Below are positions 1-64,000 of a stretch of 64,000 nucleotides of DNA, in pieces. The stretch spans positions 62,001 through 126,000 of the forward strand of contig MEDY01000030.1 of assembly GCA_001724265.1 (NCBI GenBank), read 5' to 3'. Source of the DNA: Rhizaria sp. SCN 62-66. Taxonomy: Eukaryota. The first letter of the stretch is position 1, and every line of letters begins with the position of its first letter. The notes beneath the pieces were generated by a model. The model did not search any database and had not been told where the DNA came from. It saw nothing but the letters and a program-made list of their open reading frames with translations. The translations under genes were made by a program, and so were the position numbers.

Positions 1-1
1 A

Positions 2-3000
2 ACGGGCGTTTTTGCATGTGCGCCTGAGTGGTCACGGCCAGTTGCGTCCGACTCAGCTCACGACTCGTACGACGGACCCAACGAGACCACAGGGGGATTG
101 CTGCAAGCGCTCCGGCTCTATTCGCTCTATGCCGGCGCTTACGCGCCCCACGCTCTGACCGCAGACGCCGCGGTTCCTGGCGGTGCTGCGCTTGCTGCGC
201 GCCACAATACGATCCTGGGACCGGTGCGCAAGCGTGACAAGGCGGCTAGTGACCCCGTTAGAACTGCTATGGCAGTCGCATCCGCCTACGGCCGCCGCCT
301 AGGGACGGTGCCTGATCATACCGCTGACGACGCAGCAGCGTCGGCTTCGGCGTCTGGGTCTGTGGTAGTGCCGATGTCGGTGGACGGCGAGGCGACACCT
401 CTCGGTCAGATGCAGGCGACTCCTGTTGCGACGATGACGGACGCGACATCGATGGGCGAGACGGAGGGCGACCGACAGGCAGCAATGGCGTATGCCAGTG
501 CTGCACACCAGCACAAGCGTTCTGTGTCAGCTGCATTCCAGCTCCGGGTGCGCCCCACGCTGCCCTCGTTCAGTGACGTGCTCACTGTCACTGTCATGGG
601 CCTCGAGCTCACCCAGGACGATGACAACAAGGATAACACCGGCAATGCGCAAATCCAAGGCCGCGGGGTGTGGTCCAGTCTGACGAACGACGCGTTCACG
701 CTTGCCGAGGCATCGCCCGACTTTGCCGCAGCTCTGCTGCTTTGCTGCCAGCTCGAGCGTGTCGCACGCGACGCCGCTGTAGCCCGGTGGGCTCAAGTTC
801 CCGTGCTGCTGCGCAACCTCCTCACGCCCGCTGTGCCCGCGACCTGTGCGGCGCTGCCGTCGGCGCTCACGCTCGTGCAAGGCTTGCTGCTATCGGTTTC
901 TCTCGTGGCGACGCCGGAGGATGTCCCGCGCGCGTTCGGTCCTCCATTGACGCGCGTGCACTCGCTGCCACTGTGCAGCTCGCCGGGACTGGCCGGCGCG
1001 GCGTGGTGTACGCTGCAGGCGCTGGCACAGGGCGCGCCGGCGCTGCAGCTGGCGTTGGCCCTGGCACTGTACGCCTTCTCACAGCGGCCGTGGGATCCGC
1101 TGGGTTTCCCTCGTTTTGACTGGCGCGGCACTGACACGCTGTCACTGGGACCGACCCGCTACGTGGGCCTTGTGAACGCTGGCTCGACGTGTTACATGAA
1201 CTCGCTGATGCAGCAACTCTTTATGACCCCTGCGTTCCGCGCCGCAGTGCTTGCTTGCCCCACAGGTGACATCGCCCTGGCCCAGGACGAGGATGGCAAT
1301 ACGTCTGCCCCGCCTGCTGCAGGTGAAGACGGTTGCCGTTCAACTCCCGCCGCAGCTGACGAAACGGAGTGCCTACTGTTCCAACTGCAGGCGTTGTTTG
1401 CGGCGCTGCAAGATGGAACACGGCCGCACCACGACCCTGTGTCGTTTGGTCGTGCGTACCGTGGCTTGGACCAACGGCCGATGAACGTCAACATCCAGAT
1501 GGACGCGTCCGAGTTCTTCTCGCTCATGTTTGACCAGCTTGAGGGCCGACTCAAGGCGCTCAACGCCGCGCGCGCGCCGCGGCCGCCTGTGCCGGACATG
1601 ATGCAGGCCGCGTTCCAGGGCGCGACCACAAACACCATCACGTGCTCGAACCCTGCTTGTGGGCACACGACACTGCGCGAAGACCCGTTCTTCATGCTGC
1701 CGCTTGAAGTCGTCGCTCACGCGTCCGTGCCGCAGGCACTGGACACGCTGTGCCGCGTAAGCATGGACCGCGCCGTGGTGTGCGACCGCTGCCGCGAGCA
1801 GCGGTCCACGCGGCAGCGCGTTACGCTGACGCGACTTCCCATGACGCTCGTCCTGCACTTGAAGCGCTTCCAGTTTAACGGGGAGATCATGTCCAAGGTC
1901 AACACCGCGTGCTCGTTCCCGCTTGTTTTGGATCTCGCACCCTACACGAATGTGAACCGTGAGTCTGACCAGCCGTGGCCCTGTGTCTACGTGCTGGCGG
2001 GCGTGCTCGTGCACTGGGGCCAGATCAACAGCGGACATTACTACTCGTACATCCGCGAGCGCAGCCACCCTAAGTGCCCCGCGGCTGCGCCGTTTGCGCA
2101 CGATCTCGCGGAACGCGCGGCCGCGGGTGGTGCGACGTTTGACTTTATGTCCGCGCTCGAGGCCCGCGTGCGAGCGGAGAAGTGGGTCGAGTTCAACGAC
2201 AAGAACGTCCAGAAGTGGGACATTGATGAGCTCAAGGCGGCCTGCTTTGGTGGTGGCAACGCCGCGCATAGTGCTTACATGCTCTTCTACGACCGCTACT
2301 TAGTCGGGTCCGGTGTGAGTGAAACCGCTCTCGTGGAGCCTGTTACTGCGGTTGTACAAGCGAGTGCGGTCTATCCGCGTGTGCTTTTTGACCGCATCTG
2401 GCAGCGCAACAACTCGGACGCCATCGTGCGTGCACAGTCGTCATCTTCCTGGGCCCAAGCTGTCGTCTCCCTAGCTCACAGTGCGATCGCATGCATTCCT
2501 AAGGCAAATGAACTGCGTATCACCACGTCCAAGGATTTATCCGCGCTCGCCGACGCCCTGACTCTGCCTGAGGCGCCACTGATTGCCGCTGCGAGTCTTG
2601 TCAGTCCTATGACGCTTGCGCGCGGCGCCGCGGCTGTCGACATGGCGAACGTACTCGGTGCCGAGCTCGCACGGTTCCCTGTGGGTGAGGTGACTACCAG
2701 CGCCGTTGCTGTGCTGATAGTGGCCACACTCGCGAAGCTGAGCCAAGCCACAAGAAGCGACTCAAACGAGCTGTGCCAGCTGGCGCAAGAAGAGGCGACA
2801 AACCTCAAGCACTGTGCGATGGCGATAATGTCTCGTGTGCCTGCCGCAGCTGCCGCAGTGCTTGCGGCTGTGGTTGAGAACTTTGAGGTTCACGGCAGTC
2901 CTATCGAAGAGACCGAGGAGGGCGAAGTTGCTCCGCGAGAGCGCAGTGGCAAGGCAGCGTATTGCTGGCTCACGAAGCTGTTCCAAGTTACTCAAATCAG

Positions 3001-6000
3001 TAGCGCCGCACTGTCATTTGCTGCATGCGTTGCACATGCGCTCTCTATCATTGAGCCGATGGAGCGCGTAACGCTCGCCAACTACAACGCCCTCCTGCGC
3101 GCTGAATCGATGTCTGACACGCGCTTCATTTTGCGCAAGAAAGTCGTCGATATTATCGCAGAACGCCTGCCGGGACCTCTCCCGCTGTCGCGGCGCGTGG
3201 TGTCTGCGGTGGTCTCAGTGCTGGGTGCTGAGACACCTCTCAAGAATGAGTGGGTCGGAGGCATGACGTCACTGTGGCATCTTCTGCAACTCTTCGGACG
3301 TCAGTCCCACCAGGCTATGGCGCTGCTGTTCGAGCTTGGCGCGCCCACCATCGCGCTGTCCTGGTCTACAGGCTTCACGTCGGAGCAGTTAATGCTGCCG
3401 ATGCCCGTGCTGATGCCGGCGCGCGGCGTTGGGAAGCCGCGTGCCGTGTACAAAATGGTGCGCCCTCAGTCCTCACGCAAAGCGGGCGACTCTTTGCAGC
3501 AGGTATTGCACTGTCTGCTCGCGGACGTTCTGCGCGCAGTGCTGATGCGGTTGCGACCCCATGCTGATACTGCGGCGTTGCCCGTGCTTGTGACGAACGC
3601 ACGCGAGCTTGTCCACATGTGGCCGCCCACGCTCGCGATCCTGCAGCCCGACTCCGAGCCCGTCGATGAGTCCAGTGCGGCCAACTCGTTGATGACGCAC
3701 GTCTTGGCGACCGCACGTGACCGCGCTGCGGTGACGCTGCTCATCACGGAGCTGTTTGCCACCAACGGCTCTGTGTGCGCCGTGCCCGCGCAGGTGCGTG
3801 TTGTGCTTGATATTGTTGAAAGCGCTGAATACGCGAAGATCGAGCAGGCGAACCGCGTCACATTGCTGCAACTCCTTCTTTTGCCGTACGGTGACGCGCC
3901 GCCGCTGAGCGACGACGCCCCTGGCGCAGCTGCATGGACAGAAACGGCGTGGGTGGGACTGGACCACTCGCGCGCACGCGCCGCGGTGCAGCGTGCAGTT
4001 GCGCTTACTGAGACTTGTCTGACGACGGATGATCTCGGTGGCGTGACTGCGAGTCGGATGGACCTGCTCCTCATGCTTTGCGCCGTTGCCGGTGCACCTG
4101 TGAAAGCGTATTCGACCGCGCTGTCGTCTTCGACTCCTCGTGAGTCGGTCTGTCTGGAGCGTGCGACGACAACCGCGGGGCGCGTGATGCGGGCTGCCGC
4201 GGCATCTCTCGCATCTCAGACGCTAACGTCACGCACACTCACCGCTGAGCTTGATATCGCTGTGGGATTCATGTACAGCCCGGACTTGTTTGACTCCATG
4301 GGAAGTCAGTCAGCGCCAGTGGATGCCAGTATTGAGCAGCAGCGTCTGGCACATGTCATTCGCATCGCTGCCAAGATCCCACCGGTGGATGCGCCGACGA
4401 ACAAGGACCAAGCTGAGGCTGGAGATGACCGTAATCTGCTTCTGTCCGCCCTTTTGTCGTCGGTGAATCCTCAACTCGCGACCCACGCAACGGCACTCGT
4501 GCTTCTGGCGACTGCAACAACGCCGGTTGCGAATGGTGTTGTCGCATGTCATGACAACAGTGGACTGTGGGCTGACATAATGGTCCAGACACCCTTTATC
4601 GCCGTGGGTGTGGCATTAGCGGCGGCAGACAAGGCGTATGAGTCCCGTCTAATCTCACCTGTTGGTGTTGATGCTGGCGCTGACGTGACAGCAAACCTCC
4701 TCAATGTCTTCGCCGTTGCGCGGAAGTCTGTGCTATGGTTTGCGACCTGTGGTGTGCTTGAAGCTCTCAGTTGGGTTCAAGCAGCAAGGCCTGTGCAGAC
4801 GCTGCATATGTGTAAGTTGATCATGACTGCCTTAGCAGGCGCACCTGCCTCCGTCGTTGACCGATTGCGCGTGCCGTGGTTGATGGGGATGACGACGGAG
4901 TGTATGTTTGCTTCTGCAACCACGGCTGATGCCGAAGTCGTGATGATGCCTGTTGCCGCTCTCCTTGCGTGGGCACTTCTTGGCACCAGTAACTTCCTCC
5001 GTCCCGTTTACAACGAGCACAAAAACTTCGCGCATATCACCACCTTTCTTGACACCCCTTTCGTCGTCTCGCTTGATGTCAGTGATCACGTCGGTGCAGA
5101 GATCGGGATGCAGACGTTTCAGTCAGGCTCCTCAATGTTTGTGCTAAGTTCGCTTGATAACGCCGTGGCAGCGCGCCTGGGAGCCGACGCTGCGCATCAC
5201 GCCGACTCCTCTGCAACCACAACTGCAGCGCTCACCGATAGCCAGATCGCTGCGCGCGTGGCGCATCTCCTGGCCGAGAATGATGTTTTGGCCAACGTCG
5301 TCAAGTCTGTGCGAGCTGCGCCGGATCCAAACGGGCCACTACCACTGCAACTGGACGTATACGCAGCGTCCGTCTCCGCTGTTCTCGCACTGGCTCTCCC
5401 GTACGACGACTCGACTTTGCAGCTGCTGCAAGCGTCGGACGCGGCCCAGGCGATGGGGGAGTCGGCGGACGTCGGAGGAGCACGTGGTTACCTCACAGAC
5501 GTGGTGCGCCATGAGACCATCTTGGCGGCGCAACGTTCAGAGGGTTACCGCCCGGTTCAAGCCTTGGGGAACTTTCTCCGTCTCAGTCTCTGTCCGCTCA
5601 TGCGATCGTTTGCGGCACTCGAGCCCTCACAGCGCACGTTCGTGTTCGCGATGCTCTGGCCTCGTGGCCTGATGCAGTGTCGCGATGTCATGGGGGAGTC
5701 CTCAATCGCAGTCACACTGCTCGCTTTGCTTGGCTCTGCTGATCACACCACACGTGTTGCCGCTCTCACGCCTGCTCTTTTCGGCAAGCCGCGCGACAGC
5801 ATCACGAAGGCCGTGCCGGTTTCTGAGTTCAGCGGCATTGTGGACATGATTTCGTACATTGCGGCGCGTTCCTCGCTTGAGCTGTCTGGTTTCCTAGATC
5901 TCTCGCGCCTTGGCTCCTTTGCCTCGACGCTCGTCAGTCAGATTGCATCAAGAAACTTCTGCATTGGGACGCATAATCCACAATGGCCATTTCTGACAAG

Positions 6001-9000
6001 CTTGTATCGTCGTGATGCTCCTATCTTGCTTGTGGCGGGTGTGGCGGCCGCGATTTCTGCCGTTGTTGCCGACATGAACACGTTTCCAGGTATTCTCAAC
6101 ATCAGCACCAACTTCAACAATGCACTTCCTCTCACTGTGGCCGTGGGCGAAAACAGTGAGGACGTCTTGGGGGAAGTGTTGAAGCCGACTGACACGATAT
6201 CTGAGCATTGTTCCCATGGAAACAAGCCTCTTCCACATCAGTTGACGTCGTCGCAAGCGTCACGTGCGAACAAACTTGCTGAAGATCTCACGCGTACAGA
6301 TGTACGCAAGATGGCTGAACCGATGCTTTGCATGCTGCTTCCTTTGCCGGCGCCGCTACCACATATTTCTCTTGTGGCCAGTCCGAATGCCAATTTGAAC
6401 TCGCAATATGCCGTCCAGTATGCGCTTAAGAATCATCCGTTTGTCGTCAACAGTCAAAATTTACAGGTCTTTCTTAACTTTGATTGCGCATTGGAAATGG
6501 CGGCGCAAATCGATGTCAAAAGCCCACCTGAGCTCTCTCGACCTACCTCCCTCTGCTATTCCTATGTACAGTCTCCAGCTCCTATCAATCTCCCACAGTG
6601 TAAAGAGGCCTATCATGCGCGGCTGTTAGGAGTTAATGCAGCATCCGTTACGAAGGCGCGGCTGTCTGTCACACATGCTTTCAAGGTAGCCCTTGACTCC
6701 GTGCGCGCAGGCGCTGTGCCGAAAGACAATGCGGATGGCAATATTCAAACCAAGGTCATGGCCGCTGCTGAGGAGTTGTTTGGTTCAGGCACTGACTCGT
6801 ATTTTGACGGTGACGACAAGTACTCACTTACTCAACATCTCGCGGCGCGCTCTGCCTGCAATGATGCGGCAGCGACCCTCATAATCGCGCCCGCATTTTC
6901 ACGATTGATGAACACCGTGCCCCTGGTGCTCGCGCCCTGGCTCTGCGGTGCTGTGCATGCGCAGCTCGAGGTTGGACTCGATATCTTTCTGTCTCTCAGT
7001 GAGCATGAGACTCAACAGTCGAGGGCGCCCTGGAACATGCTGCATCCTACGTTGATTAACCCATTGCTGCGCAGCGTGGTTCCTTCTGAGGCGTTGATTG
7101 CGCTGGCTGCCGACGCACTCGAACTTGTCGTGCGCAAACTTCCCGTCGGTGGTATGCTTAAGCTGTGGCCTGTGAAGCCTGTTTTCCCGTTCACTCCACT
7201 CGAGTCAGCTGCCGCGATGCCGGCTATCACGACTGATACTGCCGGAGCATCCGCCCAATCTGCTGTCAACGGCGGTGAGAGCTCATTTGCGACTGCCGCT
7301 CTGCGTGCCTACACCAACGTACGCACCGCGCCGCTGGCAGAGATCGCGTACGAGCTCACAGCGCAGCTGCTGCTATTCAGTATGGTTTCAAGCACACCGC
7401 CGCAGTTGTCGGCGATGGCGTCTAATGCCATGGCAAGTGTGCTCTCACGTTGGTCCGGCTCAAACTGCACAGCGGAAGAGACATGCAACAACCTGCTTCT
7501 GTTGCTTAAGTCAGAGCGCGTGCACGCGCGTGCCGCCGGACTCAGCAAGCTTGCTGCTGCGGGTGACGAGCTGGCCAAACGCTTCCGCACCGACTGGGCG
7601 CGCGTCTTGGCGGCGCCAACGCGCCTATCGGGCGCCCTTCATACCAGCGACGCGCCCACTGTGGCGGCGCTCATCGGACACGCATCGCAGTTCTTGACGC
7701 CCTTGTGGTCTGTCTGCCCGCTTGAACGCGTCCCTCTGCCGCTGCAGCTGCTGGGCTATGTGGCTCTGGGGAACCCCTTGCTGGCCGCAACATCATTCGT
7801 CAACGAGGTCGTCCAGCTGTGGCTGCCGCGCTTTGCTCTCGCCCTGCTGTCTGGCGACGTCACCCCGCTGGTTCCCTTCTCCCGCTCAATGGACGATGTG
7901 AACGAGGCCGACGTCGAGGCAGCCCCCCGGCGCTGCGCCCTGGTATTCAACGTGTTCTCAGACATTGTGAAGCAAGTCGAGTCCGTGCAAGTCGACAATC
8001 TCCCCAAGCCGCAGTGTCAAGAGAGCGCTGCTCCAGAGGAACTTGAGGCCGAAGCGCTCACGCTGGCTCAAAGCACCGAGTGGGCGCATGCGCTGGGCTC
8101 AGTCCGTATGCTGTCGGCCGTTCTAGCGCCCGCTGCGGCTCAGCAGGCTGAGGAGCCCAAGGTCTCGGTCAACCCGTGGCTGTTGTGCGTGCCGCGCTCG
8201 CAGGTCGAGCACGCCCTGGCTGTGGCCGCCGCCGTCGGGCTTGCGGCCGGTTCGGCGCTGAGTGATGTGCACGGTGACGGCCCCGCCTCGGTGGCCGCAC
8301 GCGTGCTGTTCAGTGCCGTGAGCGACGCTGCGCACCCGCACGCAGACCTGGAGCAGTGGGCGCTGGAGGCCGCCGGCGCGAGCGGAGAGCTCACGCGCGC
8401 GCTCGCCGCCACTAAGCGCGACTGGACTCACAGTGTGCAGAACGCCCGCGATCAGGAAGCTGCCGCCGCTCAATTGCAGTAGCAGCAACAGCACCAGCAG
8501 CAACAACAACAGCAACAGCGTCGGGGTGGCATCGACTTTCTGTTGTCTGCAAGTGAGCGTGTTGCAATGGGTGGCGGCGTGGATGTCCGCTCCCGGCGCG
8601 CGCGGCGATCAAACGCCGCAGCTCGTGACAACAGTGAAGACTACGTTGAAGTCGACGATGACGAAGAGGAGGCCGATGGCGATGATTACGAGGGCAAGAA
8701 CAACCGCCACATGGGTGGGTCCAAGCGCGCACGCAAGGCGTCGCAGGCGCAAGCGGCACTTAGAGATGTTGGTGTGGTGAGTTTGGGTCCCGACGGAGAC
8801 GGTGTGTATGCCGGCAACGAGGAGGAGAGTGAAGAGTACGACAAGGAGTATCGCGCTAGTCGTGGCAATGATGGCAATGATCGACGCCGGCGCCCGCAGC
8901 GTCACAAGCAGGCTCCACAGCAGCGTCGCGATGTTAACTCCCGCGGCTGTGGCGACTGTAACGATGGTGGAGAAACCGGCACTCAGCTTTCCATGAGCTC

Positions 9001-9892
9001 TGAAGACAATGTGGCGCGTTATGCACGCGAAGCTCGATACGACCGCGATGTTCTTGCTGAGCAGTTTGACCGGCTTGAAGCGCAGATGGTCGAACTTCTC
9101 GTTCGACGGGACGACGCCAATTCGATTAATAATGTCGGCTTAGCCCAGAAGCTGACTGCCGAAGTGAATGAGCTGGAAAAATTGCAGGTTGTCATTGCGA
9201 GTGCACAGAAATTCTGTCATGACTCAAAGCGCGGGCAGCGCGTCACGCGTCACAAGGTTGCCACAGATCCCGGATCTGGCTCTGATTTCGTATACTCTGG
9301 CACGGACTCCGTCTCTGGTTCCGAAAACAAAGACGGCGACAATGAGGACGACGACGAGGACGACGGCGAGGACGACGATGACCTCGTGATTGTTGCCAGC
9401 GACAGCACCGATGGCGTCGGCAGCTCCTCCGCCTCCGCATCCGCCTTCTCTGGCAAGACGAGCGCGCGCAGTGACTTGTTTGCTGTCCGCGACGGCTCCG
9501 AGCAGACCGGCGGCCGCGGGCGCCGCAGCAGCGCCAACAAAAGAACTGCTCCGGAGCCCCCTCTTGCGGGGCCCCGTGGACGCTGGGACGGTGGCAGTGT
9601 TGGCAGCGGCGGTAGCGATAACCGTGGCGGCCATGGCATGCGACGGCGGTCCGCGGCGTCGCAGAAGCATCGGCGGCGGCGCGGGGCGCGGCTGCAGGAC
9701 TTTGTGGGCTCGGATGACGACGATGAGCAGAGCGGCGACGCCAACGACGACGACTACGACGACGATTTCGAGGAAGTTTGGGATGATAGCAACAACGCCA
9801 ACAGCAACAACAGCGACAACGGCAACGATGTGGACGAACAGGAGGAAGAGGACCTGAAGAGGGCGCTTCAGCTGTCGCTTCAGGATAACTAA
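2..9892 (+). CDS. Large ubiquitin-specific protease (peptidase C19, USP9/24/34-like) with a C-terminal UIM; 5' end lies outside the window; one in-frame TAG at 8480-8482
   Basis: The frame is open from base 2. Cys box YVGLVNAGSTCYMNSLMQQLF (~1160-1222), QMDASEF, LVLHLKRF, His box GVLVHWGQINSGHYYSYIRER (~2000-2062) and WVEFND are present. ORFs 98..8482 and 8543..9892 are in the same frame and separated only by a TAG inside a poly-Q tract. The protein ends EEEEDLKRALQLSLQDN-TAA (UIM-like). Confidence 0.9.
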
Positions 9893-10191
9893 ACAGGTGA
9901 CTGAGCCGTCTCGCACGTGTCGCACTGCATCGCAGTGTTGATACTCGCTATCATGGTTCCTCATGGCGAGGAGTAGTATGTCGCAACGTGTGCACGCACG
10001 TGCTTGAACGTTTTGATGGATTAGCTAGACAAAATAACTATCAAGTATATTTGAGTGTGACGATGTGGGTGGGTGTTGCTGCGTCGTGTGGCTGAGTGCG
10101 GGTGACGAGCGTACACACGCTATCGTATCACTCGCAGTTCTCAGAGCCATCGTAGACCACACCACAAACCGCACCACACTGGTCAAGCCGC

Positions 10192-10843
10192 ATGCTTATC
10201 TTGCGGCGGACAAAAATCGTTATCTAAATGACTCATGTAAACCATAAATAGATTTATTTTTACTTAAGCCTCCAACTGTGTGCCTCCTTGTGAGATATTT
10301 GCAACCCATATTTGAATATAAACTGACCCCGGATTTCGTTTAAGTCAAGTTGCGCGCGGCGATGCTCGAAGACACATGGCGCGACTTACACGTCTCGCTG
10401 CTGTGAGAAGCAGACAATCAACAAACTGTAACGCATTAGCGCAAGCACCAGCGACGACACCAGCAGCAAGGTCGGCGCAGACTGAGCGGGCGTGCATTGG
10501 TTACAGCACAGCTGACTATGGATCGTGACCTACTTGAGGTAGTCCTCCACAGCCATGCATGTTGAGTCAAAAAAGAGTTGAGAAATACTTTTATTATTGC
10601 AGGTTCTATGTGTTGTTTAATTATCATTCTCTATTTCACGCGATACATCACCATCGAAATGTGCTTAACCGTTCAATCCTGTTTCTTTTTTCGGTCCTAC
10701 TAACACTCCAATGTGTTCATATCTTGACATAAATCGTCATCTAATTGATTCATGTAAACCATAAATAGATACATTTTCACTTACAACTGTGCGCCCCCTT
10801 GTGAGATATCTGTGATCCATATTTGACCATTTGAAGAGACCCC
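10192..10843. repeat. Degenerate direct repeat pair of ~130 bp (~10192-10330 and ~10711-10843) in the intergenic spacer
   Basis: aaatcgttatctaaatgactcatgtaaaccataaatagat...caactgtgtgcctccttgtgagatat...ccatatttga aligns with aaatcgtcatctaattgattcatgtaaaccataaatagat...caactgtgcgcccccttgtgagatat...ccatatttga. Confidence 0.85.
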
Positions 10844-11011
10844 AATATTGCGCATCAAAGTGTCACTTAATGTCCTCCTTTGCTCTCTCGTTGCTTCCCT
10901 AGCCTTATTTCCCTTAGATAGAGTGCAGCGCACTTTGACCATTGAGGTCGTGTTTGCCTGAACTAATCCCCGTTGTTTTTGCTTCTGTGACCGTCCGAAA
11001 CACAAGGCTGT

Positions 11012-13663
11012 ATGGCATCTCCTTTGGGGGGGCCACGCCTCAACAAGGAAGGAGAGGATCCCGTGTCGGGTGCTCCCAGCCTCGATTACTACCAGAGTTC
11101 GACATTTGCGCAAGGTGTACGTTGTTTGTTATAGTGATTTGTCCTGTCATATTTATGTCATTGAGATTTTTTTTGTCCTATACTCTGTTAAGCTTCATAA
11201 ATCCTACCTCAATGGCTCACCTCCTGCCCGCTCATATCTTCTTTTTTTCAGTTGACGAGAGTCCCGCTCGCGTCGAGGAATCACTTCAACCAACGCATTC
11301 AGGGTCCGAAACAGCATCAGTAGGATAGCTCCGTGTTTTGGGTATCCCCCAACAACAAAGTTGTCATCGGCGGCGTCTTCGACGGCCATGGCGGCTACTC
11401 CGGCGCACTCGCGTCGTCGTCAGCTGCCGCCACCGCGCGCGCCTGGCTCGACGCCCGCGCCTCTCTGTGCGAATCCTGGACCGCGGCCGAGTGGCGCGCC
11501 GCTCTGCGCGAGCTCTTTGGCGCCATGCACGCCGGCGCGCGCATCTCACTGCTCCGCAACACGGTCCACATCCATGATATCACCGCGGGACCCGCGCTCC
11601 TCGCCCCGCAGCCCGCACCACCGGTGCCCACCGTCACCGCCGCCGTCACCGCCGCCACCACCGCTGCCGCTGCGGCTGCTGATGCCGAGGTTGCGGCTGA
11701 GAGTGCCGCGCTTGGCACCGGCGTTGCGGCGCAGCCCGTGCGCATGGTTGACGCGTCCCCGCGCCCGTGTGTGTCGCCCTGTGACCGTGACCACCCGTCG
11801 CCGGCTCTCAACTCACTCGCCACTACTCCTGTCACTGCCGCTGCCACTGCTGCTGTTGTTTCTGTGACGGCATTGGCGCCGGCGCTGTCGTCCGCCGGGG
11901 CCGCGCCGCCCGCCGCCGCTGCTCCCTGTGCCTGCGCATGCTGCCTCGCCTCTCAAGCCCCTGCCGCAGCCGCAACGTCCGCATCCGCATCAGCATCCGC
12001 GTTTGCCGCGGCCAGTAGCAGCAGCAGTCAGGGCCAGCTGGGCGGAGGCTCAACCGCGTCCGTTGCGCCCTCGATCGCTCCGTCTTCCGCCGCAGTCTCC
12101 TCAGCCTCGGCGTCCGTCGCCGCCGTCGCCACCCTGGCCGCGCTCCGTTCCCGCGCCGCCACACCAGTCAACTCGGCGACAAACACTCTACCTGGCACCA
12201 CTGCGACCGCGGTTGTGAGTGGGACTGCGAATGGTAACGCGCCGCCGTCGCCGCCCGTGTCTGCCCGCGCCCGCGCCGCCGCCGCCGCTGCGGCCGCTGC
12301 GACGCGCGAGGTGTTCTTGGGCCCGCGCCCGCTGCCTGCTGGCGCCAGCAACCAGAGCTGCGGCTGCGGAAGTGGGAGCAGCATGCCGAGCGACTGCACC
12401 AGTCCGCACATTGGCCCCAATAACCTTACTCCGAACACGAGCGGCGGCGGCGGCGTTGGCGGCGGCGGTGGCGGTGGGAGCGGCGGTGGCGGTGGGAGCG
12501 GCGGGGGGAGTGCAATTCCCCCGAATACCTCGAGTCTGTCGCTGTGCACGACCCCGCGCAACGGGGCAGGGCCGCGCGGGTCCGGTGTGTTTGCCTTTCC
12601 GTCCCCGCACAGCCACAGCGTCTGCCCCAGTGCGAGCGCCAACGCTCAGGCGCATGCGCACCCACACGGTGGCGGCGGCGCTGGCCCCGGGATCGGCGGC
12701 GGCGGCGCGAGCGAGCGTCTGTGCCCTCCGTCGCCGACACACTCTAATCTCTCAGCGTCTTCGACGACGGCGACGCTGACCCGCAAGCGCAGGTCGCTTA
12801 TCTCCCCGCCTTCGCCCGCATCCACCTCTGGCACTGGCACCGGCACTGGTATTGGCGCTGGCGCCGGCGCCGGCGCTGGGAATGTCAACGGTAGTAATGT
12901 GACTGGCGGCGGACCGAGGCCCGGAAGCGCCGCAGGGCCGCGCGCGTCCGGATCCTCACTGGGATCCTCCTCCCGCACTGGCGGGGCGCTGGGCGGACTG
13001 GGGCTGCTCGCGGGCGGCGCGCGCGCCTCGGGCTCAGCACTCAGCACCAGCCGCCGCGGCACTGGGGGCGGCGGCGGGGGCGGCGCGGGGGCTTTGCGTG
13101 GGCTAGGGCTGGGCGGTCCGCTCCCTCTTACGGCCGCGGCGGCGGCGGCGCTGGCGGAGATGGACGAAGCCGACGCTGCCGACGCGGTCGATGGCGAAGG
13201 CGATGAGTTCGAGCACCACGCTATGGACGACACCAACCACAGCCACGATCATGATTACGGTAACACGAACGCTGACGAGGATGAGGACGATGACGGGGCG
13301 GGCAAGAGAGCGCCCCCTGCGCGGCAGCGGCGGCGCGTCGAAAGCAGCTGTCCTGCACATGCCCACGCGCACACGCACGCACACAGTGGCGGCGCCGGAT
13401 GCGCTGTGTGCCGCTCACACTCGCATCCGCGCGCGCGCGCGCAGCCGACGAGCGCCAGCGCCAGCGCCAGTGTCAGCGGATCGAACTCGGACGCCGAGGG
13501 CGAGGGAGTCGCGGGGAACGGCGGCGCGCGCAAGCCGCGTACGCGCCCGCGCACGCGCGCTGGCACGCACACGCATGCGCACACGCACGCTACGCCCGCG
13601 GCCGCTCTCACTGCTGCGGAGACCGGCGCTGCCACTGCTGCCTCGGTGACGGCAGCGGCGGCG

Positions 13664-13697
<34 letters not shown>

Positions 13698-16600
13698 TGG
13701 TGAGTGCTGCTCTGGCCCCCGCGCCCGTGCCCGCTGTGGCCGCGGCGCTGCGCCCGTCGGTGCTTGTGGCACGGTCTCTGACGCCCGCCGTGACAATGGC
13801 CGCGCCCGGGACGGCTGCGAGCCGCGCCTCGACGCAGTCGCCCACTCGCTCTCACAGCCACGACCACGATCTCGGCCACGGTCACGGCCGCGGCCATAGC
13901 GGCCACGGCGGCTTCGGCCACAGCTTCGGTCTCAACCACGGCCACGGCCCCATCCTCAGCGTCAACATGCGGTCCCCCGCGCGGTCTCCAGCGCGATCCC
14001 CGGCGCGCTCCCCCGTGCGGTCCCCGCTGCTCGCGCCGGTCCGCGGGCCGCAGACGCCCTCGGTGGTGGTCCCCATGGCGGCGCGCGCGCTGCGGCGCAC
14101 GATGAGCGGCGACGACGACGAAGACGAGGATGAGATGGATTTCACATTGCCGCCACTCGCCATGCCGCCGCCCGGCACGCCGCCGCTGCGCGCGGACTCC
14201 CCCGACCGCGCCGCGCGCATGTTCAGAGGCGCGAACGCCGCCACCGCTGCCAACCCCGCCGCGGCCGCCGGGGGACACGCGCAGCGGCCGCAGCGGTCGC
14301 CGACGGTGGTGCCGCGCTCCGGGCTGGCGCTGGGCGGGATGCACGCGGTCAACGTGCTCGCGCCGGCGTCTGTGTCGATGGGCTCGCCAGTCCCGTTTGG
14401 CGGTGCGTCGCCCTTCGCATGCGCCTCACGCTCAGCCAGCGGCGGCGGCCACGGCCTCGGCTTTGGTGGCAGTTTCGGCGGCGGTGGCAGCAGTAGCGGG
14501 GTGACGAGCATGGGCAGTCCACTGCCAGTGAGTTTCGCGATGCCCGCGCCGCTGCCGCTCTCGTCCGTCACGTCCGACTCCGCCAACGACTCGGCGCAGT
14601 CCGCCCCCACCGCTCCCGGCGGCGGCGGCGGCGGCGGCACTAGCGCTGGCGCTGGCGCCGAGGACGTGACTGAGGTGGACACGGATACAGGATACCGCGC
14701 CGCGCCGCTGCTCCGTGCTCTCGCCCGCGGCGGCCGTGTCTCCTCTCTGCCGCCCGAGGCCTCGCACTCGCAGTCGCCGGGCCAGGCCCAGGGCCAGTCT
14801 GCGGCCGCGGGCGGGCGCGCGATGTTGGATCGCGACGGCGACGGGATCAACGGCAATAACGTCGCCGCGGGCAACGCCGACGGCGACGGCGCTGCGGCTG
14901 CTGCTGCGGCGACGGAGGGCATCGAAGCGCTCTCGTTGTCGCCCACCACGCGCGCTCGCTCCGGCGCCGGCCACGGCCTCGGCATCGGCGCTAGCCTCGG
15001 CATCGGCGTCGGCGCGAGCGCGGGCGCTGGCGGCGTTGGCGGCGTCGTCGGTGACTCTGCGCGCGCTGCGGTGACGCGCTCGCACAGTCTCAACTCGCGC
15101 GTGCTGCCGCCCTCGCAGTCTCTCATGATGGACGGTGACGGCAACGACCACGATCTCGAGGAGATGCCGCCTGCGCTCGCCGCGGTGGGCTCGCTGCCCG
15201 CCTGCGCCGCCACGGTCGCTGCGGACGTCGTCGCTGCCACCGCTGCCGGTGCCGGTGCCGGCGTTGGATCCAGTGCGAGCCTACTGCGGGCGCTGGGGCT
15301 GCCGTGTCTGCGCTCAGACGGCACGCACGAGCCATCTTGCTGCCACAACAGCCACACTGCCGCTGCTACTGCGGCGGCAGCGGCGGCGGCGAACGCGGGC
15401 GCGGCTGTGGCTGAGGGCCTGCGGGCCAGCTCGCTGCTGCCGCCACTCCACGGCGGCGGCCGTCGCAGCGGCGCCAGTGACTGTGCTAATGCTGCTGGTG
15501 CGCTCTCTGCGGGTGCACTGCAGAGCTGTGGCAGCGCCAGTGGAGGCTCGTCGTCGTCCTCGTCTTCTGCTTGTGTCTCTGTCGCCGCATCTGGGTTCTC
15601 TGGTAAGCCCGGCTCGGTCACGGACCCGGAGGCTTCGTTCCCGTCACTGCCGTCGTCGTCGTCGTCGTCATCGTCGTCATTGCAGCAACCGCAGTCCAGC
15701 TCCGCTCTTGTCGCTGCTGCTGCCGTCGCTACTGCTTCGACCTCAATCGACTCCGCGTCAGTGCCGAGTCCAGTCGATCTCGCGCGTTCGTGTCGGTTGC
15801 CCGCTGCGCCCGCCTCAGCCGCGGCCCCCGCCGTGTCGCAGCCCGGTTTAGCGGTTGACTTGGCGCCCAGCACTGCCGAAGACGACGAGGACGCCGCCGC
15901 CGCGGCCGCCGTGCTCTGGGCGTTGCGCTCATCCTTCGAGGAACAAGCGCTGCCACGCGTGCTCGAAGACCTCACCGCCGCCGCCGCAGCGACCGCCGCC
16001 GCCGCGACGGCCGCGTCCGCCGCCGCAGCCGCAGCGGACTGCAGCGGCGAGACCGTCGCCGTCACCGTGGATCCCGAGCCCCCGACCGCGGCGGCTATCG
16101 CCGGCGCTCTGTCGTCAGCGTGGTGGTCGTCGCCCGTCAGCCACAGCTGGCTGGCCACGGCGAGCGCGCCCGCTCGGTGGGTCGGCCGCGGCCGCGCGGT
16201 CGACGCGCGCGGGATCGTGCGCGAGCTCTTTGGCGCCAACAGCGGGGAACCGGTGCACGGAGGCACGACGGCCTCGCTCGTCATTGAGATCCGCGCACCG
16301 CCCTGCGTCGCTCCCGTCACACACGGCGGCGCGAACAACAACAGCATGGGTGATAATAACTACGACAATAATGCGGCTGATGACCCGCTGTTGCGCGTGA
16401 TTGACTACCGCTGCATTGGCGCTGCGGCGACACCCAAGCCTGGCGCCAGATTAAACCCGTCGTGCGCGGGCGCCGCGATCCTGGCTCGCCGCCGCGCCGC
16501 CGCCGCCGCCGAGGTCGCGGCCAACGCCGCCGTCGTCGCCGCCGCCGCCGGCCTGGCGCCAGGACCGCTTGACTCGACTGCGAGCTTCAGCAGCCCCGGC

Positions 16601-17770
16601 GCGAGCGGCGACTCCCCGTGTCCGACCGCCGCTGGCGACGCTGAGGCCGAGGCCGTGCCGCCCGACGCGTTGCTGTACCTGTTCCAGGACCGCGGGCTGG
16701 GCCCCGGCGTCGCGGCCACGCTTATCTGCGCCAACGTCGGCGACTCCACGGCGTGCTGCGTCACGGAGCCGCTGCCAAAGGCCAAACCGCTGCTCCTCGC
16801 ACAACGCGCCGCCGCGGCGTCAGCAGCGACGGCGGCAGCCTCCGCGACTGGCAACGGTAACGGCACTATGGCCGCCGCCGTCGCCGCCGCCGCTGGCGCT
16901 GGCGCTGCTGCTGGCGCTGCTGCTGCTGGCGCGGTGGCGGATGACCCGTGGCTGGTCCCGCGCCTGCTGTTCCTCAGCGAAGACCACGGTCCCGACAACC
17001 CTCGCGAGTACGCACGCGTGATGGCGCTGCCGGAGGACACGCACCCGGTGAAGCTGCTGTTTGTGTACGACCGCCGTGACGCCGGCGCGAAGCACCTGTG
17101 TCCGCGCGTGTTCGGCCCGGATGGGCAGCTGGATCGGCGCATCCTCGCCAGTCCGTGGTCGTTTGGGCTGCATCCAACCAACGTGCGGCAAGAGCCCGCA
17201 GCATACGCTGTGACGCCCGCGGGCGTGGGCGTGGACGCGACGTGCATTGCCATGACGCGCGCACTGGGCGATCTCTTCTCGCACCAGTTCGGGCTCACCT
17301 GGGAGCCGGCGATCTCGGTGACTGATGTGCCGGTGTACTGCGCGTACACCGTCTGCGTCGCCTCGGACGGCGTGTGGGACTGCTGGGGCTACCCAGACTG
17401 GGCCGTGGCGACGATCACGCTCGTAAAGAAGCACACACGGCAGTGGCACAAGCGCGAGCGCGAGCTGGAACGCGAGCGCGGCGCGGCGGCGGCGCCGACG
17501 GCCTCGCTCAGCGGCAGCGGCAGCGGCGTCGGCTGCAGCCCCCCCGGGTCCACCACCGGCGGCGGCGGTGTCGTCGCAGTGGCGTCGCCGGTACTGCTAA
17601 CCCGCGCGGCGGTTGAGGGCGCGGCCGTGCTGCCGCCGCAGCCGGACGTGGCCGCGCAGGCCGGTGCGGGGCTGATGCAGATGAGCCACGAACGCGCGGT
17701 GCAGAGTTTCGGTGCGCGTGGGTATGACGACAGCACGCTCGTCGTCTGGCACGGTGACGCGTATGTCTAA
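11012..17770 (+). CDS. PP2C/PPM-family Ser/Thr phosphatase with a very large low-complexity insertion; exons 11012-11116 and 11252-17770; in-frame TAG at 11321-11323
   Basis: ATG at 11012 gives MASPLGGP...TFAQG, followed by a phase-0 GTACGT...TTTTCAG intron (11117-11251). Exon 2 reads LTRVP...GPKQHQ[TAG]DSSVFW...GVFDGHGG. The later PPM motifs HGGTTA, ANVGDS, SEDHGP, MTRALGD, VASDGVWD and DDSTLVV occur in order. The gene ends in TAA. Confidence 0.88.
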
Positions 17771-18511
17771 TTAGAGTTGAAACCCGATGGCGTAACAGTG
17801 ATGTCGATATGCGTGGTTGGTCCCTCTGCCTGTCTTGTCTTTGTTTTAAAAGTGGTGTCTCTCTTTACCTCGAGAGCTCTCTGTCCTGTTTTGTTCCCGT
17901 CTTACATTATTTTGTGATCTCAGGTTGTCGCATGTCTTTTTTTTAGGAGTCAGAAAGTGCCTGTTTATATTAGATTCAATGTTATATTTGTACATGTATC
18001 ATTAATTTATTATCGCCTGTTGTTGATTGTATCCTTATTATCATATATCAGCTTCTTTTAGTTAGCTCTGTTTGTTCATCTTCTTTCCTGCTGTGTGTGC
18101 GTGGCGGCTTCTCGGGTTTCAATGCTGAAACTTGTGCCTTCCATAGCGTTCTGTGCAGTCAGTCAAAAATGGCCACGTTGTATTGTCAATTGACAAAATA
18201 TCCACCGTGCTACACCACCAAACATTTCCCGTGACGACCGTGGTGCTGCCACACAAGCTTGTGATTGCGTGTCGCTGCTTTTGGCCTTCTTCTGCGACTT
18301 TTGCTGGCGTGTTGGGGCTCTCGCAGTGACGCTTATGACACAGTCAATGAGGCAATCACAGCGACAACAAAAAATGGAACGATATTAGATGTACATTCCA
18401 TGCTATGAAATACAAAACAAATAGTGAAAAATACATCAATAAATAGCTTTTTGTTTTCCTCAAACCTTTAATAAGCATTCTTGTCTGCGTCGATGAGTTC
18501 GTTCACGCCCC

Positions 18512-21421
18512 TCACTGCTGCTTAAAGCCCTGTCCACTCTCCTTTTCCTCCTCAATGCGTGCGATAAAGTTCGCCAGTGGCTCAGGCTTGGGCTCCTCGC
18601 CAATCACACCGCGCGCGCGCACGCTGACAGCGCCCGTCTGCGCCTCTGCCTCACCGACAACGAGGATGTAGTTATATTGCAGCGCCTGCGACATGCGCAC
18701 CTGCTTCGCAAGCGTCAACCCGGCGTCGGCGGCGTCGGCGTAGAAGCCCTTATCGCGCAACGTCTTGGCGACGGAGCCCGCGTAGTCTGCGTAGCACGGC
18801 GCGACGGCGCAGACGGCAACATGGCGAGGCGAGAGCCACAGCGGCAGACGGCCAAGCGTGTGCTCCAGCACAACGGCGAGGAAACGCTCGACGGAGCCGA
18901 GGATCGCGCGGTGGATCATCACGGGCGTCTGCTCCGTGCCGTCGGCGGCGCGGTACTTAAGCCCGAAGCGGCGCGGCAGGTTGAAATCGAGCTGGATTGT
19001 CGCGCACTGATGCAGGCGGCCCAGCGCGTCGCGGACAGTGACATCCACCTTAGGCCCGTAGAACGCGCCGTCGCCGGGGTTCAACCCCCACTTGCCGGCG
19101 CCGACCGCGGCGTCGAGGCACTCGGCGAGGGTCTGCTCCGCGGCGTCCCACCCGGCCAGCTCGCCGATGTACTTCTCGGGTCGCGTCGACAGGCGGAAGT
19201 GAAACGGGAAGCCGAACGCGCCGTAGACGTCGCGGATGAACTGCACGCAGTCGGCTAACTCACCGCGAAGCTGTTCAGGCGTACAGAAGATGTGCGCGTC
19301 GTCTTGGGAAAACGCGCGCACGCGGGTGAGGCCGGACAGCGCGCCGGAGACTTCATTGCGGTGTAATCCGCCGAAATCAGCGACGCGGAGCGGGAGATCG
19401 CGGTATGAATGCGCGCTGGCGCCGAAGAGAACGCAGTGGCCGGGACAGTTCATTGGCTTCAGAGCCTGCGTCGAGGTCGCGTTGTCCAGACTGCCGTTAC
19501 CACTTACTGGCACGGCAGCTGCGGTTCGACTGTGGCTAGGACTATTGTGACCGTGACTGCAAGAGTGTTCCTCAGTCGCTGCGGGCTGAGTGCCCGCGGC
19601 GAAAAGACCGTGGGCGGCGCCAGGAGCGGCAGCCAGTGCGCCAGTGCACTGCAGCTCCTCGTCCCGCAGCGGCGCCTGCGGCTCAGCCTCAGTAGAAACA
19701 GCATTAGCAGTCTTAACAGTCGCACTCGCTGTCGCAGGAGCGGGCTTAGAGGGCGTAGCAGCAGCAGATGAGGGGTCTGATGAGTGCCCCGCAGAGACGT
19801 AAAACATGTCATCCTGGTACTTATCCCAGTGCCCCGACTGCTGCCACAGCGACTTATCAAACACCTGCGGCGTCCGCACTTCGGAAAACCCGCGGCGGCG
19901 GTAGTGGCGGCGCATGAACTCCACTAACGCGTTGTACACACGAGTGCCGTGGGGGAGGAAGAACGCGGAGCCGGGTGAAACGGGGTGGAACATGAACAGC
20001 GACAGCTCGCGTCCTAACCGGCGGTGGTCAGCCTTCTCGGCGTTCTTGACCGCGGTTTGCCAGTCTGCGAAGAGTGAGTCGGACGGAAACGCCATACCGT
20101 ACACGCGCTGAACAGTGCGCGACTCGTGGGGCGGAGACTGCAGCGCACCGCCGGCCCCCGCGGCGGCGCCCGCGCCCGCGACTGAGGCCGCCAGCGCGGT
20201 CGCGGCCACGTCGCCCGCGGGGGAAGCGGCGGACGCGGCGGCGGCGGCCAGCGCGGCGGCGACGTCGGCGCCGGCGGGGACGGGCAAAGGAGCGTGCAAT
20301 AGTGAAGATGAGGTCTTGTGGGCAATGATCGCGGTCTTGGGGATGCGGCCTGTGGACGGGACGTGGGGGCCGCGGCACAGGTCGACGAGGGGACCGCAGC
20401 GGTACAGTGACACAGTCGGCTCCTCAGAAGCGCTCGACGCAGACGCAGAGGCGGAGGCAGAATCTGCGTTTGCATTAGTCGCGCAGGGGGAAGAGACTCC
20501 CGCGGCGGCAATGCGGTCGAGAATCTGCTGCTTGAACGGATTTCCGGCAAACACCTTCCGCGCAAACGCGATCGGCACGTCAATGCGCTCAAACGGCTGG
20601 TCGAACGTCACGGCCTGGCGGCACACCTTCGTGACTGCAGGGAGATCATCGAGCGAGATCGTGCGCGCCGCGCCGGTGGTTTTGTCGTGCAGGAGTGCGT
20701 CATAGAAGAACCCGCCGTCAGCGAGCGCGGGGCCGTCGGAGAGGTGGACGAGTGCGTCGCGGTATTGGAACTCGAGGGCTTGGCCGAGAACGTGTGCCGC
20801 AGAGTGCCAGAGCGTCGAGGAACCCGTGGGGGTGGTGAAGTCCTGCAGGTCAACCACGGCGCCGGGGGCTAACGAAACCGGGAGAGGACGGGAGAGGTCC
20901 CAGGGCTCGCCGGCGACAACGGCGACCAGTGCAGAGGCAACCGCGGAGGCTACGTCGGGCGATTTAGCGGCGGCAGAGGCGGGCAGAGAGGCGAGAAGCG
21001 ACTGCGCGGTGGTCACGCCCGGCTCGGCGCTGACCTCGCACAGGGGCGCGCCGTTAAAGGCCAGCGACACGCGCACGGGCGCGGGGGAAGCAGCGGACGC
21101 GTGAGGGGGGTTGGCGGCCACGAACGAGTCCCACAGGGCCATACGGGTGAGCCACTGAGTCGGCAGCGCCTCTTTCGGCAGCGAGCCTGTGAATAAGGGA
21201 AAGAGATAAAGACAAATAAAGATATTAAAAGGATACATTAAAGTGCGGTTTACGATGCATATCACAATTGAAAGTATAAAGCGTGATGGCGACGTACTGT
21301 AATAGGTCTTAGCAGACTTTTGTTGGGAGGCAGCAGGCGTGGGAGCAGCAGAAGAAAAAGTGCGCAGTGCCGCTGACCGCAGAGGAAGTGCATGCGCGCG
21401 ACGTGCAAATCGGCTCAACAT
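18512..21421 (-). CDS. Threonyl-tRNA synthetase, probably mitochondrion-targeted; exons 21421-21298 and 21186-18512
   Basis: Arg/Ser/Ala-rich presequence MLSRFARRAHALPLRSAALRTFSS. Motifs: TGS WDLSRPL, editing HSAAHVLG and DLCRGPHV, DHRRLGREL, LWQQSGHW, LKPMNCPGHC, LHRNEVSGALSGLTRVRAFSQDDAHIFC, GDGAFYGPK, QCATIQLDF, IHRAILGSVERF. The gene ends in TGA. The intron is GTACGT...ACAG at 21297-21187. Confidence 0.95.
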   Translation of the reverse strand: MLSRFARRAHALPLRSAALRTFSSAAPTPAASQQKSAKTYYSTSPSRFILSIVICIVNRTLMYPFNIFICLYLFPLFTGSLPKEALPTQWLTRMALWDSFVAANPPHASAASPAPVRVSLAFNGAPLCEVSAEPGVTTAQSLLASLPASAAAKSPDVASAVASALVAVVAGEPWDLSRPLPVSLAPGAVVDLQDFTTPTGSSTLWHSAAHVLGQALEFQYRDALVHLSDGPALADGGFFYDALLHDKTTGAARTISLDDLPAVTKVCRQAVTFDQPFERIDVPIAFARKVFAGNPFKQQILDRIAAAGVSSPCATNANADSASASASASSASEEPTVSLYRCGPLVDLCRGPHVPSTGRIPKTAIIAHKTSSSLLHAPLPVPAGADVAAALAAAAASAASPAGDVAATALAASVAGAGAAAGAGGALQSPPHESRTVQRVYGMAFPSDSLFADWQTAVKNAEKADHRRLGRELSLFMFHPVSPGSAFFLPHGTRVYNALVEFMRRHYRRRGFSEVRTPQVFDKSLWQQSGHWDKYQDDMFYVSAGHSSDPSSAAATPSKPAPATASATVKTANAVSTEAEPQAPLRDEELQCTGALAAAPGAAHGLFAAGTQPAATEEHSCSHGHNSPSHSRTAAAVPVSGNGSLDNATSTQALKPMNCPGHCVLFGASAHSYRDLPLRVADFGGLHRNEVSGALSGLTRVRAFSQDDAHIFCTPEQLRGELADCVQFIRDVYGAFGFPFHFRLSTRPEKYIGELAGWDAAEQTLAECLDAAVGAGKWGLNPGDGAFYGPKVDVTVRDALGRLHQCATIQLDFNLPRRFGLKYRAADGTEQTPVMIHRAILGSVERFLAVVLEHTLGRLPLWLSPRHVAVCAVAPCYADYAGSVAKTLRDKGFYADAADAGLTLAKQVRMSQALQYNYILVVGEAEAQTGAVSVRARGVIGEEPKPEPLANFIARIEEEKESGQGFKQQ

Positions 21422-21798
21422 TTTGAATGCGTCCTAAAATCAGGGGAACCTGCGTTATGCAGCCTAGCGTCGATCTAAGGCGACTTCTTATCGGTTAGAA
21501 ATCTCGCTAGGGTGCCCTCGGTCGAGTCCTGCTGAGTGGCTCGAACGGCTATGTCTTAACTTTCATTGACATGTCTGCCTCACATGGTCCGATAACTGTG
21601 ACAGTAATCGGGCTGCGTATACTTTTTATGTGTTTATTGTCTTTTTTTTTAATTATCCTTCTAAACTTGACTGTCTGGCTCACCATCCGACTTCCAGGTC
21701 CAGCTGCTTTAGCTGTTACTCCTTCATCGCTCACCCGCTCGCCTCACTCATGCCTGCATACGCTCTCTTTCGCCAATCTTGCCCGCTGAAGCAGACTC

Positions 21799-22766
21799 AT
21801 GTCTGACTTAGATCTAACGAAGTACTTCGTTGCGTTTCCCCGTCAGTACGTTCACAAAGGCTTCGACTGTGACCATATCTCTCTCCTGCTCGTCGACATG
21901 ACTCATTCGCTGTCTGTCTTTTCTATTCACTTACTGCACGCCTTTGATGTTGCTCACGTACGTCTGATTTCTTGATATTATGTTTTATCCGTAGTGCCAC
22001 TGATGCTGCACAGAGCGTGACCGGCTGGGTCATCAGCGACGTTCTCCAGTCCCATTCCTCTAACTCCCCCGCTACCGCTGCCATCACAGACGCGTCCGGC
22101 CCCGGCACCGAAGCCTGCGACGTCGAGCTCGTCGCCGACGCCCAGCTCCCCGGCGCGCACATTCTGCGCGTGTCCGCAGCCGCGGGCGCCAGCCGCAGCG
22201 CCGTCGCCGCCGGCCGTGTGTTCGTCCAGTTCCCCGACCCTACTATGGGGCTTTCTCTCGACGTCCCGCTGCCACTGCTCGTACTCATCATGCGCGCCGA
22301 CGCCGGGTTCTGCGCGGTCGAGGCCGCCGTGGCCACCTCGGCGGGCCCGCGCACGGTGACCGTGAGCACCCGTCAGTCCGCCGTCCGCGTCAAGGCCACG
22401 GCGGTGTCGGCCCCTCTGTCACTGTGTGACAACGGGGAGTGGGGTGTCGCGGTGGTTGATCTCGCGTACCTCGTCGCACAGGCCTTCGTCCAACCCACGA
22501 GTACTCCCACAGGTACCGCTGCGAGTACCGTGGTGACGGGGTTACGTGCTCCGGCGCCAGCGCGGTACGTGCACTGCGAACGCGTGCGCATTCACCCCGA
22601 CTGCCGCGTCGCTGCAGTGTATTTCGCCGCGCAGGCGGAAGCGTTTGACCGGTTACCGGCTGTGGTCCGCGCGCAGTGTGCCGCGCTTGCGCCTTCTAGT
22701 GCGCAACACGGCCACAACCAGCAGCATAATCAGCAGCAACAGCAAGGCGTGTGGGCGCCGCAGTGA
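21799..22766 (+). CDS. Divergent CFAP20/BUG22-domain protein; exons 21799-21845 and 21995-22766
   Basis: LSLDVPLPLLVLIMR...STRQSAVRVK...PLSLCDNGEWGVAVVDLAYLVAQAF...YVHCERVRIHPDCRVAAVYFA is colinear with the CFAP20 consensus (LGIKLPFLVMIIK...SNYQSTTRVK...DGWNQIQFNL...[21 protein letters not shown], recalled). A phase-compatible GTACGT...TAG intron lies at 21846-21994. The gene ends in TGA. Confidence 0.75.
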
Positions 22767-23824
22767 GAGACAGACGAGTTGCACTGATCAAAGAGAGTAA
22801 AGAGAGTGATGTGAGTAAAAACACAGGCAAGATGCACTACGTCATCATCCTCGATTGTATTGTGATCATACGCAAAGGATGCAATTAGTCACTATTCTGT
22901 CGCGTTAAAGGCGTGTGAGCAAGTGTTTTGGCCGGTCGGTCGTGTGACGTTGGGCCAGGCACGACGGCTCATTAGGCTCATTAGCTTTAGCCATTGGAAT
23001 ACATAGTCTTTCAGAATTGATCATCTCATGTTATTTCATCTATTTTTCTTCAAAAACAATTTTATGGAGCTAATAAATCCGAATGCTTGTCATAATGTAT
23101 CATAGTTTCGAATATCGACTCGTGTGTGAATACACACTGGTCTCAAACATCGTATTGCGTGAGTTCGGCAACGTGATTGAGTTTTGAACAAGAAGACGGC
23201 GCAGAAACGGTTTAAGTGCCCCTCCAGCAATCCGAGCCAAAGTGCGGCCGACTTGAAGACGAAGAAATTATGAAAAAGACGGACGACGCAGATACAGAAC
23301 TAAATAAGAACGAGGAACAAAACTGGGAACACATTAAGCGCAGCGGCCTTCGTCGGCACTCAGGATTAAGCCACCGAAGATACCATCAGCGGACCAGTCC
23401 AGACCTCTAGCTGCAACATCTGTGGGGGCGCTGCAGCCGTAGACATTTCTAGCCGTAGACGCTTCTCTCTGGGGCTTCAGACATATCGGGCGGCGGATTG
23501 AGATGGAAGACGCATGCATGCCGTGGAGATAAGTCGGAATCTGCAATAGTTGCACCCTCACGACAGAATTGGAGACTATTAACTCGTAGCTCACGCAAAT
23601 GGCCCTTCAATAATTAACTGAACATAAATGTGCGAAGAGCGACAGCAGATGGGATGGCAAGCGGGCGGTGTTAGTTTCGCGTTACTCCGCCCTACCCGTC
23701 GCGCAGACTAAATGACTGGCTAATTCATCGTGACGCACAGTCGCTGACCCCTGACACTGAGATCAATTCGCCTCACCAGGCGAACTGGCCAGCGCGCTGA
23801 ACATCAACAGAAACAGAGTGAAAC

Positions 23825-24838
23825 TCATGCCCATTTGAACGCCTTTGCGTGGAGCTCCTCCCACTCCGGCATAAACGCAGTGAGATCAAGCACAGGCACC
23901 GGCGCGCCCAGCTGTGCAAGCGCGGACGACACCTGCCCGCGGTGCCATGTCGCGTGGTTCAGCACGTGCGTCAACAGCGCCATCCGCGTCCGCGAGTACG
24001 TCGTCCCGGCAGTGTCGACGTACTTGACTTTCTCCAGAAACGCAGAATCGGGGAGCCCGCGGACAAGGTCGAGCCAGTCGTTGTTCTGGTCGTCGAGACG
24101 CATGCCGATGGCATTGCGGGCCTTTTGCGCCGACATCTGCACGTCCACAGAAAGCTCGATCGGCACCACGCGGAGGGATGACACGCCGACGCTGTAGGGT
24201 GTCTCCGCGCCGGTGGCGACGGAGACGGCCTGGGCTGCGGCGGCTGCGGCGTCAAAGCCGGCGCCAGAGCCCGACGCGGACTGAGTGTTAAACGGCAGCG
24301 GGCGCGCGGCGGAGCTGGATGCATTCGCGTGGGAAGAGGCGTTGTTGGGCGCGCCGTGGGGGGTGACGACGGCGGCCTTGGCGGCGGCGGCGGTGCCAGC
24401 GGAAGGAGCGAGTCCGGTGTGCTGGGACACGAAGTGGTTGGCCCAGACGGCGGTGGAGTCGTTGGCGGACCACATGTTGGAGAGCTCGGTGGGCACGGTC
24501 TGCCCCGTGAGGCGCATGAACCACAACTGCTCGGCGTAGTAGAGATGACACAGCGTGCCGTGGATACTGCCGCAGGGGAGGCTCAGGTCACGCATATAAG
24601 GGTGCTCGGCCGCGAGCTGCGCGGAGGACACGCCGCCGTCGGCCAGAGCATCGAGCGCGATTTCGCGAGGGGCGGGCGCGTGGACGGACGTCGTGGCGGG
24701 GGAAAAGATGACGGGAACCATGGCTTGGCGGATGGGGCGGAAGAGGGGATCGTCCAGCACGCCCAGACTCGTCAGCATGCGCCGGGTCGCCCAGCGGTGG
24801 AACTGCGTCATCATCACAAAGTGCGTGCGCACGGACAT
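23825..24838 (-). CDS. DinB/YfiT-like (damage-inducible DinB family) putative metalloenzyme, intronless
   Basis: N-terminal FHRWATRRML, GSIHGTLCHLYYAEQLWFMRLTG and C-terminal LLTHVLNHATWHRGQVSSALAQLG..PVLDL carry the His...HxxxH triad typical of DinB proteins. The start is taken as ATG 24838 (MSVRTHF). The gene ends in TGA. Confidence 0.85.
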   Translation of the reverse strand: MSVRTHFVMMTQFHRWATRRMLTSLGVLDDPLFRPIRQAMVPVIFSPATTSVHAPAPREIALDALADGGVSSAQLAAEHPYMRDLSLPCGSIHGTLCHLYYAEQLWFMRLTGQTVPTELSNMWSANDSTAVWANHFVSQHTGLAPSAGTAAAAKAAVVTPHGAPNNASSHANASSSAARPLPFNTQSASGSGAGFDAAAAAAQAVSVATGAETPYSVGVSSLRVVPIELSVDVQMSAQKARNAIGMRLDDQNNDWLDLVRGLPDSAFLEKVKYVDTAGTTYSRTRMALLTHVLNHATWHRGQVSSALAQLGAPVPVLDLTAFMPEWEELHAKAFKWA

Positions 24839-25331
24839 GATCGCGCTAGGGTAGGGAGCAAACCGGGGCACGTGGGTGGTACAGAGGAGTGGCAGGGAGT
24901 GGTCAACATGACGAAGAGTGGAATGCAACGTGTACGGCAAGTATTATCATAGCTTTGGAGGATTGATAAATGGTTTAGCCAACAAAAACAACTCGTGTTA
25001 AGAAAACAAATCTCCGTGTCATATTTGACGATGGCTTAACAGGGTTTTGGTCATGTCAAAGAGTTGGCTCGAGATCTAGTTCGGCTGGCAACTGGAGGCG
25101 ACCGGGCTCAAACATATGGGCCGATTTCAGGAAGGGTTATCGCAATCACCTCAACGTCAGAGTCTTTTTTATTACTTTGCTACGACACAATAGCTTACAT
25201 TTGATTGCCACGCTAAATTTTGTTTTCTAGAAACAAAACCTTCGCTTAGAACTCGCCTCGGAAATCCCGCCACTAGTCGTTTCTCCTTCACTGCCTTCAA
25301 CGCTCGCTTGCCATCGCCTGCCGTCGCCGCG

Positions 25332-28300
25332 ATGGAGCACATCGGCACCTACACGGGCGCCGAACTGCTTGTGCGCACGGACTTTGGTGAGGAGATTAAG
25401 GTCCCGCACGGCGCGGGCACGTATACTTACCCCGACGGTCACTTCTCGCTCGAGAGCGCCAACTGGTCCCACGGTCGTGTCACTGGCCACGGCACCCTGC
25501 GTCTCGGTCCCCAGCCCTCAACTTCCACCACCGACGCCACTGCATGCACGACTGACGCCACGGGCGCGCGGTATACCGGCGACTTTGTTCGCGGTCAGAT
25601 GACTGGCCAGGGCGAGCGCGTGTGGGCCGACGGCTCCGCCTACCGCGGCGGCTTCCTCCGTGGCGAGCCCCACGGTCCAGGCGTCTGGGCGGGCGCGCGC
25701 GCGGGCGAGCTCTACCAGGGCGAGTTTGCGCATGGACGCCGCCACGGCCCGCGCGCTGTGCTGCAGAGTGCGGATGGATCGGTCCACGCTGGCGGGTTCG
25801 CCGATCACCAGCGCTCGGGTTTCGGTGCTCACATGTACGGCCCAGCGCCGCCCGTCGCACTCAACACAATCACCCCTGCCGATCTGCAGAGCGCCGCGGG
25901 CAGTGATGTGGCGGCCAGCGGCGTGGGCCGTGCGTCGGCCGCGGGCGAGTGGGCTGCCAGCGCGCTGGTGGGCGCCGGAAACGCCGTCGCAGTGCCATTC
26001 ATCATCAGCAACAGCAGCGACAGCCACAGCCACGGTCACAACGGCAATGCCGCTGATGCCGGGAGCGCTGACGCTGACGCCACTGCTGCTGGAACTGAGT
26101 GGCAGGGCAGCGCGCTGCTCGTCGGCACTACCTGTAGCAACTCGCAGGCGCATGCGCAGTGGCAGCCGCAGGCGCAGTAGCAGGCGCTGATGCACAGCTC
26201 TGCCGCCATCTCCTCCCGCGCGCCCCGCGCTCCCGCCACTGCTGCTCCTGCAGTCTCCGGCGCCGTATACGCTCAGCGCGCCCTTGTCCCTGTCCCGGGG
26301 CCGGCCCCCGCGTCCAGCACTGCGAATGAGCCTGCTGCGGTGACCGCGGCGGTCACCGCCGCGGCGGCTGCAGCGGCCGCTGTGGCCGACGGTGCGTTCG
26401 TGCTCACGACGCACACGAGCGCGCACCGTGGCGCCGCGAACGAAACTGAGGGCGAAGGCGACGCTAGTTTGCGCGTGCTGCTGCCCCCCGCGCTGCCACC
26501 TGCGTCAGCGCTGGCGTCCGCAGTCTCAACCACCGGTCCAAACTCTGTTGCGTCTGTTTCTGCGGCGGTCTCAGCGCCTCCGCTGCCGCCGCTGTTAGAA
26601 CTCGTGGCCCGCCGTTACGCCACGCTGCACACACTTGCCACCGCGGCCGCCGTCGCTCCACCCGCCGCCGCGACCGCCGGCGCCGCCGCCGCAGCCGCAG
26701 CCTCAAACGCGTCCGCCACTGCGACTGCTGCTGGGACTGCTCTGCCCCGGCCGACGTCCCCCGCCGCCATCGCCGCCGCTGCGGCTGCCGCAGCACCGCC
26801 CGCGCTGCCCGCTTTCGCACCGCTGCCGCTGCTCCCGCTGCTGAGCGCGCGCGCGACGGCCGCCGCTCTGTGTGCGGCCGCGCACTTGCCGCATTTCGCG
26901 CGCGCCGTGGCCGCCGCTTCCGCCGTGGCCGCCGCAGAGACCGCCGCGGCTGAGGCAGCGGCCGCGAGCAGTAACGTGCGCGGGGGGCCCCGGACGCAGC
27001 GCGCGGCTCTGACAGAGGCTATGGAGCGCGCGCGCGGCGCGTGGCGCGGGTCTGACCCCCGCATCCGCCTGAGCGCGCACGCGTACGCCGCCGTTAACAC
27101 TGATGCTGAGGCGGAGGCCGTGGCGGACTGGGGCGGGCAAGCGCTCGCGCGTCCCGCACGCGTACACATCGCCGCTGCCGCTGCAGACGAGTCAAGCCTC
27201 GGTCTCGCGAGTCCCGAAGACGACTTCATCGGCGGCCGTGATGACGACAGTGGTAGTGCTGCGGTGCTGTCCCTACGGTCGCCCGCGCTTGAGGCCGCGC
27301 TGGCCCTCGCCGCGAGCGCACAGCAGCAGCAACTGCAGCTGCCGCGCGACGCCCCCGCGCGCTCACGCATCGCCGTTGCTGCCGCGCTCGCCGCGTCCCT
27401 CGCGCTGCTGCCCGCCGGCGCTTACGCTCCCTCCGCCGCCGCTGCTGCGGCCGCGCCGGCGCCGGCTCCGCTGCAGCGCCAGCCGTCCTCCGCTGCGATG
27501 GGCCTCTCGCACCCCGTGACGCCGGTGCGCGGCTCCGCAGCCGGCGGCGGCGGCTTCTTTGCCAGCCCCGTCGCCGCCACACCAGCAGCGAACGCAGCAC
27601 TCGGCGCCGCCGCCGCCGGTGGTGGTGGGAATGCGCTCCCGCTGCAAACGTCTGCGCGCGGTGGTGCGCGGCTCTCGACCACGGCGGCCGCTGCAGCCGC
27701 CGCCGCTGCGGCCGCCGCTGTGCCGCCGCCCGCGCTCACGCTGCCGCTGGGCGCCGAAGTGCTTTACGGCCGTTTGCTCCCGCTCTTTGTCGCAGTGCAG
27801 CGACCCGTGCGCAACGCTGCCGTCTCTGTACGGGGTCCGCCCGCGGTCGCAACGGCGGCGAGCACGGCGCAGGCGCTGTGTGCAGGCGAGAGCGGGCGTT
27901 TTACGGCTTTCTCGCTGCTGCCGCCGCTGCCCGCGCTTGTAGATGAAAAAGAGCGCCGCCGCCGTGCACCGCTGCTCGCCGCGCTTCTGGGCGCTTTCGC
28001 CTCGCCCGCCGTCTTCGCTGACCCTGTTCCCGCCTCGTCATTGTCCTCAGCTCCCGGCATTGGCGCTGGTGCCGTGGCCGGTGCGTCTGGCAGCGCTACA
28101 GCCACAGCCGCTGCCGCTGCCGCCGCTGCTGCCTCAGCTGCTGCTGCGGCGGCGGCGGCGCGGCCCGAGGCTAGCGAAGGGACTGTGACGACTGAGGCGC
28201 AACTCGCAGCGCTGACAGACCGGCGCGCGGCCGCGCTATGCTCTTGCCCGCGCCAGGCGGGCTCCGTGCTGCGCGCGCGCGTGCTAGCGCTGCTGTTCCA

Positions 28301-31300
28301 CGTCCACGCGCAGACGCGCGCGCTGGCCACGGCGCCGCTGCCGCCGGCTGAGATCGAGTCCTGGGGCCGGCTGCTTGCCCGCGCGCGCTTCATCGCAGCT
28401 GCCGACGCCGCGCGCGCCACCGCGCCCGCCGCGGCCGCCGCGCTTGCCACGGACAGTCACAACCGCAACGGCGCTGATAACGAGCGTGGTTCTGACGCCG
28501 TGACCGTGGCAGACGTGCTGTGGCTGTGCTCTGGCGCCGGCGCTGTTCACGCTGCGTCTGCGACCGTGAGCGGACTGACCGACGCGTCCGGTGCGTCGCT
28601 GGGCCCCGCCGCCGCGATGCCGCTGCGAAACGCCAACTCTGCACTTGCGCCCACGGACGTTGCGTGGCTGTTGCGGCACGGCTTTGCCGACGAAGCAGAG
28701 CCCGAGACGGAGCCTGAAGACGCGTCTGCCACCAGCGCCAGCAACAGCGTGAGCGCAAACGCAAGCGCAGCGCCGAGCCGCGGTTCGAGCCGTGCAGGCG
28801 CACGCGGCTCTGGCAAGGCGCTGGCCGGGCTTCTCGCGCCGCCTCCGCCTTTGCCCCCGTTGGCCGCCGCGCAGACCGCGTCCGCTGCCCACGCGCGCAC
28901 TCTGCGTCTCTCTGCTTTCACTGCAGCGGGCGTTGACGCAGGCTCGCGGCTGGCGGTGTCCTGCCCCGCTGGCCACTTGCCGTCGGAGCGCGCGCTGCTG
29001 GCCGCGACGTCCGTGCCCGCGGTGCCGTTGCTCGCGCTGCTACTGACTGACCCAGTAGTGCGCGCCGCACTCGGTGGCCGCGCGCCGCTCTCACTCGCCG
29101 CGGTCCAGGCCCTGCTGACCGCCGCGCTTGCGCACGAACGCGCGCTCCGCAGTGCGTGCACCGAAGTCAAGCCGCCTGTCGCCAACGCGCTCTCGCTGCT
29201 CTCCGCGCTGTGCTTTGAGGCAGGGCTGTTGCGCGTGTTTTCGCTCGCGTCCGACGCAGCTGCTGTTCCTGCCACTGGTGGCGTCACTGGCAGTGGCGCG
29301 GCGACAGGTAGCTCGAGTTCAGGCACCAGCTCAGGCGTGGAGAAGGCTGCGGCTGCCGGTGGCGCGGCGGCTGCAGCGAGCGCGGCCGCTCTCGCCCCGC
29401 TTAGCCCCGATGCCGAGCCGGCGCGCTACCCGCTGTCGCCCGCATTTGCCGTCCCCGCGCCCGCTGACGCCGCTGCCGGTGCGATCACGATGCAGCCCAC
29501 GCCCGCAGCCGCAGTGCTACTTGCCAACGCACTCGCTGCTGGGTCTGCCTCCGCGCTCTCGTGGCTGCTGCCTGTCTTTGCCCCCGGTGGCGCGAACGGC
29601 AACACTGCGAGCACTCCGGCGAGCGCCGCGACTGCGCCTGGGGCTTCCCCGCGGCGCGCGGCGGGCGCGGCAAACACGTCCGCTGCGGCCGGCGAGCACG
29701 CTGCATTGGTCGCCGCCGCCGCCGCATCTGCCCGCGCCGCTGCGCTGACCGCTGCCCTGCGCGGCGCGTACCCTGCGGCTCTCGCGCCGCTGTCTCCGTT
29801 GCACGCTGTGCTGGCCGCGCGCCTCCCGGGGCTCGCGCCCGCCCCCGCTGCGCCTATGCCACAGCCCGCGACCGGCCCCGCCGCTGCGCGCGCCGCCCGT
29901 GCCGCCGCTGCCGCGACGCCCTCCAACGGCGGCAACAGCGGCGGCGCTGCTGCTGCGCCCGTTGCGAGCGCGCTCAGCGGCGGCAACGGTGACCGTGTCT
30001 CCGCCGCCGCTGCCGCCGCCGCAGCGACCGCGGCCGCGGCGCTAGTGGCGCCCGCGCTACCGTGGGGCTGCTTGCGAGGCCGTGAAGTCTCCGCTGCAGT
30101 GCTTACGAACCGTGCGCTGCTGCTGGATCTCGAGTGCGCGGCCACACCGTTGCACGCAGCTGCGGTGCTCTGTGCGCGCTACGCTGTGCCCGCGCCGGAG
30201 GACACTGCTGAGGCTGCTGCGACGATCGGCGCCGGCGCCGGTGCCGGTGCGCAGCCGCTTGCAAGTGGTGCGCATGGGCACGGGCACGGGCACGGGCATG
30301 CTCCTCCTGCGTCACCCTCGATGTCTTCCGCTTCTTCATCGTCATCGTCATCGTCGTCCTCTTCGTCAGCGACTTCTGCTGCGTCTGCGGCCGCGGCTGT
30401 GACAGCACTTGCCTCGCAATGCCCGCTATCCGCGCGCGCACAGGCGTGGGTGCGCGCCTCAGCCTCTGCGCTCCTGGCCGCGTCTGAGGCCGACACGGAG
30501 GCTCTGCTGCCCGCGCGCGGCGCCGGTGCGCTGGCGCTGGTGCCGCTGCCGGCGTCACCGTTCTTCCCAACGCCTGCGCCCGCTACCACGCCCGCTGCCG
30601 CCGCCGCCGCCGCAGCCACCGCGGCGGCCGCCGCCGCCAACGTCAGCGCTGCGGCCGCACTCGACACTGTGGCCGCCGTCGGCTCACTCGCGCTGGCCCC
30701 CACGAACGCACTGGGCAGCGCCGCGCAGGAAGCACTGGCCGCGGCGACAGTGCTGGCCGATCTCCGCGTCGGCGCTGCGCTGCACTTGCCGCCCGCTGCG
30801 GTGACCTTGGGCAGCGCTGGCGGCGCGGCGGAGTCGATGCTCGCGCTTTACCGCGAGCCGCTGTTCCCGGCAGCCGCGCTGCCGCAGCCTGCGCCCGCGA
30901 GCGTCGCGCCCGTTCCCGGCGACAGCAAGGCGACGCCGCTGGCCGCCACAGCAGTGCGTGGGCGGTTGCAACGCTCCGACTCTGGCGCGAGCGCTTCTTC
31001 TGCTCCCAGTGCCGCGACTGCTGGCTTGTCCTTGGCTGGCGGCGTTGCTGCGGCTGCGCAGACGGCTCCCGGCTCCGCTGCCGCCGCGGCAGCCGCCGCC
31101 GCGGTGTCCGCTCGCGGCGACCTCGGCGGGCGTCTGGCGCTGGCCGAGGTTGCCCGCGCTACCGCGGCCGCTGGCGACTGTCACGAATGCACCGGCGGCT
31201 GCTGTCGGCTGTCTGCGCAGACGACGAGCCCGCTCGCGCTTGCATTCCCGCTGCTGCTGCCCGCGCTGCCCGCACCCGCGCGCGCGGCGGCGTTGCTGGC

Positions 31301-32817
31301 CGCTGCGGCGCCCGACGCGGCGCAGTCCGAGGCCCTCGCCAAGGTCACGCGCGCTGGGGCCGTGCGCGCGCGCAGAGGCTCTGTGGCCGCGTTTCCGCCC
31401 ATGCCGCCGCTCACGCCCTCCGCTTCTGCTCCCGGTGGCGCCGTGGGCGCTGCGGAGGGCAAGGGCAAGAGCGCGGTGTCGACGGCGAACGCGGCTGCCG
31501 CGGCGGCTGCTGCGACTGCTGCCGCCGCGCACGCCGCCGCAGCCGCAGGCGCTGCGGCAGTGGGTGGAGGCGTGGTTCAGATCGTGCCCGCGCCTCCCAG
31601 CACCAGCCCTGTTACGATCACCGCAACCGCAACCGCGACTGTGAGCGTCACAGTGACTGTGAGCTCATCAACAGCCAAGACCACTAAGAGCAGTAGTGAG
31701 GCGGAGAGTGAGCCGACGCTGGCGCTGCTGCGGTGGGCTGTGGCGACAGACCCGGCGCTGGCGCGGTGGGTGGCTGCGGCACGGCTCAGTCTGCTGCCGG
31801 CGCCTGCTTGGCCGCTCTGGGCTACGCTCGCTACGGCGGTCACGCCCACGCGCCACGGAATCGCGAGTACGTCGATCTTTCTCATAACATGATGAAAATA
31901 ACTGTTTTTAAATCAAATTGCCTCTAAATGAACCGCCATCGTGCTTATATCTTATGTTTCTTTTGTTTCGTCGTATTTTCTGTTTGATAGCCCCATTCAC
32001 GTTCACGGAAGACGCGTCTGTGCTGCTGCCGCCGCTGCCCCGCAGTGTCGCCCAACACCTCGCGCGAGTGCTTCCCGTAGCCGCCCACTCTCTCCCGCTG
32101 CTGCGCCCGCGCCCGGCGCCCGTGCCACTCGCCCCCGCGCCGCTGCTGCTTGCCACCGTGCCCGCCGCCGCCTCCGTCTCTGTTGCCGCGCCGGCCGCGG
32201 TCTCCGGCGCGCCCGGCGCCTCGTTCTCCTCGAATGGCTCTGGAGCCACGAGTACTGGCACTGGTGCAGGGCCGTCACCCACCGCTGGCGGTGCCTCGGC
32301 AGCGTCAGGTGCTCTGGGATCGCCGGTGCGCGCCGTGGGCTCTGTGGCGCAGCAGCAGCAGGCCGCCGTTGCCGCCGCAGCTGCGGCCGCAGCAGCCTCC
32401 GTGGCCGCCGCAGCGCAGACGACTGGGGCGGGTGGTGTTGGTGACGCAGCGCAAGCGCGTGCGGCTGCGCTGAGAGAGCTTCCTGCTGGCGCTTTTGGGC
32501 TACTGCTCATTGATGACGTAACCCCAGCGTCCCACAGCCACTCCGCAACCACCCCCGATAATGGCAGTAACCACGGTCGCAGCAAGGGGCAAGCGCCGCC
32601 GTTGTGCGAAGTCAAGCGTCGCGCCGCTGCCGTCGGCCGCGGTGGCCACGGGTCTGACGAGCTTGAGTGGCCCCGTGTAACGGTCGTGGAGCGCGCGCAT
32701 GGCGCTGCGGTGGCACTGGTGCCGTCGCCGCTTGCCCGCGTGGAGCCGCCTGCGCAGATACGCAGGGGAGCGCCGCGCGCGCCGATGCCTGCGCCGCCCA
32801 AGGCCGTCGCCGAGTAA
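25332..32817 (+). CDS. MORN-repeat protein with a long Ala-rich C-terminal region; exons 25332-31866 and 31991-32817; in-frame TAG at 26178-26180
   Basis: MORN repeats: PHGAGTYTYPDG, YTGDFVRGQMTGQGERVWADGSAYRGGFLRGEPHGPG, YQGEFAHGRRHG, HAGGFADHQRSGFG. ORFs 25308..26180 and 26190..31892 share a frame across CAG-TAG-CAG. A phase-1 GTACGT...ATAG intron (31867-31990) joins in frame to the 31918..32817 ORF. The gene ends in TAA. Confidence 0.72.
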
Positions 32818-33380
32818 ACAGTGTGCAGCAAACAAGCGTCCACGTTAGAGTACATAGTACATGAAGCTCTCTCGTGTTCCAATTATCTTCGAAAACTCTA
32901 ATAATACAAGTTTTAAACATTGTTTTTATGAACGGTATCTGTTGTTTCGTGATGATTTTGACTGTTCGTCACTTACCGCCCAAATTTGTCAATTTTCCAT
33001 TTGTGGTGGATTTGAATGTGAAAGGATTGCGGAGATGAAATCAATCATTTAAGCAGCAAAATGCAAGTATGGCATGTTTCGTTCATTTTTCTCTCTATTT
33101 TTTTGAACATTTTTTGCATCTGAGTCGGATTCACTTCTTTACATTTATGAAAGTATTTTTGACGTGAAAAAAAGCGATCGTCGGAAATCACACCATTAAG
33201 TGTAAAATAAGCGACTTCAACAAGGAATGGTTGAGATTGCGTGAAATTTAAACTATGAGGCAAAAATTACTACATGTTAACGTATAAAGTTGAGACTAGA
33301 TGTTTAAAAGGTATAGAGACAAGTTCAACTGAGTTAACCGAAATGGCCACTTGGACGGTTCCCAAAAAAGCAGGCTTCTT

Positions 33381-33534
33381 CCAAACGGCTCAATCCAACG
33401 GCTAGCAGTTCAAGCTTTGCTAGTTTTCGCATCATATGATCGTTAATTTGAAGTTTGACAGAATGAACGAAATGCCATTGCGATGTTTTTGTTGTTATAT
33501 TATTAACTGTGCTTTTAACTCACATAACCGTTCG
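33381..33534. promoter_or_regulatory. Cluster of AACGG (MSA-like, Myb-type) motifs upstream of the condensin gene
   Basis: CCAAACGGCTC at 33381-33391, TCCAACGGCTA at 33394-33404 (fits YCYAACGGYYA) and CGAACGGTTA on the minus strand at 33525-33534. Confidence 0.4.
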
Positions 33535-33581
33535 TATTTTTGCACTTTCGTTTGGCGCTCGACTGATAGTAGTGGCTCGGG

Positions 33582-36500
33582 ATGGCCGATTTCGTGTTTC
33601 CCGAATCACCGGGGCAGCTCGAGCAGCCCACGACGGACCGTTTCTTCGTACAGACGAAGATGGAGGCGTCACGTCTGAAGGATGACCGCGTGGATCAGAC
33701 GCTGTCCGCGCTGACTGAGCAGTTTGGCGAGCCCGGCGCGGGCACGCTCATTGACTCGCACGGCATCTTCGACCCTGTCTACTCGTGCATCACCGAGCTC
33801 CCTGCACTCTCGCTCTCGTCGCGCGCGCACCTTATGCGCTTTCTCCGCGCTTCCGTGACGCGTTTTCTGTCCGACCTCAAGGCCTTCCCCTGTGACGCCA
33901 ACTCTATCGAGGCTCGCAGCTGCCGCAACTCTGTTAAGATGTACGTTTACCTCCTCTCCGCCCTTACCCTCGCCATCGTCGCCGAGGCCAAGGAGCAGGC
34001 CACCAAGGCCAAGGGCGGCAAGGAGGCGCGCCCCAAGAAGGCTGACAAGGCCGGTGTGGCCTGGGAGCCCGCCGCGGGCTCACGCCAGCTGACCGCGCTC
34101 ATGGTTGCGATCCTGGCTTCGAAGCAGACGTATCTGCTCTTCCCCCAGGGCGTCGTCGACCAGAACCTGGGCACGTTCTGCCTCAAGGCCGCCTTTGCTC
34201 TCTTTGAGGCGCAGGGCCGTCTCCCTTCCCTGCGCTGCGCTGAGGCCGCCGACGACGTTGCCGACTTGCTCGGCCTCGCTGTGGACCGGTTCCGTCAGCT
34301 CGACACGGTGTCGCACTTCCTACTCTCCGTCGTTGTCAACGATGACTACTCCGTCCCCGCGCTCGTCCGCACCGTCGGCACCATCGCCGGCAAGTACCGC
34401 GCGCCCCGCGTTGTCGTTGACCTGCTGGAGCGCCTTGGCTCGCGCAACGACGATCTCAAGCTCGAGCGTTTTGCGACGTTCCTCGAGGCGCTCGGCCGCG
34501 CGCTGCCCGGTCTGTGTCTGGCGAATCTGGGCGCGATTCTCCCACAGCTCAACGCGCAGAACTACCAGACGCGTAACGCGCTTGTGATGCTGCTTGCGCA
34601 GATTATTGTGCACGCGTTTGACCGCAATGGTGACGTCCGTGCTGAGCTCGTTGTCGATGACATGAACGCTGATGCTAACGCTGACGCCGACGCCGACGCT
34701 GACGCCGACGCTGACAGTGATGACGAGGCTGAGGATGCCGAGTCCGAGCCCGAGGGCGACGACAGCAACGACGACGACGATGACGCCGAAGAAGAGGAAG
34801 AAGAAGAGGAGGACGACGACGATGACGGCCGCGGCAGCAAGCGCTCCCGCGCCGCCGCCGCGGCCGCCAAGCGCAAGGCCGCTCTCGCCAAGAAGAAGAA
34901 GCAACAACAGCAGAAGCAGAAACAGGCCAAGAGCAAGTCGGCCCAGAAGCAGCCCGCTGCGGGCACCGCCGTGCTCAGCCGCGCTCTCCGCCGCACGCGT
35001 GACGAGCTCTTCATGACTCTGCTTGACCGCGCGCTCGACGTCAACGCGCACGTGCGCGCTAAGGTGCTCGCGGCGTGGACGCTGCTGCTCGAGGAGCAGG
35101 CCGTGCCGTCGCACCTCGTTGGCCGCGTCGCCGCCGTCGCCGCCGCGCGTCTCAGCGACAAGGCCAAGGTCCGCGTCTTCGCGCTGCGCCTGCTCTGCGC
35201 CGTGATGCAGACCAACGAGTGGGGTGTCGATCTCGCGCCCGCTGCATTCCAACGCGACTTCGCTGCCGGTGAGGCCGCCGCGCAGACCGCGTTCGCCGCC
35301 GTTGCCCGCGCCAAGTCCGCGCTCGAGGAGCACTTCCTCACACACGGCCTGCCCGACTCTACCGACGCAAATGGCGCTGCGGGACAGGGCATGCTGTCGG
35401 TGGCACAGACGCCCGCGCGCGGCGGCCCGCTCGCGTCCCCCAAGGCGGGCTCGGCAGCGCTGCGGCGCACGAGTGTCGGCTCTCTGATGTCCCCCGGTGC
35501 CGACGTGGCGGACCCGGCGGCACGGCTTGCGCGTCTGCAGTCTGCGCTGCGCGCGGCCGAGGCGGCACTGGCCGCCGAGGAGGCGCGTCTGCGCAAGCTG
35601 CAGGACGGCCACGCGCTCGCCCAGGCCCTCGCGGCCGCCACGTCAGAGGTGCGCGCGCTGCTGCTGTCCCGCGCGCCGGAGCTGGCGATCGAGGCCGTGC
35701 AGTTTTGCCTGCGCGCGCGGCAGTTCAACGTTGCGGGCGCCGACGCCGGCGTGCGCGCGATGCTCCCGCTCGTGTGGGCGCGCGACGACTCGTCCCGCGC
35801 AGTCGCTAGTAAGGTCGTCGACGCGTATCAGGAGATCTTCATCGGTGAGACGCCGTTTCCCGGCCCGCCCGCGCGCGCGCTGAAGCGGTCGCTGGCTGTC
35901 GCGCTAGGGCTGTGCGAGCTGGTGCGCGGCGCTTCTCTGGCCGATACCGCGTGTCTTGAGCACTTGCTCGGCGCCATGGTGCTGCGCCGCTCGCTCCCCG
36001 TGTCCGTCGTCAAGGCTCTCTGGGACCTGGTCACGGCCACGCCCACCGCGAGTCTGCCCGACGCCGACGCAGGCCCCACAGTCGTCCCGTGGCAGCGCGC
36101 GGCGGCGCTGCAGGTGCTGGCGATGCTCGGCCGCGCTGACGCTCCCATCTTGGCGTCGCGCGTGCCCACACTGCAGCTCGTCGGCCTGGGCCCGCTCGCG
36201 CGCACGGACCCCGAGCTCGCGTTCCACGCGTGCGCGGCGCTGTCGCACGTCGGCCGTTTCCCCCAGGGCATGGCGATCCGCGAGGCGCTTGTCCACGCGC
36301 TGGTGGAGACCGTCGTGCACAGCTATAAGTTCACGCTTGTTGCTGTCGCCGGCACCGTTGTCCGCCGCCCTGGCGCCGCGCGCGGTGTCGCGTTCACGGA
36401 GGCGGACGTGGCGGCGTCGCTGCAGCACCAACATGCGCGCCAGGCGCAGTGGTACGGCGTCGCTGAGCAGGCCATCGTCGCCATCTCGGAGCTGTCACCG

Positions 36501-39430
36501 AAGCCGGAGTTTGCGCTTGAGGCGCTGTGCAAGCTGCTGATGGCGCAGGCGCTGGGCTCTGACCTCGACGCCGCTGCGGCGGCGCGCGCGGCGGGCAGCT
36601 CCGCCGCGGGTGCGAGCGCGGCGGCGTCGGCGGCGACCGCGCTGTTGCCGCTTCTGCGCTCGACGCCGCCGCAGTGGCGCCCAGTGCAAGCTGACGCCTT
36701 CGCCACGTGCGCCGAACACGACGTGACGACCGCTGGCGCGCTGATGTTAGGCCGCGCCGACGGCGGCGTCACGGTCGAAGCGGGCCCCACGGCCGCCGAG
36801 AGCGCGCGCGCGGACACTGCTCCGTTCCTCGTCTCCGCAGACGTGCTGCCAGGAGTCACGCATTGCTACGTGCGCCCGCTTGGCTCAGCCGAGCGGCTCG
36901 CGCGTTTGCTGTTCGTGGTTGGCCAGTGCGCGAGCAAGGTTCTGTCTGCACTTGAGGTCGAGGAGAACACGCTGAAGAAGCTGGTTGTGATGCCCGGTAA
37001 GAAGGGCGTCGTAGCCGCGAAGCAAGTGCGCGCGCGCCGCCGCTCGTCGCTGATTGCAATGGAGAGCATTGCGAAGCACGCGCTGTCGGAGCAGCGCGAG
37101 TCTCTGCTGGGCAGCGACGACGACAGCGACAGCGAAGACAGGAAGAACGTCAACAAGGCCGGCGCTGAGGAAGATGGCGACGAGGAGGAGTACACTGCGC
37201 CCCAGTCCAAGGCTGCCGCCGCTGCCGCCAAGAAGGCCGCCGCTGGCGCGACTCGCAAGCCCCGTGGCAAGACCGCCGCCGCCGCCGCCGCTGCTGCTGC
37301 TCCGCCTGTTGAGGAGGCCGGCGACGAGGAGGACGAGGTGCAGCAGATGATCGCCACCAACGCAAGCAAAGAGATGGAAGTCGAGGCCCGCCTCGCCGCG
37401 GCCGAGGACACTTTAGTGCATCTCACTACGCACGCACGGTCACTGCTGGCGACGTTCGGCCCGCTTATCCGCGAAGTCATGTGGAACCCGTCGGTGTACG
37501 CGCACGATGCACTGCAGGCCGCCGCTGTGTTGGCGTTGGTCAAGTTTATGTGCGTGTCGCGCCGGTTCTGCGTTGAGCACACGCGCATGCTCGCGTCCGT
37601 GCTCACTCACTCGGAGTTGGCGGTCGTGCGCGCCAACGTCGTCGTCGGTTTCGGCGATCTCGTGCAGCGCTGGCCGAATGACGTGGAGCCCTACTGCAAG
37701 TACTTGTACGGACGCCTGCGCGACGCTGATGTGGCGGTTCGTAAAAATGCACTTCTTGTCCTCTCGCACCTCGTGCTGAACGACCTCCACAAGGCGAAGG
37801 GCCCGATTCCGCACGTTGCGCTGTCGCTGGAGGACGAGGACGAGCGCGTGCGCGAGCTTGCGCGGTTGTTCTTCACCAGTCTCATCACCAAGATGCACGA
37901 CAAACGCGCTCTGCTGCAAGTCGCGATCCCAGATGTCGTGCAGTATGTATCATCGATCGAGGGCGTGACAGACGCCGAGTTCCGCGCGATCCTCAAGACG
38001 CTTCTCGCCTTTGCTGGGTCCGGACAGCGCGATATGGAAGCCATCCTCGACAAGCTCTGCTCGCGTTTCGCGCTCGCCAAGCTCGATCTGGGCGCGATTG
38101 ATAAGAGCGCACTGGGCGACTCCGAGAGTGCGGTCGCGGGGGCCGAGTGGAGCCCGCTCGAGGCGCTTGAGTGGGGCACCGGGGCCGGCGTCGCTGTTAG
38201 TATCGACCTGCTCACGGTCACCGCTGGCGGCTGCGCTGGGGACGACGACGGTGCGGACGTGCTCCGGCTCACGGTCACTGCCGTGTCGGGAGAGCAGGCC
38301 AAGAACCACCACAGTGATCTGCTGGCGGCCTCGGCTGCGGCGCGCGCGGCGGCCGCGGCCCGGGCGGCGGCGGCGCGCAATGCGAAGCTCGGAGTGCGTT
38401 CGTACCGCCCTCGTCCTGCAGACCTTGCCATGCTCGCTCAGGTACGTAAATCATCGGCTTTACTATCTTTAATTATTCAAATGCGATATATGCCACACAA
38501 TTTAATCATGAAATCAACTAAAATAATACCAAGTTGATTGTTTTATTCAACTCACACCATATTCGCTTTGTTTTATGTTCTAATGTCTTTTTCTGTGCCT
38601 TTACCTTGTCATAGTGCCGCAACCTGGCGTTCTGCCTGACCCAGCTGCCCCTGCCGGCCTCGTGCGTGCCGCGCCTTGCAGACCACTTTGCACACTACCA
38701 GTCCGTTCTCGGCGACAAGGTCGTCTTCGCGCACTTCGAAACCGTGCTTTCATCTCTCGCCAAGACTGTTCGCGGTTCATCTTCTGCTAAGGACGGCGCT
38801 AAGGAAGGCAAGGAAGGCAAGGACGAGGGTGCGAGCGGCGGCTCAACGGCGGCGGAGCAGCTTGCCGAGCTCCAGGACAAGATCCGCCAAGAGCATGCCA
38901 AACAAGAGGGCGAATCGGGCTCCGCCGCCGCCGCCAGCCGTTTCGGCTCAGCCGTCGCTTTCACTATGCGCGACTCCGCCGCCGCGCTTGACGCCGCGTT
39001 AAGCAGCGCCAAGTTTGCCCAGGCGCAGCTCGCGGCGAAGAACGCGCCCAAGACTGCCGCAGCGGCCAAGAAGAAGGCCGCCGCTGTCGCCGCCGCTGTT
39101 GCGACCCCTGCGAAGGGCAAGGGTAAGACCGCTTACGCTGCCGCGACAAGCAAGGCGAAGGGCAAAGCGGGCGCGCGTGGTCGTGGCGCGCGCGGGCGCG
39201 GTGGCGACAGCGAGAGCGAGGGTGCTGACGAGAACGACAGCCCTGACGATGATGACGATGATGATGATGACGACGAGGAGGAAGTTGCGCCTGCACCTGC
39301 GCCCGCTCCTAAGGGCCGTGGCAAGGCTGCGGCTGCTGCGCCTGCGCCTGCGCCTGCGCCCGCTGCTAAGGGCAAGGCGGCGGCAGGCGGCCGGCGCGCG
39401 CGCGCTCTCAAGGATGAGGACTCCGACTAA
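33582..39430 (+). CDS. NCAPD2: Condensin I HEAT subunit CAP-D2 / Cnd1; exons 33582-38441 and 38615-39430
   Basis: Motifs RNSVKMYVYLL, DRALDVNAHVRAKVL, GVRAMLPLVW and the Cnd1 domain LQAAAVLALVKFMCVSRRFC...VRANVVVGFGDLVQRWPNDVEP...VRKNALLVLSHLVLNDLHKAKG...ELARLFF. A phase-0 intron (38442-38614) leads to CRNLAFCLTQL. The gene ends in TAA. Confidence 0.93.
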
Positions 39431-40351
39431 GAGCGTGGGCTGATGCGTCTACTGTTTGATGTCTTGTCTTGTTCAGGTGGTTGTGGTTTTAAGTAAAGTA
39501 ACGATGATTTCTTTTTATTTTATAGCGTTTTTTTTTTTTTTTGTTTTGTTTTGTTTTTGTTTTGTTATTGACTCGTCGTGGGCAAGCCTGTAGTGTACTC
39601 TCAGTGTGTTTTGCTGCGTTTATTGGTCGTTTCTGTCCCTTTTGTTTTGTCCTAACTTCTTTCCCCTCTTGGAATCGTTCAAGTTGGCCCTGCCGATCGC
39701 GTCATGAGGGATGCAAACGCGCATTAGATGCCTCTTTGTCAGGATATCCGCGCCCACAGTGGATGTGGGTGCGCGAACCGACGGGGTTGCGCGCTTTCTT
39801 TTAAACTCAAGTACATGTACCATGAATACAAAATAGTAATTGCAACTGCGTGACCAAAGGCCGCGAGTGACCGCTTCATCTTAGCCAGGGATATTCACAC
39901 GTATTTAAGAGTTTTTGGAAAGAAAAAAACTTGAATACAATAATAATTATCTTGAAAATGCGTAATTTGCAGTCATAGTATACAAATAGGATGCTTATGG
40001 AGTGTTGCATGCGATGGAGCGAGTTAGACCAGCGTTTGTGGCTGGGAAGAGCCAGTTGACGAGCCGCAGTGGCCGACAGCGACAACACGGTCATCAGGAC
40101 CAAGGGGTGTATCGAATAGTCGCATTTAAGGGCACTTCGTGCTTTCGTAGTGTCAATATATATATAGTACCGAAATGAAGATATGGTGTTGCACCATTGG
40201 AACAAATAGCATGCGTCGTGACGGTCGTTTGTATGTCTTGGGACGTGCTCGAAGTCTTGCTCCCTTTGCCCGACGACGACGACACCTCATTTCACTCTTT
40301 TCTTTTTTTAACCCCCCTTCCCCACTTTGTTCTTCTTCAGAGCGACCCTCA

Positions 40352-40843
40352 ATGGCTGAGTTCGCTAACAAGGTGTCGTTCATCGGCATTATTGGCGACG
40401 AGGTACGCACCCACCCCTTTTTCCCGCTTTTTTTTCCCTCGCCCCCTGCGACGTAACTCCGCTCACCACTCTTGTTTCCTCCTTCCCGTTTGCCCCTGCG
40501 CTTCGTTCCCTCGTTCCCGCTTTAGGACACCTGCACGGGTTTCCTCCTCGCTGGCGTTGGCCACCGCGACAAGAAGGTTGGCTCCAACTTCCTCATCGTT
40601 GACCCCGAGAAGACGCCCAAGGAGAAAATCATTGAGTTCTTCAAGGGCCTCATTGCCCGCAAGGACCTTTCCCTCATCCTCATCAACCAGCACATCGCCG
40701 AGATGATCCGTCCCACGCTCATCGCGCACACGGCGCCCATGCCGACTGTGCTCGAGATCCCCTCGAAGGAGCACCCTTATGATGAGGCGAAGGACCCTCT
40801 GATGATCCGCGTCAAGCAGCTCCTCGGTAACCCCGACGATTAA
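40352..40843 (+). CDS. ATP6V1F: V-type H+-ATPase subunit F (V1); exons 40352-40402 and 40526-40843
   Basis: Splicing of a GTACGC...TTTAG intron (40403-40525) gives IGIIGDE|DTCTGFLLAGVG...NFLIV...ILINQHIAEMIR...VLEIPSKEHPYD. The gene ends in TAA. It is missed as a unit by the ORF track. Confidence 0.95.
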
Positions 40844-41191
40844 GCTGCAAATACGGCAGCATGTCGCGTTTCTATTGAGCGCGATTGAGACAGTGGCGTC
40901 GGCGCTGAGTGAGCTGGCTGAGTGCGCCCGTTAGCGCGCATTTGCGCTGAAACGGCGGCCTCCAGCAGCCATTGCACGACAGCACTCTCATCGACTCCAA
41001 CAACACATTTCTTGCTGTTCTAAAACATCCCAAAAGTAAAACTTTTCTTTCAAGTTATCAAGACAAAATACACAGTTAACAACGTTTTTATTCTACATTG
41101 ACTCTAATCGGCCCTAATCGAATTGACATAACCACTTGCATTGAATCAATTCAGCGCATATTCACAACGAACATGAACGAACTGAAAAGCT

Positions 41192-41878
41192 TCATGCGTA
41201 TTCAGCCTGTGCGGCCGCGACTTCCTCCATCTCCTTGCGCGCGCGCAGAACAAGCTCCGCGCGGTAATACGCGGCCAGCGCGCGCTCGCGGTGCTCCGCG
41301 GCGGCCGCGGCGGGGAGGCGGCCGACGACGCGGGCGGGATTGCCGGCTAAGATGGAGAACGGGGGAGCGACGAAGCCATCGGGTACGCGTGCGTGGGGCA
41401 TTACGCGGACGCAGGAGGCCAAAACGGCGCGGGAACCGACGACCGCGTCGTGCATGACGTGGCAGAGCGGGCCGAGCGACAGGGCCTCGATGACGCAGCC
41501 TTCTTCAACTATGCAGAGGTCGCCGACAGTCAACGGTGCGTGGACCACAGTTCCATCCGGTGCAGTCTATGAACACGGTCGCAAAACGGTATTCGACTCG
41601 ATGAGACAGCCTTCGCCGATGGAGACGGGCGCGAGGTCACCAATAATCTGCGCGTTGGGCGCAATGACGGTATGGCCGCTAGTGCAGGTGACGGAGCCGG
41701 TGATGAGGGACGGGACGCCGATGTGGTTCAGCGACTTGGTGCTCATGTAGCTAGCGCTCGCTTCACCCGCAGAGAGAAGGACCTGGGAGAAGGAAGAGTC
41801 ACGGGAAGCGAGCGGGCCGTACACCGCCAGCGGGGGCGGGGCAAACTCGAACGCGCGCGGTGCGTCGCAGCTGTCCAT
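41192..41878 (-). CDS. DCTN5: Dynactin subunit 5 (p25), left-handed beta-helix; in-frame TAG at 41569-41567
   Basis: GHTVIAPNAQIIGDLAPVSIGEGCLIESNTVLRPCS[TAG]TAPDGTVVHAPLTVGDLCIVEEGCVIEALSLG...VVGSRAVL...VAPPFSILAGNPA is colinear with p25 (GKTI...IIRGDLANVRVG...VIRPP...PLHIGDHVFIEEDCVV...VVPPFTVFSGCPG, recalled). The gene ends in TGA. Confidence 0.85.
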
Positions 41879-42376
41879 GGTGCGATCTGCGGTGTGTGGT
41901 AGTGAGGGGAAGAGAAGAGCTACGCGAAAGGAAAGGGAGTGGAGCACGACGGCGTTGTCGAAGAGATATGAAAGGGTGAATTGGACCTGGAGATATTTTC
42001 CGAAATAAAATTGGTCATTCAGGAGTTGTTTAAGTCTGAAAGCGACTTGCAGGGCAATCTGACAAATGTAAGACATCGAGATGGCTTGGCAAAGTTGAGT
42101 GTTTCTGGCATGGGCTCCTTCGGCTCCAAAAATCGGGGCGAGGCCAACAGCCGCAGACGTTTTGGCGCGCGACTCGGGGGGCTCCTTTGCCGAGATATTG
42201 TGAGTCACCCCATAAGTTTTAGAACATATAATTTGTATATCAAACACACATTCTACTTATCTCTTTGTAAAAACTTCTGCACCGGTATTGACGGTGTATA
42301 TCTCTCTCCCCAGCCTTTTTTCTCACGCTACGCGCTTTTTTGATCTCCCTGCTCTTTCGCTTATCAGCCGGCTGAG

Positions 42377-45300
42377 ATGGACCAGGAGGGGACAGTCCGC
42401 GTACACGAGTACGACTGGAGTGTTTCCTCGCGCTCAACCGAAGACACCTTGGTTCTCACCCGCAAAATGAAGACTGCCAAGCCTCCCCCGGCCCCCGCCA
42501 AGCCTGCGCCGGCACCAGCGCCCCCCGCGCCCAATGCTCTGCCGTTGCTCAAGGACGTCGTCCCGGCGTCGTTCATCGGCCCTTCTGTCAACTCCGTCTA
42601 CGCCAAGATGGCGAAGCGCGTGGAGACCATGGAAGAGCGCATTGAGCGCGCTAAGAAGTACCGCATGACCAAAACCCGTTTCGCGTATCTCCAAGCGCGC
42701 CGCGCCGAGCGCCGCAAGCAGACGATCGCGTCGTCGCGCCGTTGGCCCTACGCAGACGCGCGCAACCGCGAGCATTACCGTCCGCTGTTCGAAATCCCCG
42801 CGCCCGTTGCGGCGGCCGTGGAGGCGGAGCTTGCGCTGGCGATTGCGGCGGTCGACGCGCAACGCGCCGCCGAAGCCGCCGCCGCTGCCGCCGCCGCCGC
42901 TGCCGAGGCTGCCGCTGTGAAGGAGAGTGAAAGCGTCCCCACCGCGCTCGCTGCGGAGGGCGACGGCACCGACGGCGACGCTGAAGCACCCGCTGCTGCT
43001 ACCGCTGCGGCGCCAGCGGTTGCGACGCCAGCGGCTGCTGGCCCCGTGACTGCTCCCGCTGCCGCTGCTGCCTCAGGCGCGAACTTACTCGTCCCGACCT
43101 CATCATCGTCCTCATCGTCTTCATCGTCGTCCTCTCTCTTAGGCCCCGCCTCTGCCTCTGCCTCTGCCTCTGCCTCTGCCTCTGCGTCTGTGTCGTCGTC
43201 GTCGTCGAGCTACGGCCCCGCTGCAAGTTGTCTTACCACCGGCGCCCTCTTGCTCCCCGGTCTCGCTGCATTCGCGGGCGGCTCATCCCGTCTCATGGCC
43301 GACCCGCGGCTGCAGTCCGCGCTCGGGCGCTGTCTGCCCTCGCCGCCGGTCGATTTCGTCAGCGATGAGGACGACGACGCCGGTGACACTAAGCGCGGTG
43401 GGAGGGACAAAGATAAGGACAAAGACGGCGGAGGGAACAATAACCTCTCTGCTGCGTCGTTGTTTTCTGGATCGTTTCCGACTAGTGCTGGCGGCGGCTT
43501 TAACTCCTCTACCGGTAGTGCAGGCTCTCTCCCCGCCGGCTCTTCCGCGAAGCCCGCGTCGCTGCCCGTCCTGCAGCTGCTGCGGACGCCCATCGCGCCC
43601 TCTGGCTGGGCCCGGTCGGTCACCGCGCTCGCCTCGCTCCCGGGCGCCGGACTCCCGCTGTCGCGCTTCTTGTGCCCGCAGCACGAGGTGCTCTTGCGCA
43701 CGGCGGAGCAGTCGCCGAGCACGCCGATGGCGGAATGGCGCCGCGCGCTGGTGCTGGCGCGGGCCGTGCGCAACCCGAACTCGGCGCAGTTACGCTTCTT
43801 CCGGCCCCCATCTAGCACGAGCTCCAACAGCAGCAGCAGTAGTAGCAGCTCGAGCAGTAGTAACAGTGCAAGTCAGTCGGGCCAGGCTCCCCACAGCCGC
43901 ACGCGTCCCTTCGTCACCTTCGCTGAGCTGACCTTCGTCGCTCTGGGCCACGTCGTCTGGGCACCCACCACCCCCGCGGCGACCCACGCGCTGCCGGCGA
44001 CGGGACACATGGGTCCCGCGTGCCGCGTCGCCGTCCTCCGCAACGGCGTCGTTGCGCTGCCCCAGTCCGTCCGCCCCAGTGACATTCGCGAAGCGCAGCG
44101 GTGTGTCTCTGCGGGCGAGCCCTGGGAGCTGGTTCTGTCACTCGAAACCTGGCAGTTCGCGCTCGCGCCCGTGACCCGCATCGTCGATTTTGCGGTCGGG
44201 TTTACTCAGCACTGCGCAGCGCCGCTATCCCTGTCTGCCGCCGCGGCGGTCGCGTTTGCAGCCGCTCGGTCGACTGCGGAGCACATGTGGACGCGGTGGC
44301 GGCGCCGCCACGGTGACGTTCTGGTGCATAATACGCTCGTTCACGGGGCGCGGCTGCTGCGGCTGCGGGCGCAGGCGCATCATGAGCTCGCTATCGCCGC
44401 GCTTGCTCTGTACCCGCGCCCCGAGGGGAAGCCGTCCGGCAGCAGCGACGAGCGCGCACTCACCCTTCACGGCCACGGCCACAGCCACAGTCATGGGCAC
44501 GGGACGGCGGTGATCGGTGATACTGGCGTAGACGCGCTCGAGTCCTCGGGCCCGGCATGGGACGATAAAGTCGCCTTTCTGACCCCCGGCGGCACGGGAA
44601 TCCCCGCGCCGGAGCTGCTGCAGGCTGACCCGCGTGCTTACGTGCAGCGGACCAACTTGCGCCTCTCGGCCGCCGCGGCGTCGGCCACCGCCGCGGTCGC
44701 CGCCGCAGCCGCTGCAGCTGTCACAGCCTCACTCTCCTCGTCCTCGTCATCGGCGCTCTCTGCGTCCGCGTCTGCGGGGGCGCCAGGGTCCGTGCCGTGC
44801 ACCGAGCTCGTGCTGTCGACAGGTAACAACAACAAGAGTGGCGACAACAATAACAACAAGCCGCGGCGCGTTCTCCCTCCTGCTGACGACGACGCTCTCG
44901 GCATGTCAGGCGCCAGCGCTGCTCTGCGCTCGCTTCCTTCCGCGCTCTGGCCGCTAGTGCGCGCCGCCGCGGCACTGCGTGAGCGGCCGCTGCAGTGGAT
45001 CGACCTCATCGGCCAGCGTGTCGTTGTCTGGTGGCCGCCCGAGGAGCGGTGGTTCCGTGGTGAAGTTGTTCAGATTAACCTCGCCGCGTTGTCCGCGTTC
45101 GTGCGGTATGATGACGGCGACGCGGCGTGGATGGCGCTGGGCGAGGACGCCGCGTGCCCGCTCCCGCGCGAGCTCGACTGCTTCTTCAAAGCTCCCTGGG
45201 GCGACGATGCGCCGCCCGACGAAGGAGATTTCAGCGACGAGCTCTCTGGTGCGGACCACGACGACGAAGCAGCTGCCGCGGCGCACTCGGCCGCCGTCGC

Positions 45301-45889
45301 TGCGGCCGCGGCGGCGCGCGAGAGCGGCGGCAAGGCCGGCGGCAAGAGCGGCGGCATGAGCTCCTCCGCGCGCGCTGCCCGTGCCGTCCACTTCCAGTCC
45401 GCGGCCTTCGCAATCGCCGTGCGTGCGTCCCGGTCTGCGGCCCCGGACCCGGCGCCGCGCGCGCTGGACTCCGACTTCGAGTCCGAGCTTGACTGGGAGG
45501 ATCCCGTCGACACGCGCAACAGGGTGCTGCGGCGCCGGGCCGCGCGCGCGGAGCGCCGGGCGCGGCGCGAGGCGAGGCGTGCGGCGGCGGCTGGCGGCGC
45601 GCTTCGTGACGGGCAGGGAGGGGATAACTTGGAAGACGGCGACGTTGAGGCCGAGGCCGAGGCCGAGGCCGATGCCGAGGCCGATGCCGACGCCGAGGCC
45701 GACGCCGACGCCGACGCCGATGCTGACGGTGGCGGTGACGGTGAGGACGGCGCTGTTGCGACCCCTGGCGCCACGCCGATGACTGACGGCGGCGACGGCG
45801 GCGCGAACGGCGGGGGTGCGGTGACTGTTGTGGGGGTGCGCGAGCGTGACCGTCCGCTTGCGTCGGTCGGGGCACGCTCCGCCGCCGCC

Positions 45890-45922
<33 letters not shown>

Positions 45923-48900
45923 GAGGCCGGGAATGACGGCGAGATCGTCACTCCGTCGGCGCTGGCCCGCACCAAGGCCGCCGTGGCCGCTAGCAACCGC
46001 GCGAGTGCTGAAAACAACGACTCTGCTGCCGGTGCCAGCGGCCCCGAAGGCGCCAACGAGGGCGACGCGACGGACGCAACGAGCTCCGAAGTCGACGAGT
46101 TCGAGGAAGACGAGCTGATCGAGGCCGCGGCACGGCTTGCTGACACGCCCGAGGCACGTCGCCGTCGTCGCGCGGCGGCACGGATGCAGCGCGCACAGGA
46201 AGCGGGCGCGCAACGCACATGCTGGGGCTGCAACGGGTGCGAAACGGCCGGCGGCGGCAGCTCGAAGCTGGCGTACGCGAGTATGCGTGACGGCGCGGCG
46301 GCCGCGATGGTCAAGGAACAGGCCGATCTCGTCCGCTGTACGCGTTGCGGCAAGTCGTGTCACCGTGAGTGCTTCCGCCTGCTCGTGCAAAAGGCCATCG
46401 CCGCGCAAGAGCGTGCTTTGGTGGAGCACGAACGCACGCTTGAAGACGCGGACCCCGCCAAGCGCGCCGCTGCCGACGGCGCGAGCGCGGCGGACGGGTC
46501 CGCGGCGGGCGACGGCGCGCACACGAGCGCGGCGCCGACCAACCGTAGCCACAAGAAGAGCACGGCGAGTTCCAACAGTAGCTCCAACTCGCTGCCCGGG
46601 TCCGCTTCGGGGGACGGAGAGCCGACTCTGGTAGCGGGCCGCGACCTCGTGGCGACTGAGCTGTGGCAGCCCAAGCTGCGGCTAAATCCTGCGCAGGAGC
46701 AGACCCAGTACCAGGTGTCGTGGCACCTGCGTGAGTGGCGCTTCGCGGGTGAATCGCTGCATCTGATCCCTCAGCTGGCGTATCCGCGGTGCCCCGACTG
46801 TCTCGCGTGTGAGCACTGCGGCGAGCCGGACGAGCCCGAAGCGATGGTGACGTGCGATGTGTGCGAGCTCCGCGTGCATATGCAATGTCTTGACCCGCCG
46901 CTCGCGTCGCGCCCGCCCGGTGGGTGGATCTGCGTCGATTGCGTGCGCTGCCGCTCGTGCAACCAGTCCACCTCGAACAGGTACGCAGCGCCCGAAGAGC
47001 TCGTTTACCGCGCTCTCGGCCGCGCGCCGCCCAAGCGCCCCGCTGGCGGGTCCCGCGCGGGCAACGCCAACACCGTCAACGCCGAGGTTGCCGCCAACAG
47101 CGCCAAGGACCGGCGCGAGGCTGAGGCCGCGGCTGTTGAGTTAGGTTTCGCCAAGGCGAACCGGAACAAGAAGATCGTGCACCACGCCGACGACGACGCG
47201 CCTCATGGCTCCAAAATGCGTTCGTCCCCGCGCGCGTCAAAGCATTTGGCGGCGCACGTTGACGGCGCAATGGCGTCCGCGTCGCGGTCGCTGTTCCAGG
47301 CCGCGCATCAGCGCACGTCGCGCGCGCGCAAGCCCGCGACCGTGGAGTCCGGCGTGCCGGTGCTGGAGCTTCTGGCGCGCGAGGCCGCACTGGAGCTGTC
47401 GCACCCGATGCTCGCCGCGCGCGCTGGACTGCCGCGGCCGCTGGTGTCTGCGCTGGCGATTGCGGACGCGCTGGGGCTAACGATTGAGAGCATGATCCCC
47501 GATAAAGTGCGTCTGCCGGTCATGCCTGAGGCACCGCGCGCGGTGGTGCACTTGTTGGTCGAGGAGGAGGCCACGGCGCAGGCTCTGGCGGCGGCCAAGG
47601 TAAGTGCGAATGCTGCACAGGCGGCTGCGGCTGCAGAGCACTCTGAGAGACTCGCATCTGCGGCATCTGCGGCCTCGGCGTCTGCGGCTTCTGCGGCTGT
47701 CACGGACGCCACCGCAGCAGCGCCGGAGATTGCGACAGAGACCGACTCAACTGCGACTGCTGCTGCCGCTGCTGTTGCTGGTCCCGTGCCTGCGACGGAG
47801 AGCGACGTCACAACTGCGATGACCGACACCGACCCGTCGACAATCCCCGACAGTGCGAGCTCTGCGAGCACCACTGCGTCGACTGTGCCAGCTTCTACGA
47901 GCGCCACCGCGAGCGCGACGAACGCAGCGGGCGCGGCTAGCACAACGGGCGCGGCTACGACCTCCATGGCGGAGGACGAAGAGCTGGCGATGAGATTGGC
48001 GGCTGAGGAGGCGGAAGGGCTGGGTCCTGCCGCGGCGGCGCGCCGGCGTGCGGCGGCTGTGCGTCTGGACCAACTGCGCAGCGCTGCGGAGGCTGCGGAT
48101 GAGGAAGCGAGCCGCAAGCTTGTGGCGCCCTCCGTGTGGCTCAAGATCATGTACGCCACGTGCCCGTTCCTGCAGACGCCGATGCTGAGTCTGTCCGCAC
48201 TTATCACGCGCAACTTCGTCCCGCCCGTGACGCCCGTATCCGTGCTCGACGCCACCGAGTACGCCGAGGCGCTGCGTGAGCATAGGTTGCAGCACAGGCG
48301 CGACCGCCCGCCGCTGCCGTACCGCCCCACCACCTCGCGCAAGAGCCAAGTGCGGCGCAACGGGCTCTTCGCCTCGTATGCCGAGCTTTCGGACGAGGAA
48401 GAGGCTGAGCGCGTGGCGAGCCGTCTTCAGGCTCGTGCCGCCGCGACTGCGCCGCCACCCCCGCTGGTGTGGCACGCGCCGCCTCGCCCGCAGGAGGCCG
48501 CACAGACTGCATTCCGCGCCATTTCCAAGGTTCTGACGGCGCTTTTCTCGCCGCAGTCGCCCGAGGGCCCCGACGCGCCGGTGCGGCCGGTGCTCGTGGC
48601 GCGGGACTACCTCACGCTCGTGCGCGCGCAACTGCAGCGGCACGCGGTGAGTTCGCACTGGCGCGTGCTCGGCGCGCGGCCGGACGACGTACCGGTGTGG
48701 AAGTTTGACTACACGATGTGCTACGAGTGTGGCGTGCGGTGCGATCAGAACTGGAGCTGCCCGCTGTGCGACAAGGTGTGGTTTGAGGATGAGCCCGAAC
48801 CGATGATTGAGTGCGACACGTGCCAGCGCTGGGTTCACGTCAAGTGCGACGGTATGACCGGGGATGTGTTCGAGGAGGCTGCCAGCGACACTGTGCGCTA

Positions 48901-51900
48901 CCAGTGCCCCGAGTGCGTCAATCACAAGAAGACAGACCTGCTGCTCGAAGTGCTGGACCGGCTCGCCGCACTGGACCGCATGGGGTATTTCCTCTCGCCG
49001 ATCACCGACGACGATGCACAGGGGTACTCCTCGGTCATTAAGGTACCTATGGACTTCTCTGCGATCCGCGCGAAGCTCGTTGAGCTGCAGTACAGCTCCG
49101 TTGACGCGTTCAAGCACGACCTTAACCTCGTCTGGCGTAACGCGCGCGACTACAACGGCCTTAACTCCGTCGTGTGCAAGTTCGCCGCGCGCTTGCAACA
49201 GGCCGCGGTGGAACCCATCAACGCCGTCGAGCTTCGCTTCCGCAAGCGTAACGAAACGCTCGCGCCCGCCGCTGGGCCCGGAGCCGGCGGTCGGCTGCAG
49301 ATTTCATCCTCCGCAGGTGGTGCTGCGGCGCCCACGACCGTCGCTACGACTGGCGCTGACTCTAGCGCTTCTGCTGCTACGGTCACACTCGTTACCGATG
49401 CCACGGGCGCTGCTGGTGAGGCGACGGAGGCCGCTGCTGAGGCCAACGACGCCGCGGTCTCCGGCTCAGACGCTGCTAACGCTGCTGCCTCCGCTTCTGC
49501 CGCGAGCGGCGCTAGTGACGCGCTTAATGGCGCCTCAGCGACTGGCCGCGACGGCGCTAACAACAATGCCAAGCATGCTACAGGATTGCAGTCTGGCCTT
49601 TCGTCAATGGTCCCGAGCATCCGCAGCCGTTTCCTGCCCGCCGTGGGCTCCATCATCGCGCACGCTGCGGCTGCGGATGTGCGCGCGCCGTCCGGCAACG
49701 TGCACACGAGCGCGCTCGCAGTATGGGGCGTCGAACAACCGCCTGTGTCCGCCGCGGCGGCCGCGGCTCATCGCGCCGCGTCGTCGCTCGAAAACGAAGA
49801 GAGCATGCGCGCGGGCTCGGCGGCCGCGATGGCGTTGGCGGCGGTGACGGCGGCGGCGTTCCACTCGAGTGCGATGCCGCTATACTCGCTGTCAACCGAA
49901 GCGCCGGGGCTCGTAGAGGCACTGGCGCTCTCGCGGGGCGCGCCCACGACGGCCGCGGCGCTGGCGTTGACGTTTGCTGCGCAGTCTGGCGCGCACTGCG
50001 GCGTCGACGCGTGCGCGCTGTGCCAGTCCACGGGCGACACCGAACACATGCTCGCGTGCGCCGTCTGCGCTATGGCGGTGCACGTCTTCTGTGTGTTGCC
50101 CGGCGTGACAATGAACAGCATTTCACCCGAGGCCGCCGCGGCGTTCCGCTGCCCTGCGTGCGCCACGTGCACGGGCTGCAACGCGCCCGGCTCGATCGGT
50201 AGCGTGCACACCGAACAGGCCGAGAACGTGGGCCAGCAGCTGTTCTATTGCCAGGGCTGTCTCGGAGCGTGGCATCCTATGCGCTGCGCAGGTCGGCGTC
50301 AATTACATGAAGCCAACGGGTTCCGTTGTCCCGACTGCATGCGCTGCCGTTCGTGTCAGTTCCCAATGGCTGGTCGCTTCAGCTACTCGCAGCAGCGCGA
50401 TATTTGCGCCACATGTGAGCGCCTCGATGTCATCGGCCTTGTCTGCCCCATCTGCGACAAGGGCTGGGTGGGGCGCCCGGACGCCAGCACGCACCGCATG
50501 CTCAACTGCGACCGCTGCTCGCGCTGGGTGCACGCCGACTGCGAGGGCGTCAGCGCCGATACGCACACAAAGTGGGCCGCGGACCCGTGGCGCCGGTACA
50601 CGTGCCCGCACTGCCGTGCCGGCGACGAGGCCTGTGCGGGCACCAGTCTCGCGATCGCGTACAATGATGGCGCGACGCGTGGTGTGGGGTCGTGGGGCCA
50701 GCGCCGCGCCACGTTGCTGCACACGGCGGTCCAGGGCACGCGGCCGACGCAGAACACCTCGTGGTGGTGGCGCCAGCCCCCTGTGGCGGCCACTGTGGGC
50801 GCCGATTGCGGCAGTCGCTGTATCAGAAACGCAGCAGTGACTGCGATCGCGGAGCTGCCGCCGCTGCCACACACGACGCACTTGTCCGCAGCACCCACGT
50901 TCTCATTGTGGGCGACTGCGCACGCGGTGGGCCCCGCCGTTGCGCCAGTACCGTTGTGGGTGCTCTCGGCCGCGCTCGGCGACGCTGCGGACTCTGCGCG
51001 CACGCCGATGGGGCTCACGAAGGCTGCGCTCGACGCTGTATTTACGCTCCAGCGTGGCGGAGCTGACGGTGCGAACGATAACAACAGCGGTAACAAAAAC
51101 TCACTCTTGTCTCGGCTTTCCGCGCAGCACGGGCTCGCGCCGCATATCCCGGCCTCAGGCGCTTCTGCGGACGCGTTTGTGGCGGACGCGCTCGCGGCTG
51201 GCCTGCTTGCTCTCAACGGCTCGCCGGCCGCACAGTCGCCTGCGAGTGCCGCGATGCTGCTGCGCGGTCTGAGCGCCACCATTGCTTCCGCTGCGCCCGC
51301 GTCTGCGGTCTCTGCTGCTTTTGCCTCTGACGCGCTGACAACACATCGCGCAACTCTCTCGGTTGCAGAAGCCGTGGCGGCGCCCGCGGCGGTGGCGCAG
51401 TGCGGCGCGCGCGTGTCGCTGTCGCTTGCGCCTGAGGCGGCGGCCTTCATCAGCGCTGTTGCGGCCTACGCGTCCTCTGCCCCCGCCGCCGCCGCTTTGG
51501 TTGCGGCCGCGCGCAAGCCAGCGCTGCTGCTGGCGGCGCCGGCGTGGCGCGCGCGTCGTTTCCACGAGCCACCGACTGACTTCGCGAACTCTTTGCCTGA
51601 GCATATAGCTTTGATGGCGCTTAACGAGCCACCGCCGGTGGTTCTGACGGCGCCGAAGCGGCAGTCAGGCTCGGAGGCCGCTGAACCCGACACAGAGGCG
51701 GCACTGGAGCTGGACACTGACGCTGCGCGTTTGGCCGCGGCTACGGCTGCGGCGGAGGAGACCGGCCCCGACGGACGGCCCAAGCGGGCTCAGCGTAGCC
51801 GCGGACGCAAGAGTGAGGCTCAGAGGTTGCTCGAGCGCTCTGAGGCCGAGCTTATCTTCAAGCGTGGCTCGGAGAGCGATGCTGTGCCCGCAGCATCGTC

Positions 51901-54900
51901 GACGCAGCTGTCAGCTAGTGCCCGAGCGGCGGCCGCTCTGTCCGCGCTGTCGGAGCAAGGCCTCACAGCCGCCGCCGCCGCTGCCGCGGGCTCCGGCACC
52001 GCGGGCGCGGGCACGGTTGCACTCCACGCTGCCGCCACCGCGGCCGCGCTGGTGCAGGCCGTCGAGCGCGCACAGGCGCAGCGTCGCCGTGTGCGTCGCC
52101 GGACTCTGCTCGACGTCCAGCGCTGCTCGCGCGCCGCGGCCACGGTCGGCGACTTCGGATTTGGCCACCCGCCGCCTGGCCCGAGCGTGATGCTGACCGG
52201 CGGGAGCGATTGTGACGACGACGCCGCGCTCTGGTCTCTGGTCCACTCTTCGTACGCGGCCGCCGGGTCTGAGGCAGGTGCAATGGGCGACTGCGCGGAG
52301 CCTGAGGTGCAACTGGGTGCTCTGGGCGTCACTGCACTGCGCCCGCTCCTGGTGTACGGCGAGCACGGCTTCTCGGTCGTCGACGGTCAGGAGTATGCCA
52401 CGGCGCAACCAGGCGCTTCAGGATCGCAGTTGCCGTCTGCGGGGATTCCCCGCGGCCGTGTACGCTCTTCGCTCAGTGGCGAAGCGCGCGTCACCGCACC
52501 GCGCATTTTCAAGCGCCAGCTCGCCAAGACTGAGGACCTCGATGGATTCCTGGTTCTTGCGCCACGCACGCCAGGTATGCTGCCCTGGGTTCCTCTCACA
52601 TCGCACTGCGACTTGACTGGCGGTGTTGCTGACACTGGTGCTTTGCGCAGGTTTGATATTTCGGGCCCCACACCCTCCCTCGCCCCGGTGCGCTTTTTCG
52701 CGCCTGCTGCTCCGGCCGCGGGCCGCGGCGTCGGTAAGCTCGCTGGCATCAAGGTGCGCGCGGCTTCGTTCGGCGCTCGCGCCCCCGTAGCCGTGAGCGC
52801 TAAACGGGCTGCTGAGTGCGCGGCGGTGCCTGAAATGCTCTCGGCCACTCTGCGCACTGCCCTCGCGCGTCTGCCGCCCGCCGACCGCGCCGCTGCCCGC
52901 GCCGGCCTCAACGGCTGTACCGGTGCCTACAAGCACTCGCATTGCAACTCCACTGCCAAGACGACTGAGCGCGAGCGCGAGCCTGAGCCCACGTCTGCGT
53001 CCATTGTCGCGAGCGCAACAGCTGAGTCGGAGCCCACGTGGCAGGCAGAGTCCAGCGACGCGATGGCTTGGTTCTTGCGCGTCGCCACGAGCGTGCCCGC
53101 GCTGTCCGCCGCCGCGGCACCGGCTCTTGGCCGCGAGGCGCTGCTGCCGCATGTCCCGCTGCCGCCCGCGCCGCACGCGCTCAAGGCCGACACACGCACG
53201 TGCCTCTTCTGCCGCGGCCGCGAAAACGCGCACCCGCCCGGCGTCCACAGCACTGCGAGCCCCGGTCGCCTGCTCTCAGTCGGCTCGGTCCCGTCGGCGC
53301 TGTACGCGTCCGCACTTGAGACGGCCGAGTTCCCGGCCGCTCCGGGGCCCGCGGACGCGTTGCAGTCGACGGCCGCTATGGCGACTCGCTCACCGCTGCT
53401 GGCGCTGCCTGCGGGCGCGCGGGCGGCGATGGCGACGCTGCTGCAGTGCCCCACGAGCGCTTACACCACGCTGCCTGGCTGGGCGCACGCACAGTGCTTG
53501 GTCTGGGCCACGGGCGTGCAGGAGCGCTTCATCGAGGCCACGACCGCGCACGGCAAGATCACCGCCGCCACCCCGGGCGCTGTTGACACCGCGGTTCTTT
53601 CTGACGCCTCAGGCAACGTCAACGCCGCGGACGCCGCGGGTGTGGCTGGTGCCGCTACCCTTGCTACCGCTGCTGCTGCTGCTGCTGCCGGGGGCGCCGG
53701 TGATGCCGCTGCTCCGGCGGGCGAGGAAGGTGCAGCGGTGCCGCTGGAGGACGTGTTGATGTTCGAGACGCTACCGTGGGGCGCGCCGCCGCCACCGATG
53801 CCTGAAGCCGCACAGTACTCGCCCTTGATGCACCGTGCACTGGCGCGCGTGCACAACCTCATGGTGGGCCGTCGCCGCCCGCAGGGCTCGCTGCGCACGC
53901 CGAACCAGCTCGTGCGCGGGCTCTGGGTGCTCGTGGGCGTGCCGCCGCTGCTGTTGGCGGCCGCGGGCCGTCTCTGCGACTGCTGCGCGCGCCCCGGCGC
54001 GTCGCTGCTGTGCGCGGGCACGACCTCCGCGGCTCCGATCGCGCAGTTTGCCGCGTGTGGCTGCGCGGCGCACTTCGGCTGCGCCGTGGCCGCTGGGTGG
54101 GAGTTCCTGGGTGTCCGCCGCGTGCATTGCCCCGCGCACCGGCCGCATCCCGTGGGCTCGCTGTCGGCGCTCGCGCAGTCGCAGCTGACCCCCGCCGTCG
54201 CGCGCCGCGTCGTGGTGCAGGAGGCGTGGGCCGTGCTGGGCGACGAAGCCGGCGCGGGCGCGGATATCGCGACACCACTCACTGCGCGCCTTGTTGCCAC
54301 GCGGTCTCCCGCCGTGGCGCCGAGTGCGGCGAACGACGGCGAGGGCGAGGACGGCGACGCTGACGATGCGCCGGTGCCGCGCGCGACCGCGCGGCGCGGG
54401 CGCGGTCCAGGCGTGACGCGCATTTCGTTACGCGAGCGTGACCGCGACGGACGACGCGCTATCGTCCGCATGGCTGCCGCGCTGGTGAACGCGCTGGGAC
54501 CGGACTCGATTCTGCCGCCGCTGGCCGCGGTTCTTGGCGCCGCGTGCGTGGATCGGCCCGTGTCCGAGGACTCTGTGCGTGCTGCGCTTGCGACGCCCGG
54601 TGCGGGCTCCGCGCGGCGTCTGTTTGCGCTGATCGGTGCGTCGTGGACGGCCTGCCCCCCCGTGCCCATCATGCGCGGCGCGCCTCCGTTGTGGACACCA
54701 CAAACCACTGCTGAGCTCCGCCGTCGCGCTGCTGAGATGTTGATGAACGTGACCTCGGTCGATGACGCGCGCGCCGCCAACGCTGCCGCCGTCACCGCCG
54801 CGGCTGCCTCCGTTGCCGTCTCCGCGCTCAGTCCGAGCAGCCCGAATAACGCCAGCAACATGCCTGGCGGGACTGGCGCGACTGCGCTTGCTCCTGTGTC

Positions 54901-57667
54901 GACGCTGCTGCACCTCGGCGGCGCCACTGTGCACAGGCTCGGCGAGCTGCTGCCGCTGCTGCCCGCGTTCCACTCGCCTGCGCGGCTCGTGCCGTTCGGG
55001 TTTGCGGCGACGCGCCGGATGTGGTCGTTCCGCACCCCACGGCGCCGCGTCGTCTATGCCTTCACCGTGGGCGCCGAGGTCGACGCGCCGGCTATGGCCG
55101 CCGCCGAGGCCGCGCTGCTCGCGCTGCGCTCCACGAGCTCCTGGCGCGAGATGCTTGAGGCGTGGCGCGAGGACGAGGCGCGCGCGCTGGCTGAGGTGCA
55201 CTTAACGTCGTGGCGTCGCGCCGGCGCGCGTGACGATCCCATGTTAGGGCTGATCGGTTACCAGGGAACGCAGTACCGCTCCACGACGGCGTCGCTGGCC
55301 GGCCGCGTGCGCGATCGGCTGGCGGTGATCGGCGCTGTGCCGCTCGTCGCTGTGTCGACCGATCCCGCAGTGCTCGCGCGTGTGGCCGATGCCGCGGGGG
55401 CGTACCTCGCTGCCGTTGCCGGTCAGGTCCAGACGCACTGCGAGGTCGAGGAGGCCGCTGCGGTCGAGGCTGCCAAGCTCGCTGCGGAAGCGGCGAAGGC
55501 TGCTGCGGAGGCCGCTGAGAAGGCGGCCGCCGAGAAGGCAGCGCGCCTGGCTGCCGCGGCCGAAAGGGCAGCTGCTGCGGCCGCGAGCTCCTCCAGCGAC
55601 AACTTCTCTGACTCGTCATTCGCGACTAGTGAGAGCGCAAGCGGGTTCTCCAGCGCCACCGCCAGCGGTAGCGTTCCCGCTGACGCTGCTGATGCTGCTG
55701 CTGCAATTGCTGATGCTGATGCTGATGCGGAAGCTGCGGCGGCTCGTGCGCAAGCACTGGACGCGGCCGCCGCCGCGCACGCTGCGATGTCGATGCAGAG
55801 GGACGATTTCGACGGTGTTGACACGACCACTCAGTCAGAGCCACTCCAGCAGCAGGTTAGCGGTGACGTTGATGACGCTGACGACGACGACGACGACGAC
55901 TTGCTGCTGGGCGTGCCGGGCTCTCTGTCCGCGTCAGCCTCGGCCTCGGTCGCCGCCGCCGCGGCGCGCTACCTGCCGCCCGGTTTGCTGTGGGCAGAGC
56001 TGGTGTCCGCGACCGTGGCTGCGTTGGACGTCAGCGTCGCTCCTACACTGCGCTGGCGCCCGCGCTACACGCTCACTGCTGCGGACGCGCCTGACGAGCC
56101 TCTGGGCGACGCGTGCCCCGAAGCTCTCGCCGCCACGCACGCCGCGCGTGTCGCTGCTATCAACGACACGGCATCCGCGAAGAGCAGCCCTGCCGCGAGC
56201 ATCGCCATGAGCGACACTCCCGCTAGCCTCCGTGCGAATATGAGCGCCACCACCGCCGCACCGCCGCTGCTGCTGCTGTTCGGCCTGATGCACCCGCTCG
56301 TGACGTCGATGCTCGAGCGCTCTGCCGCGGCGCCGCTGTGCCTCAAGTACCATTTCCGCCACCGCGCAGACATCGCGCCGCTTGCTGCCCGCGCGCGCGC
56401 TCTGTGCGAGGCCACCGGACTCGACGGCACGCTGCTGCGCGCGCTGGGCCTCGCGCCAGCGCAGCTCGAGGCCACACCCGAGCTGGCCGCAGTGCGCGCT
56501 GCGTTTGCGTCTACTCGCCGCGCGACACGGCTCGCGGCGGCCCTGCGCGCGCCCGCGGGCTCCGACCCCGCAGCGAGCCAGCTGCTGCTTGCGCCGACTT
56601 GGCACGACACGATGGCGGGCCGCGCGCAGCACGATCTGCCGCCCGTCGCCGGCGGCTGCGCGCGCGCTCAGGTGCTCTCGCGTCGCAAGCGCACGAGCGC
56701 GCAGATGGGCTCGGCGCGCTACCTGGGCGCCAAGCGGCCCGCGCTGCGCGGCGACCTGTGGAGCGCGTCTGACGCCGAGGTGGCGGACTGGGCGACGACG
56801 CGCTACGCCGGCGGTCTGTCGCGTGAAGACGCGGAGATGGCCGCGCTGCTCATCCCGGCCCCGCCGGAGCCCGTGGACGTGCATGCGGCGGCCATCGCGG
56901 TCTCGCTGGCAGAGGCGGCGGGCGCGCCGGCGGCGGGCGCTGCTGCGGACGGCGGCGGCGGCGACGGCGACGGTGAGTCAGGCGCGGCGGGCGCGGGGCG
57001 CGATGGTGACGGTGCGGTGGCAGATGACGATGACGTCTCCGCGCCCACGGCCGGCGCTGCGGCGGCTGCTGCTGCGGCCGCTGCGGCGGCGTCTGCGGCG
57101 TCCGAGCACCGGCGCGACACGCGGTCCAAGGGCGCCGGCCGCGGCTCCGACGCGGTGGGCGGCGCTGATGACGGGTCATCTGGCGGTGTCGACAAGAAAA
57201 ATCTCATCCCGATGTACCGCGAGATGAAGGAGGAGGCCGAGGCGGCGCGGCCGTGCGTGGGCCACTCTCCAATCCACGAGTGGGGTCTGTTCGCGGCGCA
57301 TGACTACGAGCAGGACCAGATGATCATCGAGTATGTGGGCGAGATGATCCGCCAGAAGGTGGCCGACTCGCGCGAGAAGCGCTATGAGGCCGTTGATATC
57401 GACTCGTGCTATATGTTCCGCATCGATGCCGAGTGGATTGTTGACGCCACGAAGCAGGGCAATGCGTCGCGCTTTATCAACCACTCGTGTGACCCCAACT
57501 GCTACACACGACAGATCCAGGTCGATGGCGCCACGAAGATTGTTGTGTTTGCCAGCAGGTTTATCCCGCGTGGCATGGAGTTTACCTACGACTATTGCTT
57601 CTCCAGTGAGGAGGAGCGCATTCAGTGCCACTGCGGCACCGCCAAGTGCTCTGGACGCCTCAATTAA
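42377..57667 (+). CDS. Giant MLL/Trithorax (KMT2)-type histone H3K4 methyltransferase, 5096 aa, single ORF
   Basis: Domains in order: Tudor-like (IGQRVVVWWP...VRYDDGD, ~45005-45140), PHD fingers (~46200-46960 and ~48720-48915), bromodomain (YSSVIKVPMDF...LVWRNARDYN, ~48935-49210), second PHD cluster (~50005-50615), ePHD (~53195-54140), FYRN (~54905-55070), FYRC-like (~56270-56360), WIN motif GCARAQ (~56654-56671), SET (SPIHEWGLFA, IEYVGEMIR, RFINHSCDPNC, EFTYDY) and post-SET CHCGTAKC. The gene ends in TAA. The exact start codon is uncertain. Confidence 0.92.
43148..43186 (+). repeat. (GCCTCT)n coding microsatellite encoding Ala-Ser repeats, one of many coding tri- and hexanucleotide repeats in the window
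   Basis: gcctctgcctctgcctct... lies within the SET gene. Similar (GCG)n, (GCC)n and (GAC)n tracts occur at ~13655-13697, ~34670-34715 and ~45645-45725. Confidence 0.85.
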
Positions 57668-58022
57668 ACACGGGTGGAAGATCAAACGAAACAATTGACT
57701 GCAACTCATAACTTGAATTAGATAGCTTTGCTAGTTTAAAGAGATAATTACTACATGTGATAGGATAGATGGAAAGAAAGCAATAACGAAATACAAAGGT
57801 TTTTATTACAAACAAGAGATACGCGTGAACGCGCAACCACAATTACGAAATGAACTCTGCTCACGATGATAAGACGACCCTACGTCGCATCATGAACGTA
57901 TTCTGATGCTGATGAACAGATCGGGCACGCGCGTAATTTAAATAAAGGCCATACCACACTCGAAGCAAAGTGTGTGAACAATATTCGGTCGGTCAGAGCA
58001 ACGAGCAATGCTATTTCCAAGT

Positions 58023-59433
58023 TCAAGTTGCGCCGCCGTCAAGCGCGATGACCTGGCCCGTAATAAAGGCAGAGCCGGGTGACGCAAGCCACGCGCACAG
58101 AGCAGCAACCTCACCGGGCGTGCCAGTGCGACCTGCTGCAGACCGCGCGATGACTTCGTCGCGGCGGGCCGCGGACAAGGCTGAGAAGAGTGACGAAACA
58201 CAGTAGAGAGTGAAGAAACACGTTGAAAATACAGCGAACGACAACAACCAACTTTTAAAACACACGGAAGCAACGTTGAAATAATGGAGCTATGTTAACC
58301 CGTCTTGTAAAATATTCGTTTACGCAGTAGGTAATATCTTCTCATGAGGATGTTTGGAGACGTACTTTTGCTGGTCATTTCAGTCTCGATGAAGCCGGGC
58401 GCAATCATGTTGACCGTCACAGAGTTGCCGCGGAAGGTCGCAACTTCCTTTGCAAGCGACTTAGTAAAGCCCACTGCACGTAGACGTATACAAACAATGC
58501 AGCGAGATATGATAATCATTGTCGAAGAGAGTTGGTTAGTGTGGTTGTCGAAGAGAGTTGGTTAGTGTGATTTCATTCATTCAATCTTTGTCCAAACGCG
58601 CTCGACTCATTATCATCACCAGGTTTAAAGAAAGCAGAAAACATATCGCACATGTCGTCATGTGAACCAAAAAGCGGATTGAGCGTACCCATTGCGGACT
58701 TGGTGGCCGCGTAAAGCGTGAGCCCCGCCGCGCCCTGCGTGCCAACGATACTGCCGAACGTCACCACACGCAGATAATCACTCTCCGCACCGTTGCCTTT
58801 AGGTGCGTGCTTTAGCATCAGTTTCGCCGCGCTCATGGCGCCGCCCACGTTAACGCGGAAGGCATCGGTCACGGTCGCGGGCGCAGTGCGCAACAACAGG
58901 CCCTGGGGGCAGACGCCGGCGCAGGCGTAGAGCTGAGACGCCGGGGCCGGGAACAGCGTGGGAAGCGCGCGGAAAACGCTCTCCAGTGCGGCCTCGTCAC
59001 CCACGTCGCAGACAAACGGCGCGACAAGCTGTTGTAGCTCTGGCACAGCGGTGGAGTCCGAGGCAGCGGCTGGCGCGGGCGCTGAGGCAGCGACGGTAGC
59101 GGTGGCGGCTGCGGTGGCGGTCATGGGGTCGCGGAACGACGCTGCAGGATGCGCAGGGGAAAGCGCAGCAATAGCTTTAGCGCAAGACTCGTTGGTGCTC
59201 GCAAGAAGCGCGACGTTGGCGCCGAGCGACAGCATTTGGTGCGCGATGGCGAGGCCGATGCCGCGTGTGCCGCCGGTGACCACGATGGTTTTGCCGCGGA
59301 GCAGCGTCGGGGACGGCAGAGAGGGCAGTGCGGGCAGCATGGGCACAGAAGATGCCGCACTTGATAGAGGTGCGGCGCATTGCGATAAAACACGGCGCAC
59401 AGAGCGCGCAGACCGCAGAGCGGAGCGCAGCAT
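58023..59433 (-). CDS. Short-chain dehydrogenase, FabG/CBR4-like 3-oxoacyl-ACP reductase, probably mitochondrial; exons 59433-58689, 58473-58366 and 58180-58023
   Basis: Motifs VTGGTRGIG, GSIVGTQGAAGLTLYAATKSAM|VGFTKSLAKE, VNMIAPGFIETEMT and FITGQVIALDGG. Two phase-1 GTACG...CAG introns restore the frame. The N-terminus MLRSALRSARSVRR is Arg-rich. The gene ends in TGA. Confidence 0.9.
58519..58569. repeat. Perfect 25-bp tandem duplication (26-bp period) inside intron 1 of the SDR gene
   Basis: ttgtcgaagagagttggttagtgtg occurs at 58519-58543 and 58545-58569. Confidence 0.9.
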
Positions 59434-59760
59434 GGGGATTGGAGTGGGGCTCTGGGCCAACTGAAGCGGAGAAAAGTTGAGGTCGTTTGCAGGAGTGTGA
59501 TCGTCAAGTGAGTTTAGATTAAAATGCGGTGCCTTAAAATAATTATTTATATACTATTCATTAATTATATATTCTAAAACCCCTTTAGACACCCACATTG
59601 CTCACTTTCTCCGTCTTCGATTCCTGTTCGTTGTGACCGTTAGACCTCCTTGGCTCGCGCTTTGGTTACCTCTTGATATCAAGTTGCATTCAAGGGTTTT
59701 CTCTTCAAGGCTGGTTTATCTGGGTTTTAACAAGTGGTTTACGTTAGATACCGAAATATT

Positions 59761-62700
59761 ATGTCGTACTCCCGCGACGGCGCGCAGTTCCAGACACCGC
59801 GCGGCCCCGCCCCTGCCGTCGATCCAGATCTCACCCGCGGCTACGCTTCCTCCGCTCCTCCACGCGAACACACGAACCCATTCCACAGTCTTTCCCAGCG
59901 CGCCCACGCCGCGCCTTTTGACGGTTTGCGCGAGGCTACCCATTTATTGACGCCAATTCCTGCTGTCAGGCCTCCCGCGATGACTCCCCTCCGCTCTCCT
60001 TTCTCCGGCCCCGCGCCCGCGCCTCAGCCCGCGGTCGCTTCCAACTCTGCTACGAGCGCGAGATACGGCGTCCCCGCGGCCGTCCCGCTGCCTTTTAGTC
60101 TGCAACCGCGCCCTGCAGCAGTGAGCGCGCCCCAGAGCCACAGTAGCACGCACGGTCCAATGCACACCTCGACCATCAACACAAGCAGCAGCGCAGCAGC
60201 AGCTAACACGACGTCACACGCGGCCAGTGGCTCTCTGCTCGACGCACAGCTCTCTCATGCGCGCGCTGTGACGGCCGTCTCCGCGCCCGTCTGGCCGCCG
60301 CTGCCGCCGGCGCTGGCAGACGCCGCCACAGCCGCGCTTGCCACTAAAACATCGTACATCGATGTCCGCACGATGTCGCCCCCGCCACCCTCTCGAAACG
60401 CCCACGGATACGGTAACACGAGTGTTGATTACGGTGTTGCTAACAGTGGGCGCGGAGGGGTTGCGGCCGCAGCTGCAGCGGCGCGCGCATCGCGGATTGC
60501 GGCAGAGTCATCGTTCTCCGCAGTCTCCGCCGCTGCCACTGCAACGCCCTATACTCACATCCACAATCACAGTCAGGCTTATGGACACAGCGCTGGTTCC
60601 AACCGCGCTACCGGCATCAACGCGGTTCCGTTGCTGCAGCCAGTGCCTGTGCCGGCGAGTCTCGCTGTTCACAGTCCCGCAACGCACAGCAGTTATCACA
60701 ACCTCAACGCACTCAACGCGAGCGTCTTGAACACTAGCGCCAGCGCCGCCGTCGCCATCGCTGCCAGCGCCGGCGCAGCCGACGCACACGCGGTCAGCGA
60801 GACTCTGCGCCACTCGGCGTCGCTCTCGTATGCGAACTCGGCAGCGGTGGCTGAGGCGCTGGCGGCTCTGCAGGCGCGGGCGCTAGCTGCCGAGGCTGAG
60901 GCCGCGCGGGTCCGGGGCGAGTCCCTTCGTGCCGCGGCCGCCGCCGAGCGCGCGCGCGCCGCGTGGGAGGACCGCCTTGCCGCGGCGGCGCGGGAGCGAG
61001 ACTCGGCGCGGTTGGAGCAGGAACAGACGGCTAAACGGCTCGAGCAGACCGAGGCAGCGCTCGCGCAGCGCAGTGCGGAGGCGGCGGCGGCGGAGGCGGC
61101 GGCGCGCGCGCGGGGGCGCGCAGACGCGGCCGCTGCGGGCGACGCCGCGCGCGCCGCTGCGGCGGCGGAGGTGGCCACCGTTGAGGCCGCCGCGCGCGCC
61201 GAGGCCGCCGCCGCCGCGGACGCGCACAAGACCGCCGCGGCGGCCGCGGGGGAGACGGTCCGCCGTCAGGCCGGGCAGATGCGCGAGCTCGAGGCCGCCG
61301 TGCTGCGGCTGGAGAGGGAGGCCGTGGCTGTGCGCGCTGAACGCGACCAGATCGCCGCGGAGGCTGCCTTCCTGCTGGAAGAAAAGACGCGTGAAGCGGA
61401 GCGCGCGGCGGCGGAGGTCGGCGCACTGGCTCCGGCGCGGGACGAGGCTGCCGCACTGCGTCGCGCGGGGGCTGAGGCTGCGCGTGAGGCTGCAGCGGCG
61501 CGGGCTGACGCCGCGGCGGCGCGCGCCGAGGCTGCGGCTGCCATCGACGCCCGTGACCGCGCCGCTGCCGCCGCTGCGGACGAGCTGGCTGCGGCAGACG
61601 CGGCGGCGGCGGCGGAGCGCGAGCGCGCGCGGGCCGACTGGCACCGCGAACGCGCCGCGCTGACCGCTGCGCTGGAGCGGGAGCGCGCGCGGTGGGACGA
61701 GGCCTGGCAGCGCACACGCGAGACCGCCGCGGAGGACGCGCGGCGTGAGCTCGCTCTGGCGGAGGCTGCGGCGGCGCGGGAGGTAGCCGCAGCCAAGGCC
61801 GCGGTCGAGCGCGAGCGCGCGCGCGCTGAGGAGCGCGTGGCATCACTGGCAGACGCGCTGGCCGCTGAGGCCGAGAGCGGAGCAGAGCAGGTGGCCGCGC
61901 TTGAGGAGAAGCTCCGGCGCGCGCTCGCGGCCGCGGCGCAGCACAGACAGGGCGTGTGCCGTTGTGTGTGCCAGACTGGCGACGGTGTGCCCTGCAGTGC
62001 GGTTGCGGCGGGCCAGGACCGCGTTCTTGTCAACTTCGTCTCTGACACGGATCATAACGCAAGTAATATGAACAACAATCAACATAACGCCACCGTTGAC
62101 AATGTAACTGTTTCTCACAATGCTATTGCTGCTAAGCGTGGTGATACATCGGCACCGGCGACGCCACGTAGCTTTGCACGCGGCTTGCCTCCTGTGGAGT
62201 CGTCACCGGCCGCTGGAGCGCGTGGGACGCCTCTCAGGCACTCTTCTTCTGTCACCGGGATGCAACAGGGAAGCAGGGGCGCGACGCCGGCGCGCAAGTG
62301 GGTGCTGATCAGTCCCGCTACGACTGCGGCCGCGTCCGCTACTTCAGCTGGTGCTGCTGCTGCTGCCGCTCCTACACACGAGTCTGCCACAGTGGTCGAT
62401 GCAGACAACGATCATCACAATGACGAAGAGCAGAGCCAGGGAGACCGTGAGCAAGGCGACCGCGAGAAGAGCCGTGCAGGCGACTCTGTTGTACGCGCGT
62501 TGGATGCGATGCTTCACGATGCGTCGCTCACCACGCTCACCGCAACTGCTCCTGCACAGGGTGGAGTGGCTTTACACAGGGATATCCATGGCGAGAATGC
62601 GACAGCTACTTCGGCGAATCACAGTCACAAGGGCTCTGAGGTGTCTTACACCGGGCACTTTGCACAGTCTCCGTCGCACTCGCGCTTCTTTGCACAATCA

Positions 62701-64000
62701 CATACCGCCGCGACTGGCGCTGCTGAGACGGCCACGGAGTTTACGCAGACTCACGCGTACGCCGACGCAGCGCGTGCGCCCAACGCAAACGCTGGACTCC
62801 CACTTTAGCGGCCCTACAACTTGCCCAGCCACCAGCGTTCACAGTCGCTTTCTCACGGCAACACGAGCAATGCGGCAGCCGCCGCTGCGGCGGCCCAGGC
62901 CGCGGCCGCTGCACTGCGCTCACAGTCTCAGCTCCCGTCGGGGTTACACTCGCAACTACACTCGATCGCGCCCTCGCCGGCCGTTTCCGCCTCTGCCGCC
63001 GTCGCGCCCACCGTCGCCGCGACGGCTGCGGTGACTGAGGCGCCGTCGGGCACTGCGGCGCTGGACGCGTTTCTGAACATGAACATGAACATGAGCCAGA
63101 ACGTGAGCGCGAACATGAGCGCAGCTGCAGGGAAAGCGAACACAAACGCTGCTGGGGGCGACGGAGCTGTTCTGGCCCCGCTCGTGGCAGCTGCACTGAG
63201 TCAGCTGCAGACGCAGCAGTCGTTGTTGCTGCACGTGTTGGAGCGACAGGACCGCATTCTACTGCCGAATACTGCCGCTAGCGTGAATAACACTGCGCAC
63301 AATACGGTGGTTGAGGCAGAAGTCAAGCCGCATCTGCTTCAGGTTAAGACACCAGTAAAGGAACGCACACCTGCACCCTCGCCCAAAGCACAGTCTTCAT
63401 CTGTTCACGCATCCCCTGCTCCTGTCGCGGTGCCTGCTGTCGCTGACGCACGCAGTGCAAAGCTGTCGCTGCCGCTTCCGCTCACTCCGGCATCTGCATA
63501 CGCCTTTGCACACGGCCATGACAGCAAGCGTAGCTTCAACTTTGCACCTGCACCTGCTATTGCTGAATCGCCCGCTGCGACTGCTGCTCCGGCCGCGCTC
63601 GCAGTGCCCTCGGCTCCCGTCTCCACAGCGCCCTCCCCTAGGGCCTCTGCTTCCCCAGCTGCTGCAGGCGCGGCGACACAGCCAAACGCTGCGGGGGGCC
63701 GGCCGCATCACCCTGCGTTCCGTTCCCCTTTGTCGCCTTCAGCGGCTGAGCGCGAGCGCCAGCGCGACCGCGAGGAGCAGCTGAGGCTGCAACAGCTGCA
63801 GCAGCTGCAGCTGCAGCGTGCCGGCGACAGCGAGGAACAGAGCTCGCGGCTGCAGAGTGACCGCGAGTCTGAGCTCGGCGGCTTGACAAGCGACGACGAA
63901 CGCGGCCAAACTTTCCTTGCGCTCGTCGACGATGACGTTGCTGACTCCAGTGACGACGACGCTTACTCGCGTTTTGCTCGCAAGAATGAGCCGCGCAATG
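59761..64000 (+). CDS. Coiled-coil, low-complexity protein of unknown function; in-frame TAG at 62806-62808; runs off the window end
   Basis: ATG at 59761 marks the AT-to-GC transition. There is a long E/R/A heptad-like region at ~60840-61945. After the TAG the same frame stays open for the remaining ~1190 nt with the same Ala/Pro/Gln-rich codon style. Confidence 0.75.

What the first reader, a model, noticed from the sequence alone, without database searches (positions are those of the whole stretch)
8480..62808. Variant nuclear genetic code: UAG reads as sense (most likely Gln) while UAA and UGA remain stops
Seen in sequence: five of twelve genes contain exactly one in-frame TAG with open coding frame on both sides (8480 +, 11321 +, 26178 +, 41569 -, 62806 +). 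No gene model needs an internal TAA or TGA. All 11 visible gene ends are TAA (USP, PP2C, MORN, CAP-D2, V-ATPase F, SET) or TGA (ThrRS, CFAP20-like, DinB, p25, SDR). The 3' contexts differ (TAG-CAG, -GAT, -CAG, -ACT, -CGG), so there is no shared readthrough motif, and no splice sites remove the codons. Established knowledge: in nuclear codes UAA and UAG are almost always reassigned together. Uncoupled cases are rare, for example UAG=Gln in the fornicate Iotanema spirale, UAG=Leu in an uncultured rhizarian, and a few ciliates. Inference: this GC-rich protist has UAG=Gln and may be an independent origin. The codon is used sparingly; the 5096-aa SET gene has none.
Basis: partly seen in the sequence, partly recalled or inferred. 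Interest (0 to 1): 0.97.

Follow-up and report, generated by a model that had tools for sequence, protein, structure and literature searches.

The report
Protist that reads UAG as sense
An uncultured, GC-rich protist from wastewater-type metagenomes appears to translate the stop codon UAG as an amino acid, probably glutamine, while still stopping at UAA and UGA, which is a rare kind of genetic-code change.

Summary
All 11 gene ends are TAA (6) or TGA (5). No gene needs an internal TAA or TGA.

Four TAGs lie inside continuous coding sequence. The dynactin p25 TAG is the clearest. Solved dynactin subunit 5 chains align across it in one stretch, with no gap at the TAG. A second metagenome contig of the same species keeps it. 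pN/pS against a 72%-identical relative is 0.30 on both sides.

The fifth TAG (PP2C) is coding only under my intron model.

Glutamine is the best guess for three reasons:
- Two of four TAGs sit between Gln codons (P about 6e-5).
- A third (PP2C) follows a Gln codon.
- A diverged strain carries TAG where the window has CAG, inside the USP's C-terminal ubiquitin-interaction motif.

Weak points:
- This is one window, with about 0.27 TAG per 1000 codons.
- No conserved Gln column could be tested.
- No tRNA or eRF1 gene was available.
- The "only TAG" and "no TAG ends" counts are each only p about 0.08-0.09.

UAG-only reassignment is already known (Iotanema, several ciliates, a rhizarian). This would be a new member of that kind, in an unnamed lineage.

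The parts
2..9892 (+). Ubiquitin-specific protease gene, 5' end beyond the window, ends TAA at 9890
   Evidence: Pfam UCH at residues 388-763, E 3.8e-48. The frame is joined across the TAG at 8480. Stop codon.
8480..8482 (+). In-frame TAG no. 1, inside a poly-Gln run (CAG TAG CAG)
   Evidence: An independent DNA contig of run X3 covers 8200-10678 with 0 differences. The coding score stays positive in frame 0 on both sides.
9839..9889 (+). C-terminal ubiquitin-interaction motif of the USP, 469 codons after the TAG
   Evidence: Pfam UIM at residues 3280-3296, E 5.5e-4, 20.0 bits against a curated cut-off of 21, so just below it.
9869..9871 (+). CAG in the window that is TAG in the run X4 strain contig, inside the UIM
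   Evidence: table 3: 9869 C>T, one X4 contig, depth 6.73, 249 letters from its end. Read as a codon change.
11012..11116 (+). PP2C exon 1 (model): ATG plus 35 codons
   Evidence: It is followed by GTACGT, the same 5' splice signal as in the other introns modelled here.
11117..11251 (+). PP2C intron (model), 135 nt, GC 0.36, GTACGT...T-run CAG
   Evidence: An alternative acceptor at 11323 (CAGTAG) cannot be excluded from the sequence alone.
11252..17770 (+). PP2C exon 2, ends TAA. A low-complexity stretch of about 1900 residues lies between the DGHGG motif and the Pfam-matched part
   Evidence: Pfam PP2C at residues 2016-2066 of P0002, E 4.1e-7. Stop codon. The N-terminal part gives no Pfam match.
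11321..11323 (+). In-frame TAG no. 2 (probable), 23 codons into exon 2 and 19 codons before DGHGG
   Evidence: The TAG is kept in the X3 contig (0 differences), in the X4 strain contig and in the X5 contig. Difference 11311 A>G is synonymous in this frame.
18512..21433 (-). Threonyl-tRNA synthetase, ends TGA
   Evidence: Pfam tRNA-synt_2b, HGTP_anticodon and tRNA_SAD. Stop codon.
21948..22766 (+). CFA20-domain protein, ends TGA
   Evidence: Pfam CFA20_dom, E 3.4e-11. Stop codon.
23825..24943 (-). DinB-family protein, ends TGA
   Evidence: Pfam DinB, E 4.4e-14. Stop codon.
25332..31866 (+). MORN-repeat protein, exon 1
   Evidence: Pfam MORN. ATG located. Coding score.
26178..26180 (+). In-frame TAG no. 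3 (CAG TAG CAG)
   Evidence: A contig of the polyA RNA run X9 covers 25898-26282 across it, with one difference whose place was not listed.
31867..31990 (+). MORN gene intron (model), 124 nt, GTACGT...GATAG
31991..32817 (+). MORN gene last exon, ends TAA
   Evidence: No Pfam family.
33582..38441 (+). Condensin CAP-D2 (Cnd1), exon 1
   Evidence: Pfam Cnd1 and Cnd1_N.
38442..38614 (+). CAP-D2 intron (model), 173 nt, GTACGT...CATAG
38615..39430 (+). CAP-D2 last exon, ends TAA
40352..40843 (+). V-ATPase subunit F: exon 1 40352-40402, intron 40403-40525 (GTACGC...TTTAG), exon 2 40526-40843, ends TAA
   Evidence: Pfam ATP-synt_F on exon 2, E 4.9e-20. Sequence. The relative's gene in L002 is continuous across the junction.
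41192..41878 (-). Dynactin subunit 5 (p25), 228 codons, ends TGA
   Evidence: Pfam DCTN5 in one stretch across the TAG, E 1.1e-24. PDB dynactin subunit 5, E 1.4e-24.
41567..41569 (-). In-frame TAG no. 4, codon 104 of p25, in the left-handed beta-helix domain
   Evidence: Kept in L001, a contig of the same species from another metagenome record. pN/pS is 0.30 on both sides against L002.
42344..57667 (+). MLL-like SET protein, 5107 codons stop to stop, no TAG, ends TAA
   Evidence: Pfam PHD, Bromodomain, FYRN and SET..
58573..59553 (-). Short-chain dehydrogenase, ends TGA
   Evidence: Pfam adh_short. Stop codon.
59761..63999 (+). Ala-rich coiled-coil-like protein of no known family, 3' end beyond the window
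   Evidence: No Pfam family. Coding score is positive on both sides of the TAG.
62806..62808 (+). In-frame TAG no. 5 (CTT TAG CGG)
   Evidence: No independent assembly of this place was examined.

Best explanation
In this organism UAG is not a terminator. It is translated as an amino acid, most likely glutamine, while UAA and UGA end all genes. The likely machinery is a tRNA-Gln that reads UAG and a release factor eRF1 that has lost or weakened its grip on UAG. That tRNA would be either a dedicated one with anticodon CUA or the normal CUG tRNA reading it as near-cognate. The codon is rare, about 0.27 per 1000 codons and under 1% of Gln codons. It sits mainly in Gln-codon tracts, which fits TAG arising from CAG by C-to-T change after termination at UAG was lost.

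Shown: in-frame TAGs inside coding sequence, their persistence across samples and strains, their absence from gene ends, and their Gln context.

Inferred: the tRNA, the eRF1 change, the identity of the amino acid, and that this holds genome-wide.
For: **1. p25.**
- Pfam DCTN5 matches residues 168-319 of P0004 in one stretch across the TAG at 230.
- PDB dynactin subunit 5 aligns query 42-195 to chain 11-163, with no gap at the TAG (the one single-residue gap lies 5 residues after it), E 1.4e-24.
- A truncated product would lack more than half of the domain.
- The same TAG is in L001 (99% identical, another metagenome record).
- Against the 72% relative L002, pN/pS is 0.30 over the 100 codons before the TAG and 0.30 over the 123 codons after it.

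**2. USP.**
- 469 open codons follow the TAG.
- The coding score in frame 0 is 0.24-0.42 in three of the four 300-nt windows after it (0.07 in the last) and 0.20-0.41 in the three before it.
- A UIM match lies at the very C-terminus.
- Listed strain differences after the TAG are 3 synonymous, 1 non-synonymous and 1 CAG>TAG.
- An X3 contig from another study matches 8200-10678 with 0 differences.

**3. MORN and the last gene.** Frame-0 coding score is 0.11-0.37 on both sides with no dip. An X9 polyA-RNA contig bridges 26178.

**4. Gene ends.** 6 TAA, 5 TGA, 0 TAG of 11. No coding-like ORF in the 11 intergenic stretches ends in TAG; every ORF of 50 codons or more there scores 0.16 or less.

**5. 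No internal TAA or TGA** in 18,308 codons.

**6. Not an error.** A 5107-codon frame and an 8.4-kb frame are unbroken, and independent assemblies agree letter for letter at 8480 and 11321.

**7. Gln.**
- 2 of 4 TAGs are in a Q_Q context, against 57 of 18,282 positions overall (P 5.8e-5).
- 3 of 5 follow a Gln codon (P 2.7e-4).
- 9869 is CAG in the window and TAG in strain X4.
Against: - This is one 64-kb window with only 5 TAGs (plus 1 in a strain) and 11 gene ends.
- The count arguments are weak on their own: 5 of 5 TAG gives p about 0.08 against random nonsense changes, and 0 of 11 TAG ends gives p about 0.09.
- No TAG falls on a conserved column. The p25 TAG aligns with Lys in mammalian p25 and with Glu (GAA) in the nearest relative. 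GAG to TAG is also one step.
- TAG sits in Q_Q context far more often than ordinary Gln codons do (2 of 4 against 15 of 556). That could mean the context is needed for decoding, as in yeast QXQ readthrough (abstract of PMC13192750).
- Usage is much lower than in known cases. UAG is about 8% of Gln codons in Iotanema (PMC5304391 section 8), and 78-91% of phyllopharyngean genes carry a UAG (PMC11687900 Discussion).
- The PP2C site depends on an intron model with an untested acceptor.
- No independent DNA assembly was seen for 26178 or 62806.
- The RNA contig across 26178 carries one difference whose place was not listed.
- No tRNA gene lies in the window, and no genome is held.
Confidence: 0.72

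Rival explanations
1. The code is standard or ambiguous. UAG is still recognised by eRF1 but is read through in favourable contexts by near-cognate tRNA-Gln, or it is sense inside genes and stop near mRNA ends (as in context-dependent codes). The long forms would then be made only partly.
For: - Two of four TAGs have exactly the QXQ context reported to promote Gln insertion at stop codons in yeast (abstract of PMC13192750).
- TAG is very rare.
- Only 11 gene ends were seen, so occasional TAG termination cannot be excluded.
Against: - The p25 TAG (TCA TAG ACT) and the last-gene TAG (CTT TAG CGG) have no Gln context.
- A p25 ending at codon 103 would lack most of its domain, yet the downstream half is as constrained as the upstream half.
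- 0 of 11 gene ends use TAG.
Confidence: 0.12
2. UAG is a sense codon but stands for another amino acid: Glu, Leu, Ser, Lys, Tyr or Trp, each one base change from TAG.
For: - The nearest relative has Glu (GAA) opposite the p25 TAG.
- UAG=Leu, UAG=Ser and UAG=Glu are on record in other eukaryotes (PMC11687900 Discussion).
Against: - That p25 position is in a variable loop (Lys in mammals).
- Three of five TAGs follow CAG, and two are flanked by CAG on both sides.
- One CAG/TAG strain difference was seen.
Confidence: 0.1
3. The TAGs are removed or changed before translation, either because they lie in short introns or at intron ends, or because the RNA is edited.
For: - The organism has introns, and three of the four modelled end in TAG.
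- For PP2C an acceptor at CAGTAG (11323) would keep the frame.
- GTACGC lies 49 nt before the last-gene TAG, and CTTTAG ends at it.
Against: - The p25 alignment leaves no room for an intron.
- The 52-nt candidate in the last gene is not a multiple of 3. The frame it would give scores -0.13 against 0.35 for the unspliced frame.
- The nearest upstream GTACG on the coding strand lies 1.1 kb before the USP TAG and 343 nt before the MORN TAG, inside coding-like sequence.
- An RNA contig runs unspliced over 26178.
- GTACG occurs at chance frequency (79 found, 91 expected).
Confidence: 0.03
4. The TAGs are assembly errors, or real nonsense mutations in decaying genes.
For: Random nonsense changes in this codon usage would be TAG 60% of the time, so an all-TAG pattern alone is not decisive.
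Against: - The TAGs are identical in contigs from other studies and in diverged strains.
- There are no frameshifts in about 55 kb of reading frames.
- Listed strain differences in coding sequence are 14 synonymous, 6 non-synonymous and 1 CAG>TAG of 21.
- pN/pS is 0.30 after the p25 TAG.
Confidence: 0.03

Closest known systems
Iotanema spirale (Fornicata): UAG=Gln, UAA and UGA stops (Panek et al. 2017, PMC5304391; abstract and sections 7-9 read)
   Same: UAG occurs in frame but never at gene ends. UAA and UGA are kept as stops. Gln is the inferred meaning. The proposed mechanism is a tRNA-Gln(CUA) plus an altered eRF1.
   Different: - There, 204 in-frame UAGs were found in 126 genes and UAG was about 8% of Gln codons. 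Here there are 5 in about 18,300 codons, under 1% of Gln codons.
- There, UAA ended 104 of 119 genes. Here TAA and TGA are about equal (6 and 5).
- Iotanema lives in a gecko gut. This organism is seen in bioreactor, wastewater and sludge metagenomes and has a GC-rich genome.
- Relatedness was not tested.
Ciliates with UAG=Gln only: Hartmannula sinica, Trochilia petrani, Protocruzia tuzeti (McGowan et al. 2024, PMC11687900; abstract and Discussion read)
   Same: UAG alone is reassigned to Gln, and UAA is retained as a stop.
   Different: - In those ciliates 78-91% of genes carry a UAG, and UAA is the stop of 87-98% of genes.
- Here there are few TAGs, very long genes, 58-73% GC and spliceosomal introns with a GTACG 5' site.
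- Nothing here points to a ciliate, but this was not tested by phylogeny beyond ThrRS.
UAG-only reassignment to other amino acids: rhizarian exLh (Leu), TARA phyllopharyngeans (Leu), Scotinosphaera (Ser) (PMC5304391; PMC11687900 Discussion)
   Same: UAG and UAA are decoupled, and the CUA anticodon logic is the same.
   Different: The context and strain evidence here favour Gln. Leu or Ser is not excluded by any conserved column.
QXQ-promoted readthrough of stop codons with Gln insertion in yeast (Leslie et al. 2026 preprint, PMC13192750; abstract only)
   Same: A stop codon flanked by Gln codons is decoded as Gln. Two of the TAGs here have that context.
   Different: In yeast these are premature stops in an organism with the standard code, and readthrough is partial. 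Here TAG is also found outside Gln context in an essential domain, and it ends none of 11 genes.

Membership tests
Nuclear code with UAG=sense (Gln), UAA and UGA=stop (Iotanema type) | In-frame UAG inside coding sequence that homologs span | tested here: met
   For p25, Pfam DCTN5 and PDB dynactin subunit 5 each align in one stretch across the TAG. The other four sites rest on frame continuity and coding score, not on homology.
Nuclear code with UAG=sense (Gln), UAA and UGA=stop (Iotanema type) | UAG not used as a genuine terminator | tested here: met
   0 of 11 gene ends, and no coding-like intergenic ORF ends in TAG. The sample is small (p about 0.09).
Nuclear code with UAG=sense (Gln), UAA and UGA=stop (Iotanema type) | UAA and UGA terminate genes and do not occur in frame | tested here: met
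   6 TAA and 5 TGA ends. 0 internal TAA or TGA in 18,308 codons.
Nuclear code with UAG=sense (Gln), UAA and UGA=stop (Iotanema type) | UAG falls on conserved Gln columns of homolog alignments | tested here: inconclusive
   Only p25 is alignable, and its column is variable (Lys, Glu). Indirect support comes from the Q_Q context and one CAG/TAG strain difference.
Nuclear code with UAG=sense (Gln), UAA and UGA=stop (Iotanema type) | UAG present in mature mRNA | tested here: inconclusive
   A polyA-RNA contig (X9) bridges 26178, but it has one difference whose place was not listed. All runs were contigs, not reads.
Nuclear code with UAG=sense (Gln), UAA and UGA=stop (Iotanema type) | Cognate tRNA with anticodon CUA and Gln identity | not testable with these tools
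   No tRNA in the window (ARAGORN, Rfam). No genome is held.
Nuclear code with UAG=sense (Gln), UAA and UGA=stop (Iotanema type) | eRF1 N-domain change that weakens UAG recognition | not testable with these tools
   The eRF1 gene is not in the window, and no genome is held.
Programmed or context-driven readthrough of a real UAG stop | The product ending at the UAG is a complete, functional protein, and a shared readthrough context is present | tested here: not met
   p25 would end at codon 103 of a domain of about 180 residues. The contexts differ, and only 2 of 5 are Q_Q.
Ambiguous codes in which the same codon is stop and sense (Condylostoma, karyorelict, Blastocrithidia UAA type) | The reassigned codon also ends genes | tested here: not met
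   0 of 11 ends are TAG. The sample is too small to exclude rare use.

The most novel reading that the evidence does not exclude
This is an independent and evolutionarily young capture of UAG by glutamine, in an unsampled eukaryotic lineage with a GC-rich genome, caught at an early stage. UAG has already vanished from gene ends, is still under 1% of Gln codons, is re-entering genes mainly inside CAG tracts, and is still polymorphic with CAG between strains. It would be a natural snapshot of how a stop codon is reassigned, in a genome whose GC bias does not fit the usual AT-pressure account.
Probability: 0.4. Interest if true: 0.82.

Novelty: new member of a known kind. Interest (0 to 1): 0.68.

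Why it matters
- **Rarity.** Nuclear codes in which UAG and UAA have different meanings are known from only a handful of lineages (PMC5304391; PMC11687900).
- **What another case adds.** A further case outside those lineages would add an independent origin and widen the conditions under which this happens. The setting here is unusual: a GC-rich genome, very long genes, and TAA and TGA used about equally as stops.
- **Testing models of reassignment.** The low codon density, the Gln-tract bias and a CAG/TAG strain difference would let models of reassignment (codon capture against ambiguous intermediate) be tested on a natural early-stage example.
- **Practical consequence.** Standard-code gene calling truncates this organism's proteins. 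The public p25 product ends at the TAG (P0007). Metagenome annotations of this lineage are therefore wrong wherever a TAG occurs.

Tried and rejected
- **Whole genome.** None is held.
- **tRNA and other RNA genes in the window.** None found.
- **Homologs of the USP C-terminal part spanning the TAG.** The word-indexed search over residues 2450-3296 found none. The exhaustive search with 1030 residues found 0 hits at E up to 0.001. USP continuity therefore rests on frame, coding score, strain differences and the UIM.
- **Pfam on the PP2C N-terminal part, read through the intron.** No family.
- **More DNA of the organism or its relatives.** CAP-D2 found nothing in genome contigs or viral contigs. 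The p25 scan of metagenome contigs gave only two useful loci, L001 and L002; the other 9 of 11 are distant (23-33% identity).
- **Taxonomy.** The Atlas gave only 'eukaryote, commonest Oomycota' for ThrRS. The ThrRS tree used 37 rows that I chose from the 120 listed. It puts the window in an all-environmental clade of 9 (SH-aLRT 99), apart from oomycetes, a plant, Amoebozoa, animals and fungi. It is a single-gene tree, so no lineage is named.
- **Read laying, places without usable cover.**
  - The X3 contig stops at 26171, just before the MORN TAG.
  - The p25 and last-gene TAGs lay outside the 20-kb stretch.
  - Table 3 was cut (17 differences not shown), so the one difference in the X9 contig over 26178 could not be placed.
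  - The X5 contig begins exactly at 11252, the first base after my predicted PP2C acceptor, and has 181 further letters that do not lie there. X5 also shows no depth at two intron places. This would fit a spliced cDNA, but the joint is not listed and the tool rates X5 as probably DNA, so I do not count it.
- **Intron removal of each TAG.** Rejected for four sites and left open for PP2C (see rivals).
- **Two adjacent genes in the same frame.** Rejected. The coding score is high in the first 300 nt after each TAG, whereas real intergenic stretches here range from under 0.3 to about 1.1 kb, at 49% GC overall.
- **Literature.** Three searches found no paper on a GC-rich wastewater protist with UAG reassigned. 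Supplements were not seen.

Full report
**What the window is**

It is 64 kb of eukaryotic nuclear DNA with 58-73% GC. It carries 12 genes on both strands:
- a ubiquitin-specific protease (USP)
- a PP2C phosphatase
- ThrRS
- a CFA20-domain protein
- a DinB-family protein
- a MORN-repeat protein
- condensin CAP-D2
- V-ATPase subunit F
- dynactin p25
- an MLL-like SET protein of about 5100 residues
- a short-chain dehydrogenase
- an Ala-rich protein of no known family

No genome is held for it. Public runs that hold the stretch are bioreactor, wastewater, activated-sludge and fuel-cell metagenomes. Ten of the 12 listed rows, from 6 studies, hold part of it. The organism is therefore an uncultured protist.

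Its ThrRS has one 71% relative and a set of unnamed environmental relatives at 45-54% identity. Named eukaryotes match at 52-60% over only 42-47% of the query. I built a quick tree from 37 rows picked from the 120 listed. In it the window sits in an all-environmental clade of 9 (SH-aLRT 99), apart from oomycetes, a plant, Amoebozoa, animals and fungi. I cannot name the lineage.

**The observation**

The five TAGs are in frame at the stated places. Reading TAG as sense joins the flanking frames. The 11 visible gene ends are 6 TAA and 5 TGA, with no TAG. No internal TAA or TGA occurs in 18,308 codons.

One correction concerns introns. The organism has spliceosomal introns. I modelled four:

| Gene | Intron | Signals |
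|---|---|---|
| V-ATPase F | 40403-40525 | GTACGC...TTTAG |
| CAP-D2 | 38442-38614 | GTACGT...CATAG |
| MORN | 31867-31990 | GTACGT...GATAG |
| PP2C | 11117-11251 | GTACGT...T-run CAG |

The V-ATPase F intron is confirmed, because the relative's gene in L002 is continuous across the junction. The MORN and CAP-D2 genes end in TAA only once their last exons are added. Three of the four introns end in TAG, so removal of the in-frame TAGs by splicing had to be tested.

**Are the TAGs inside coding sequence?**

*p25.* Yes, by homology.
- Pfam DCTN5 matches in one stretch across the TAG.
- Solved dynactin subunit 5 chains align query 42-195 with no gap at the TAG.
- No intron fits there, and a product ending at codon 103 would lack most of the beta-helix domain.
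- The same TAG is in L001, a 99%-identical contig from another metagenome record.
- Against the 72% relative L002, pN/pS is 0.30 both before and after the TAG, with synonymous sites near saturation. The downstream half has therefore been under the same constraint as the upstream half.

*USP.*
- 469 codons stay open after the TAG. From the intergenic TAA+TGA density, I estimate the chance of this at about 1e-7.
- The codon-usage score stays positive in frame 0.
- The protein ends in a UIM match. At 20.0 bits it is just under Pfam's cut-off of 21.
- The listed strain differences after the TAG are 3 synonymous, 1 non-synonymous and 1 CAG>TAG.

*MORN and the last gene.* The frame-0 score is positive right up to the TAG and straight after it. 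That leaves no room for an intergenic spacer. Real spacers here range from under 0.3 to about 1.1 kb, at 49% GC overall.

*PP2C.* The 300 nt upstream do not look coding. Under my model the TAG lies 23 codons into exon 2. It sits between an exon-1 ATG (11012) and the DGHGG motif, which I recall as part of the PP2C metal site. No other in-frame ATG precedes that motif. An acceptor at 11323 would instead remove the TAG. So does a synonymous difference at 11311. This site remains only probable.

**Are the TAGs real?**
- Run X3, from another study, has contigs identical to the window over 8200-10678 and 10697-11786.
- A diverged X4 contig (12 differences over 9621-11383) and an X5 contig keep the TAG at 11321.
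- An X9 polyA-RNA contig bridges 26178, with one difference at an unlisted place.
- About 55 kb of frames carry no frameshift.
- Of the 40 listed strain differences (17 more were not shown), 21 are in coding sequence: 14 synonymous, 6 non-synonymous and 1 CAG>TAG.

Assembly error and gene decay are therefore unlikely.

**Which amino acid?**

No TAG falls on a conserved column. The p25 site aligns with Lys in mammals and with Glu (GAA) in the relative, in a variable loop. The evidence for Gln is indirect:
- Two of four TAGs are flanked by Gln codons on both sides, against 57 of 18,282 positions overall (P 5.8e-5).
- Three of five follow a Gln codon (P 2.7e-4).
- At 9869, inside the UIM, the window has CAG and the X4 strain has TAG.

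One point remains unexplained. TAG sits in Q_Q context far more often than ordinary Gln codons do (15 of 556). This may reflect an origin by C-to-T change in CAG tracts. It may instead mean that decoding still depends on context, as in yeast QXQ readthrough (abstract of PMC13192750).

**How strong are the counts?**

They are less strong than they look.
- Random nonsense changes in this codon usage would be TAG 60% of the time, so 'only TAG' has p about 0.08.
- 0 of 11 TAG ends has p about 0.09 at TAG's intergenic share.

The case rests on the p25 homology, on frame and constraint continuity, and on persistence across samples. It does not rest on these tallies.

**Comparison with what is known**

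UAG-only reassignment is on record for:
- Iotanema spirale (Gln) and a rhizarian (Leu) (PMC5304391, abstract and sections 7-9)
- phyllopharyngean ciliates (Leu once, Gln twice), Protocruzia (Gln) and Scotinosphaera (Ser) (PMC11687900, abstract and Discussion)

Free-living relatives of Iotanema use the standard code (PMC9161772, passages).

The case here matches the Iotanema-type code on the three features I could test. It differs in much lower UAG use, a GC-rich genome and balanced TAA and TGA stops. Three literature searches found nothing on such an organism. Supplements were closed.

**Verdict**

I give 0.72 to UAG being a sense codon that most likely means Gln, with UAA and UGA as stops. 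It is a new member of a known kind of code change, in an unnamed lineage. Genome-wide codon inference, a search for tRNA(CUA), the eRF1 sequence, raw RNA reads and peptides would settle it.

Noticed in passing
window 40403-40525, 38442-38614, 31867-31990, 11117-11251: Sparse spliceosomal introns of 123-173 nt, all with an unusual 5' site GTACG(T/C). Three of the four end in TAG rather than CAG, in an organism where TAG seems not to be a stop.
   Followed up: partly
L002 (reverse strand) against window 40352-40843: The V-ATPase F gene of the 72% relative has no intron where the window's gene has one. This is an intron gain or loss between close relatives.
   Followed up: partly
window 9869: CAG in the window is TAG in the X4 strain contig, inside the USP's C-terminal UIM and 7 codons before the TAA. 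UAG use seems still polymorphic within the species.
   Followed up: yes
window 23825-24943 (-): A DinB-family protein (a family I recall as mostly bacterial) is encoded in a eukaryotic contig with the local codon usage. It may have been acquired by gene transfer.
   Followed up: no
window 11252-17770: The PP2C gene carries a Gly/Ala/Ser-rich low-complexity stretch of about 1900 residues between the DGHGG motif and the C-terminal catalytic part that Pfam matches. The opposite strand is open for 825 codons there, a side effect of the 73% GC.
   Followed up: no
window, all gene ends: TAA is the commonest stop (6 of 11) in genes with GC3 of 0.65-0.83, where TAA would be expected to be rare.
   Followed up: partly
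proteins P0007 and P0010: Public gene calls made with the standard code truncate this organism's p25 at the TAG (P0007, 169 aa from a false upstream start). The ThrRS product is recorded on a contig of up to 122 kb, so longer assemblies of this organism exist.
   Followed up: no
window 42344-57667: A very large MLL/Trithorax-like protein (PHD fingers, bromodomain, FYRN, SET) sits in one uninterrupted frame of 5107 codons.
   Followed up: partly

What the first reader, a model, noticed from the sequence alone, without database searches (positions are those of the whole stretch)
8462..8520. TAG embedded in a poly-glutamine tract links the USP body to a C-terminal UIM
The frame reads CAA TTG CAG TAG CAG CAA CAG CAC CAG CAG CAA CAA CAA CAG CAA CAG, or QLQ*QQQHQQQQQQQQ. 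This is the most direct indication that TAG encodes Gln. Reading through adds ~470 aa ending in EEEEDLKRALQLSLQD, a ubiquitin-interacting-motif-like sequence that fits a deubiquitinase. There is no AT-rich spacer between the two ORFs, unlike every real gene boundary in this window.
Basis: partly seen in the sequence, partly recalled or inferred. Interest (0 to 1): 0.8.

Follow-up and report, generated by a model that had tools for sequence, protein, structure and literature searches.

The report
Stop codon TAG read as glutamine
An uncultured, GC-rich microbial eukaryote from wastewater reactors appears to read the stop codon TAG as an amino acid, most likely glutamine, so a giant ubiquitin-removing enzyme runs on through a TAG inside a glutamine tract to a ubiquitin-binding motif at its tail.

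Summary
TAG 8480-8482 sits in frame inside a CAG/CAA run, and the frame stays open for 469 more codons to a Pfam-significant UIM and TAA 9890. An independent DNA run has the identical sequence.

- All 4 in-frame TAGs in the window's genes are followed by 124 to 1903 open, coding-like codons. The frame closes within 0-48 codons after the 10 TAA/TGA gene ends.
- One TAG lies inside the conserved dynactin-5 domain, with homology on both sides and no gap.
- In two other samples the UIM's CAG codon (9869) reads TAG.
- No gene ends in TAG.

Glutamine is favoured by context and by this polymorphism, but it is not proven. The single conserved column shows K 55, Q 23, R 22 of 148.

No tRNA(CUA), eRF1 or whole genome could be examined. 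The code type (UAG = Gln, UAA/UGA = stop) is already known from Iotanema spirale and two ciliates. This looks like a new, unnamed lineage with very low TAG usage (0.22 per 1000 codons).

The parts
2..8479 (+). USP deubiquitinase body. The ORF is open at the window's 5' end, so the true N-terminus lies outside the window.
   Evidence: The codon-usage score is that of a gene (this ORF was in the training set).
1163..2290 (+). USP/UCH catalytic domain (residues 388-763 of the partial protein). Its closest solved relatives are USP9X and USP34.
   Evidence: PF00443, 164.8 bits, profile 1-254 of 254. USP9X E 2.4e-32, USP34 E 1.9e-28. The Cys box (GSTCYMNS) and His box (SGHYYSY) are visible in the translation printed; the motif names are recalled.
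8471..8518 (+). Glutamine tract encoded by CAA/CAG, in phase on both sides of the TAG.
8480..8482 (+). In-frame TAG, read as a sense codon (most likely Gln).
   Evidence: It is identical in the independent DNA contig of X3, which covers 7500-10678 with 0 differences.
8483..9889 (+). C-terminal extension of 469 codons. It is mostly acidic, basic and Ser/Gly-rich low-complexity sequence, with one coiled-coil-like stretch.
   Evidence: translation; the best codon-usage score is in the same frame, +0.208, against -0.31 to -1.29 in the other sense frames; 469 open codons.
9839..9889 (+). Ubiquitin-interacting motif (QEEEDLKRALQLSLQDN) at the extreme C-terminus.
   Evidence: PF02809, 23.1 bits (cut-off 21), whole profile 1-17.
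9869..9871 (+). CAG (Gln of the UIM) in the window; it reads TAG in contigs of runs X4 and X5.
   Evidence: table 3: 9869 C>T, in X4 at depth 6.73 and 249 letters from the contig end, in X5 at depth 3.7 and 28 from the end. Searches give the codon assignment.
9890..9892 (+). TAA, the true terminator of the USP-UIM gene.
   Evidence: the frame closes again after 3 codons and the GC content falls.
41192..41878 (-). Dynactin subunit 5 gene with an in-frame TAG at 41567-41569 (residue 103 of P0002). It ends in TGA.
   Evidence: PF21711, 88.3 bits; solved DCTN5 aligns to residues 41-194, E 1.1e-24, with no gap at the TAG; database gene calls are split exactly at the TAG (P0004 ends at residue 102, P0003 starts at residue 110).
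25332..31892 (+). MORN-repeat gene with an in-frame TAG at 26178-26180 (context QPQAQ[TAG]QALM). It ends in TGA.
   Evidence: A polyA-RNA contig of X10 covers 25898-26282 across the TAG.
59761..63999 (+). Ala-rich coiled-coil gene with an in-frame TAG at 62806-62808 (context LPL[TAG]RPY). It is open at the window's end.

Best explanation
The window comes from the nuclear genome of an uncultured, GC-rich, intron-poor eukaryote from wastewater and bioreactor samples. In this organism UAG is no longer a stop codon but a rarely used sense codon, most likely a third glutamine codon. UAA and UGA still terminate. The TAG at 8480 is therefore one residue of a polyglutamine linker. ORFs 2..8482 and 8567..9892 are one gene for a USP9X/USP34-like deubiquitinase of at least 3296 residues. 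Its layout is: catalytic USP domain, about 2000 residues without a further Pfam match, a polyQ tract, a roughly 450-residue disordered acidic and basic tail, and a terminal ubiquitin-interacting motif that would hold ubiquitin or ubiquitin chains near the enzyme. Shown here: the in-frame TAGs, coding continuity behind them, a TAG inside a conserved domain, CAG/TAG interchange between strains, and the absence of TAG terminators. Inferred from other UAG=Gln lineages (Panek 2017): decoding by a tRNA-Gln with anticodon CUA, and an eRF1 that no longer recognises UAG. The UIM's role in ubiquitin binding is also inferred, from the family.
For: 1; after the 4 in-frame TAGs (8480, 26178, 62806, 41569 on the minus strand) the frame stays open for 469, 1903, 397 (cut by the window end) and 124 codons. 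After the 10 TAA/TGA gene ends it stays open for 0-48.
2; the stretches behind the TAGs have gene-like codon usage in the same frame (+0.208, +0.303, +0.216 bits per codon; known genes score +0.23 to +0.28). In two intergenic stretches 11 of 12 frames are negative and one is 0.00.
3; the DCTN5 domain spans its TAG. Pfam gives 88.3 bits, and solved DCTN5 aligns to residues 41-194 at E 1.1e-24 with no gap at residue 103.
4; public gene calls break at that TAG, while the closest relative (P0005, 54% identity) is one uninterrupted protein.
5; 9869 C>T turns the UIM's CAG into TAG in contigs of X4 and X5, which come from two studies.
6; a DNA contig of X3 from another study matches 7500-10678 with 0 differences, so the TAG at 8480 is real. 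A polyA-RNA contig of X10 (25898-26282) bridges the TAG at 26178.
7; 0 of 10 gene ends use TAG (4 TAA, 6 TGA; 2-3 of these ends are uncertain because of introns).
8; no intron-like sequence lies within 200 bases of any TAG (lowest 30-base GC 0.43-0.50, no GTRNGT). The two recognised introns have GC 0.29-0.32.
9. For glutamine specifically: the TAG at 8480 sits inside a CAR run, the TAG at 26178 is flanked by CAG on both sides, and the polymorphic partner codon is CAG. At the DCTN5 column Gln is the second commonest residue (23 of 148) and Leu is not among the top eight.
Against: - The sample is small: 4 fixed TAGs in 18,025 codons, 1 polymorphic site and 10 terminators, all from one 64-kb window.
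- No tRNA gene is in the window and no genome is held. The tRNA(CUA) and eRF1 are therefore unseen.
- The only TAG in a conserved column aligns mostly to Lys (K 55, Q 23, R 22 of 148). The closest relative has a 3-residue gap nearby.
- The CAG/TAG polymorphism need not be synonymous: 10 of the 18 coding variants shown are non-synonymous when this one is counted among them.
- RNA continuity across 8480 was not shown. The only other-sample contig listed there apart from X3's is from X5, labelled 'probably DNA'.
- The X10 RNA contig over 26178 carries one difference whose position was not listed, and 23 of the 63 variant rows were not shown.
- Two TAGs have the Gln-stop-Gln context that promotes readthrough even in standard-code yeast (PMC13192750).
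- No orthologue of the tail was found, although those searches were swamped by low-complexity words.
Confidence: 0.8

Rival explanations
1. The organism keeps the standard code and has leaky or context-driven readthrough. UAG is still a stop, but near-cognate tRNA-Gln reads it at a useful rate, especially between Gln codons. Nonsense changes in Q-rich linkers would then be tolerated, and the USP-UIM fusion would be a minor isoform.
For: The TAGs at 8480 and 26178 are both CAG-TAG-CAG. A yeast preprint (PMC13192750; abstract and section 5 read) reports that a Q-stop-Q context gives about 5-7% full-length protein with Gln inserted. TAG usage here is very low, 0.7% of Gln-type codons.
Against: Three of the 5 TAG sites are not flanked by Gln codons: DCTN5 is TCA-TAG-ACT, 62806 is CTT-TAG-CGG and the 9869 variant is CTT-TAG-CTG. 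A TAG in the core of DCTN5 would leave only a few percent of an essential dynactin subunit. None of the 10 gene ends uses TAG, although the sample is small.
Confidence: 0.08
2. UAG is a sense codon but stands for another amino acid. Candidates are Leu (as in the rhizarian exLh and some phyllopharyngean ciliates), Lys or Glu.
For: UAG = Leu lineages are known (abstracts of PMC5304391 and PMC11687900). The DCTN5 column is mostly Lys (55 of 148). A Leu codon (TTG) sits two codons before the TAG at 8480.
Against: The TAG at 8480 interrupts a run in which 11 of the next 12 codons are CAR. The strain partner of the TAG at 9869 is CAG. Leu is not among the eight commonest residues at the DCTN5 column, whereas Gln is second.
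Confidence: 0.07
3. TAG is an ordinary stop. On this reading 2..8482 and 8567..9892 are separate genes, or the TAG-bearing genes are nonsense alleles or young pseudogenes picked up by the assembler.
For: An ATG exists at 8567. Gene callers split the genes this way.
Against: This would require 4 of about 12 genes to carry nonsense changes that are all TAG, with no TAA, TGA or frameshift. It would also require three downstream 'genes' that all lie in the upstream frame, 84, 9 and 270 bases away, in a genome whose spacers are 0.5-4 kb. A CAR run would have to continue in phase into a '3' UTR'. DCTN5 would be cut in mid-domain.
Confidence: 0.04
4. The TAG is an assembly or sequencing artefact, or it is corrected in the mRNA by U-to-C editing.
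For: The one differing letter of the X10 RNA contig over 26178 was not located.
Against: The X3 DNA contig from another study is identical across 8480. The same T at 9869 appears in two further studies. No difference at 8480-8482 is listed in any of the 4 runs, although 23 rows were not shown. U-to-C editing of nuclear mRNA is not known to me in protists (recalled).
Confidence: 0.01

Closest known systems
Nuclear code of Iotanema spirale (Fornicata): UAG = Gln, UAA and UGA = stop (Panek et al. 2017, PMC5304391; abstract and section 7 read)
   Same: Only UAG appears reassigned. UAA and UGA end genes and no gene ends in UAG. Glutamine is the likely meaning.
   Different: In I. spirale UAG is frequent (204 in-frame UAG in 126 genes) and UAA is the main terminator (104 of 119). 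Here there are 4 UAG in 18,025 codons, and the 10 gene ends are TAA 4 and TGA 6. The genome here is GC-rich (0.54-0.74). The ThrRS has no close named relative, so kinship with Iotanema is neither shown nor excluded. The eRF1 change reported for I. spirale (passage of PMC9161772) could not be looked for.
Phyllopharyngean ciliates Hartmannula sinica and Trochilia petrani: UAG = Gln (McGowan et al. 2024, PMC11687900; abstract read)
   Same: UAG alone is reassigned to Gln, and UAA is kept as a stop.
   Different: This window has long GC-rich genes, kilobase spacers and giant low-complexity proteins. That is unlike ciliate macronuclear DNA (recalled, not tested). Suppressor tRNAs were found in some of those ciliate genomes, but none could be sought here.
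Gln-context stop-codon readthrough in standard-code yeast (Leslie et al. 2026 preprint, PMC13192750; abstract and section 5 read)
   Same: A stop between Gln codons inside a Q-rich tract is decoded as Gln.
   Different: In yeast only about 5-7% is read through, at accidental nonsense mutations. Here TAG also occurs outside Gln contexts and inside a conserved domain, and it never ends a gene.
Giant USP deubiquitinases USP9X and USP34, and DUBs that carry UIMs (USP25, USP28, USP37, ataxin-3, OTUD5; this list is recalled)
   Same: The catalytic domain is closest to USP9X and USP34. It is a very long protein. A UIM is appended to a DUB.
   Different: To my recollection, a single UIM at the extreme C-terminus of a USP9X/34-type enzyme, behind a polyQ and acidic disordered tail, is not a described architecture. 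No orthologue of the tail was found (both searches were weak).

Membership tests
UAG-to-Gln-only variant nuclear genetic code (Iotanema type; 'table 15' pattern) | In-frame UAG inside coding sequence, including conserved domains, with homology continuing on both sides | tested here: met
   The DCTN5 TAG is at residue 103, within a Pfam match covering residues 168-319 of the longer frame and a PDB alignment of residues 41-194 with no gap. Three further TAGs have coding-like continuation.
UAG-to-Gln-only variant nuclear genetic code (Iotanema type; 'table 15' pattern) | UAG is never used as a genuine terminator | tested here: met
   0 of 10 gene ends in the window use TAG. The sample is small and 2-3 ends are uncertain because of introns.
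UAG-to-Gln-only variant nuclear genetic code (Iotanema type; 'table 15' pattern) | UAA and UGA remain terminators | tested here: met
   All 10 gene ends are TAA (4) or TGA (6), and the frame closes again within 0-48 codons. Eight of the 9 ends measured are followed by lower-GC DNA (0.37-0.53); the exception is TGA 31890 at 0.61. Terminal domains are complete before them: the UIM, the SET domain, the ThrRS anticodon-binding domain and DCTN5.
UAG-to-Gln-only variant nuclear genetic code (Iotanema type; 'table 15' pattern) | UAG positions correspond to conserved Gln in homologues | tested here: inconclusive
   Only one alignable column is available: K 55, Q 23, R 22, H 6, Y 6 of 148. Indirect support for Gln comes from the polyQ context and the CAG/TAG strain polymorphism.
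UAG-to-Gln-only variant nuclear genetic code (Iotanema type; 'table 15' pattern) | A tRNA-Gln with anticodon CUA and an eRF1 altered in stop-codon recognition | not testable with these tools
   There are no tRNA genes in the window and no genome is held.
USP (peptidase C19) deubiquitinase | Full USP catalytic domain with Cys and His boxes | tested here: met
   PF00443, 164.8 bits, profile 1-254 of 254. The best solved relatives are USP9X and USP34. The GSTCYMNS and SGHYYSY motifs are visible in the translation; the motif definitions are recalled.
Ubiquitin-interacting motif (UIM, PF02809) | Acidic run followed by hydrophobic-x-x-Ala-x-x-x-Ser-x-x-acidic, scoring above the Pfam cut-off | tested here: met
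   23.1 bits against a cut-off of 21 in the 441-aa ORF, and 20.0 bits (just under) in the 3296-aa fusion. EEEDLKRALQLSLQD fits the pattern (the consensus is recalled). Ubiquitin binding itself was not tested.
Programmed or context-driven stop-codon readthrough in a standard-code organism | The same stop codon also ends ordinary genes, and readthrough sites share a stimulating context | tested here: not met
   None of the 10 gene ends is TAG. Only 2 of the 5 TAG sites are Gln-flanked.

The most novel reading that the evidence does not exclude
An unnamed eukaryotic lineage, possibly flagellated (a weak hint from one CFA20-domain gene) and recurring in wastewater, bioreactor and fuel-cell samples, reassigned UAG to glutamine independently of Iotanema and the ciliates. 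It is caught at a very early stage: UAG has already gone from gene ends but makes up only about 0.7% of Gln codons, and CAG/TAG is still segregating between strains. That would be a natural snapshot of how a stop codon is captured. It would also be a cellular candidate for the kind of host implied by the TAG = Gln giant viruses noted earlier in this scan.
Probability: 0.45. Interest if true: 0.8.

Novelty: new member of a known kind. Interest (0 to 1): 0.66.

Why it matters
Nuclear genetic-code changes outside ciliates are rare. Codes that separate UAG from UAA are rarer still: the papers read here describe Iotanema, one rhizarian and a few phyllopharyngean ciliates. A further lineage, apparently unrelated and GC-rich, with UAG barely used yet already absent from gene ends, bears on how reassignment starts, by codon disappearance or through an ambiguous intermediate.

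There is also a practical consequence. Standard gene callers split this organism's genes at TAG. DCTN5 is stored in public protein sets as two fragments. The USP loses its ubiquitin-binding tail, and the MORN gene and one other gene are halved. Eukaryotic bins from wastewater metagenomes therefore need code-aware annotation.

Tried and rejected
- Whole genome: none is held. Genome-wide codon statistics, tRNA(CUA) and eRF1 could therefore not be examined.
- tRNA and RNA-family scans of the window: 0 hits.
- Homologue searches for the 441-aa ORF and for residues 2300-3296 of the fusion: nothing at E <= 0.001. Even the window's own protein did not appear. The candidate lists were evidently filled by low-complexity words, so this is no evidence that the tail is unique.
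- Metagenome scan with ThrRS to fetch contigs of relatives: the 80 loci returned were at most 54% identical. None encodes the clade relatives P0156-P0164.
- My early guess of a trypanosomatid with a dynein heavy chain was wrong. The 5096-aa ORF has no PDB dynein match and is an MLL-like SET/PHD/bromodomain protein.
- Taxonomy: cluster look-up, ThrRS hits and a ThrRS tree place the window only in a clade of 9 unnamed metagenomic sequences (SH-aLRT 99). No named lineage could be assigned.
- An intron as the explanation for the TAGs was rejected.
- X10 depth as proof of transcription was not used. The depths are per contig and are inflated by Ala-codon repeats, for example 3493 at 15468-16131.
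- RNA contigs across 8480: none is listed for the polyA library X10. This is absence of cover, not evidence.
- Notes of this scan on the same genome or on look-alike sequence: none.
Full report
**What is in the sequence.** At 8462-8520 the frame of the long 5'-open ORF 2..8482 reads CAA TTG CAG TAG CAG CAA CAG CAC CAG CAG CAA CAA CAA CAG CAA CAG. The TAG at 8480-8482 therefore sits inside a glutamine tract that continues in phase on both sides. Tandem Repeats Finder reports a period-3 array at 8476-8519. Runs of five CAR codons were found 9 times in the window and 0 times in 100 shuffles. With TAG read through, the frame runs 469 more codons to TAA 9890-9892. The tail ends ...QEEEDLKRALQLSLQDN. 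Pfam calls this a UIM at 23.1 bits (cut-off 21) in the 441-aa ORF, and at 20.0 bits in the 3296-aa fusion. Upstream there is a complete USP catalytic domain (PF00443, 164.8 bits), closest among solved structures to USP9X and USP34. A contig of an independent DNA run from another study covers 7500-10678 without a single difference, so the TAG is not an assembly error. The only slips are a one-residue misquote of the tail and an overstated 'every boundary is AT-rich': one of the 9 measured gene ends is followed by GC 0.61.

**What the window is.** It is GC-rich (0.54-0.74 per 2 kb) and carries very long, mostly uninterrupted ORFs separated by spacers of lower GC.
- The genes include PP2C, threonyl-tRNA synthetase, a CFA20-domain gene, a DinB-family gene, a MORN-repeat gene, condensin Cnd1, dynactin subunit 5, a 5096-aa MLL-like PHD/bromodomain/FYRN/SET protein and a short-chain dehydrogenase.
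- A few short AT-rich introns exist. One is 21958-21995 (GTACGT...CGTAG). Another is an intron before the last Cnd1 exon, ending at 38614.
- The same DNA occurs in bioreactor, wastewater, fuel-cell and activated-sludge runs of 8 studies.
- No whole genome is held.
- The ThrRS has one 71%-identical metagenomic relative. It falls in a clade of 9 unnamed environmental sequences (SH-aLRT 99), apart from the sampled oomycetes, plant, Dictyostelium, animals and fungi. I could not name the lineage.

**Is TAG a sense codon here?** I looked beyond the given coordinates, and five lines of evidence agree.
1. Open frames. The window's genes hold four in-frame TAGs: 8480, 26178 (MORN gene), 62806 (last gene) and 41569 on the minus strand (DCTN5). 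After them the frame stays open for 469, 1903, 397 (cut by the window end) and 124 codons. After the 10 TAA/TGA gene ends it closes within 0-48 codons.
2. Codon usage. The stretches behind the TAGs score as coding in that same frame (+0.21 to +0.30 bits per codon, like known genes). Intergenic DNA is negative in 11 of 12 frames and 0.00 in one.
3. A conserved domain. The DCTN5 TAG lies inside the conserved left-handed beta-helix. Pfam PF21711 scores 88.3 bits across it. Solved mammalian DCTN5 aligns to residues 41-194 at E 1.1e-24 with no gap at residue 103. Public protein sets store the gene as two fragments, one ending at residue 102 and one starting at residue 110. The nearest relative (54% identity) is a single protein.
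4. Terminators. None of the 10 gene ends uses TAG.
5. Strain polymorphism. Among 40 listed differences, 9869 C>T changes the CAG of ...RALQLSLQDN* to TAG. It is seen in contigs of X4 (depth 6.73) and X5 (depth 3.7), which come from two studies. Under the standard code this variant would cut off the UIM's conserved serine.

None of the TAGs lies near intron-like sequence. A contig from a polyA RNA-seq library (X10) spans 25898-26282 across the TAG at 26178. This is weak support, for two reasons: DNA can be present in such libraries, and the position of that contig's single difference was not listed.

**Which amino acid?** Three observations favour glutamine. The TAG at 8480 is followed by 11 CAR codons out of 12. 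The TAG at 26178 is flanked by CAG on both sides. The polymorphic partner at 9869 is CAG. The one alignable conserved column (DCTN5) is less clear: K 55, Q 23, R 22, H 6, Y 6, D 5, A 4, I 4 of 148 homologues. Gln is plausible there, Leu is not among the top eight, and Lys cannot be excluded from that column alone. The polymorphism does not prove synonymy either, because 10 of the 18 coding variants shown are non-synonymous when it is counted among them. I put Gln at roughly four in five, given that TAG is sense.

**Mechanism.** Shown: the USP body, polyQ tract, disordered tail and UIM are one reading frame, and this organism treats TAG as sense. Inferred from the known UAG = Gln lineages: a tRNA-Gln(CUA) and an eRF1 that has lost UAG recognition. 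In I. spirale a change in the eRF1 GTS motif is reported (passage of PMC9161772). Inferred from the UIM family: the terminal motif binds ubiquitin and helps the enzyme engage ubiquitinated substrates or chains.

**Rivals.**
- Gln-context readthrough. This is the most serious rival. A 2026 yeast preprint (PMC13192750; abstract and section 5 read) shows that stops between Gln codons are read as Gln at about 5-7%. Only 2 of the 5 TAG sites here have that context, however. One TAG sits in an essential domain, and TAG never ends a gene.
- Ordinary stops or nonsense alleles. This would need 4 of about 12 genes hit by TAG only, with downstream 'genes' always in the same frame 9-270 bases away.
- Artefact. 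This is excluded by the independent DNA run.

**Comparison with what is known.** A code with UAG = Gln and UAA/UGA = stop was first shown for Iotanema spirale (PMC5304391; abstract and section 7 read). It was later shown for the ciliates Hartmannula sinica and Trochilia petrani (PMC11687900; abstract read). UAG = Leu occurs in a rhizarian and in other ciliates. The present case fits that code on the testable features (in-frame UAG, no UAG terminators, UAA/UGA terminators). It is inconclusive on the amino acid and untestable on tRNA and eRF1. It differs in three ways:
- very low UAG usage, 4 in 18,025 codons or 0.7% of CAG+CAA+TAG, against 204 in 126 genes in I. spirale;
- high GC;
- balanced TAA/TGA termination.

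My three literature searches turned up no report of such a code in a wastewater eukaryote, or in any non-ciliate other than Iotanema. Supplements were not available and the library is incomplete. Earlier notes of this scan describe giant viruses that read TAG as Gln and have no known host. That is a lead only and was not tested here.

**Verdict.** It is a new member of a known but very rare kind of genetic code, in an unidentified lineage. As a by-product, several genes that standard annotation splits are corrected. The evidence base is one 64-kb window, so the decisive tests need the rest of the genome: genome-wide UAG columns, tRNA(CUA), eRF1, and raw RNA reads or peptides across the TAGs.

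Noticed in passing
42377-57667 (+): A single 5096-codon ORF encodes an MLL/KMT2-like protein with several PHD fingers, a bromodomain, FYRN and a C-terminal SET domain. I first mistook it for a dynein heavy chain.
   Followed up: partly
21958-21995 (+) and about 38470-38614 (+): Short AT-rich introns (GC 0.29-0.32). One has GTACGT at its 5' end and both end in YAG. The Cnd1 ORF runs by chance into its intron to a false TGA at 38535. The real last exon (38615-39430) ends in TAA. The exact 5' splice site of the Cnd1 intron was not determined.
   Followed up: partly
23825-24838 (-): A DinB-family protein (PF05163, 53.6 bits). To my recollection this family is mainly bacterial. It sits in a eukaryotic gene neighbourhood, so it is a possible horizontal acquisition.
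   Followed up: no
18512-21421 (-): The threonyl-tRNA synthetase has a long N-terminal extension (969 aa) and no TGS domain. It groups with 8 unnamed metagenomic sequences, apart from the named eukaryotes sampled.
   Followed up: partly
9893-11524 and 17771-18511: Strain differences between samples are concentrated in the spacers: 22 of the 40 listed variants are intergenic. X4 also has insertions of 13 and 30 bases at 10034 and 10889.
   Followed up: no
15371-16131 and other Ala-codon repeats (GCN runs): Run depths spike, up to 3493 in X10, with hundreds of false joints and loose ends. Low-complexity GC-rich repeats attract contigs of other organisms.
   Followed up: no
9224-9964 (-): A 246-codon antisense ORF lies opposite the USP tail, with a mirrored GC pattern and a codon score of +0.126. 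It is most likely a by-product of the acidic repeat on the plus strand.
   Followed up: no
21948-22766 (+): A CFA20-domain gene (43.6 bits; only profile positions 58-144 matched). This hints that the organism has cilia or flagella. Upstream exons were not worked out.
   Followed up: no

What the first reader, a model, noticed from the sequence alone, without database searches (positions are those of the whole stretch)
11300..11395. TAG sits in catalytic motif 1 of the PP2C phosphatase
After splicing, the gene reads GPKQHQ[TAG]DSSVFW...VFDGHGG. In PPM phosphatases the metal-binding Asp of motif 1 is normally preceded by Glu or Gln (MED, NED, NQD). The TAG therefore occupies a constrained position compatible with Gln. 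If it were a stop, the protein would end after 58 aa despite ~2150 intact downstream codons carrying the remaining PPM motifs.
Basis: partly seen in the sequence, partly recalled or inferred. Interest (0 to 1): 0.8.

Follow-up and report, generated by a model that had tools for sequence, protein, structure and literature searches.

The report
TAG read as amino acid
An uncultured, GC-rich wastewater protist appears to translate the stop codon TAG as an amino acid (glutamate or glutamine) while still stopping at TAA and TGA, so standard gene calling truncates many of its proteins.

Summary
TAG at 11321-11323 is codon 59 of a two-exon PP2C gene. It sits directly before the metal-binding Asp of motif 1. 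A spliced cDNA contig joins 11116 to 11252, exactly the predicted intron, and runs through the unchanged TAG.

The TAG is not isolated. Four more in-frame TAGs lie in a USP, a MORN protein, dynactin-5 and a coiled-coil gene. Across 17,260 in-frame codons there are 5 TAG, 0 TAA and 0 TGA. All 10 ORF ends use TAA or TGA.

The best reading is that UAG is a rare sense codon in this organism's nuclear code. The amino acid is unresolved:
- Both alignable TAGs fall on Glu. The PP2C column is E in 11 of 11 nearest orthologs and 41 of 45 family members, with Q in 4. The closest dynactin-5 relative also has E.
- Two other TAGs sit inside Gln runs.

No tRNA or eRF1 gene could be examined. UAG-only reassignments are known in Iotanema, a rhizarian and phyllopharyngean ciliates, so this is a new, non-ciliate member of that kind. 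It would be a new code variant if UAG means Glu.

The parts
11012..11116 (+). PP2C exon 1 (35 codons, MASPLGG...TFAQG)
   Evidence: Translation. The cDNA contig X5 record 21 covers 10955-11116 and joins to 11252.
11117..11251 (+). Intron of 135 nt, GTACGT...CAG
   Evidence: table 5 shows a joint 11116->11252, GT..AG, side 162, in the cDNA library X5. The intron is retained in DNA contigs of X2 and X4. If unspliced, an in-frame TAA lies at 11198.
11252..17770 (+). PP2C exon 2 (2,172 codons plus TAA stop). It carries motifs 1-2 at the N-terminus, a low-complexity insert of about 1,590 aa, and a catalytic C-terminal half.
   Evidence: Pfam PF00481 hits aa 1999-2049 at 30.6 bits against a cut-off of 20.3. 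Ortholog P0122 is 69% identical and ends at the same C-terminus.
11321..11323 (+). In-frame TAG, codon 59, at the residue before the motif-1 Asp
   Evidence: The column is E in 11 of 11 orthologs and E 41 / Q 4 of 45. The TAG is kept in runs X5, X2 and X4.
11324..11326 (+). GAT, the invariant Asp of motif 1 (metal ligand by homology)
   Evidence: D25 is invariant in A3. It aligns to the D of MED/NED in 4n0g_A and 2iq1_A.
11381..11395 (+). DGHGG (motif 2)
   Evidence: D44 G45 H46 G47 G48 are invariant in A3.
16178..17767 (+). C-terminal catalytic half (GGTTA, NVGDS, DHGP, TRALGD, ASDGVWD, YDDS)
   Evidence: Motif positions. The search with this part gave 310 hits at E<=1e-3.
8480..8482 (+). In-frame TAG in the USP/UCH gene (2-9892, stop TAA), context AAQLQ[TAG]QQQHQQQQQQQQ
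   Evidence: X4 contig 7900-10678 is identical.
26178..26180 (+). In-frame TAG in the MORN-repeat gene (about 25329-31892, stop TGA), context QPQAQ[TAG]QALMH
41567..41569 (-). In-frame TAG inside the dynactin subunit 5 domain (gene 41192-41881, stop TGA), context LRPCS[TAG]TAPDG
   Evidence: It lies within the alignment to solved dynactin-5 (E 1.4e-24). The relative P0272 (73% identical) has E at that place. The database's own call for this gene, P0273, stops at the TAG.
62806..62808 (+). In-frame TAG in a coiled-coil/low-complexity gene (59731 to beyond 63999), context AGLPL[TAG]RPYNL
   Evidence: No homolog was found to align it.

Best explanation
The window comes from the nuclear genome of an uncultured, GC-rich, intron-poor eukaryote found in wastewater and bioreactor metagenomes. 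[quoted passage not shown]

The PP2C gene (11012-17770) is an intact, expressed, spliced gene. Its codon 59 (UAG) supplies the residue before the metal-binding Asp of motif 1. UAG is a rare sense codon here: 5 of 17,260 codons, about 1% of either Gln or Glu codons.

The inserted residue is Glu or Gln. My odds are Glu about 50%, Gln about 40%, other or ambiguous about 10%.

The inferred mechanism was not shown. It would be a tRNA with anticodon CUA, of Glu or Gln identity, or near-cognate reading by tRNA-Gln. Either would act together with an eRF1 that recognises UAG poorly but still recognises UAA and UGA.
For: Shown:
1. Five in-frame TAGs lie in five of about eleven genes, each with coding sequence on both sides. 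Two sit inside recognised domains: PP2C motif 1 and dynactin-5.
2. In ten coding segments totalling 17,260 codons there are 5 TAG, 0 TAA and 0 TGA. No frameshift was needed.
3. ORF ends are 4 TAA, 6 TGA and 0 TAG of 10. The PP2C and dynactin-5 ends coincide with those of relatives.
4. A spliced cDNA contig carries the TAG unedited. Two other studies' DNA contigs keep it, one of them a diverged strain whose only difference in this gene's coding part is a synonymous Lys change at 11311.
5. Sequence upstream of the TAG is conserved as protein. IQG.K.HQ matches orthologs, with G18 and K20 invariant.
6. The database holds the dynactin-5 gene only as a fragment ending at the TAG (2 member sequences, 2 contigs). 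No full-length near-identical form was found.

For Glu: both alignable TAGs fall on E.

For Gln: 2 of 5 TAGs are flanked by Q on both sides. That context holds for 12 of 521 Gln codons and 2 of 776 Glu codons.
Against: - Only five codons from one 64-kb window were examined, and only two of them are alignable.
- No tRNA gene lies in the window. No whole genome is held, so tRNA(CUA) and eRF1 were not examined.
- There is no protein-level evidence.
- Transcript evidence covers one TAG only. It is a single contig at depth 8 from a library labelled ambiguously.
- TAG is 33-fold rarer in frame than base composition predicts (5 against 165). It may be decoded inefficiently or still act partly as a stop.
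- That all five internal stops are TAG is not significant on its own, since composition predicts about 71% TAG.
- Zero TAG among 10 ORF ends is only weakly significant. Several of those gene models (CFA20-like, SDR, MORN) are unverified.
- Stops flanked by long open frames also occur in antisense frames of these GC-rich genes, with all three stop types (16 on the minus strand). The argument therefore rests on the gene frames, not on the raw scan.
Confidence: 0.85

Rival explanations
1. The organism uses the standard code with leaky termination. UAG is still mainly a stop, and these five sites are tolerated premature stops that near-cognate tRNA-Gln reads through at useful efficiency. Local context, such as Gln codons on both sides, would help this.
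For: In-frame TAG is 33-fold depleted against composition. Two of 5 TAGs are in a Q-TAG-Q context. The abstract of PMC13192750 reports that a QXQ motif promotes readthrough of premature stops in yeast, with Gln inserted. Three of 5 TAGs are followed by C.
Against: Three of 5 sites are not QXQ. Two of those lie in functional domains where a mostly truncated product would lose the whole catalytic or structural part. No ORF of 10 ends in TAG. The TAG is retained in a diverged strain. Near-cognate readthrough would insert Gln, whereas both alignable columns are Glu.
Confidence: 0.09
2. The TAGs are assembly or sequencing errors, or the genes are pseudogenes.
For: A window from a metagenome assembly could carry errors. 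Chance in-frame stops in this composition would mostly be TAG.
Against: Contigs from other studies carry the same TAG at 11321 (X4 identical, X2 diverged). X4 also spans 8480 without any difference, and a cDNA contig carries 11321. There are no frameshifts and no TAA or TGA in 17,260 codons. Coding signatures and homology continue on both sides of the TAGs.
Confidence: 0.03
3. Real transcripts avoid the TAG through another acceptor, another start, or RNA editing.
For: Only one cDNA contig was seen. Other isoforms cannot be excluded.
Against: The one spliced contig uses 11116->11252 and reads through an unchanged TAG to 11665. The next in-frame ATG (11525) lies beyond DGHGG. The residues upstream of the TAG are conserved in orthologs. 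A gap-free alignment around the dynactin-5 TAG leaves no room for an intron there.
Confidence: 0.03

Closest known systems
Iotanema spirale (Fornicata) nuclear code: UAG = Gln, UAA and UGA stop (PMC5304391, abstract read). It corresponds to NCBI table 15 by my recollection.
   Same: Only UAG is read as sense. UAA is kept as a terminator. It is a non-ciliate protist.
   Different: It is an unrelated lineage known from a transcriptome. Here the genome is very GC-rich and UAG is very rare (5 of 17,260 codons). The two alignable sites point to Glu, not Gln.
Rhizarian exLh (Sainouroidea): UAG = Leu, UAA and UGA stop (PMC5304391, abstract)
   Same: The meanings of UAG and UAA are decoupled in a non-ciliate.
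   Different: Leu does not fit the invariant Glu column of PP2C motif 1 or the Glu in the dynactin-5 relative.
[quoted passage not shown]
   Same: UAG-only reassignment found by mining metagenomic and public data. UAA is retained as a stop.
   Different: Those are ciliates. This window is a 64-kb multi-gene stretch at 54-74% GC in 2-kb windows, with spliceosomal GTACGT introns. That ciliate genomes look otherwise is my recollection. In the paper UAG is widely used as sense. Here it is rare.
Codes with UAG = Glu: peritrich ciliates (UAR = Glu; PMC11687900 introduction), Blastocrithidia nonstop (UAR = Glu, UGA = Trp; abstract start of PMC12153298 in the listing), and the ciliate PL0344 (UAA and UAG differ; PMC10553269 title and abstract start only; the assignments Lys and Glu are recalled)
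   Same: UAG may be read as Glu.
   Different: In all of these UAA is also reassigned. Here UAA ends 4 of 10 ORFs and never occurs in frame. UAG = Glu with UAA and UGA both as plain stops did not turn up in my four searches.
PPM/PP2C phosphatases (Pfam PF00481), for example Arabidopsis PP2C 37 (4n0g) and human PPM1K (2iq1)
   Same: Motif 1 (x-E-D), DGHGG, GDS, DG.WD and DD motifs are present. The family profile matches solved PP2Cs at E 2e-28.
   Different: The window's protein belongs to a distinct subfamily (G-A-K-x-x-Q-E-D, PTNVRYEPAVYAVTP, TCIAMTRALGDFYAHQFGLT). It also has a low-complexity insert of about 1,590 aa between motif 2 and the rest, partly shared with the 69%-identical relative P0122.

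Membership tests
PPM/PP2C phosphatase (PF00481) | Profile match above the curated threshold | tested here: met
   Exon-2 protein: 30.6 bits against a cut-off of 20.3, E 3.5e-7, C-terminal stretch only. Four orthologs: 80-89 bits. Family profile against PDB PP2Cs: E 2e-28.
PPM/PP2C phosphatase (PF00481) | Motif 1, acidic pair ending in the metal-binding Asp | tested here: inconclusive
   The Asp is present (11324-11326, invariant column). The residue before it is the TAG codon. The motif is complete only if UAG is read as Glu or Gln. The N-terminal piece alone gives no Pfam or PDB hit.
PPM/PP2C phosphatase (PF00481) | Motif 2 DGHGG and the C-terminal metal-binding Asp motifs (DG.WD, DD/DN) | tested here: met
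   VFDGHGG, NVGDS, ASDGVWD and YDDS are present and fall on conserved family columns.
PPM/PP2C phosphatase (PF00481) | Phosphatase activity | not testable with these tools
   No assay was possible.
UAG-only stop-to-sense nuclear genetic code | In-frame UAG in genes at positions where relatives have sense codons | tested here: met
   Five sites. Two are aligned to relatives. Three lie in low-complexity sequence and are not alignable.
UAG-only stop-to-sense nuclear genetic code | UAA and UGA absent in frame and used as terminators | tested here: met
   0 TAA and 0 TGA in 17,260 codons. ORF ends are TAA 4 and TGA 6 of 10.
UAG-only stop-to-sense nuclear genetic code | UAG not used as terminator | tested here: inconclusive
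   0 of 10 ORF ends. The sample is small and some gene models are unverified.
UAG-only stop-to-sense nuclear genetic code | UAG present in mature mRNA (not edited or spliced out) | tested here: met
   Shown for 11321 only: one spliced cDNA contig.
UAG-only stop-to-sense nuclear genetic code | Cognate tRNA with CUA anticodon | not testable with these tools
   No tRNA in the window. No genome is held. No further contigs of the organism were found.
UAG-only stop-to-sense nuclear genetic code | Altered eRF1 stop-codon recognition | not testable with these tools
   eRF1 is not in the window.
UAG-only stop-to-sense nuclear genetic code | Identity of the inserted amino acid from many conserved columns or from peptides | tested here: inconclusive
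   Two alignable sites are both Glu. Two sites sit in Gln runs.

The most novel reading that the evidence does not exclude
UAG encodes glutamate while UAA and UGA both remain ordinary stops. That nuclear code was not in the papers I found. It would have arisen in a very GC-rich, non-ciliate protist, possibly stramenopile-related. It would have been caught at an early stage, when UAG makes up only about 1% of Glu codons. On this reading the TAGs inside Gln runs are recent CAG-to-TAG changes that are tolerated there.
Probability: 0.42. Interest if true: 0.9.

Novelty: new member of a known kind. Interest (0 to 1): 0.74.

Why it matters
**Evolution of the code.** Changes in which UAG and UAA get different meanings are rare. 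The cases I found in print are two non-ciliate protists and a few ciliate lineages. A further independent case in a GC-rich genome, with the new sense codon still very rare, would be a natural test bed for how a stop codon is captured: codon disappearance against an ambiguous intermediate.

**A possible new code.** If UAG means Glu, the code itself is new.

**Annotation.** Five of about eleven genes in this window are cut by standard-code gene calling. The public protein call for dynactin-5 ends at the TAG. The organism recurs in wastewater and bioreactor data of six studies from 2015 to 2025, so its proteome in public databases is systematically truncated.

Tried and rejected
**Searches that found nothing useful**
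- The N-terminal 103-110 aa of exon 2 alone gave no PP2C hit against Pfam or PDB. Against the protein database with 'longer' lengths, none of 681 candidates scored. The motif assignment had to come from orthologs found with the C-terminal half.
- The single metagenome scan, run with the ThrRS protein, returned 80 ordinary ThrRS loci at 31-54% identity and none from this lineage. A look at 21 of them showed ordinary adjacent genes and nothing relevant.
- Two scans of genome contigs (dynactin-5 alignment; USP N-terminus) and one of viral contigs found nothing. No further DNA of the organism or its 70-75% relative could be read.
- Earlier findings of the scan: nothing.
- tRNA scan and Rfam on the window: nothing. 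No whole genome is held.
- I read the ORFs around the CFA20-like gene in search of a further informative TAG. None was placed in a conserved exon, and I did not pursue it.

**Readings rejected**
- Pyrrolysine or another special residue: not supported by anything seen, and an E/Q column does not suggest it.
- Leu, as in the rhizarian exLh: does not fit the invariant Glu column.

**Organism placement**
- A tree of 49 of the 120 listed ThrRS hits used all the best unnamed ones plus a hand-picked sample of named ones. It ran as the quick method because the careful run did not finish.
- It puts the window with unnamed metagenome sequences, next to the oomycete TGS-less ThrRS (SH-aLRT 96).
- This is a weak single-gene hint of stramenopile affinity, with compositional bias flagged for the window's row.

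**Depth**
- Depth spikes at 9268-9438, 9781-9951 and 12688-12858 come from low-complexity repeats shared with other organisms. I did not interpret them.
- Stretches without RNA cover are not evidence of anything.

**Supplements**
- Supplementary files of the papers were not opened. They may list further UAG-only lineages.

Full report
**What is there**

The window is eukaryotic. Coding parts run at 65-74% GC and spacers at 48-57%. Single-exon genes are very long and introns are few. All three introns seen start with GTACGT.

The gene in question has these parts:
- ATG at 11012.
- Exon 1 at 11012-11116 (35 codons).
- A 135-nt intron at 11117-11251.
- Exon 2 at 11252-17770, ending in TAA.

TAG 11321-11323 is codon 59, in the context GPKQHQ[TAG]DSSVFW...VFDGHGG. 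It is followed by 2,148 open codons.

**Is it a PP2C, and is the TAG in motif 1?**

Pfam sees PP2C only in the C-terminal part (30.6 bits against a cut-off of 20.3). The N-terminal 103-110 residues alone find nothing.

A full-library search with the C-terminal 530 residues gave 310 relatives at E<=1e-3. One ortholog, P0122, is 69% identical and ends at the same C-terminus. Many shorter members of the subfamily have intact N-termini.

Aligned with 11 of them:
- The window's N-terminus matches on both sides of the TAG. G18, K20, D25 and DGHGG are invariant, and Q23 is nearly so.
- The TAG column is Glu in 11 of 11.

Of the 150 listed hits, 45 carry the pattern G.K...xD...DGHG. In those the column is E in 41 and Q in 4. 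The other 105 are fragments or did not match my pattern.

A profile of 29 members aligns this stretch to the MED of Arabidopsis PP2C 37 and the NED of human PPM1K (E 2e-28 and 1e-27). The TAG therefore occupies the residue before the metal-binding Asp of motif 1, as claimed. In this subfamily that residue is normally Glu and only occasionally Gln.

**Is the TAG real and expressed?**

The stretch occurs in runs from six studies of bioreactor, wastewater and sludge samples, 2015-2025. I laid four runs on 7900-13000.
- A contig of a cDNA library (X5, depth 8.1) joins 11116 to 11252 (GT..AG, 135 skipped). It continues to 11665 with only two differences (11485, 11518). The predicted splice is used and the TAG is in the mature RNA, unedited.
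- DNA contigs of two other studies keep the intron and the TAG. X4 is identical and also spans the TAG at 8480 without a difference.
- X2 is a diverged strain with 12 substitutions and two insertions in 9621-11383. None is in the TAG, and its difference at 11311 is a synonymous Lys change.
- PolyA-RNA contigs (X7) also cover parts of the low-complexity insert (11507-11714, 12101-12806).

This rules out an assembly error. The limits are that it is one contig, one site, and a library whose label is ambiguous.

**It is not one gene**

Four more in-frame TAGs lie in gene frames:

| Position | Gene | Context |
|---|---|---|
| 8480 | USP/UCH | QLQ[TAG]QQQHQQQQQQQQ |
| 26178 | MORN-repeat | QAQ[TAG]QAL |
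| 41569 (minus strand) | dynactin subunit 5 | LRPCS[TAG]TAPDG |
| 62806 | coiled-coil | LPL[TAG]RPY |

The dynactin-5 TAG lies in the middle of the domain. The alignment to solved dynactin-5 runs through it (E 1.4e-24). The public database's own call for this gene stops at the TAG (P0273).

In ten coding segments (17,260 codons) there are 5 TAG, 0 TAA and 0 TGA, and no frameshift was needed.

The ten ORF ends use TAA four times and TGA six times, never TAG:
- TAA: USP, PP2C, condensin Cnd1 after its intron 38442-38614, and the SET protein.
- TGA: ThrRS, DinB-like, MORN, dynactin-5, a CFA20-like ORF and an SDR ORF.

**Caveats**

- Base composition alone predicts that about 71% of chance in-frame stops would be TAG, so 'all five are TAG' is not significant by itself.
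- Zero of ten ends is a small sample, and some gene models are unverified.
- Stops flanked by long open frames also occur in antisense frames of these GC-rich genes, with all three stop types.
- TAG in frame is 33 times rarer than composition predicts (5 against 165).

The weight of the case lies in four points. Five of about eleven genes, some surely needed, carry a TAG with conserved coding sequence on both sides. There is no other defect in those genes. The TAG persists across strains. It is present in spliced RNA.

**Which amino acid?**

For Glu, the two alignable sites both point that way:
- The PP2C column.
- The dynactin-5 site, where the closest relative (P0272, 73% identical) reads EPCH-E-II-DG against RPCS-TAG-TAPDG, with no gap between the anchor PC and the site. 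The latter is a variable loop and weighs less.

For Gln, two of the three unalignable sites are flanked by Gln on both sides. That context holds for 12 of 521 Gln codons and only 2 of 776 Glu codons. Gln is also the commonest outcome of UAG reassignment (introduction of PMC11687900).

The contexts lose much of their force if UAG codons are young. A C-to-T change of CAG in an unconstrained Gln run yields TAG whatever TAG means. The same run already tolerates a His (CAC) interruption. The rarity of UAG fits such a young state.

Weighing both models against the prior, I put Glu at about 50%, Gln at about 40%, and other or ambiguous at about 10%. Leu does not fit the invariant Glu column.

**Mechanism**

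This part is inferred, not shown. It would be either a tRNA with anticodon CUA or near-cognate tRNA-Gln, together with an eRF1 that spares UAG but still recognises UAA and UGA. No tRNA or other RNA family is in the window. No genome is held. No more DNA of the organism or its relative could be fetched.

**Rival: leaky termination**

A rival is leaky termination in a standard-code organism. The abstract of PMC13192750 reports that a QXQ context promotes Gln insertion at premature stops in yeast, and two of the five sites are QXQ. Three are not, and two of those are in essential domain positions. I give this rival about 9%.

**The organism**

The ThrRS next door has no close named relative. The best hit is an unnamed 75% match, and named hits are about 56% identical.

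In a quick tree of 49 of the 120 hits, it groups with unnamed metagenome sequences beside the oomycete TGS-less ThrRS. That is a weak hint of stramenopile affinity.

**Comparison with the known**

UAG-only reassignments with UAA kept as a stop are described for:
- Iotanema (Gln) and a rhizarian (Leu) (PMC5304391, abstract).
- Phyllopharyngean ciliates (Leu and Gln) (PMC11687900, abstract and introduction).

UAG = Glu is described only together with a reassigned UAA: in peritrichs and Blastocrithidia, and in PL0344 by my recollection.

My four literature searches turned up no report of such a code in a GC-rich wastewater protist, nor of UAG = Glu with UAA as a plain stop. Supplements were not seen.

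**Verdict**

The residue may be Glu rather than Gln.
- The finding is the visible tip of a probable new, independent UAG stop-to-sense reassignment.

Noticed in passing
window 11580-16170 (+): The PP2C carries a low-complexity insert of about 1,590 aa (Ala/Gly/Ser/His runs) between DGHGG and the rest of the catalytic domain. It is in frame, has high GC3, is covered in part by polyA-RNA contigs, and is partly alignable with the 69% relative P0122. Other subfamily members are only 244-576 aa long.
   Followed up: partly
window 18512-21421 (-), intron 21187-21297: This threonyl-tRNA synthetase has an N-terminal presequence-like start and no TGS domain. An in-frame 111-nt AT-rich intron (GTACGT...CAG) leaves the ORF open. 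The gene groups with unnamed metagenome sequences next to the oomycete TGS-less ThrRS.
   Followed up: partly
window 38442-38614 (+): The condensin Cnd1 gene has a 173-nt intron (GTACGT...TAG). The ORF's apparent TGA at 38535 is intronic, and the gene ends at TAA 39428. All three introns seen in the window share the 5' site GTACGT.
   Followed up: partly
window 42344-57667 (+): A single open frame of 5,107 codons encodes what looks, from reading the translation, like a PHD-finger/bromodomain/SET histone methyltransferase. Pfam was not run on it. It contains no in-frame TAG.
   Followed up: no
window 31890-31895 (+): The MORN gene ends in a tandem TGA TGA.
   Followed up: no
window 9268-9438, 9781-9951, 12688-12858: Strong depth spikes and many chimeric joints appear in all four runs laid. 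They are caused by acidic or low-complexity codon repeats shared with other organisms' contigs.
   Followed up: no
window 21948-22766 (+) and 58573-59601 (-): A CFA20-domain ORF hints at a flagellated or ciliated organism. There is also a short-chain dehydrogenase ORF with a presequence-like start. Both gene models are incomplete, with likely further exons.
   Followed up: no
whole window: Near-identical or slightly diverged copies of this stretch occur in bioreactor, wastewater and sludge runs of six studies from 2015 to 2025. The organism is therefore a recurrent member of such communities.
   Followed up: partly

What the first reader, a model, noticed from the sequence alone, without database searches (positions are those of the whole stretch)
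41549..41590. TAG in the middle of the dynactin p25 beta-helix (minus strand)
The two half-ORFs (41567..42247 and 41192..41548) are in one frame: LRPCS[TAG]TAPDGTVVHAPLTVGD. The spacing closely matches the p25 loop between RPP and PLxIGD, which leaves no room for an intron. A conserved housekeeping gene with both halves intact argues against a pseudogene. It also shows the phenomenon on both strands and outside a Gln-rich context.
Basis: partly seen in the sequence, partly recalled or inferred. Interest (0 to 1): 0.75.

Follow-up and report, generated by a model that had tools for sequence, protein, structure and literature searches.

The report
Protist reads UAG stop as glutamate
The apparent stop codon inside this dynactin gene is most likely an ordinary amino-acid codon: this uncultured single-celled eukaryote has its own tRNA for UAG, probably carrying glutamate, and an altered release factor, while UAA and UGA still end its genes, a version of the nuclear genetic code that I did not find described.

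Summary
The TAG is real (window 41567-41569, minus strand, codon 104 of a 228-codon single-copy DCTN5). Contigs of three other runs carry it unchanged. It is not an intron, an error or a pseudogene mark. Across this 34.9 Mb eukaryote genome TAG is a very rare in-frame sense codon (about 1.5 per 10,000 codons), and no gene was seen to end in it; genes end in TAA or TGA. I found one tRNA gene with a CUA anticodon (contig C84). Its acceptor stem matches both tRNA-Glu isoacceptors of the genome and neither tRNA-Gln. The only eRF1 carries changes at normally fixed stop-reading residues (GTS to GSS, TASNIKS to KASNIKS) and itself has a TAG where 111 of 120 homologs have Glu. Three ortholog columns favour Glu over Gln by about 10 bits. 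Against this, many TAGs sit in Gln runs, so Gln or mixed Glu/Gln decoding remain open. UAG = Glu with UAA and UGA both still stops was not in the papers I searched; known UAG-only codes give Leu, Gln or Ser. The lineage was not determined and there is no protein-level proof.

The parts
41192..41878 (-). DCTN5 (dynactin p25) coding sequence, 228 codons plus TGA, no intron, single copy
41567..41569 (-). In-frame TAG, codon 104 of DCTN5, in the loop after the RPP-like motif; Glu in the closest relative, Lys in the solved mammalian chain
8480..8482 (+). In-frame TAG in a Gln run of a 3,207-codon ubiquitin C-terminal hydrolase gene (269-9892); the frame goes on 470 codons to a C-terminal UIM
26178..26180 (+). 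In-frame TAG in a Gln-rich stretch of a MORN-repeat gene (25332-31892)
62806..62808 (+). In-frame TAG in a long low-complexity ORF starting at 59761

Best explanation
The nuclear genetic code of this eukaryote has UAG reassigned to a sense codon, read mainly as glutamate, while UAA and UGA remain stops. Shown in the DNA: one tRNA gene with anticodon CUA and a Glu-type acceptor stem (G000:C84:76008-76080, minus strand); one eRF1 with Thr32Ser, Gly57Ser and Thr58Lys (human numbering); rare in-frame TAG in intact genes, DCTN5 and eRF1 among them; no TAG seen as a gene end. Inferred: the tRNA arose from a tRNA-Glu, is charged by GluRS and inserts Glu at UAG; the eRF1 changes weaken recognition of the third-position G; DCTN5 is made full length with Glu104. 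TAGs in Gln runs would be CAG-to-TAG transitions tolerated as Gln-to-Glu changes in disordered regions.
For: tRNA: pattern hit, ARAGORN anticodon CTA, Rfam tRNA 58 bits with all four stems paired, followed by a T run. Best alignment score to own tRNA-Glu(CUC), 68, against 51.5 for the next and at most 30.5 for Gln, among all distinct tRNAs recovered. The first five acceptor pairs are identical in the CUA tRNA and both Glu isoacceptors, and G73 is shared with Glu(UUC); both Gln tRNAs have G1-C72 and U73. A 5'/3' pattern found only this gene and 8 copies of Glu(CUC), control 0. eRF1: T in 59 of 60 and 120 of 120 homologs at the two changed threonines, G in 117 of 120; single gene, the other Pfam hit is pelota. 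Ortholog columns at TAG: eRF1 E 111, Q 1 of 120; UBE2J1 D 47, N 32, H 17, S 15, E 6, Q 0 of 120; SUV3 D 86, E 8, Q 6 of 148; summed log2 score E -8.7, Q -19.0, K -22.0, Y/L/W -24.3. DCTN5 relative has E. Both genome-wide TAGs inside acidic tracts are in frame. Gene ends: TAG followed by coding-like DNA in 24 of 29 cases; of the other 5, two run on for 120 and 470 codons and three lie just behind a GTACG donor; TAA 63 of 76 and TGA 47 of 66 are followed by non-coding-like DNA.
Against: Neighbour context of 34 TAGs fits Gln (lnL +6.1) better than Glu (-3.4); the best fit is a mix with 40-50% Gln-like sites (+10.9). A ubiquitin-domain copy has TAG where four other own ubiquitin sequences that cover the site have CAG. 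Only 2 TAGs lie in acidic tracts genome-wide, against about 7 expected if TAG were as freely used as elsewhere relative to GAG (my estimate). Pfam scores do not separate E, K and Q (383.9, 383.7, 382.7 bits over 6 sites; ties at 3 more). Asp scores slightly better than Glu on the three columns (-6.9). Only one of the sites is over 90% conserved. No RNA or protein evidence across a TAG. Charging is inferred from sequence, and the identity rules I read are bacterial (PMC9976931).
Confidence: 0.7

Rival explanations
1. UAG is a sense codon read as a mixture of Glu and Gln, because the Glu-derived CUA tRNA is charged by both GluRS and GlnRS; it is therefore tolerated only where either residue will do.
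For: Contexts are best fitted by a Gln/Glu mix; Glu-type tRNA body but many Gln-run sites; TAG extremely rare and absent from about 37,000 dynein codons. In E. coli, amber suppressors of other tRNAs get charged with Gln through U35 (PMC9976931, passages).
Against: A mixed context is also what CAG-to-TAG mutation gives under pure Glu reading; eRF1 keeps a TAG at a column with 111 of 120 Glu.
Confidence: 0.13
2. UAG is reassigned to glutamine, as in Iotanema spirale.
For: Gln within three residues of TAG 8.6%, against 12-17% for Gln codons and about 4% for others; ubiquitin paralog site; lnL +6.1 for Gln context; the Thr32 change parallels Iotanema (PMC5304391, section 9).
Against: The only CUA tRNA found is Glu-like, and a DNA search with tRNA-Gln(CUG) found 5 copies at 99-100% and no variant. 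Gln is in 1, 0 and 6 of 120, 120 and 148 homologs at three conserved sites.
Confidence: 0.1
3. UAG is still a (leaky) stop; the CUA tRNA only suppresses it in part, so TAG genes give both short and full-length products, and the TAG in eRF1 acts as feedback.
For: TAG is the rarest codon counted (37 of 215,210), 0 in dyneins (P about 0.002 at the mean rate); one tRNA copy; eRF1 itself has a TAG followed by a rare Lys codon.
Against: No gene end in TAG found; no shared readthrough context at the sites; truncation would halve DCTN5, eRF1 and SUV3.
Confidence: 0.05
4. Assembly error, pseudogene, hidden intron, or A-to-I editing of UAG to a Trp codon.
For: No RNA contig bridges the DCTN5 TAG. Many TAGs inside family matches elsewhere proved to be intron ends.
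Against: Same base in three other runs and, for eRF1, in metagenome contig L125; single intact copy with equal conservation on both sides; Trp scores lowest (370.6 bits) and is absent from all three columns; a CUA tRNA exists.
Confidence: 0.02

Closest known systems
Iotanema spirale code, UAG = Gln with UAA stop (PMC5304391; PMC9161772)
   Same: UAG alone reassigned; UAA kept as stop; eRF1 changed at Thr32 of the GTS motif.
   Different: There Gln and T32G, from transcriptome only with the tRNA predicted but not seen; here a Glu-type CUA tRNA, T32S plus T58K, and TAG very rare.
Rhizarian exLh and TARA phyllopharyngean ciliates, UAG = Leu; Hartmannula and Trochilia, UAG = Gln; Scotinosphaera, UAG = Ser as cited (PMC5304391; PMC11687900)
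   Same: UAG sense, UAA and UGA stop; CUA tRNA derived from an existing isoacceptor in two of the ciliate genomes.
   Different: Amino acid: Leu is 13 bits worse than Glu on Pfam and absent from the ortholog columns; the tRNA has no long variable arm.
Oligohymenophorea sp. PL0344, UAG = Glu and UAA = Lys (PMC10553269)
   Same: UAG = Glu through CUA tRNAs most similar to tRNA-Glu.
   Different: There UAA is also sense and only UGA stops, with 10 CUA tRNA genes; here UAA is the stop of many genes and one CUA gene was found.
Peritrich ciliates and Blastocrithidia, UAR = Glu (PMC11687900, PMC5304391 passages)
   Same: UAG = Glu.
   Different: UAA is reassigned together with UAG; here no in-frame coding TAA was found.
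Dynactin subunit 5 (DCTN5/p25)
   Same: Pfam PF21711 above cut-off; best solved relatives are DCTN5.
   Different: About 40 extra N-terminal and 35 extra C-terminal residues, shared with relative P0122; otherwise an ordinary member.

Membership tests
UAG-only stop-to-sense nuclear codes | In-frame UAG in intact, conserved single-copy genes | tested here: met
   DCTN5, eRF1, UBE2J1, SUV3, kinases
UAG-only stop-to-sense nuclear codes | UAA and UGA retained as stops, UAG not used to end genes | tested here: met
   9 of 9 complete window genes end TAA or TGA; no TAG gene end among 29 TAGs after coding DNA in about 0.8 Mb
UAG-only stop-to-sense nuclear codes | tRNA with CUA anticodon | tested here: met
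UAG-only stop-to-sense nuclear codes | Altered eRF1 N-domain | tested here: met
   T32S, G57S, T58K against 60-120 homologs; the functional effect was not tested
UAG-only stop-to-sense nuclear codes | UAG kept in mature mRNA and translated | not testable with these tools
   No RNA contig bridges the DCTN5 TAG; no proteomics
UAG = Gln code (Iotanema type) | Conserved UAG columns dominated by Gln; tRNA-Gln(CUA) | tested here: not met
   Gln 1, 0, 6 of 120, 120, 148; tRNA is Glu-like. Low-complexity contexts do lean Gln
UAG = Leu code (exLh type) | UAG at conserved Leu columns; tRNA-Leu(CUA) | tested here: not met
UAR = Glu and PL0344 codes | UAA also a sense codon | tested here: not met
   No coding TAA in window genes; the one TAA-only kinase match of 142 lies in an intron
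UAG = Glu (proposed) | Large-scale majority of conserved UAG columns being Glu | tested here: inconclusive
   Three ortholog columns favour Glu over Gln by 10 bits, only one is over 90% conserved; broad Pfam scores tie E, K, Q
Pyrrolysine decoding | tRNA-Pyl structure and PylRS | not tested
   ARAGORN's 'Pyl' label follows from the anticodon; the gene fits the ordinary tRNA model full length; atypical Pyl features are recalled, and PylRS was not searched
DCTN5 | PF21711 above cut-off, best solved hits DCTN5 | tested here: met
   89.1 bits against cut-off 40

The most novel reading that the evidence does not exclude
An undescribed nuclear code in which UAG alone has become a barely used Glu codon (or a statistical Glu/Gln codon) through one old, diverged tRNA-Glu(CUA) and an eRF1 with Lys at Thr58, and in which the UAG inside eRF1's own stop-reading domain ties release-factor output to the balance between tRNA and residual UAG termination. 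That the code is UAG = Glu with two stops I put at about 0.7; that ambiguity or feedback comes on top at about 0.2.
Probability: 0.2. Interest if true: 0.9.

Novelty: new variant of a known kind. Interest (0 to 1): 0.76.

Why it matters
UAA and UAG nearly always change meaning together, and only a handful of nuclear codes separate them (PMC5304391, PMC11687900). UAG = Glu with UAA and UGA both stopping would be a further variant, and here the three pieces are visible in one genome: the codons, the tRNA and the release factor. It gives a direct test of which eRF1 residues read the third-position G (Thr32, Thr58), a question that also matters for amber-codon engineering in eukaryotes. The codon is so rare that whole-genome code checks could miss it, and public gene calls already cut this organism's SUV3 and DCTN5 at the TAG, so similar cryptic codes may hide in other assemblies.

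Tried and rejected
Dynein heavy chains as a source of conserved TAG sites: 11 genes fetched, the TAGs aligned to dynein sequence were intron ends, none clearly coding. First tRNA searches missed the CUA gene: Rfam search scored only 63 of 506 candidates, and two patterns were too strict; a second candidate on C618 is not a tRNA. The Gln-tract pattern (270 matches) is uninformative because other frames (Ser, Asn, Ala runs) give the same letters. Family searches for ABC, SNF2, UCH, mitochondrial carrier, Ras, helicase and kinesin gave one usable site (SUV3); the other TAG-only matches that I opened were intron ends, apart from one in a poorly conserved UCH insert; matches with mixed stops were mostly not opened. 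Broad Pfam scoring cannot split E, K and Q; the PDB kinase alignments show K and Y at that site. Metagenome search with eRF1 gave 32 loci, one identical to G000 and no close relative sharing the eRF1 changes among the 19 I translated. RNA evidence: polyA run X7 covers only 41669-41891. Lineage: no polyubiquitin junction in the assembly, the 18S gene was not read, and named homologs were all distant, so the lineage is open. Minimum-energy folding of the CUA tRNA does not give a cloverleaf (z -1.5); the cloverleaf rests on the Rfam alignment. Earlier findings of this scan: none. Small-share runs that I did not lay are no evidence.

Full report
Observation. The minus strand carries a DCTN5 gene from ATG 41878 to TGA 41192 with one in-frame TAG at 41569-41567, codon 104 of 228. 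Read through, it matches Pfam DCTN5 at 89.1 bits (cut-off 40) and solved DCTN5 chains across the TAG. The own genome G000 (34.9 Mb, 714 contigs, a GC-rich eukaryote with GT-AG introns, mitochondrial carriers and many dynein heavy chains) holds one match only. Contigs from runs X3, X4 and X5 bridge the codon without a difference; X4 differs from the window at other places, so it is another strain; the possible source run X1 was left out; polyA run X7 stops short of the codon. The closest homolog found, P0122, is 70 of 100 identical before and 88 of 123 after the TAG and has Glu opposite it, in a loop that is otherwise poorly conserved. All 8 frame-keeping GT..AG spans of up to 120 bases over the TAG would remove conserved residues.

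The TAG is one of many. Ten window genes (17,463 codons) hold 4 internal TAG and no internal TAA or TGA, and the 9 complete ones end in TAA (3) or TGA (6). Of 142 kinase matches, 9 held only TAG, 1 only TAA, 0 only TGA and 4 a mix; on opening them, 5 of the 9 TAGs were coding and 4 were intron ends, and the TAA lay in an intron. In about 0.8 Mb of G000, 37 of 215,210 codons passing a coding filter were TAG (a few of them doubtful), against 6,999 CAG, 1,025 CAA, 8,876 GAG and 1,263 GAA. After long coding stretches TAG was followed by coding-like DNA in 24 of 29 cases; two more run on for 120 and 470 codons, and the last three lie just behind a GTACG splice donor, which I read as introns. TAA (63 of 76) and TGA (47 of 66) were followed by non-coding-like DNA; some of these are stops inside introns, not gene ends. 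Eight dynein heavy-chain frames of about 37,000 codons hold no coding TAG, so use is uneven.

The decoding parts. A relaxed pattern found a tRNA gene with anticodon CUA at G000:C84:76008-76080, minus strand (1 of 24 matches, a second candidate failed). ARAGORN and Rfam confirm it (58 bits, full length, all stems paired) and a T run follows. C84 also carries kinase and kinesin genes of this genome. Among the distinct tRNAs I recovered it aligns best with tRNA-Glu(CUC) (47 of 73 identical, score 68; next 51.5; Gln 30.5 or less). Its first five acceptor pairs are those of both Glu isoacceptors, its G73 that of Glu(UUC); both Gln tRNAs begin G1-C72 and end in U73, and Asp differs at pairs 3 and 5. 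It also shows U11-A24, U13-G22 with A46 and a four-base variable loop, listed as Glu determinants in E. coli (PMC9976931, passages); these are shared in part with other short-loop tRNAs, and eukaryotic rules may differ. The tRNA set seen is incomplete (63 of 506 candidates scored, plus patterns). The genome has one eRF1. It has Ser where 59 of 60 homologs have the Thr of GTS, Ser for Gly in 117 of 120, and Lys where 120 of 120 have the Thr of TASNIKS. Thr32 bonds the G of UAG, and Iotanema has T32G (PMC5304391, section 9; PMC9161772, passages); T32A shifts human eRF1 towards UGA and T58 contacts adenine or RNA (PMC3384315, passages); T32A is lethal in yeast (PMC4381064, passages). That T32S and T58K remove UAG recognition is inference. 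eRF1 itself has an in-frame TAG in its N-domain, also present in metagenome contig L125, which is identical over 1,626 bases and may be the same strain.

Which amino acid. For Glu: the tRNA; the eRF1 column (E 111, D 5, Q 1 of 120); UBE2J1 (D 47, N 32, H 17, S 15, E 6, Q 0 of 120); SUV3 (D 86, S 11, T 8, E 8, Q 6 of 148, two own fragments dropped); the DCTN5 relative; and two in-frame TAGs in acidic tracts. Summed over the three columns Glu scores -8.7 bits, Gln -19.0, Lys -22.0, Tyr, Leu and Trp -24.3, Asp -6.9; Asp is two base changes from TAG, fits the eRF1 column poorly and does not match the tRNA. Pfam scores summed by me over six sites exclude Leu, Tyr and Trp (370.6-373.4 bits) but tie Glu, Lys and Gln (383.9, 383.7, 382.7), as do three more kinase sites. 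Against Glu: several TAGs sit in Gln runs, neighbour context favours Gln (+6.1) over Glu (-3.4) with a 40-50% mix best (+10.9; 34 sites), a divergent ubiquitin copy has TAG where four other own sequences have CAG, and acidic tracts hold 2 TAGs where I estimate about 7. CAG to TAG is a transition, and Gln to Glu is mild in disordered tracts, so these are compatible with Glu, but mixed charging or Gln cannot be excluded: Glu 0.70, mixed 0.13, Gln 0.10, leaky stop 0.05, artefact 0.02.

Comparison and novelty. The UAG-only codes named in the papers I read give Leu (rhizarian exLh, three TARA ciliates), Gln (Iotanema, Hartmannula, Trochilia) or Ser (Scotinosphaera, as cited); UAG = Glu is reported only with UAA = Glu (peritrichs, Blastocrithidia) or UAA = Lys (PL0344) (PMC5304391 section 9 and passages; PMC11687900, PMC10553269, PMC9161772 passages). 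Six searches on UAG reassignment (listings and abstract starts) showed no report of UAG = Glu with UAA and UGA as stops; the library lacks most subscription journals and I read no supplements, where code tables or eRF1 alignments could bear on this. PMC12440015, PMC13746701, PMC3014934 and PMC7980591 were searched for terms only and added nothing on the code. The lineage is undetermined: no polyubiquitin junction is assembled, and the extra Ser before the usual ubiquitin start only recalls the rhizarian junction insertions (PMC3014934, passages). It does not affect the code reading, but it decides whether this is an independent origin.

Verdict. DCTN5 itself is ordinary. New variant of a known kind; interest 0.76.

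Noticed in passing
L140:11904-11977, L152:10497-10571, L154:10740-11149, L155:11817-11890: Four metagenome loci (not G000) have tRNA genes with a TTA anticodon within about 1-2 kb downstream of an eRF1 gene: release factor and ochre-reading tRNA side by side.
   Followed up: no
L032:1594-1596 (G000:C63), minus strand: eRF1 carries an in-frame TAG in its stop-reading domain, followed by the rare Lys codon AAA in an otherwise strongly biased gene; chance of a TAG in a gene of this length is roughly 7%. Possible feedback.
   Followed up: partly
L197 (G000:C681:2900-3500): Ubiquitin domain with an in-frame TAG fused to a Peptidase_S74 chaperone domain (E 4e-09), perhaps of viral or mobile origin.
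   Followed up: partly
L086-L105, L116-L117 (dynein heavy chains): Eight frames of about 37,000 codons have no coding TAG (P about 0.002 at the mean rate), so the codon is avoided in long conserved genes.
   Followed up: partly
P0258, P0299, P0123: Public gene calls split this organism's SUV3 at the TAG and cut DCTN5 there.
   Followed up: yes
G000:C706:4459-8903: The 18S rRNA match spans 4.4 kb for an 1,831-position model, so it holds large insertions or introns.
   Followed up: no
window:41409-41598 and 40601-40836 (run X4, records 10-14): Run X4 holds pieces of a related species about 80-88% identical, including part of DCTN5 that diverges around the TAG loop; its letters there were not shown.
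   Followed up: no
window:23825-24838 (minus): A DinB-family gene, a family mostly known from bacteria (recalled), between eukaryotic genes.
   Followed up: no
L198, L199, L202: Own ubiquitin starts with an extra Met-Ser and differs from the usual sequence at several positions; no polyubiquitin junction is assembled.
   Followed up: partly
G000:C30 about 17650-17665 (L122), minus strand: Three TAGs within four codons in a stretch scored as coding; probably upstream of the true start, not checked.
   Followed up: no
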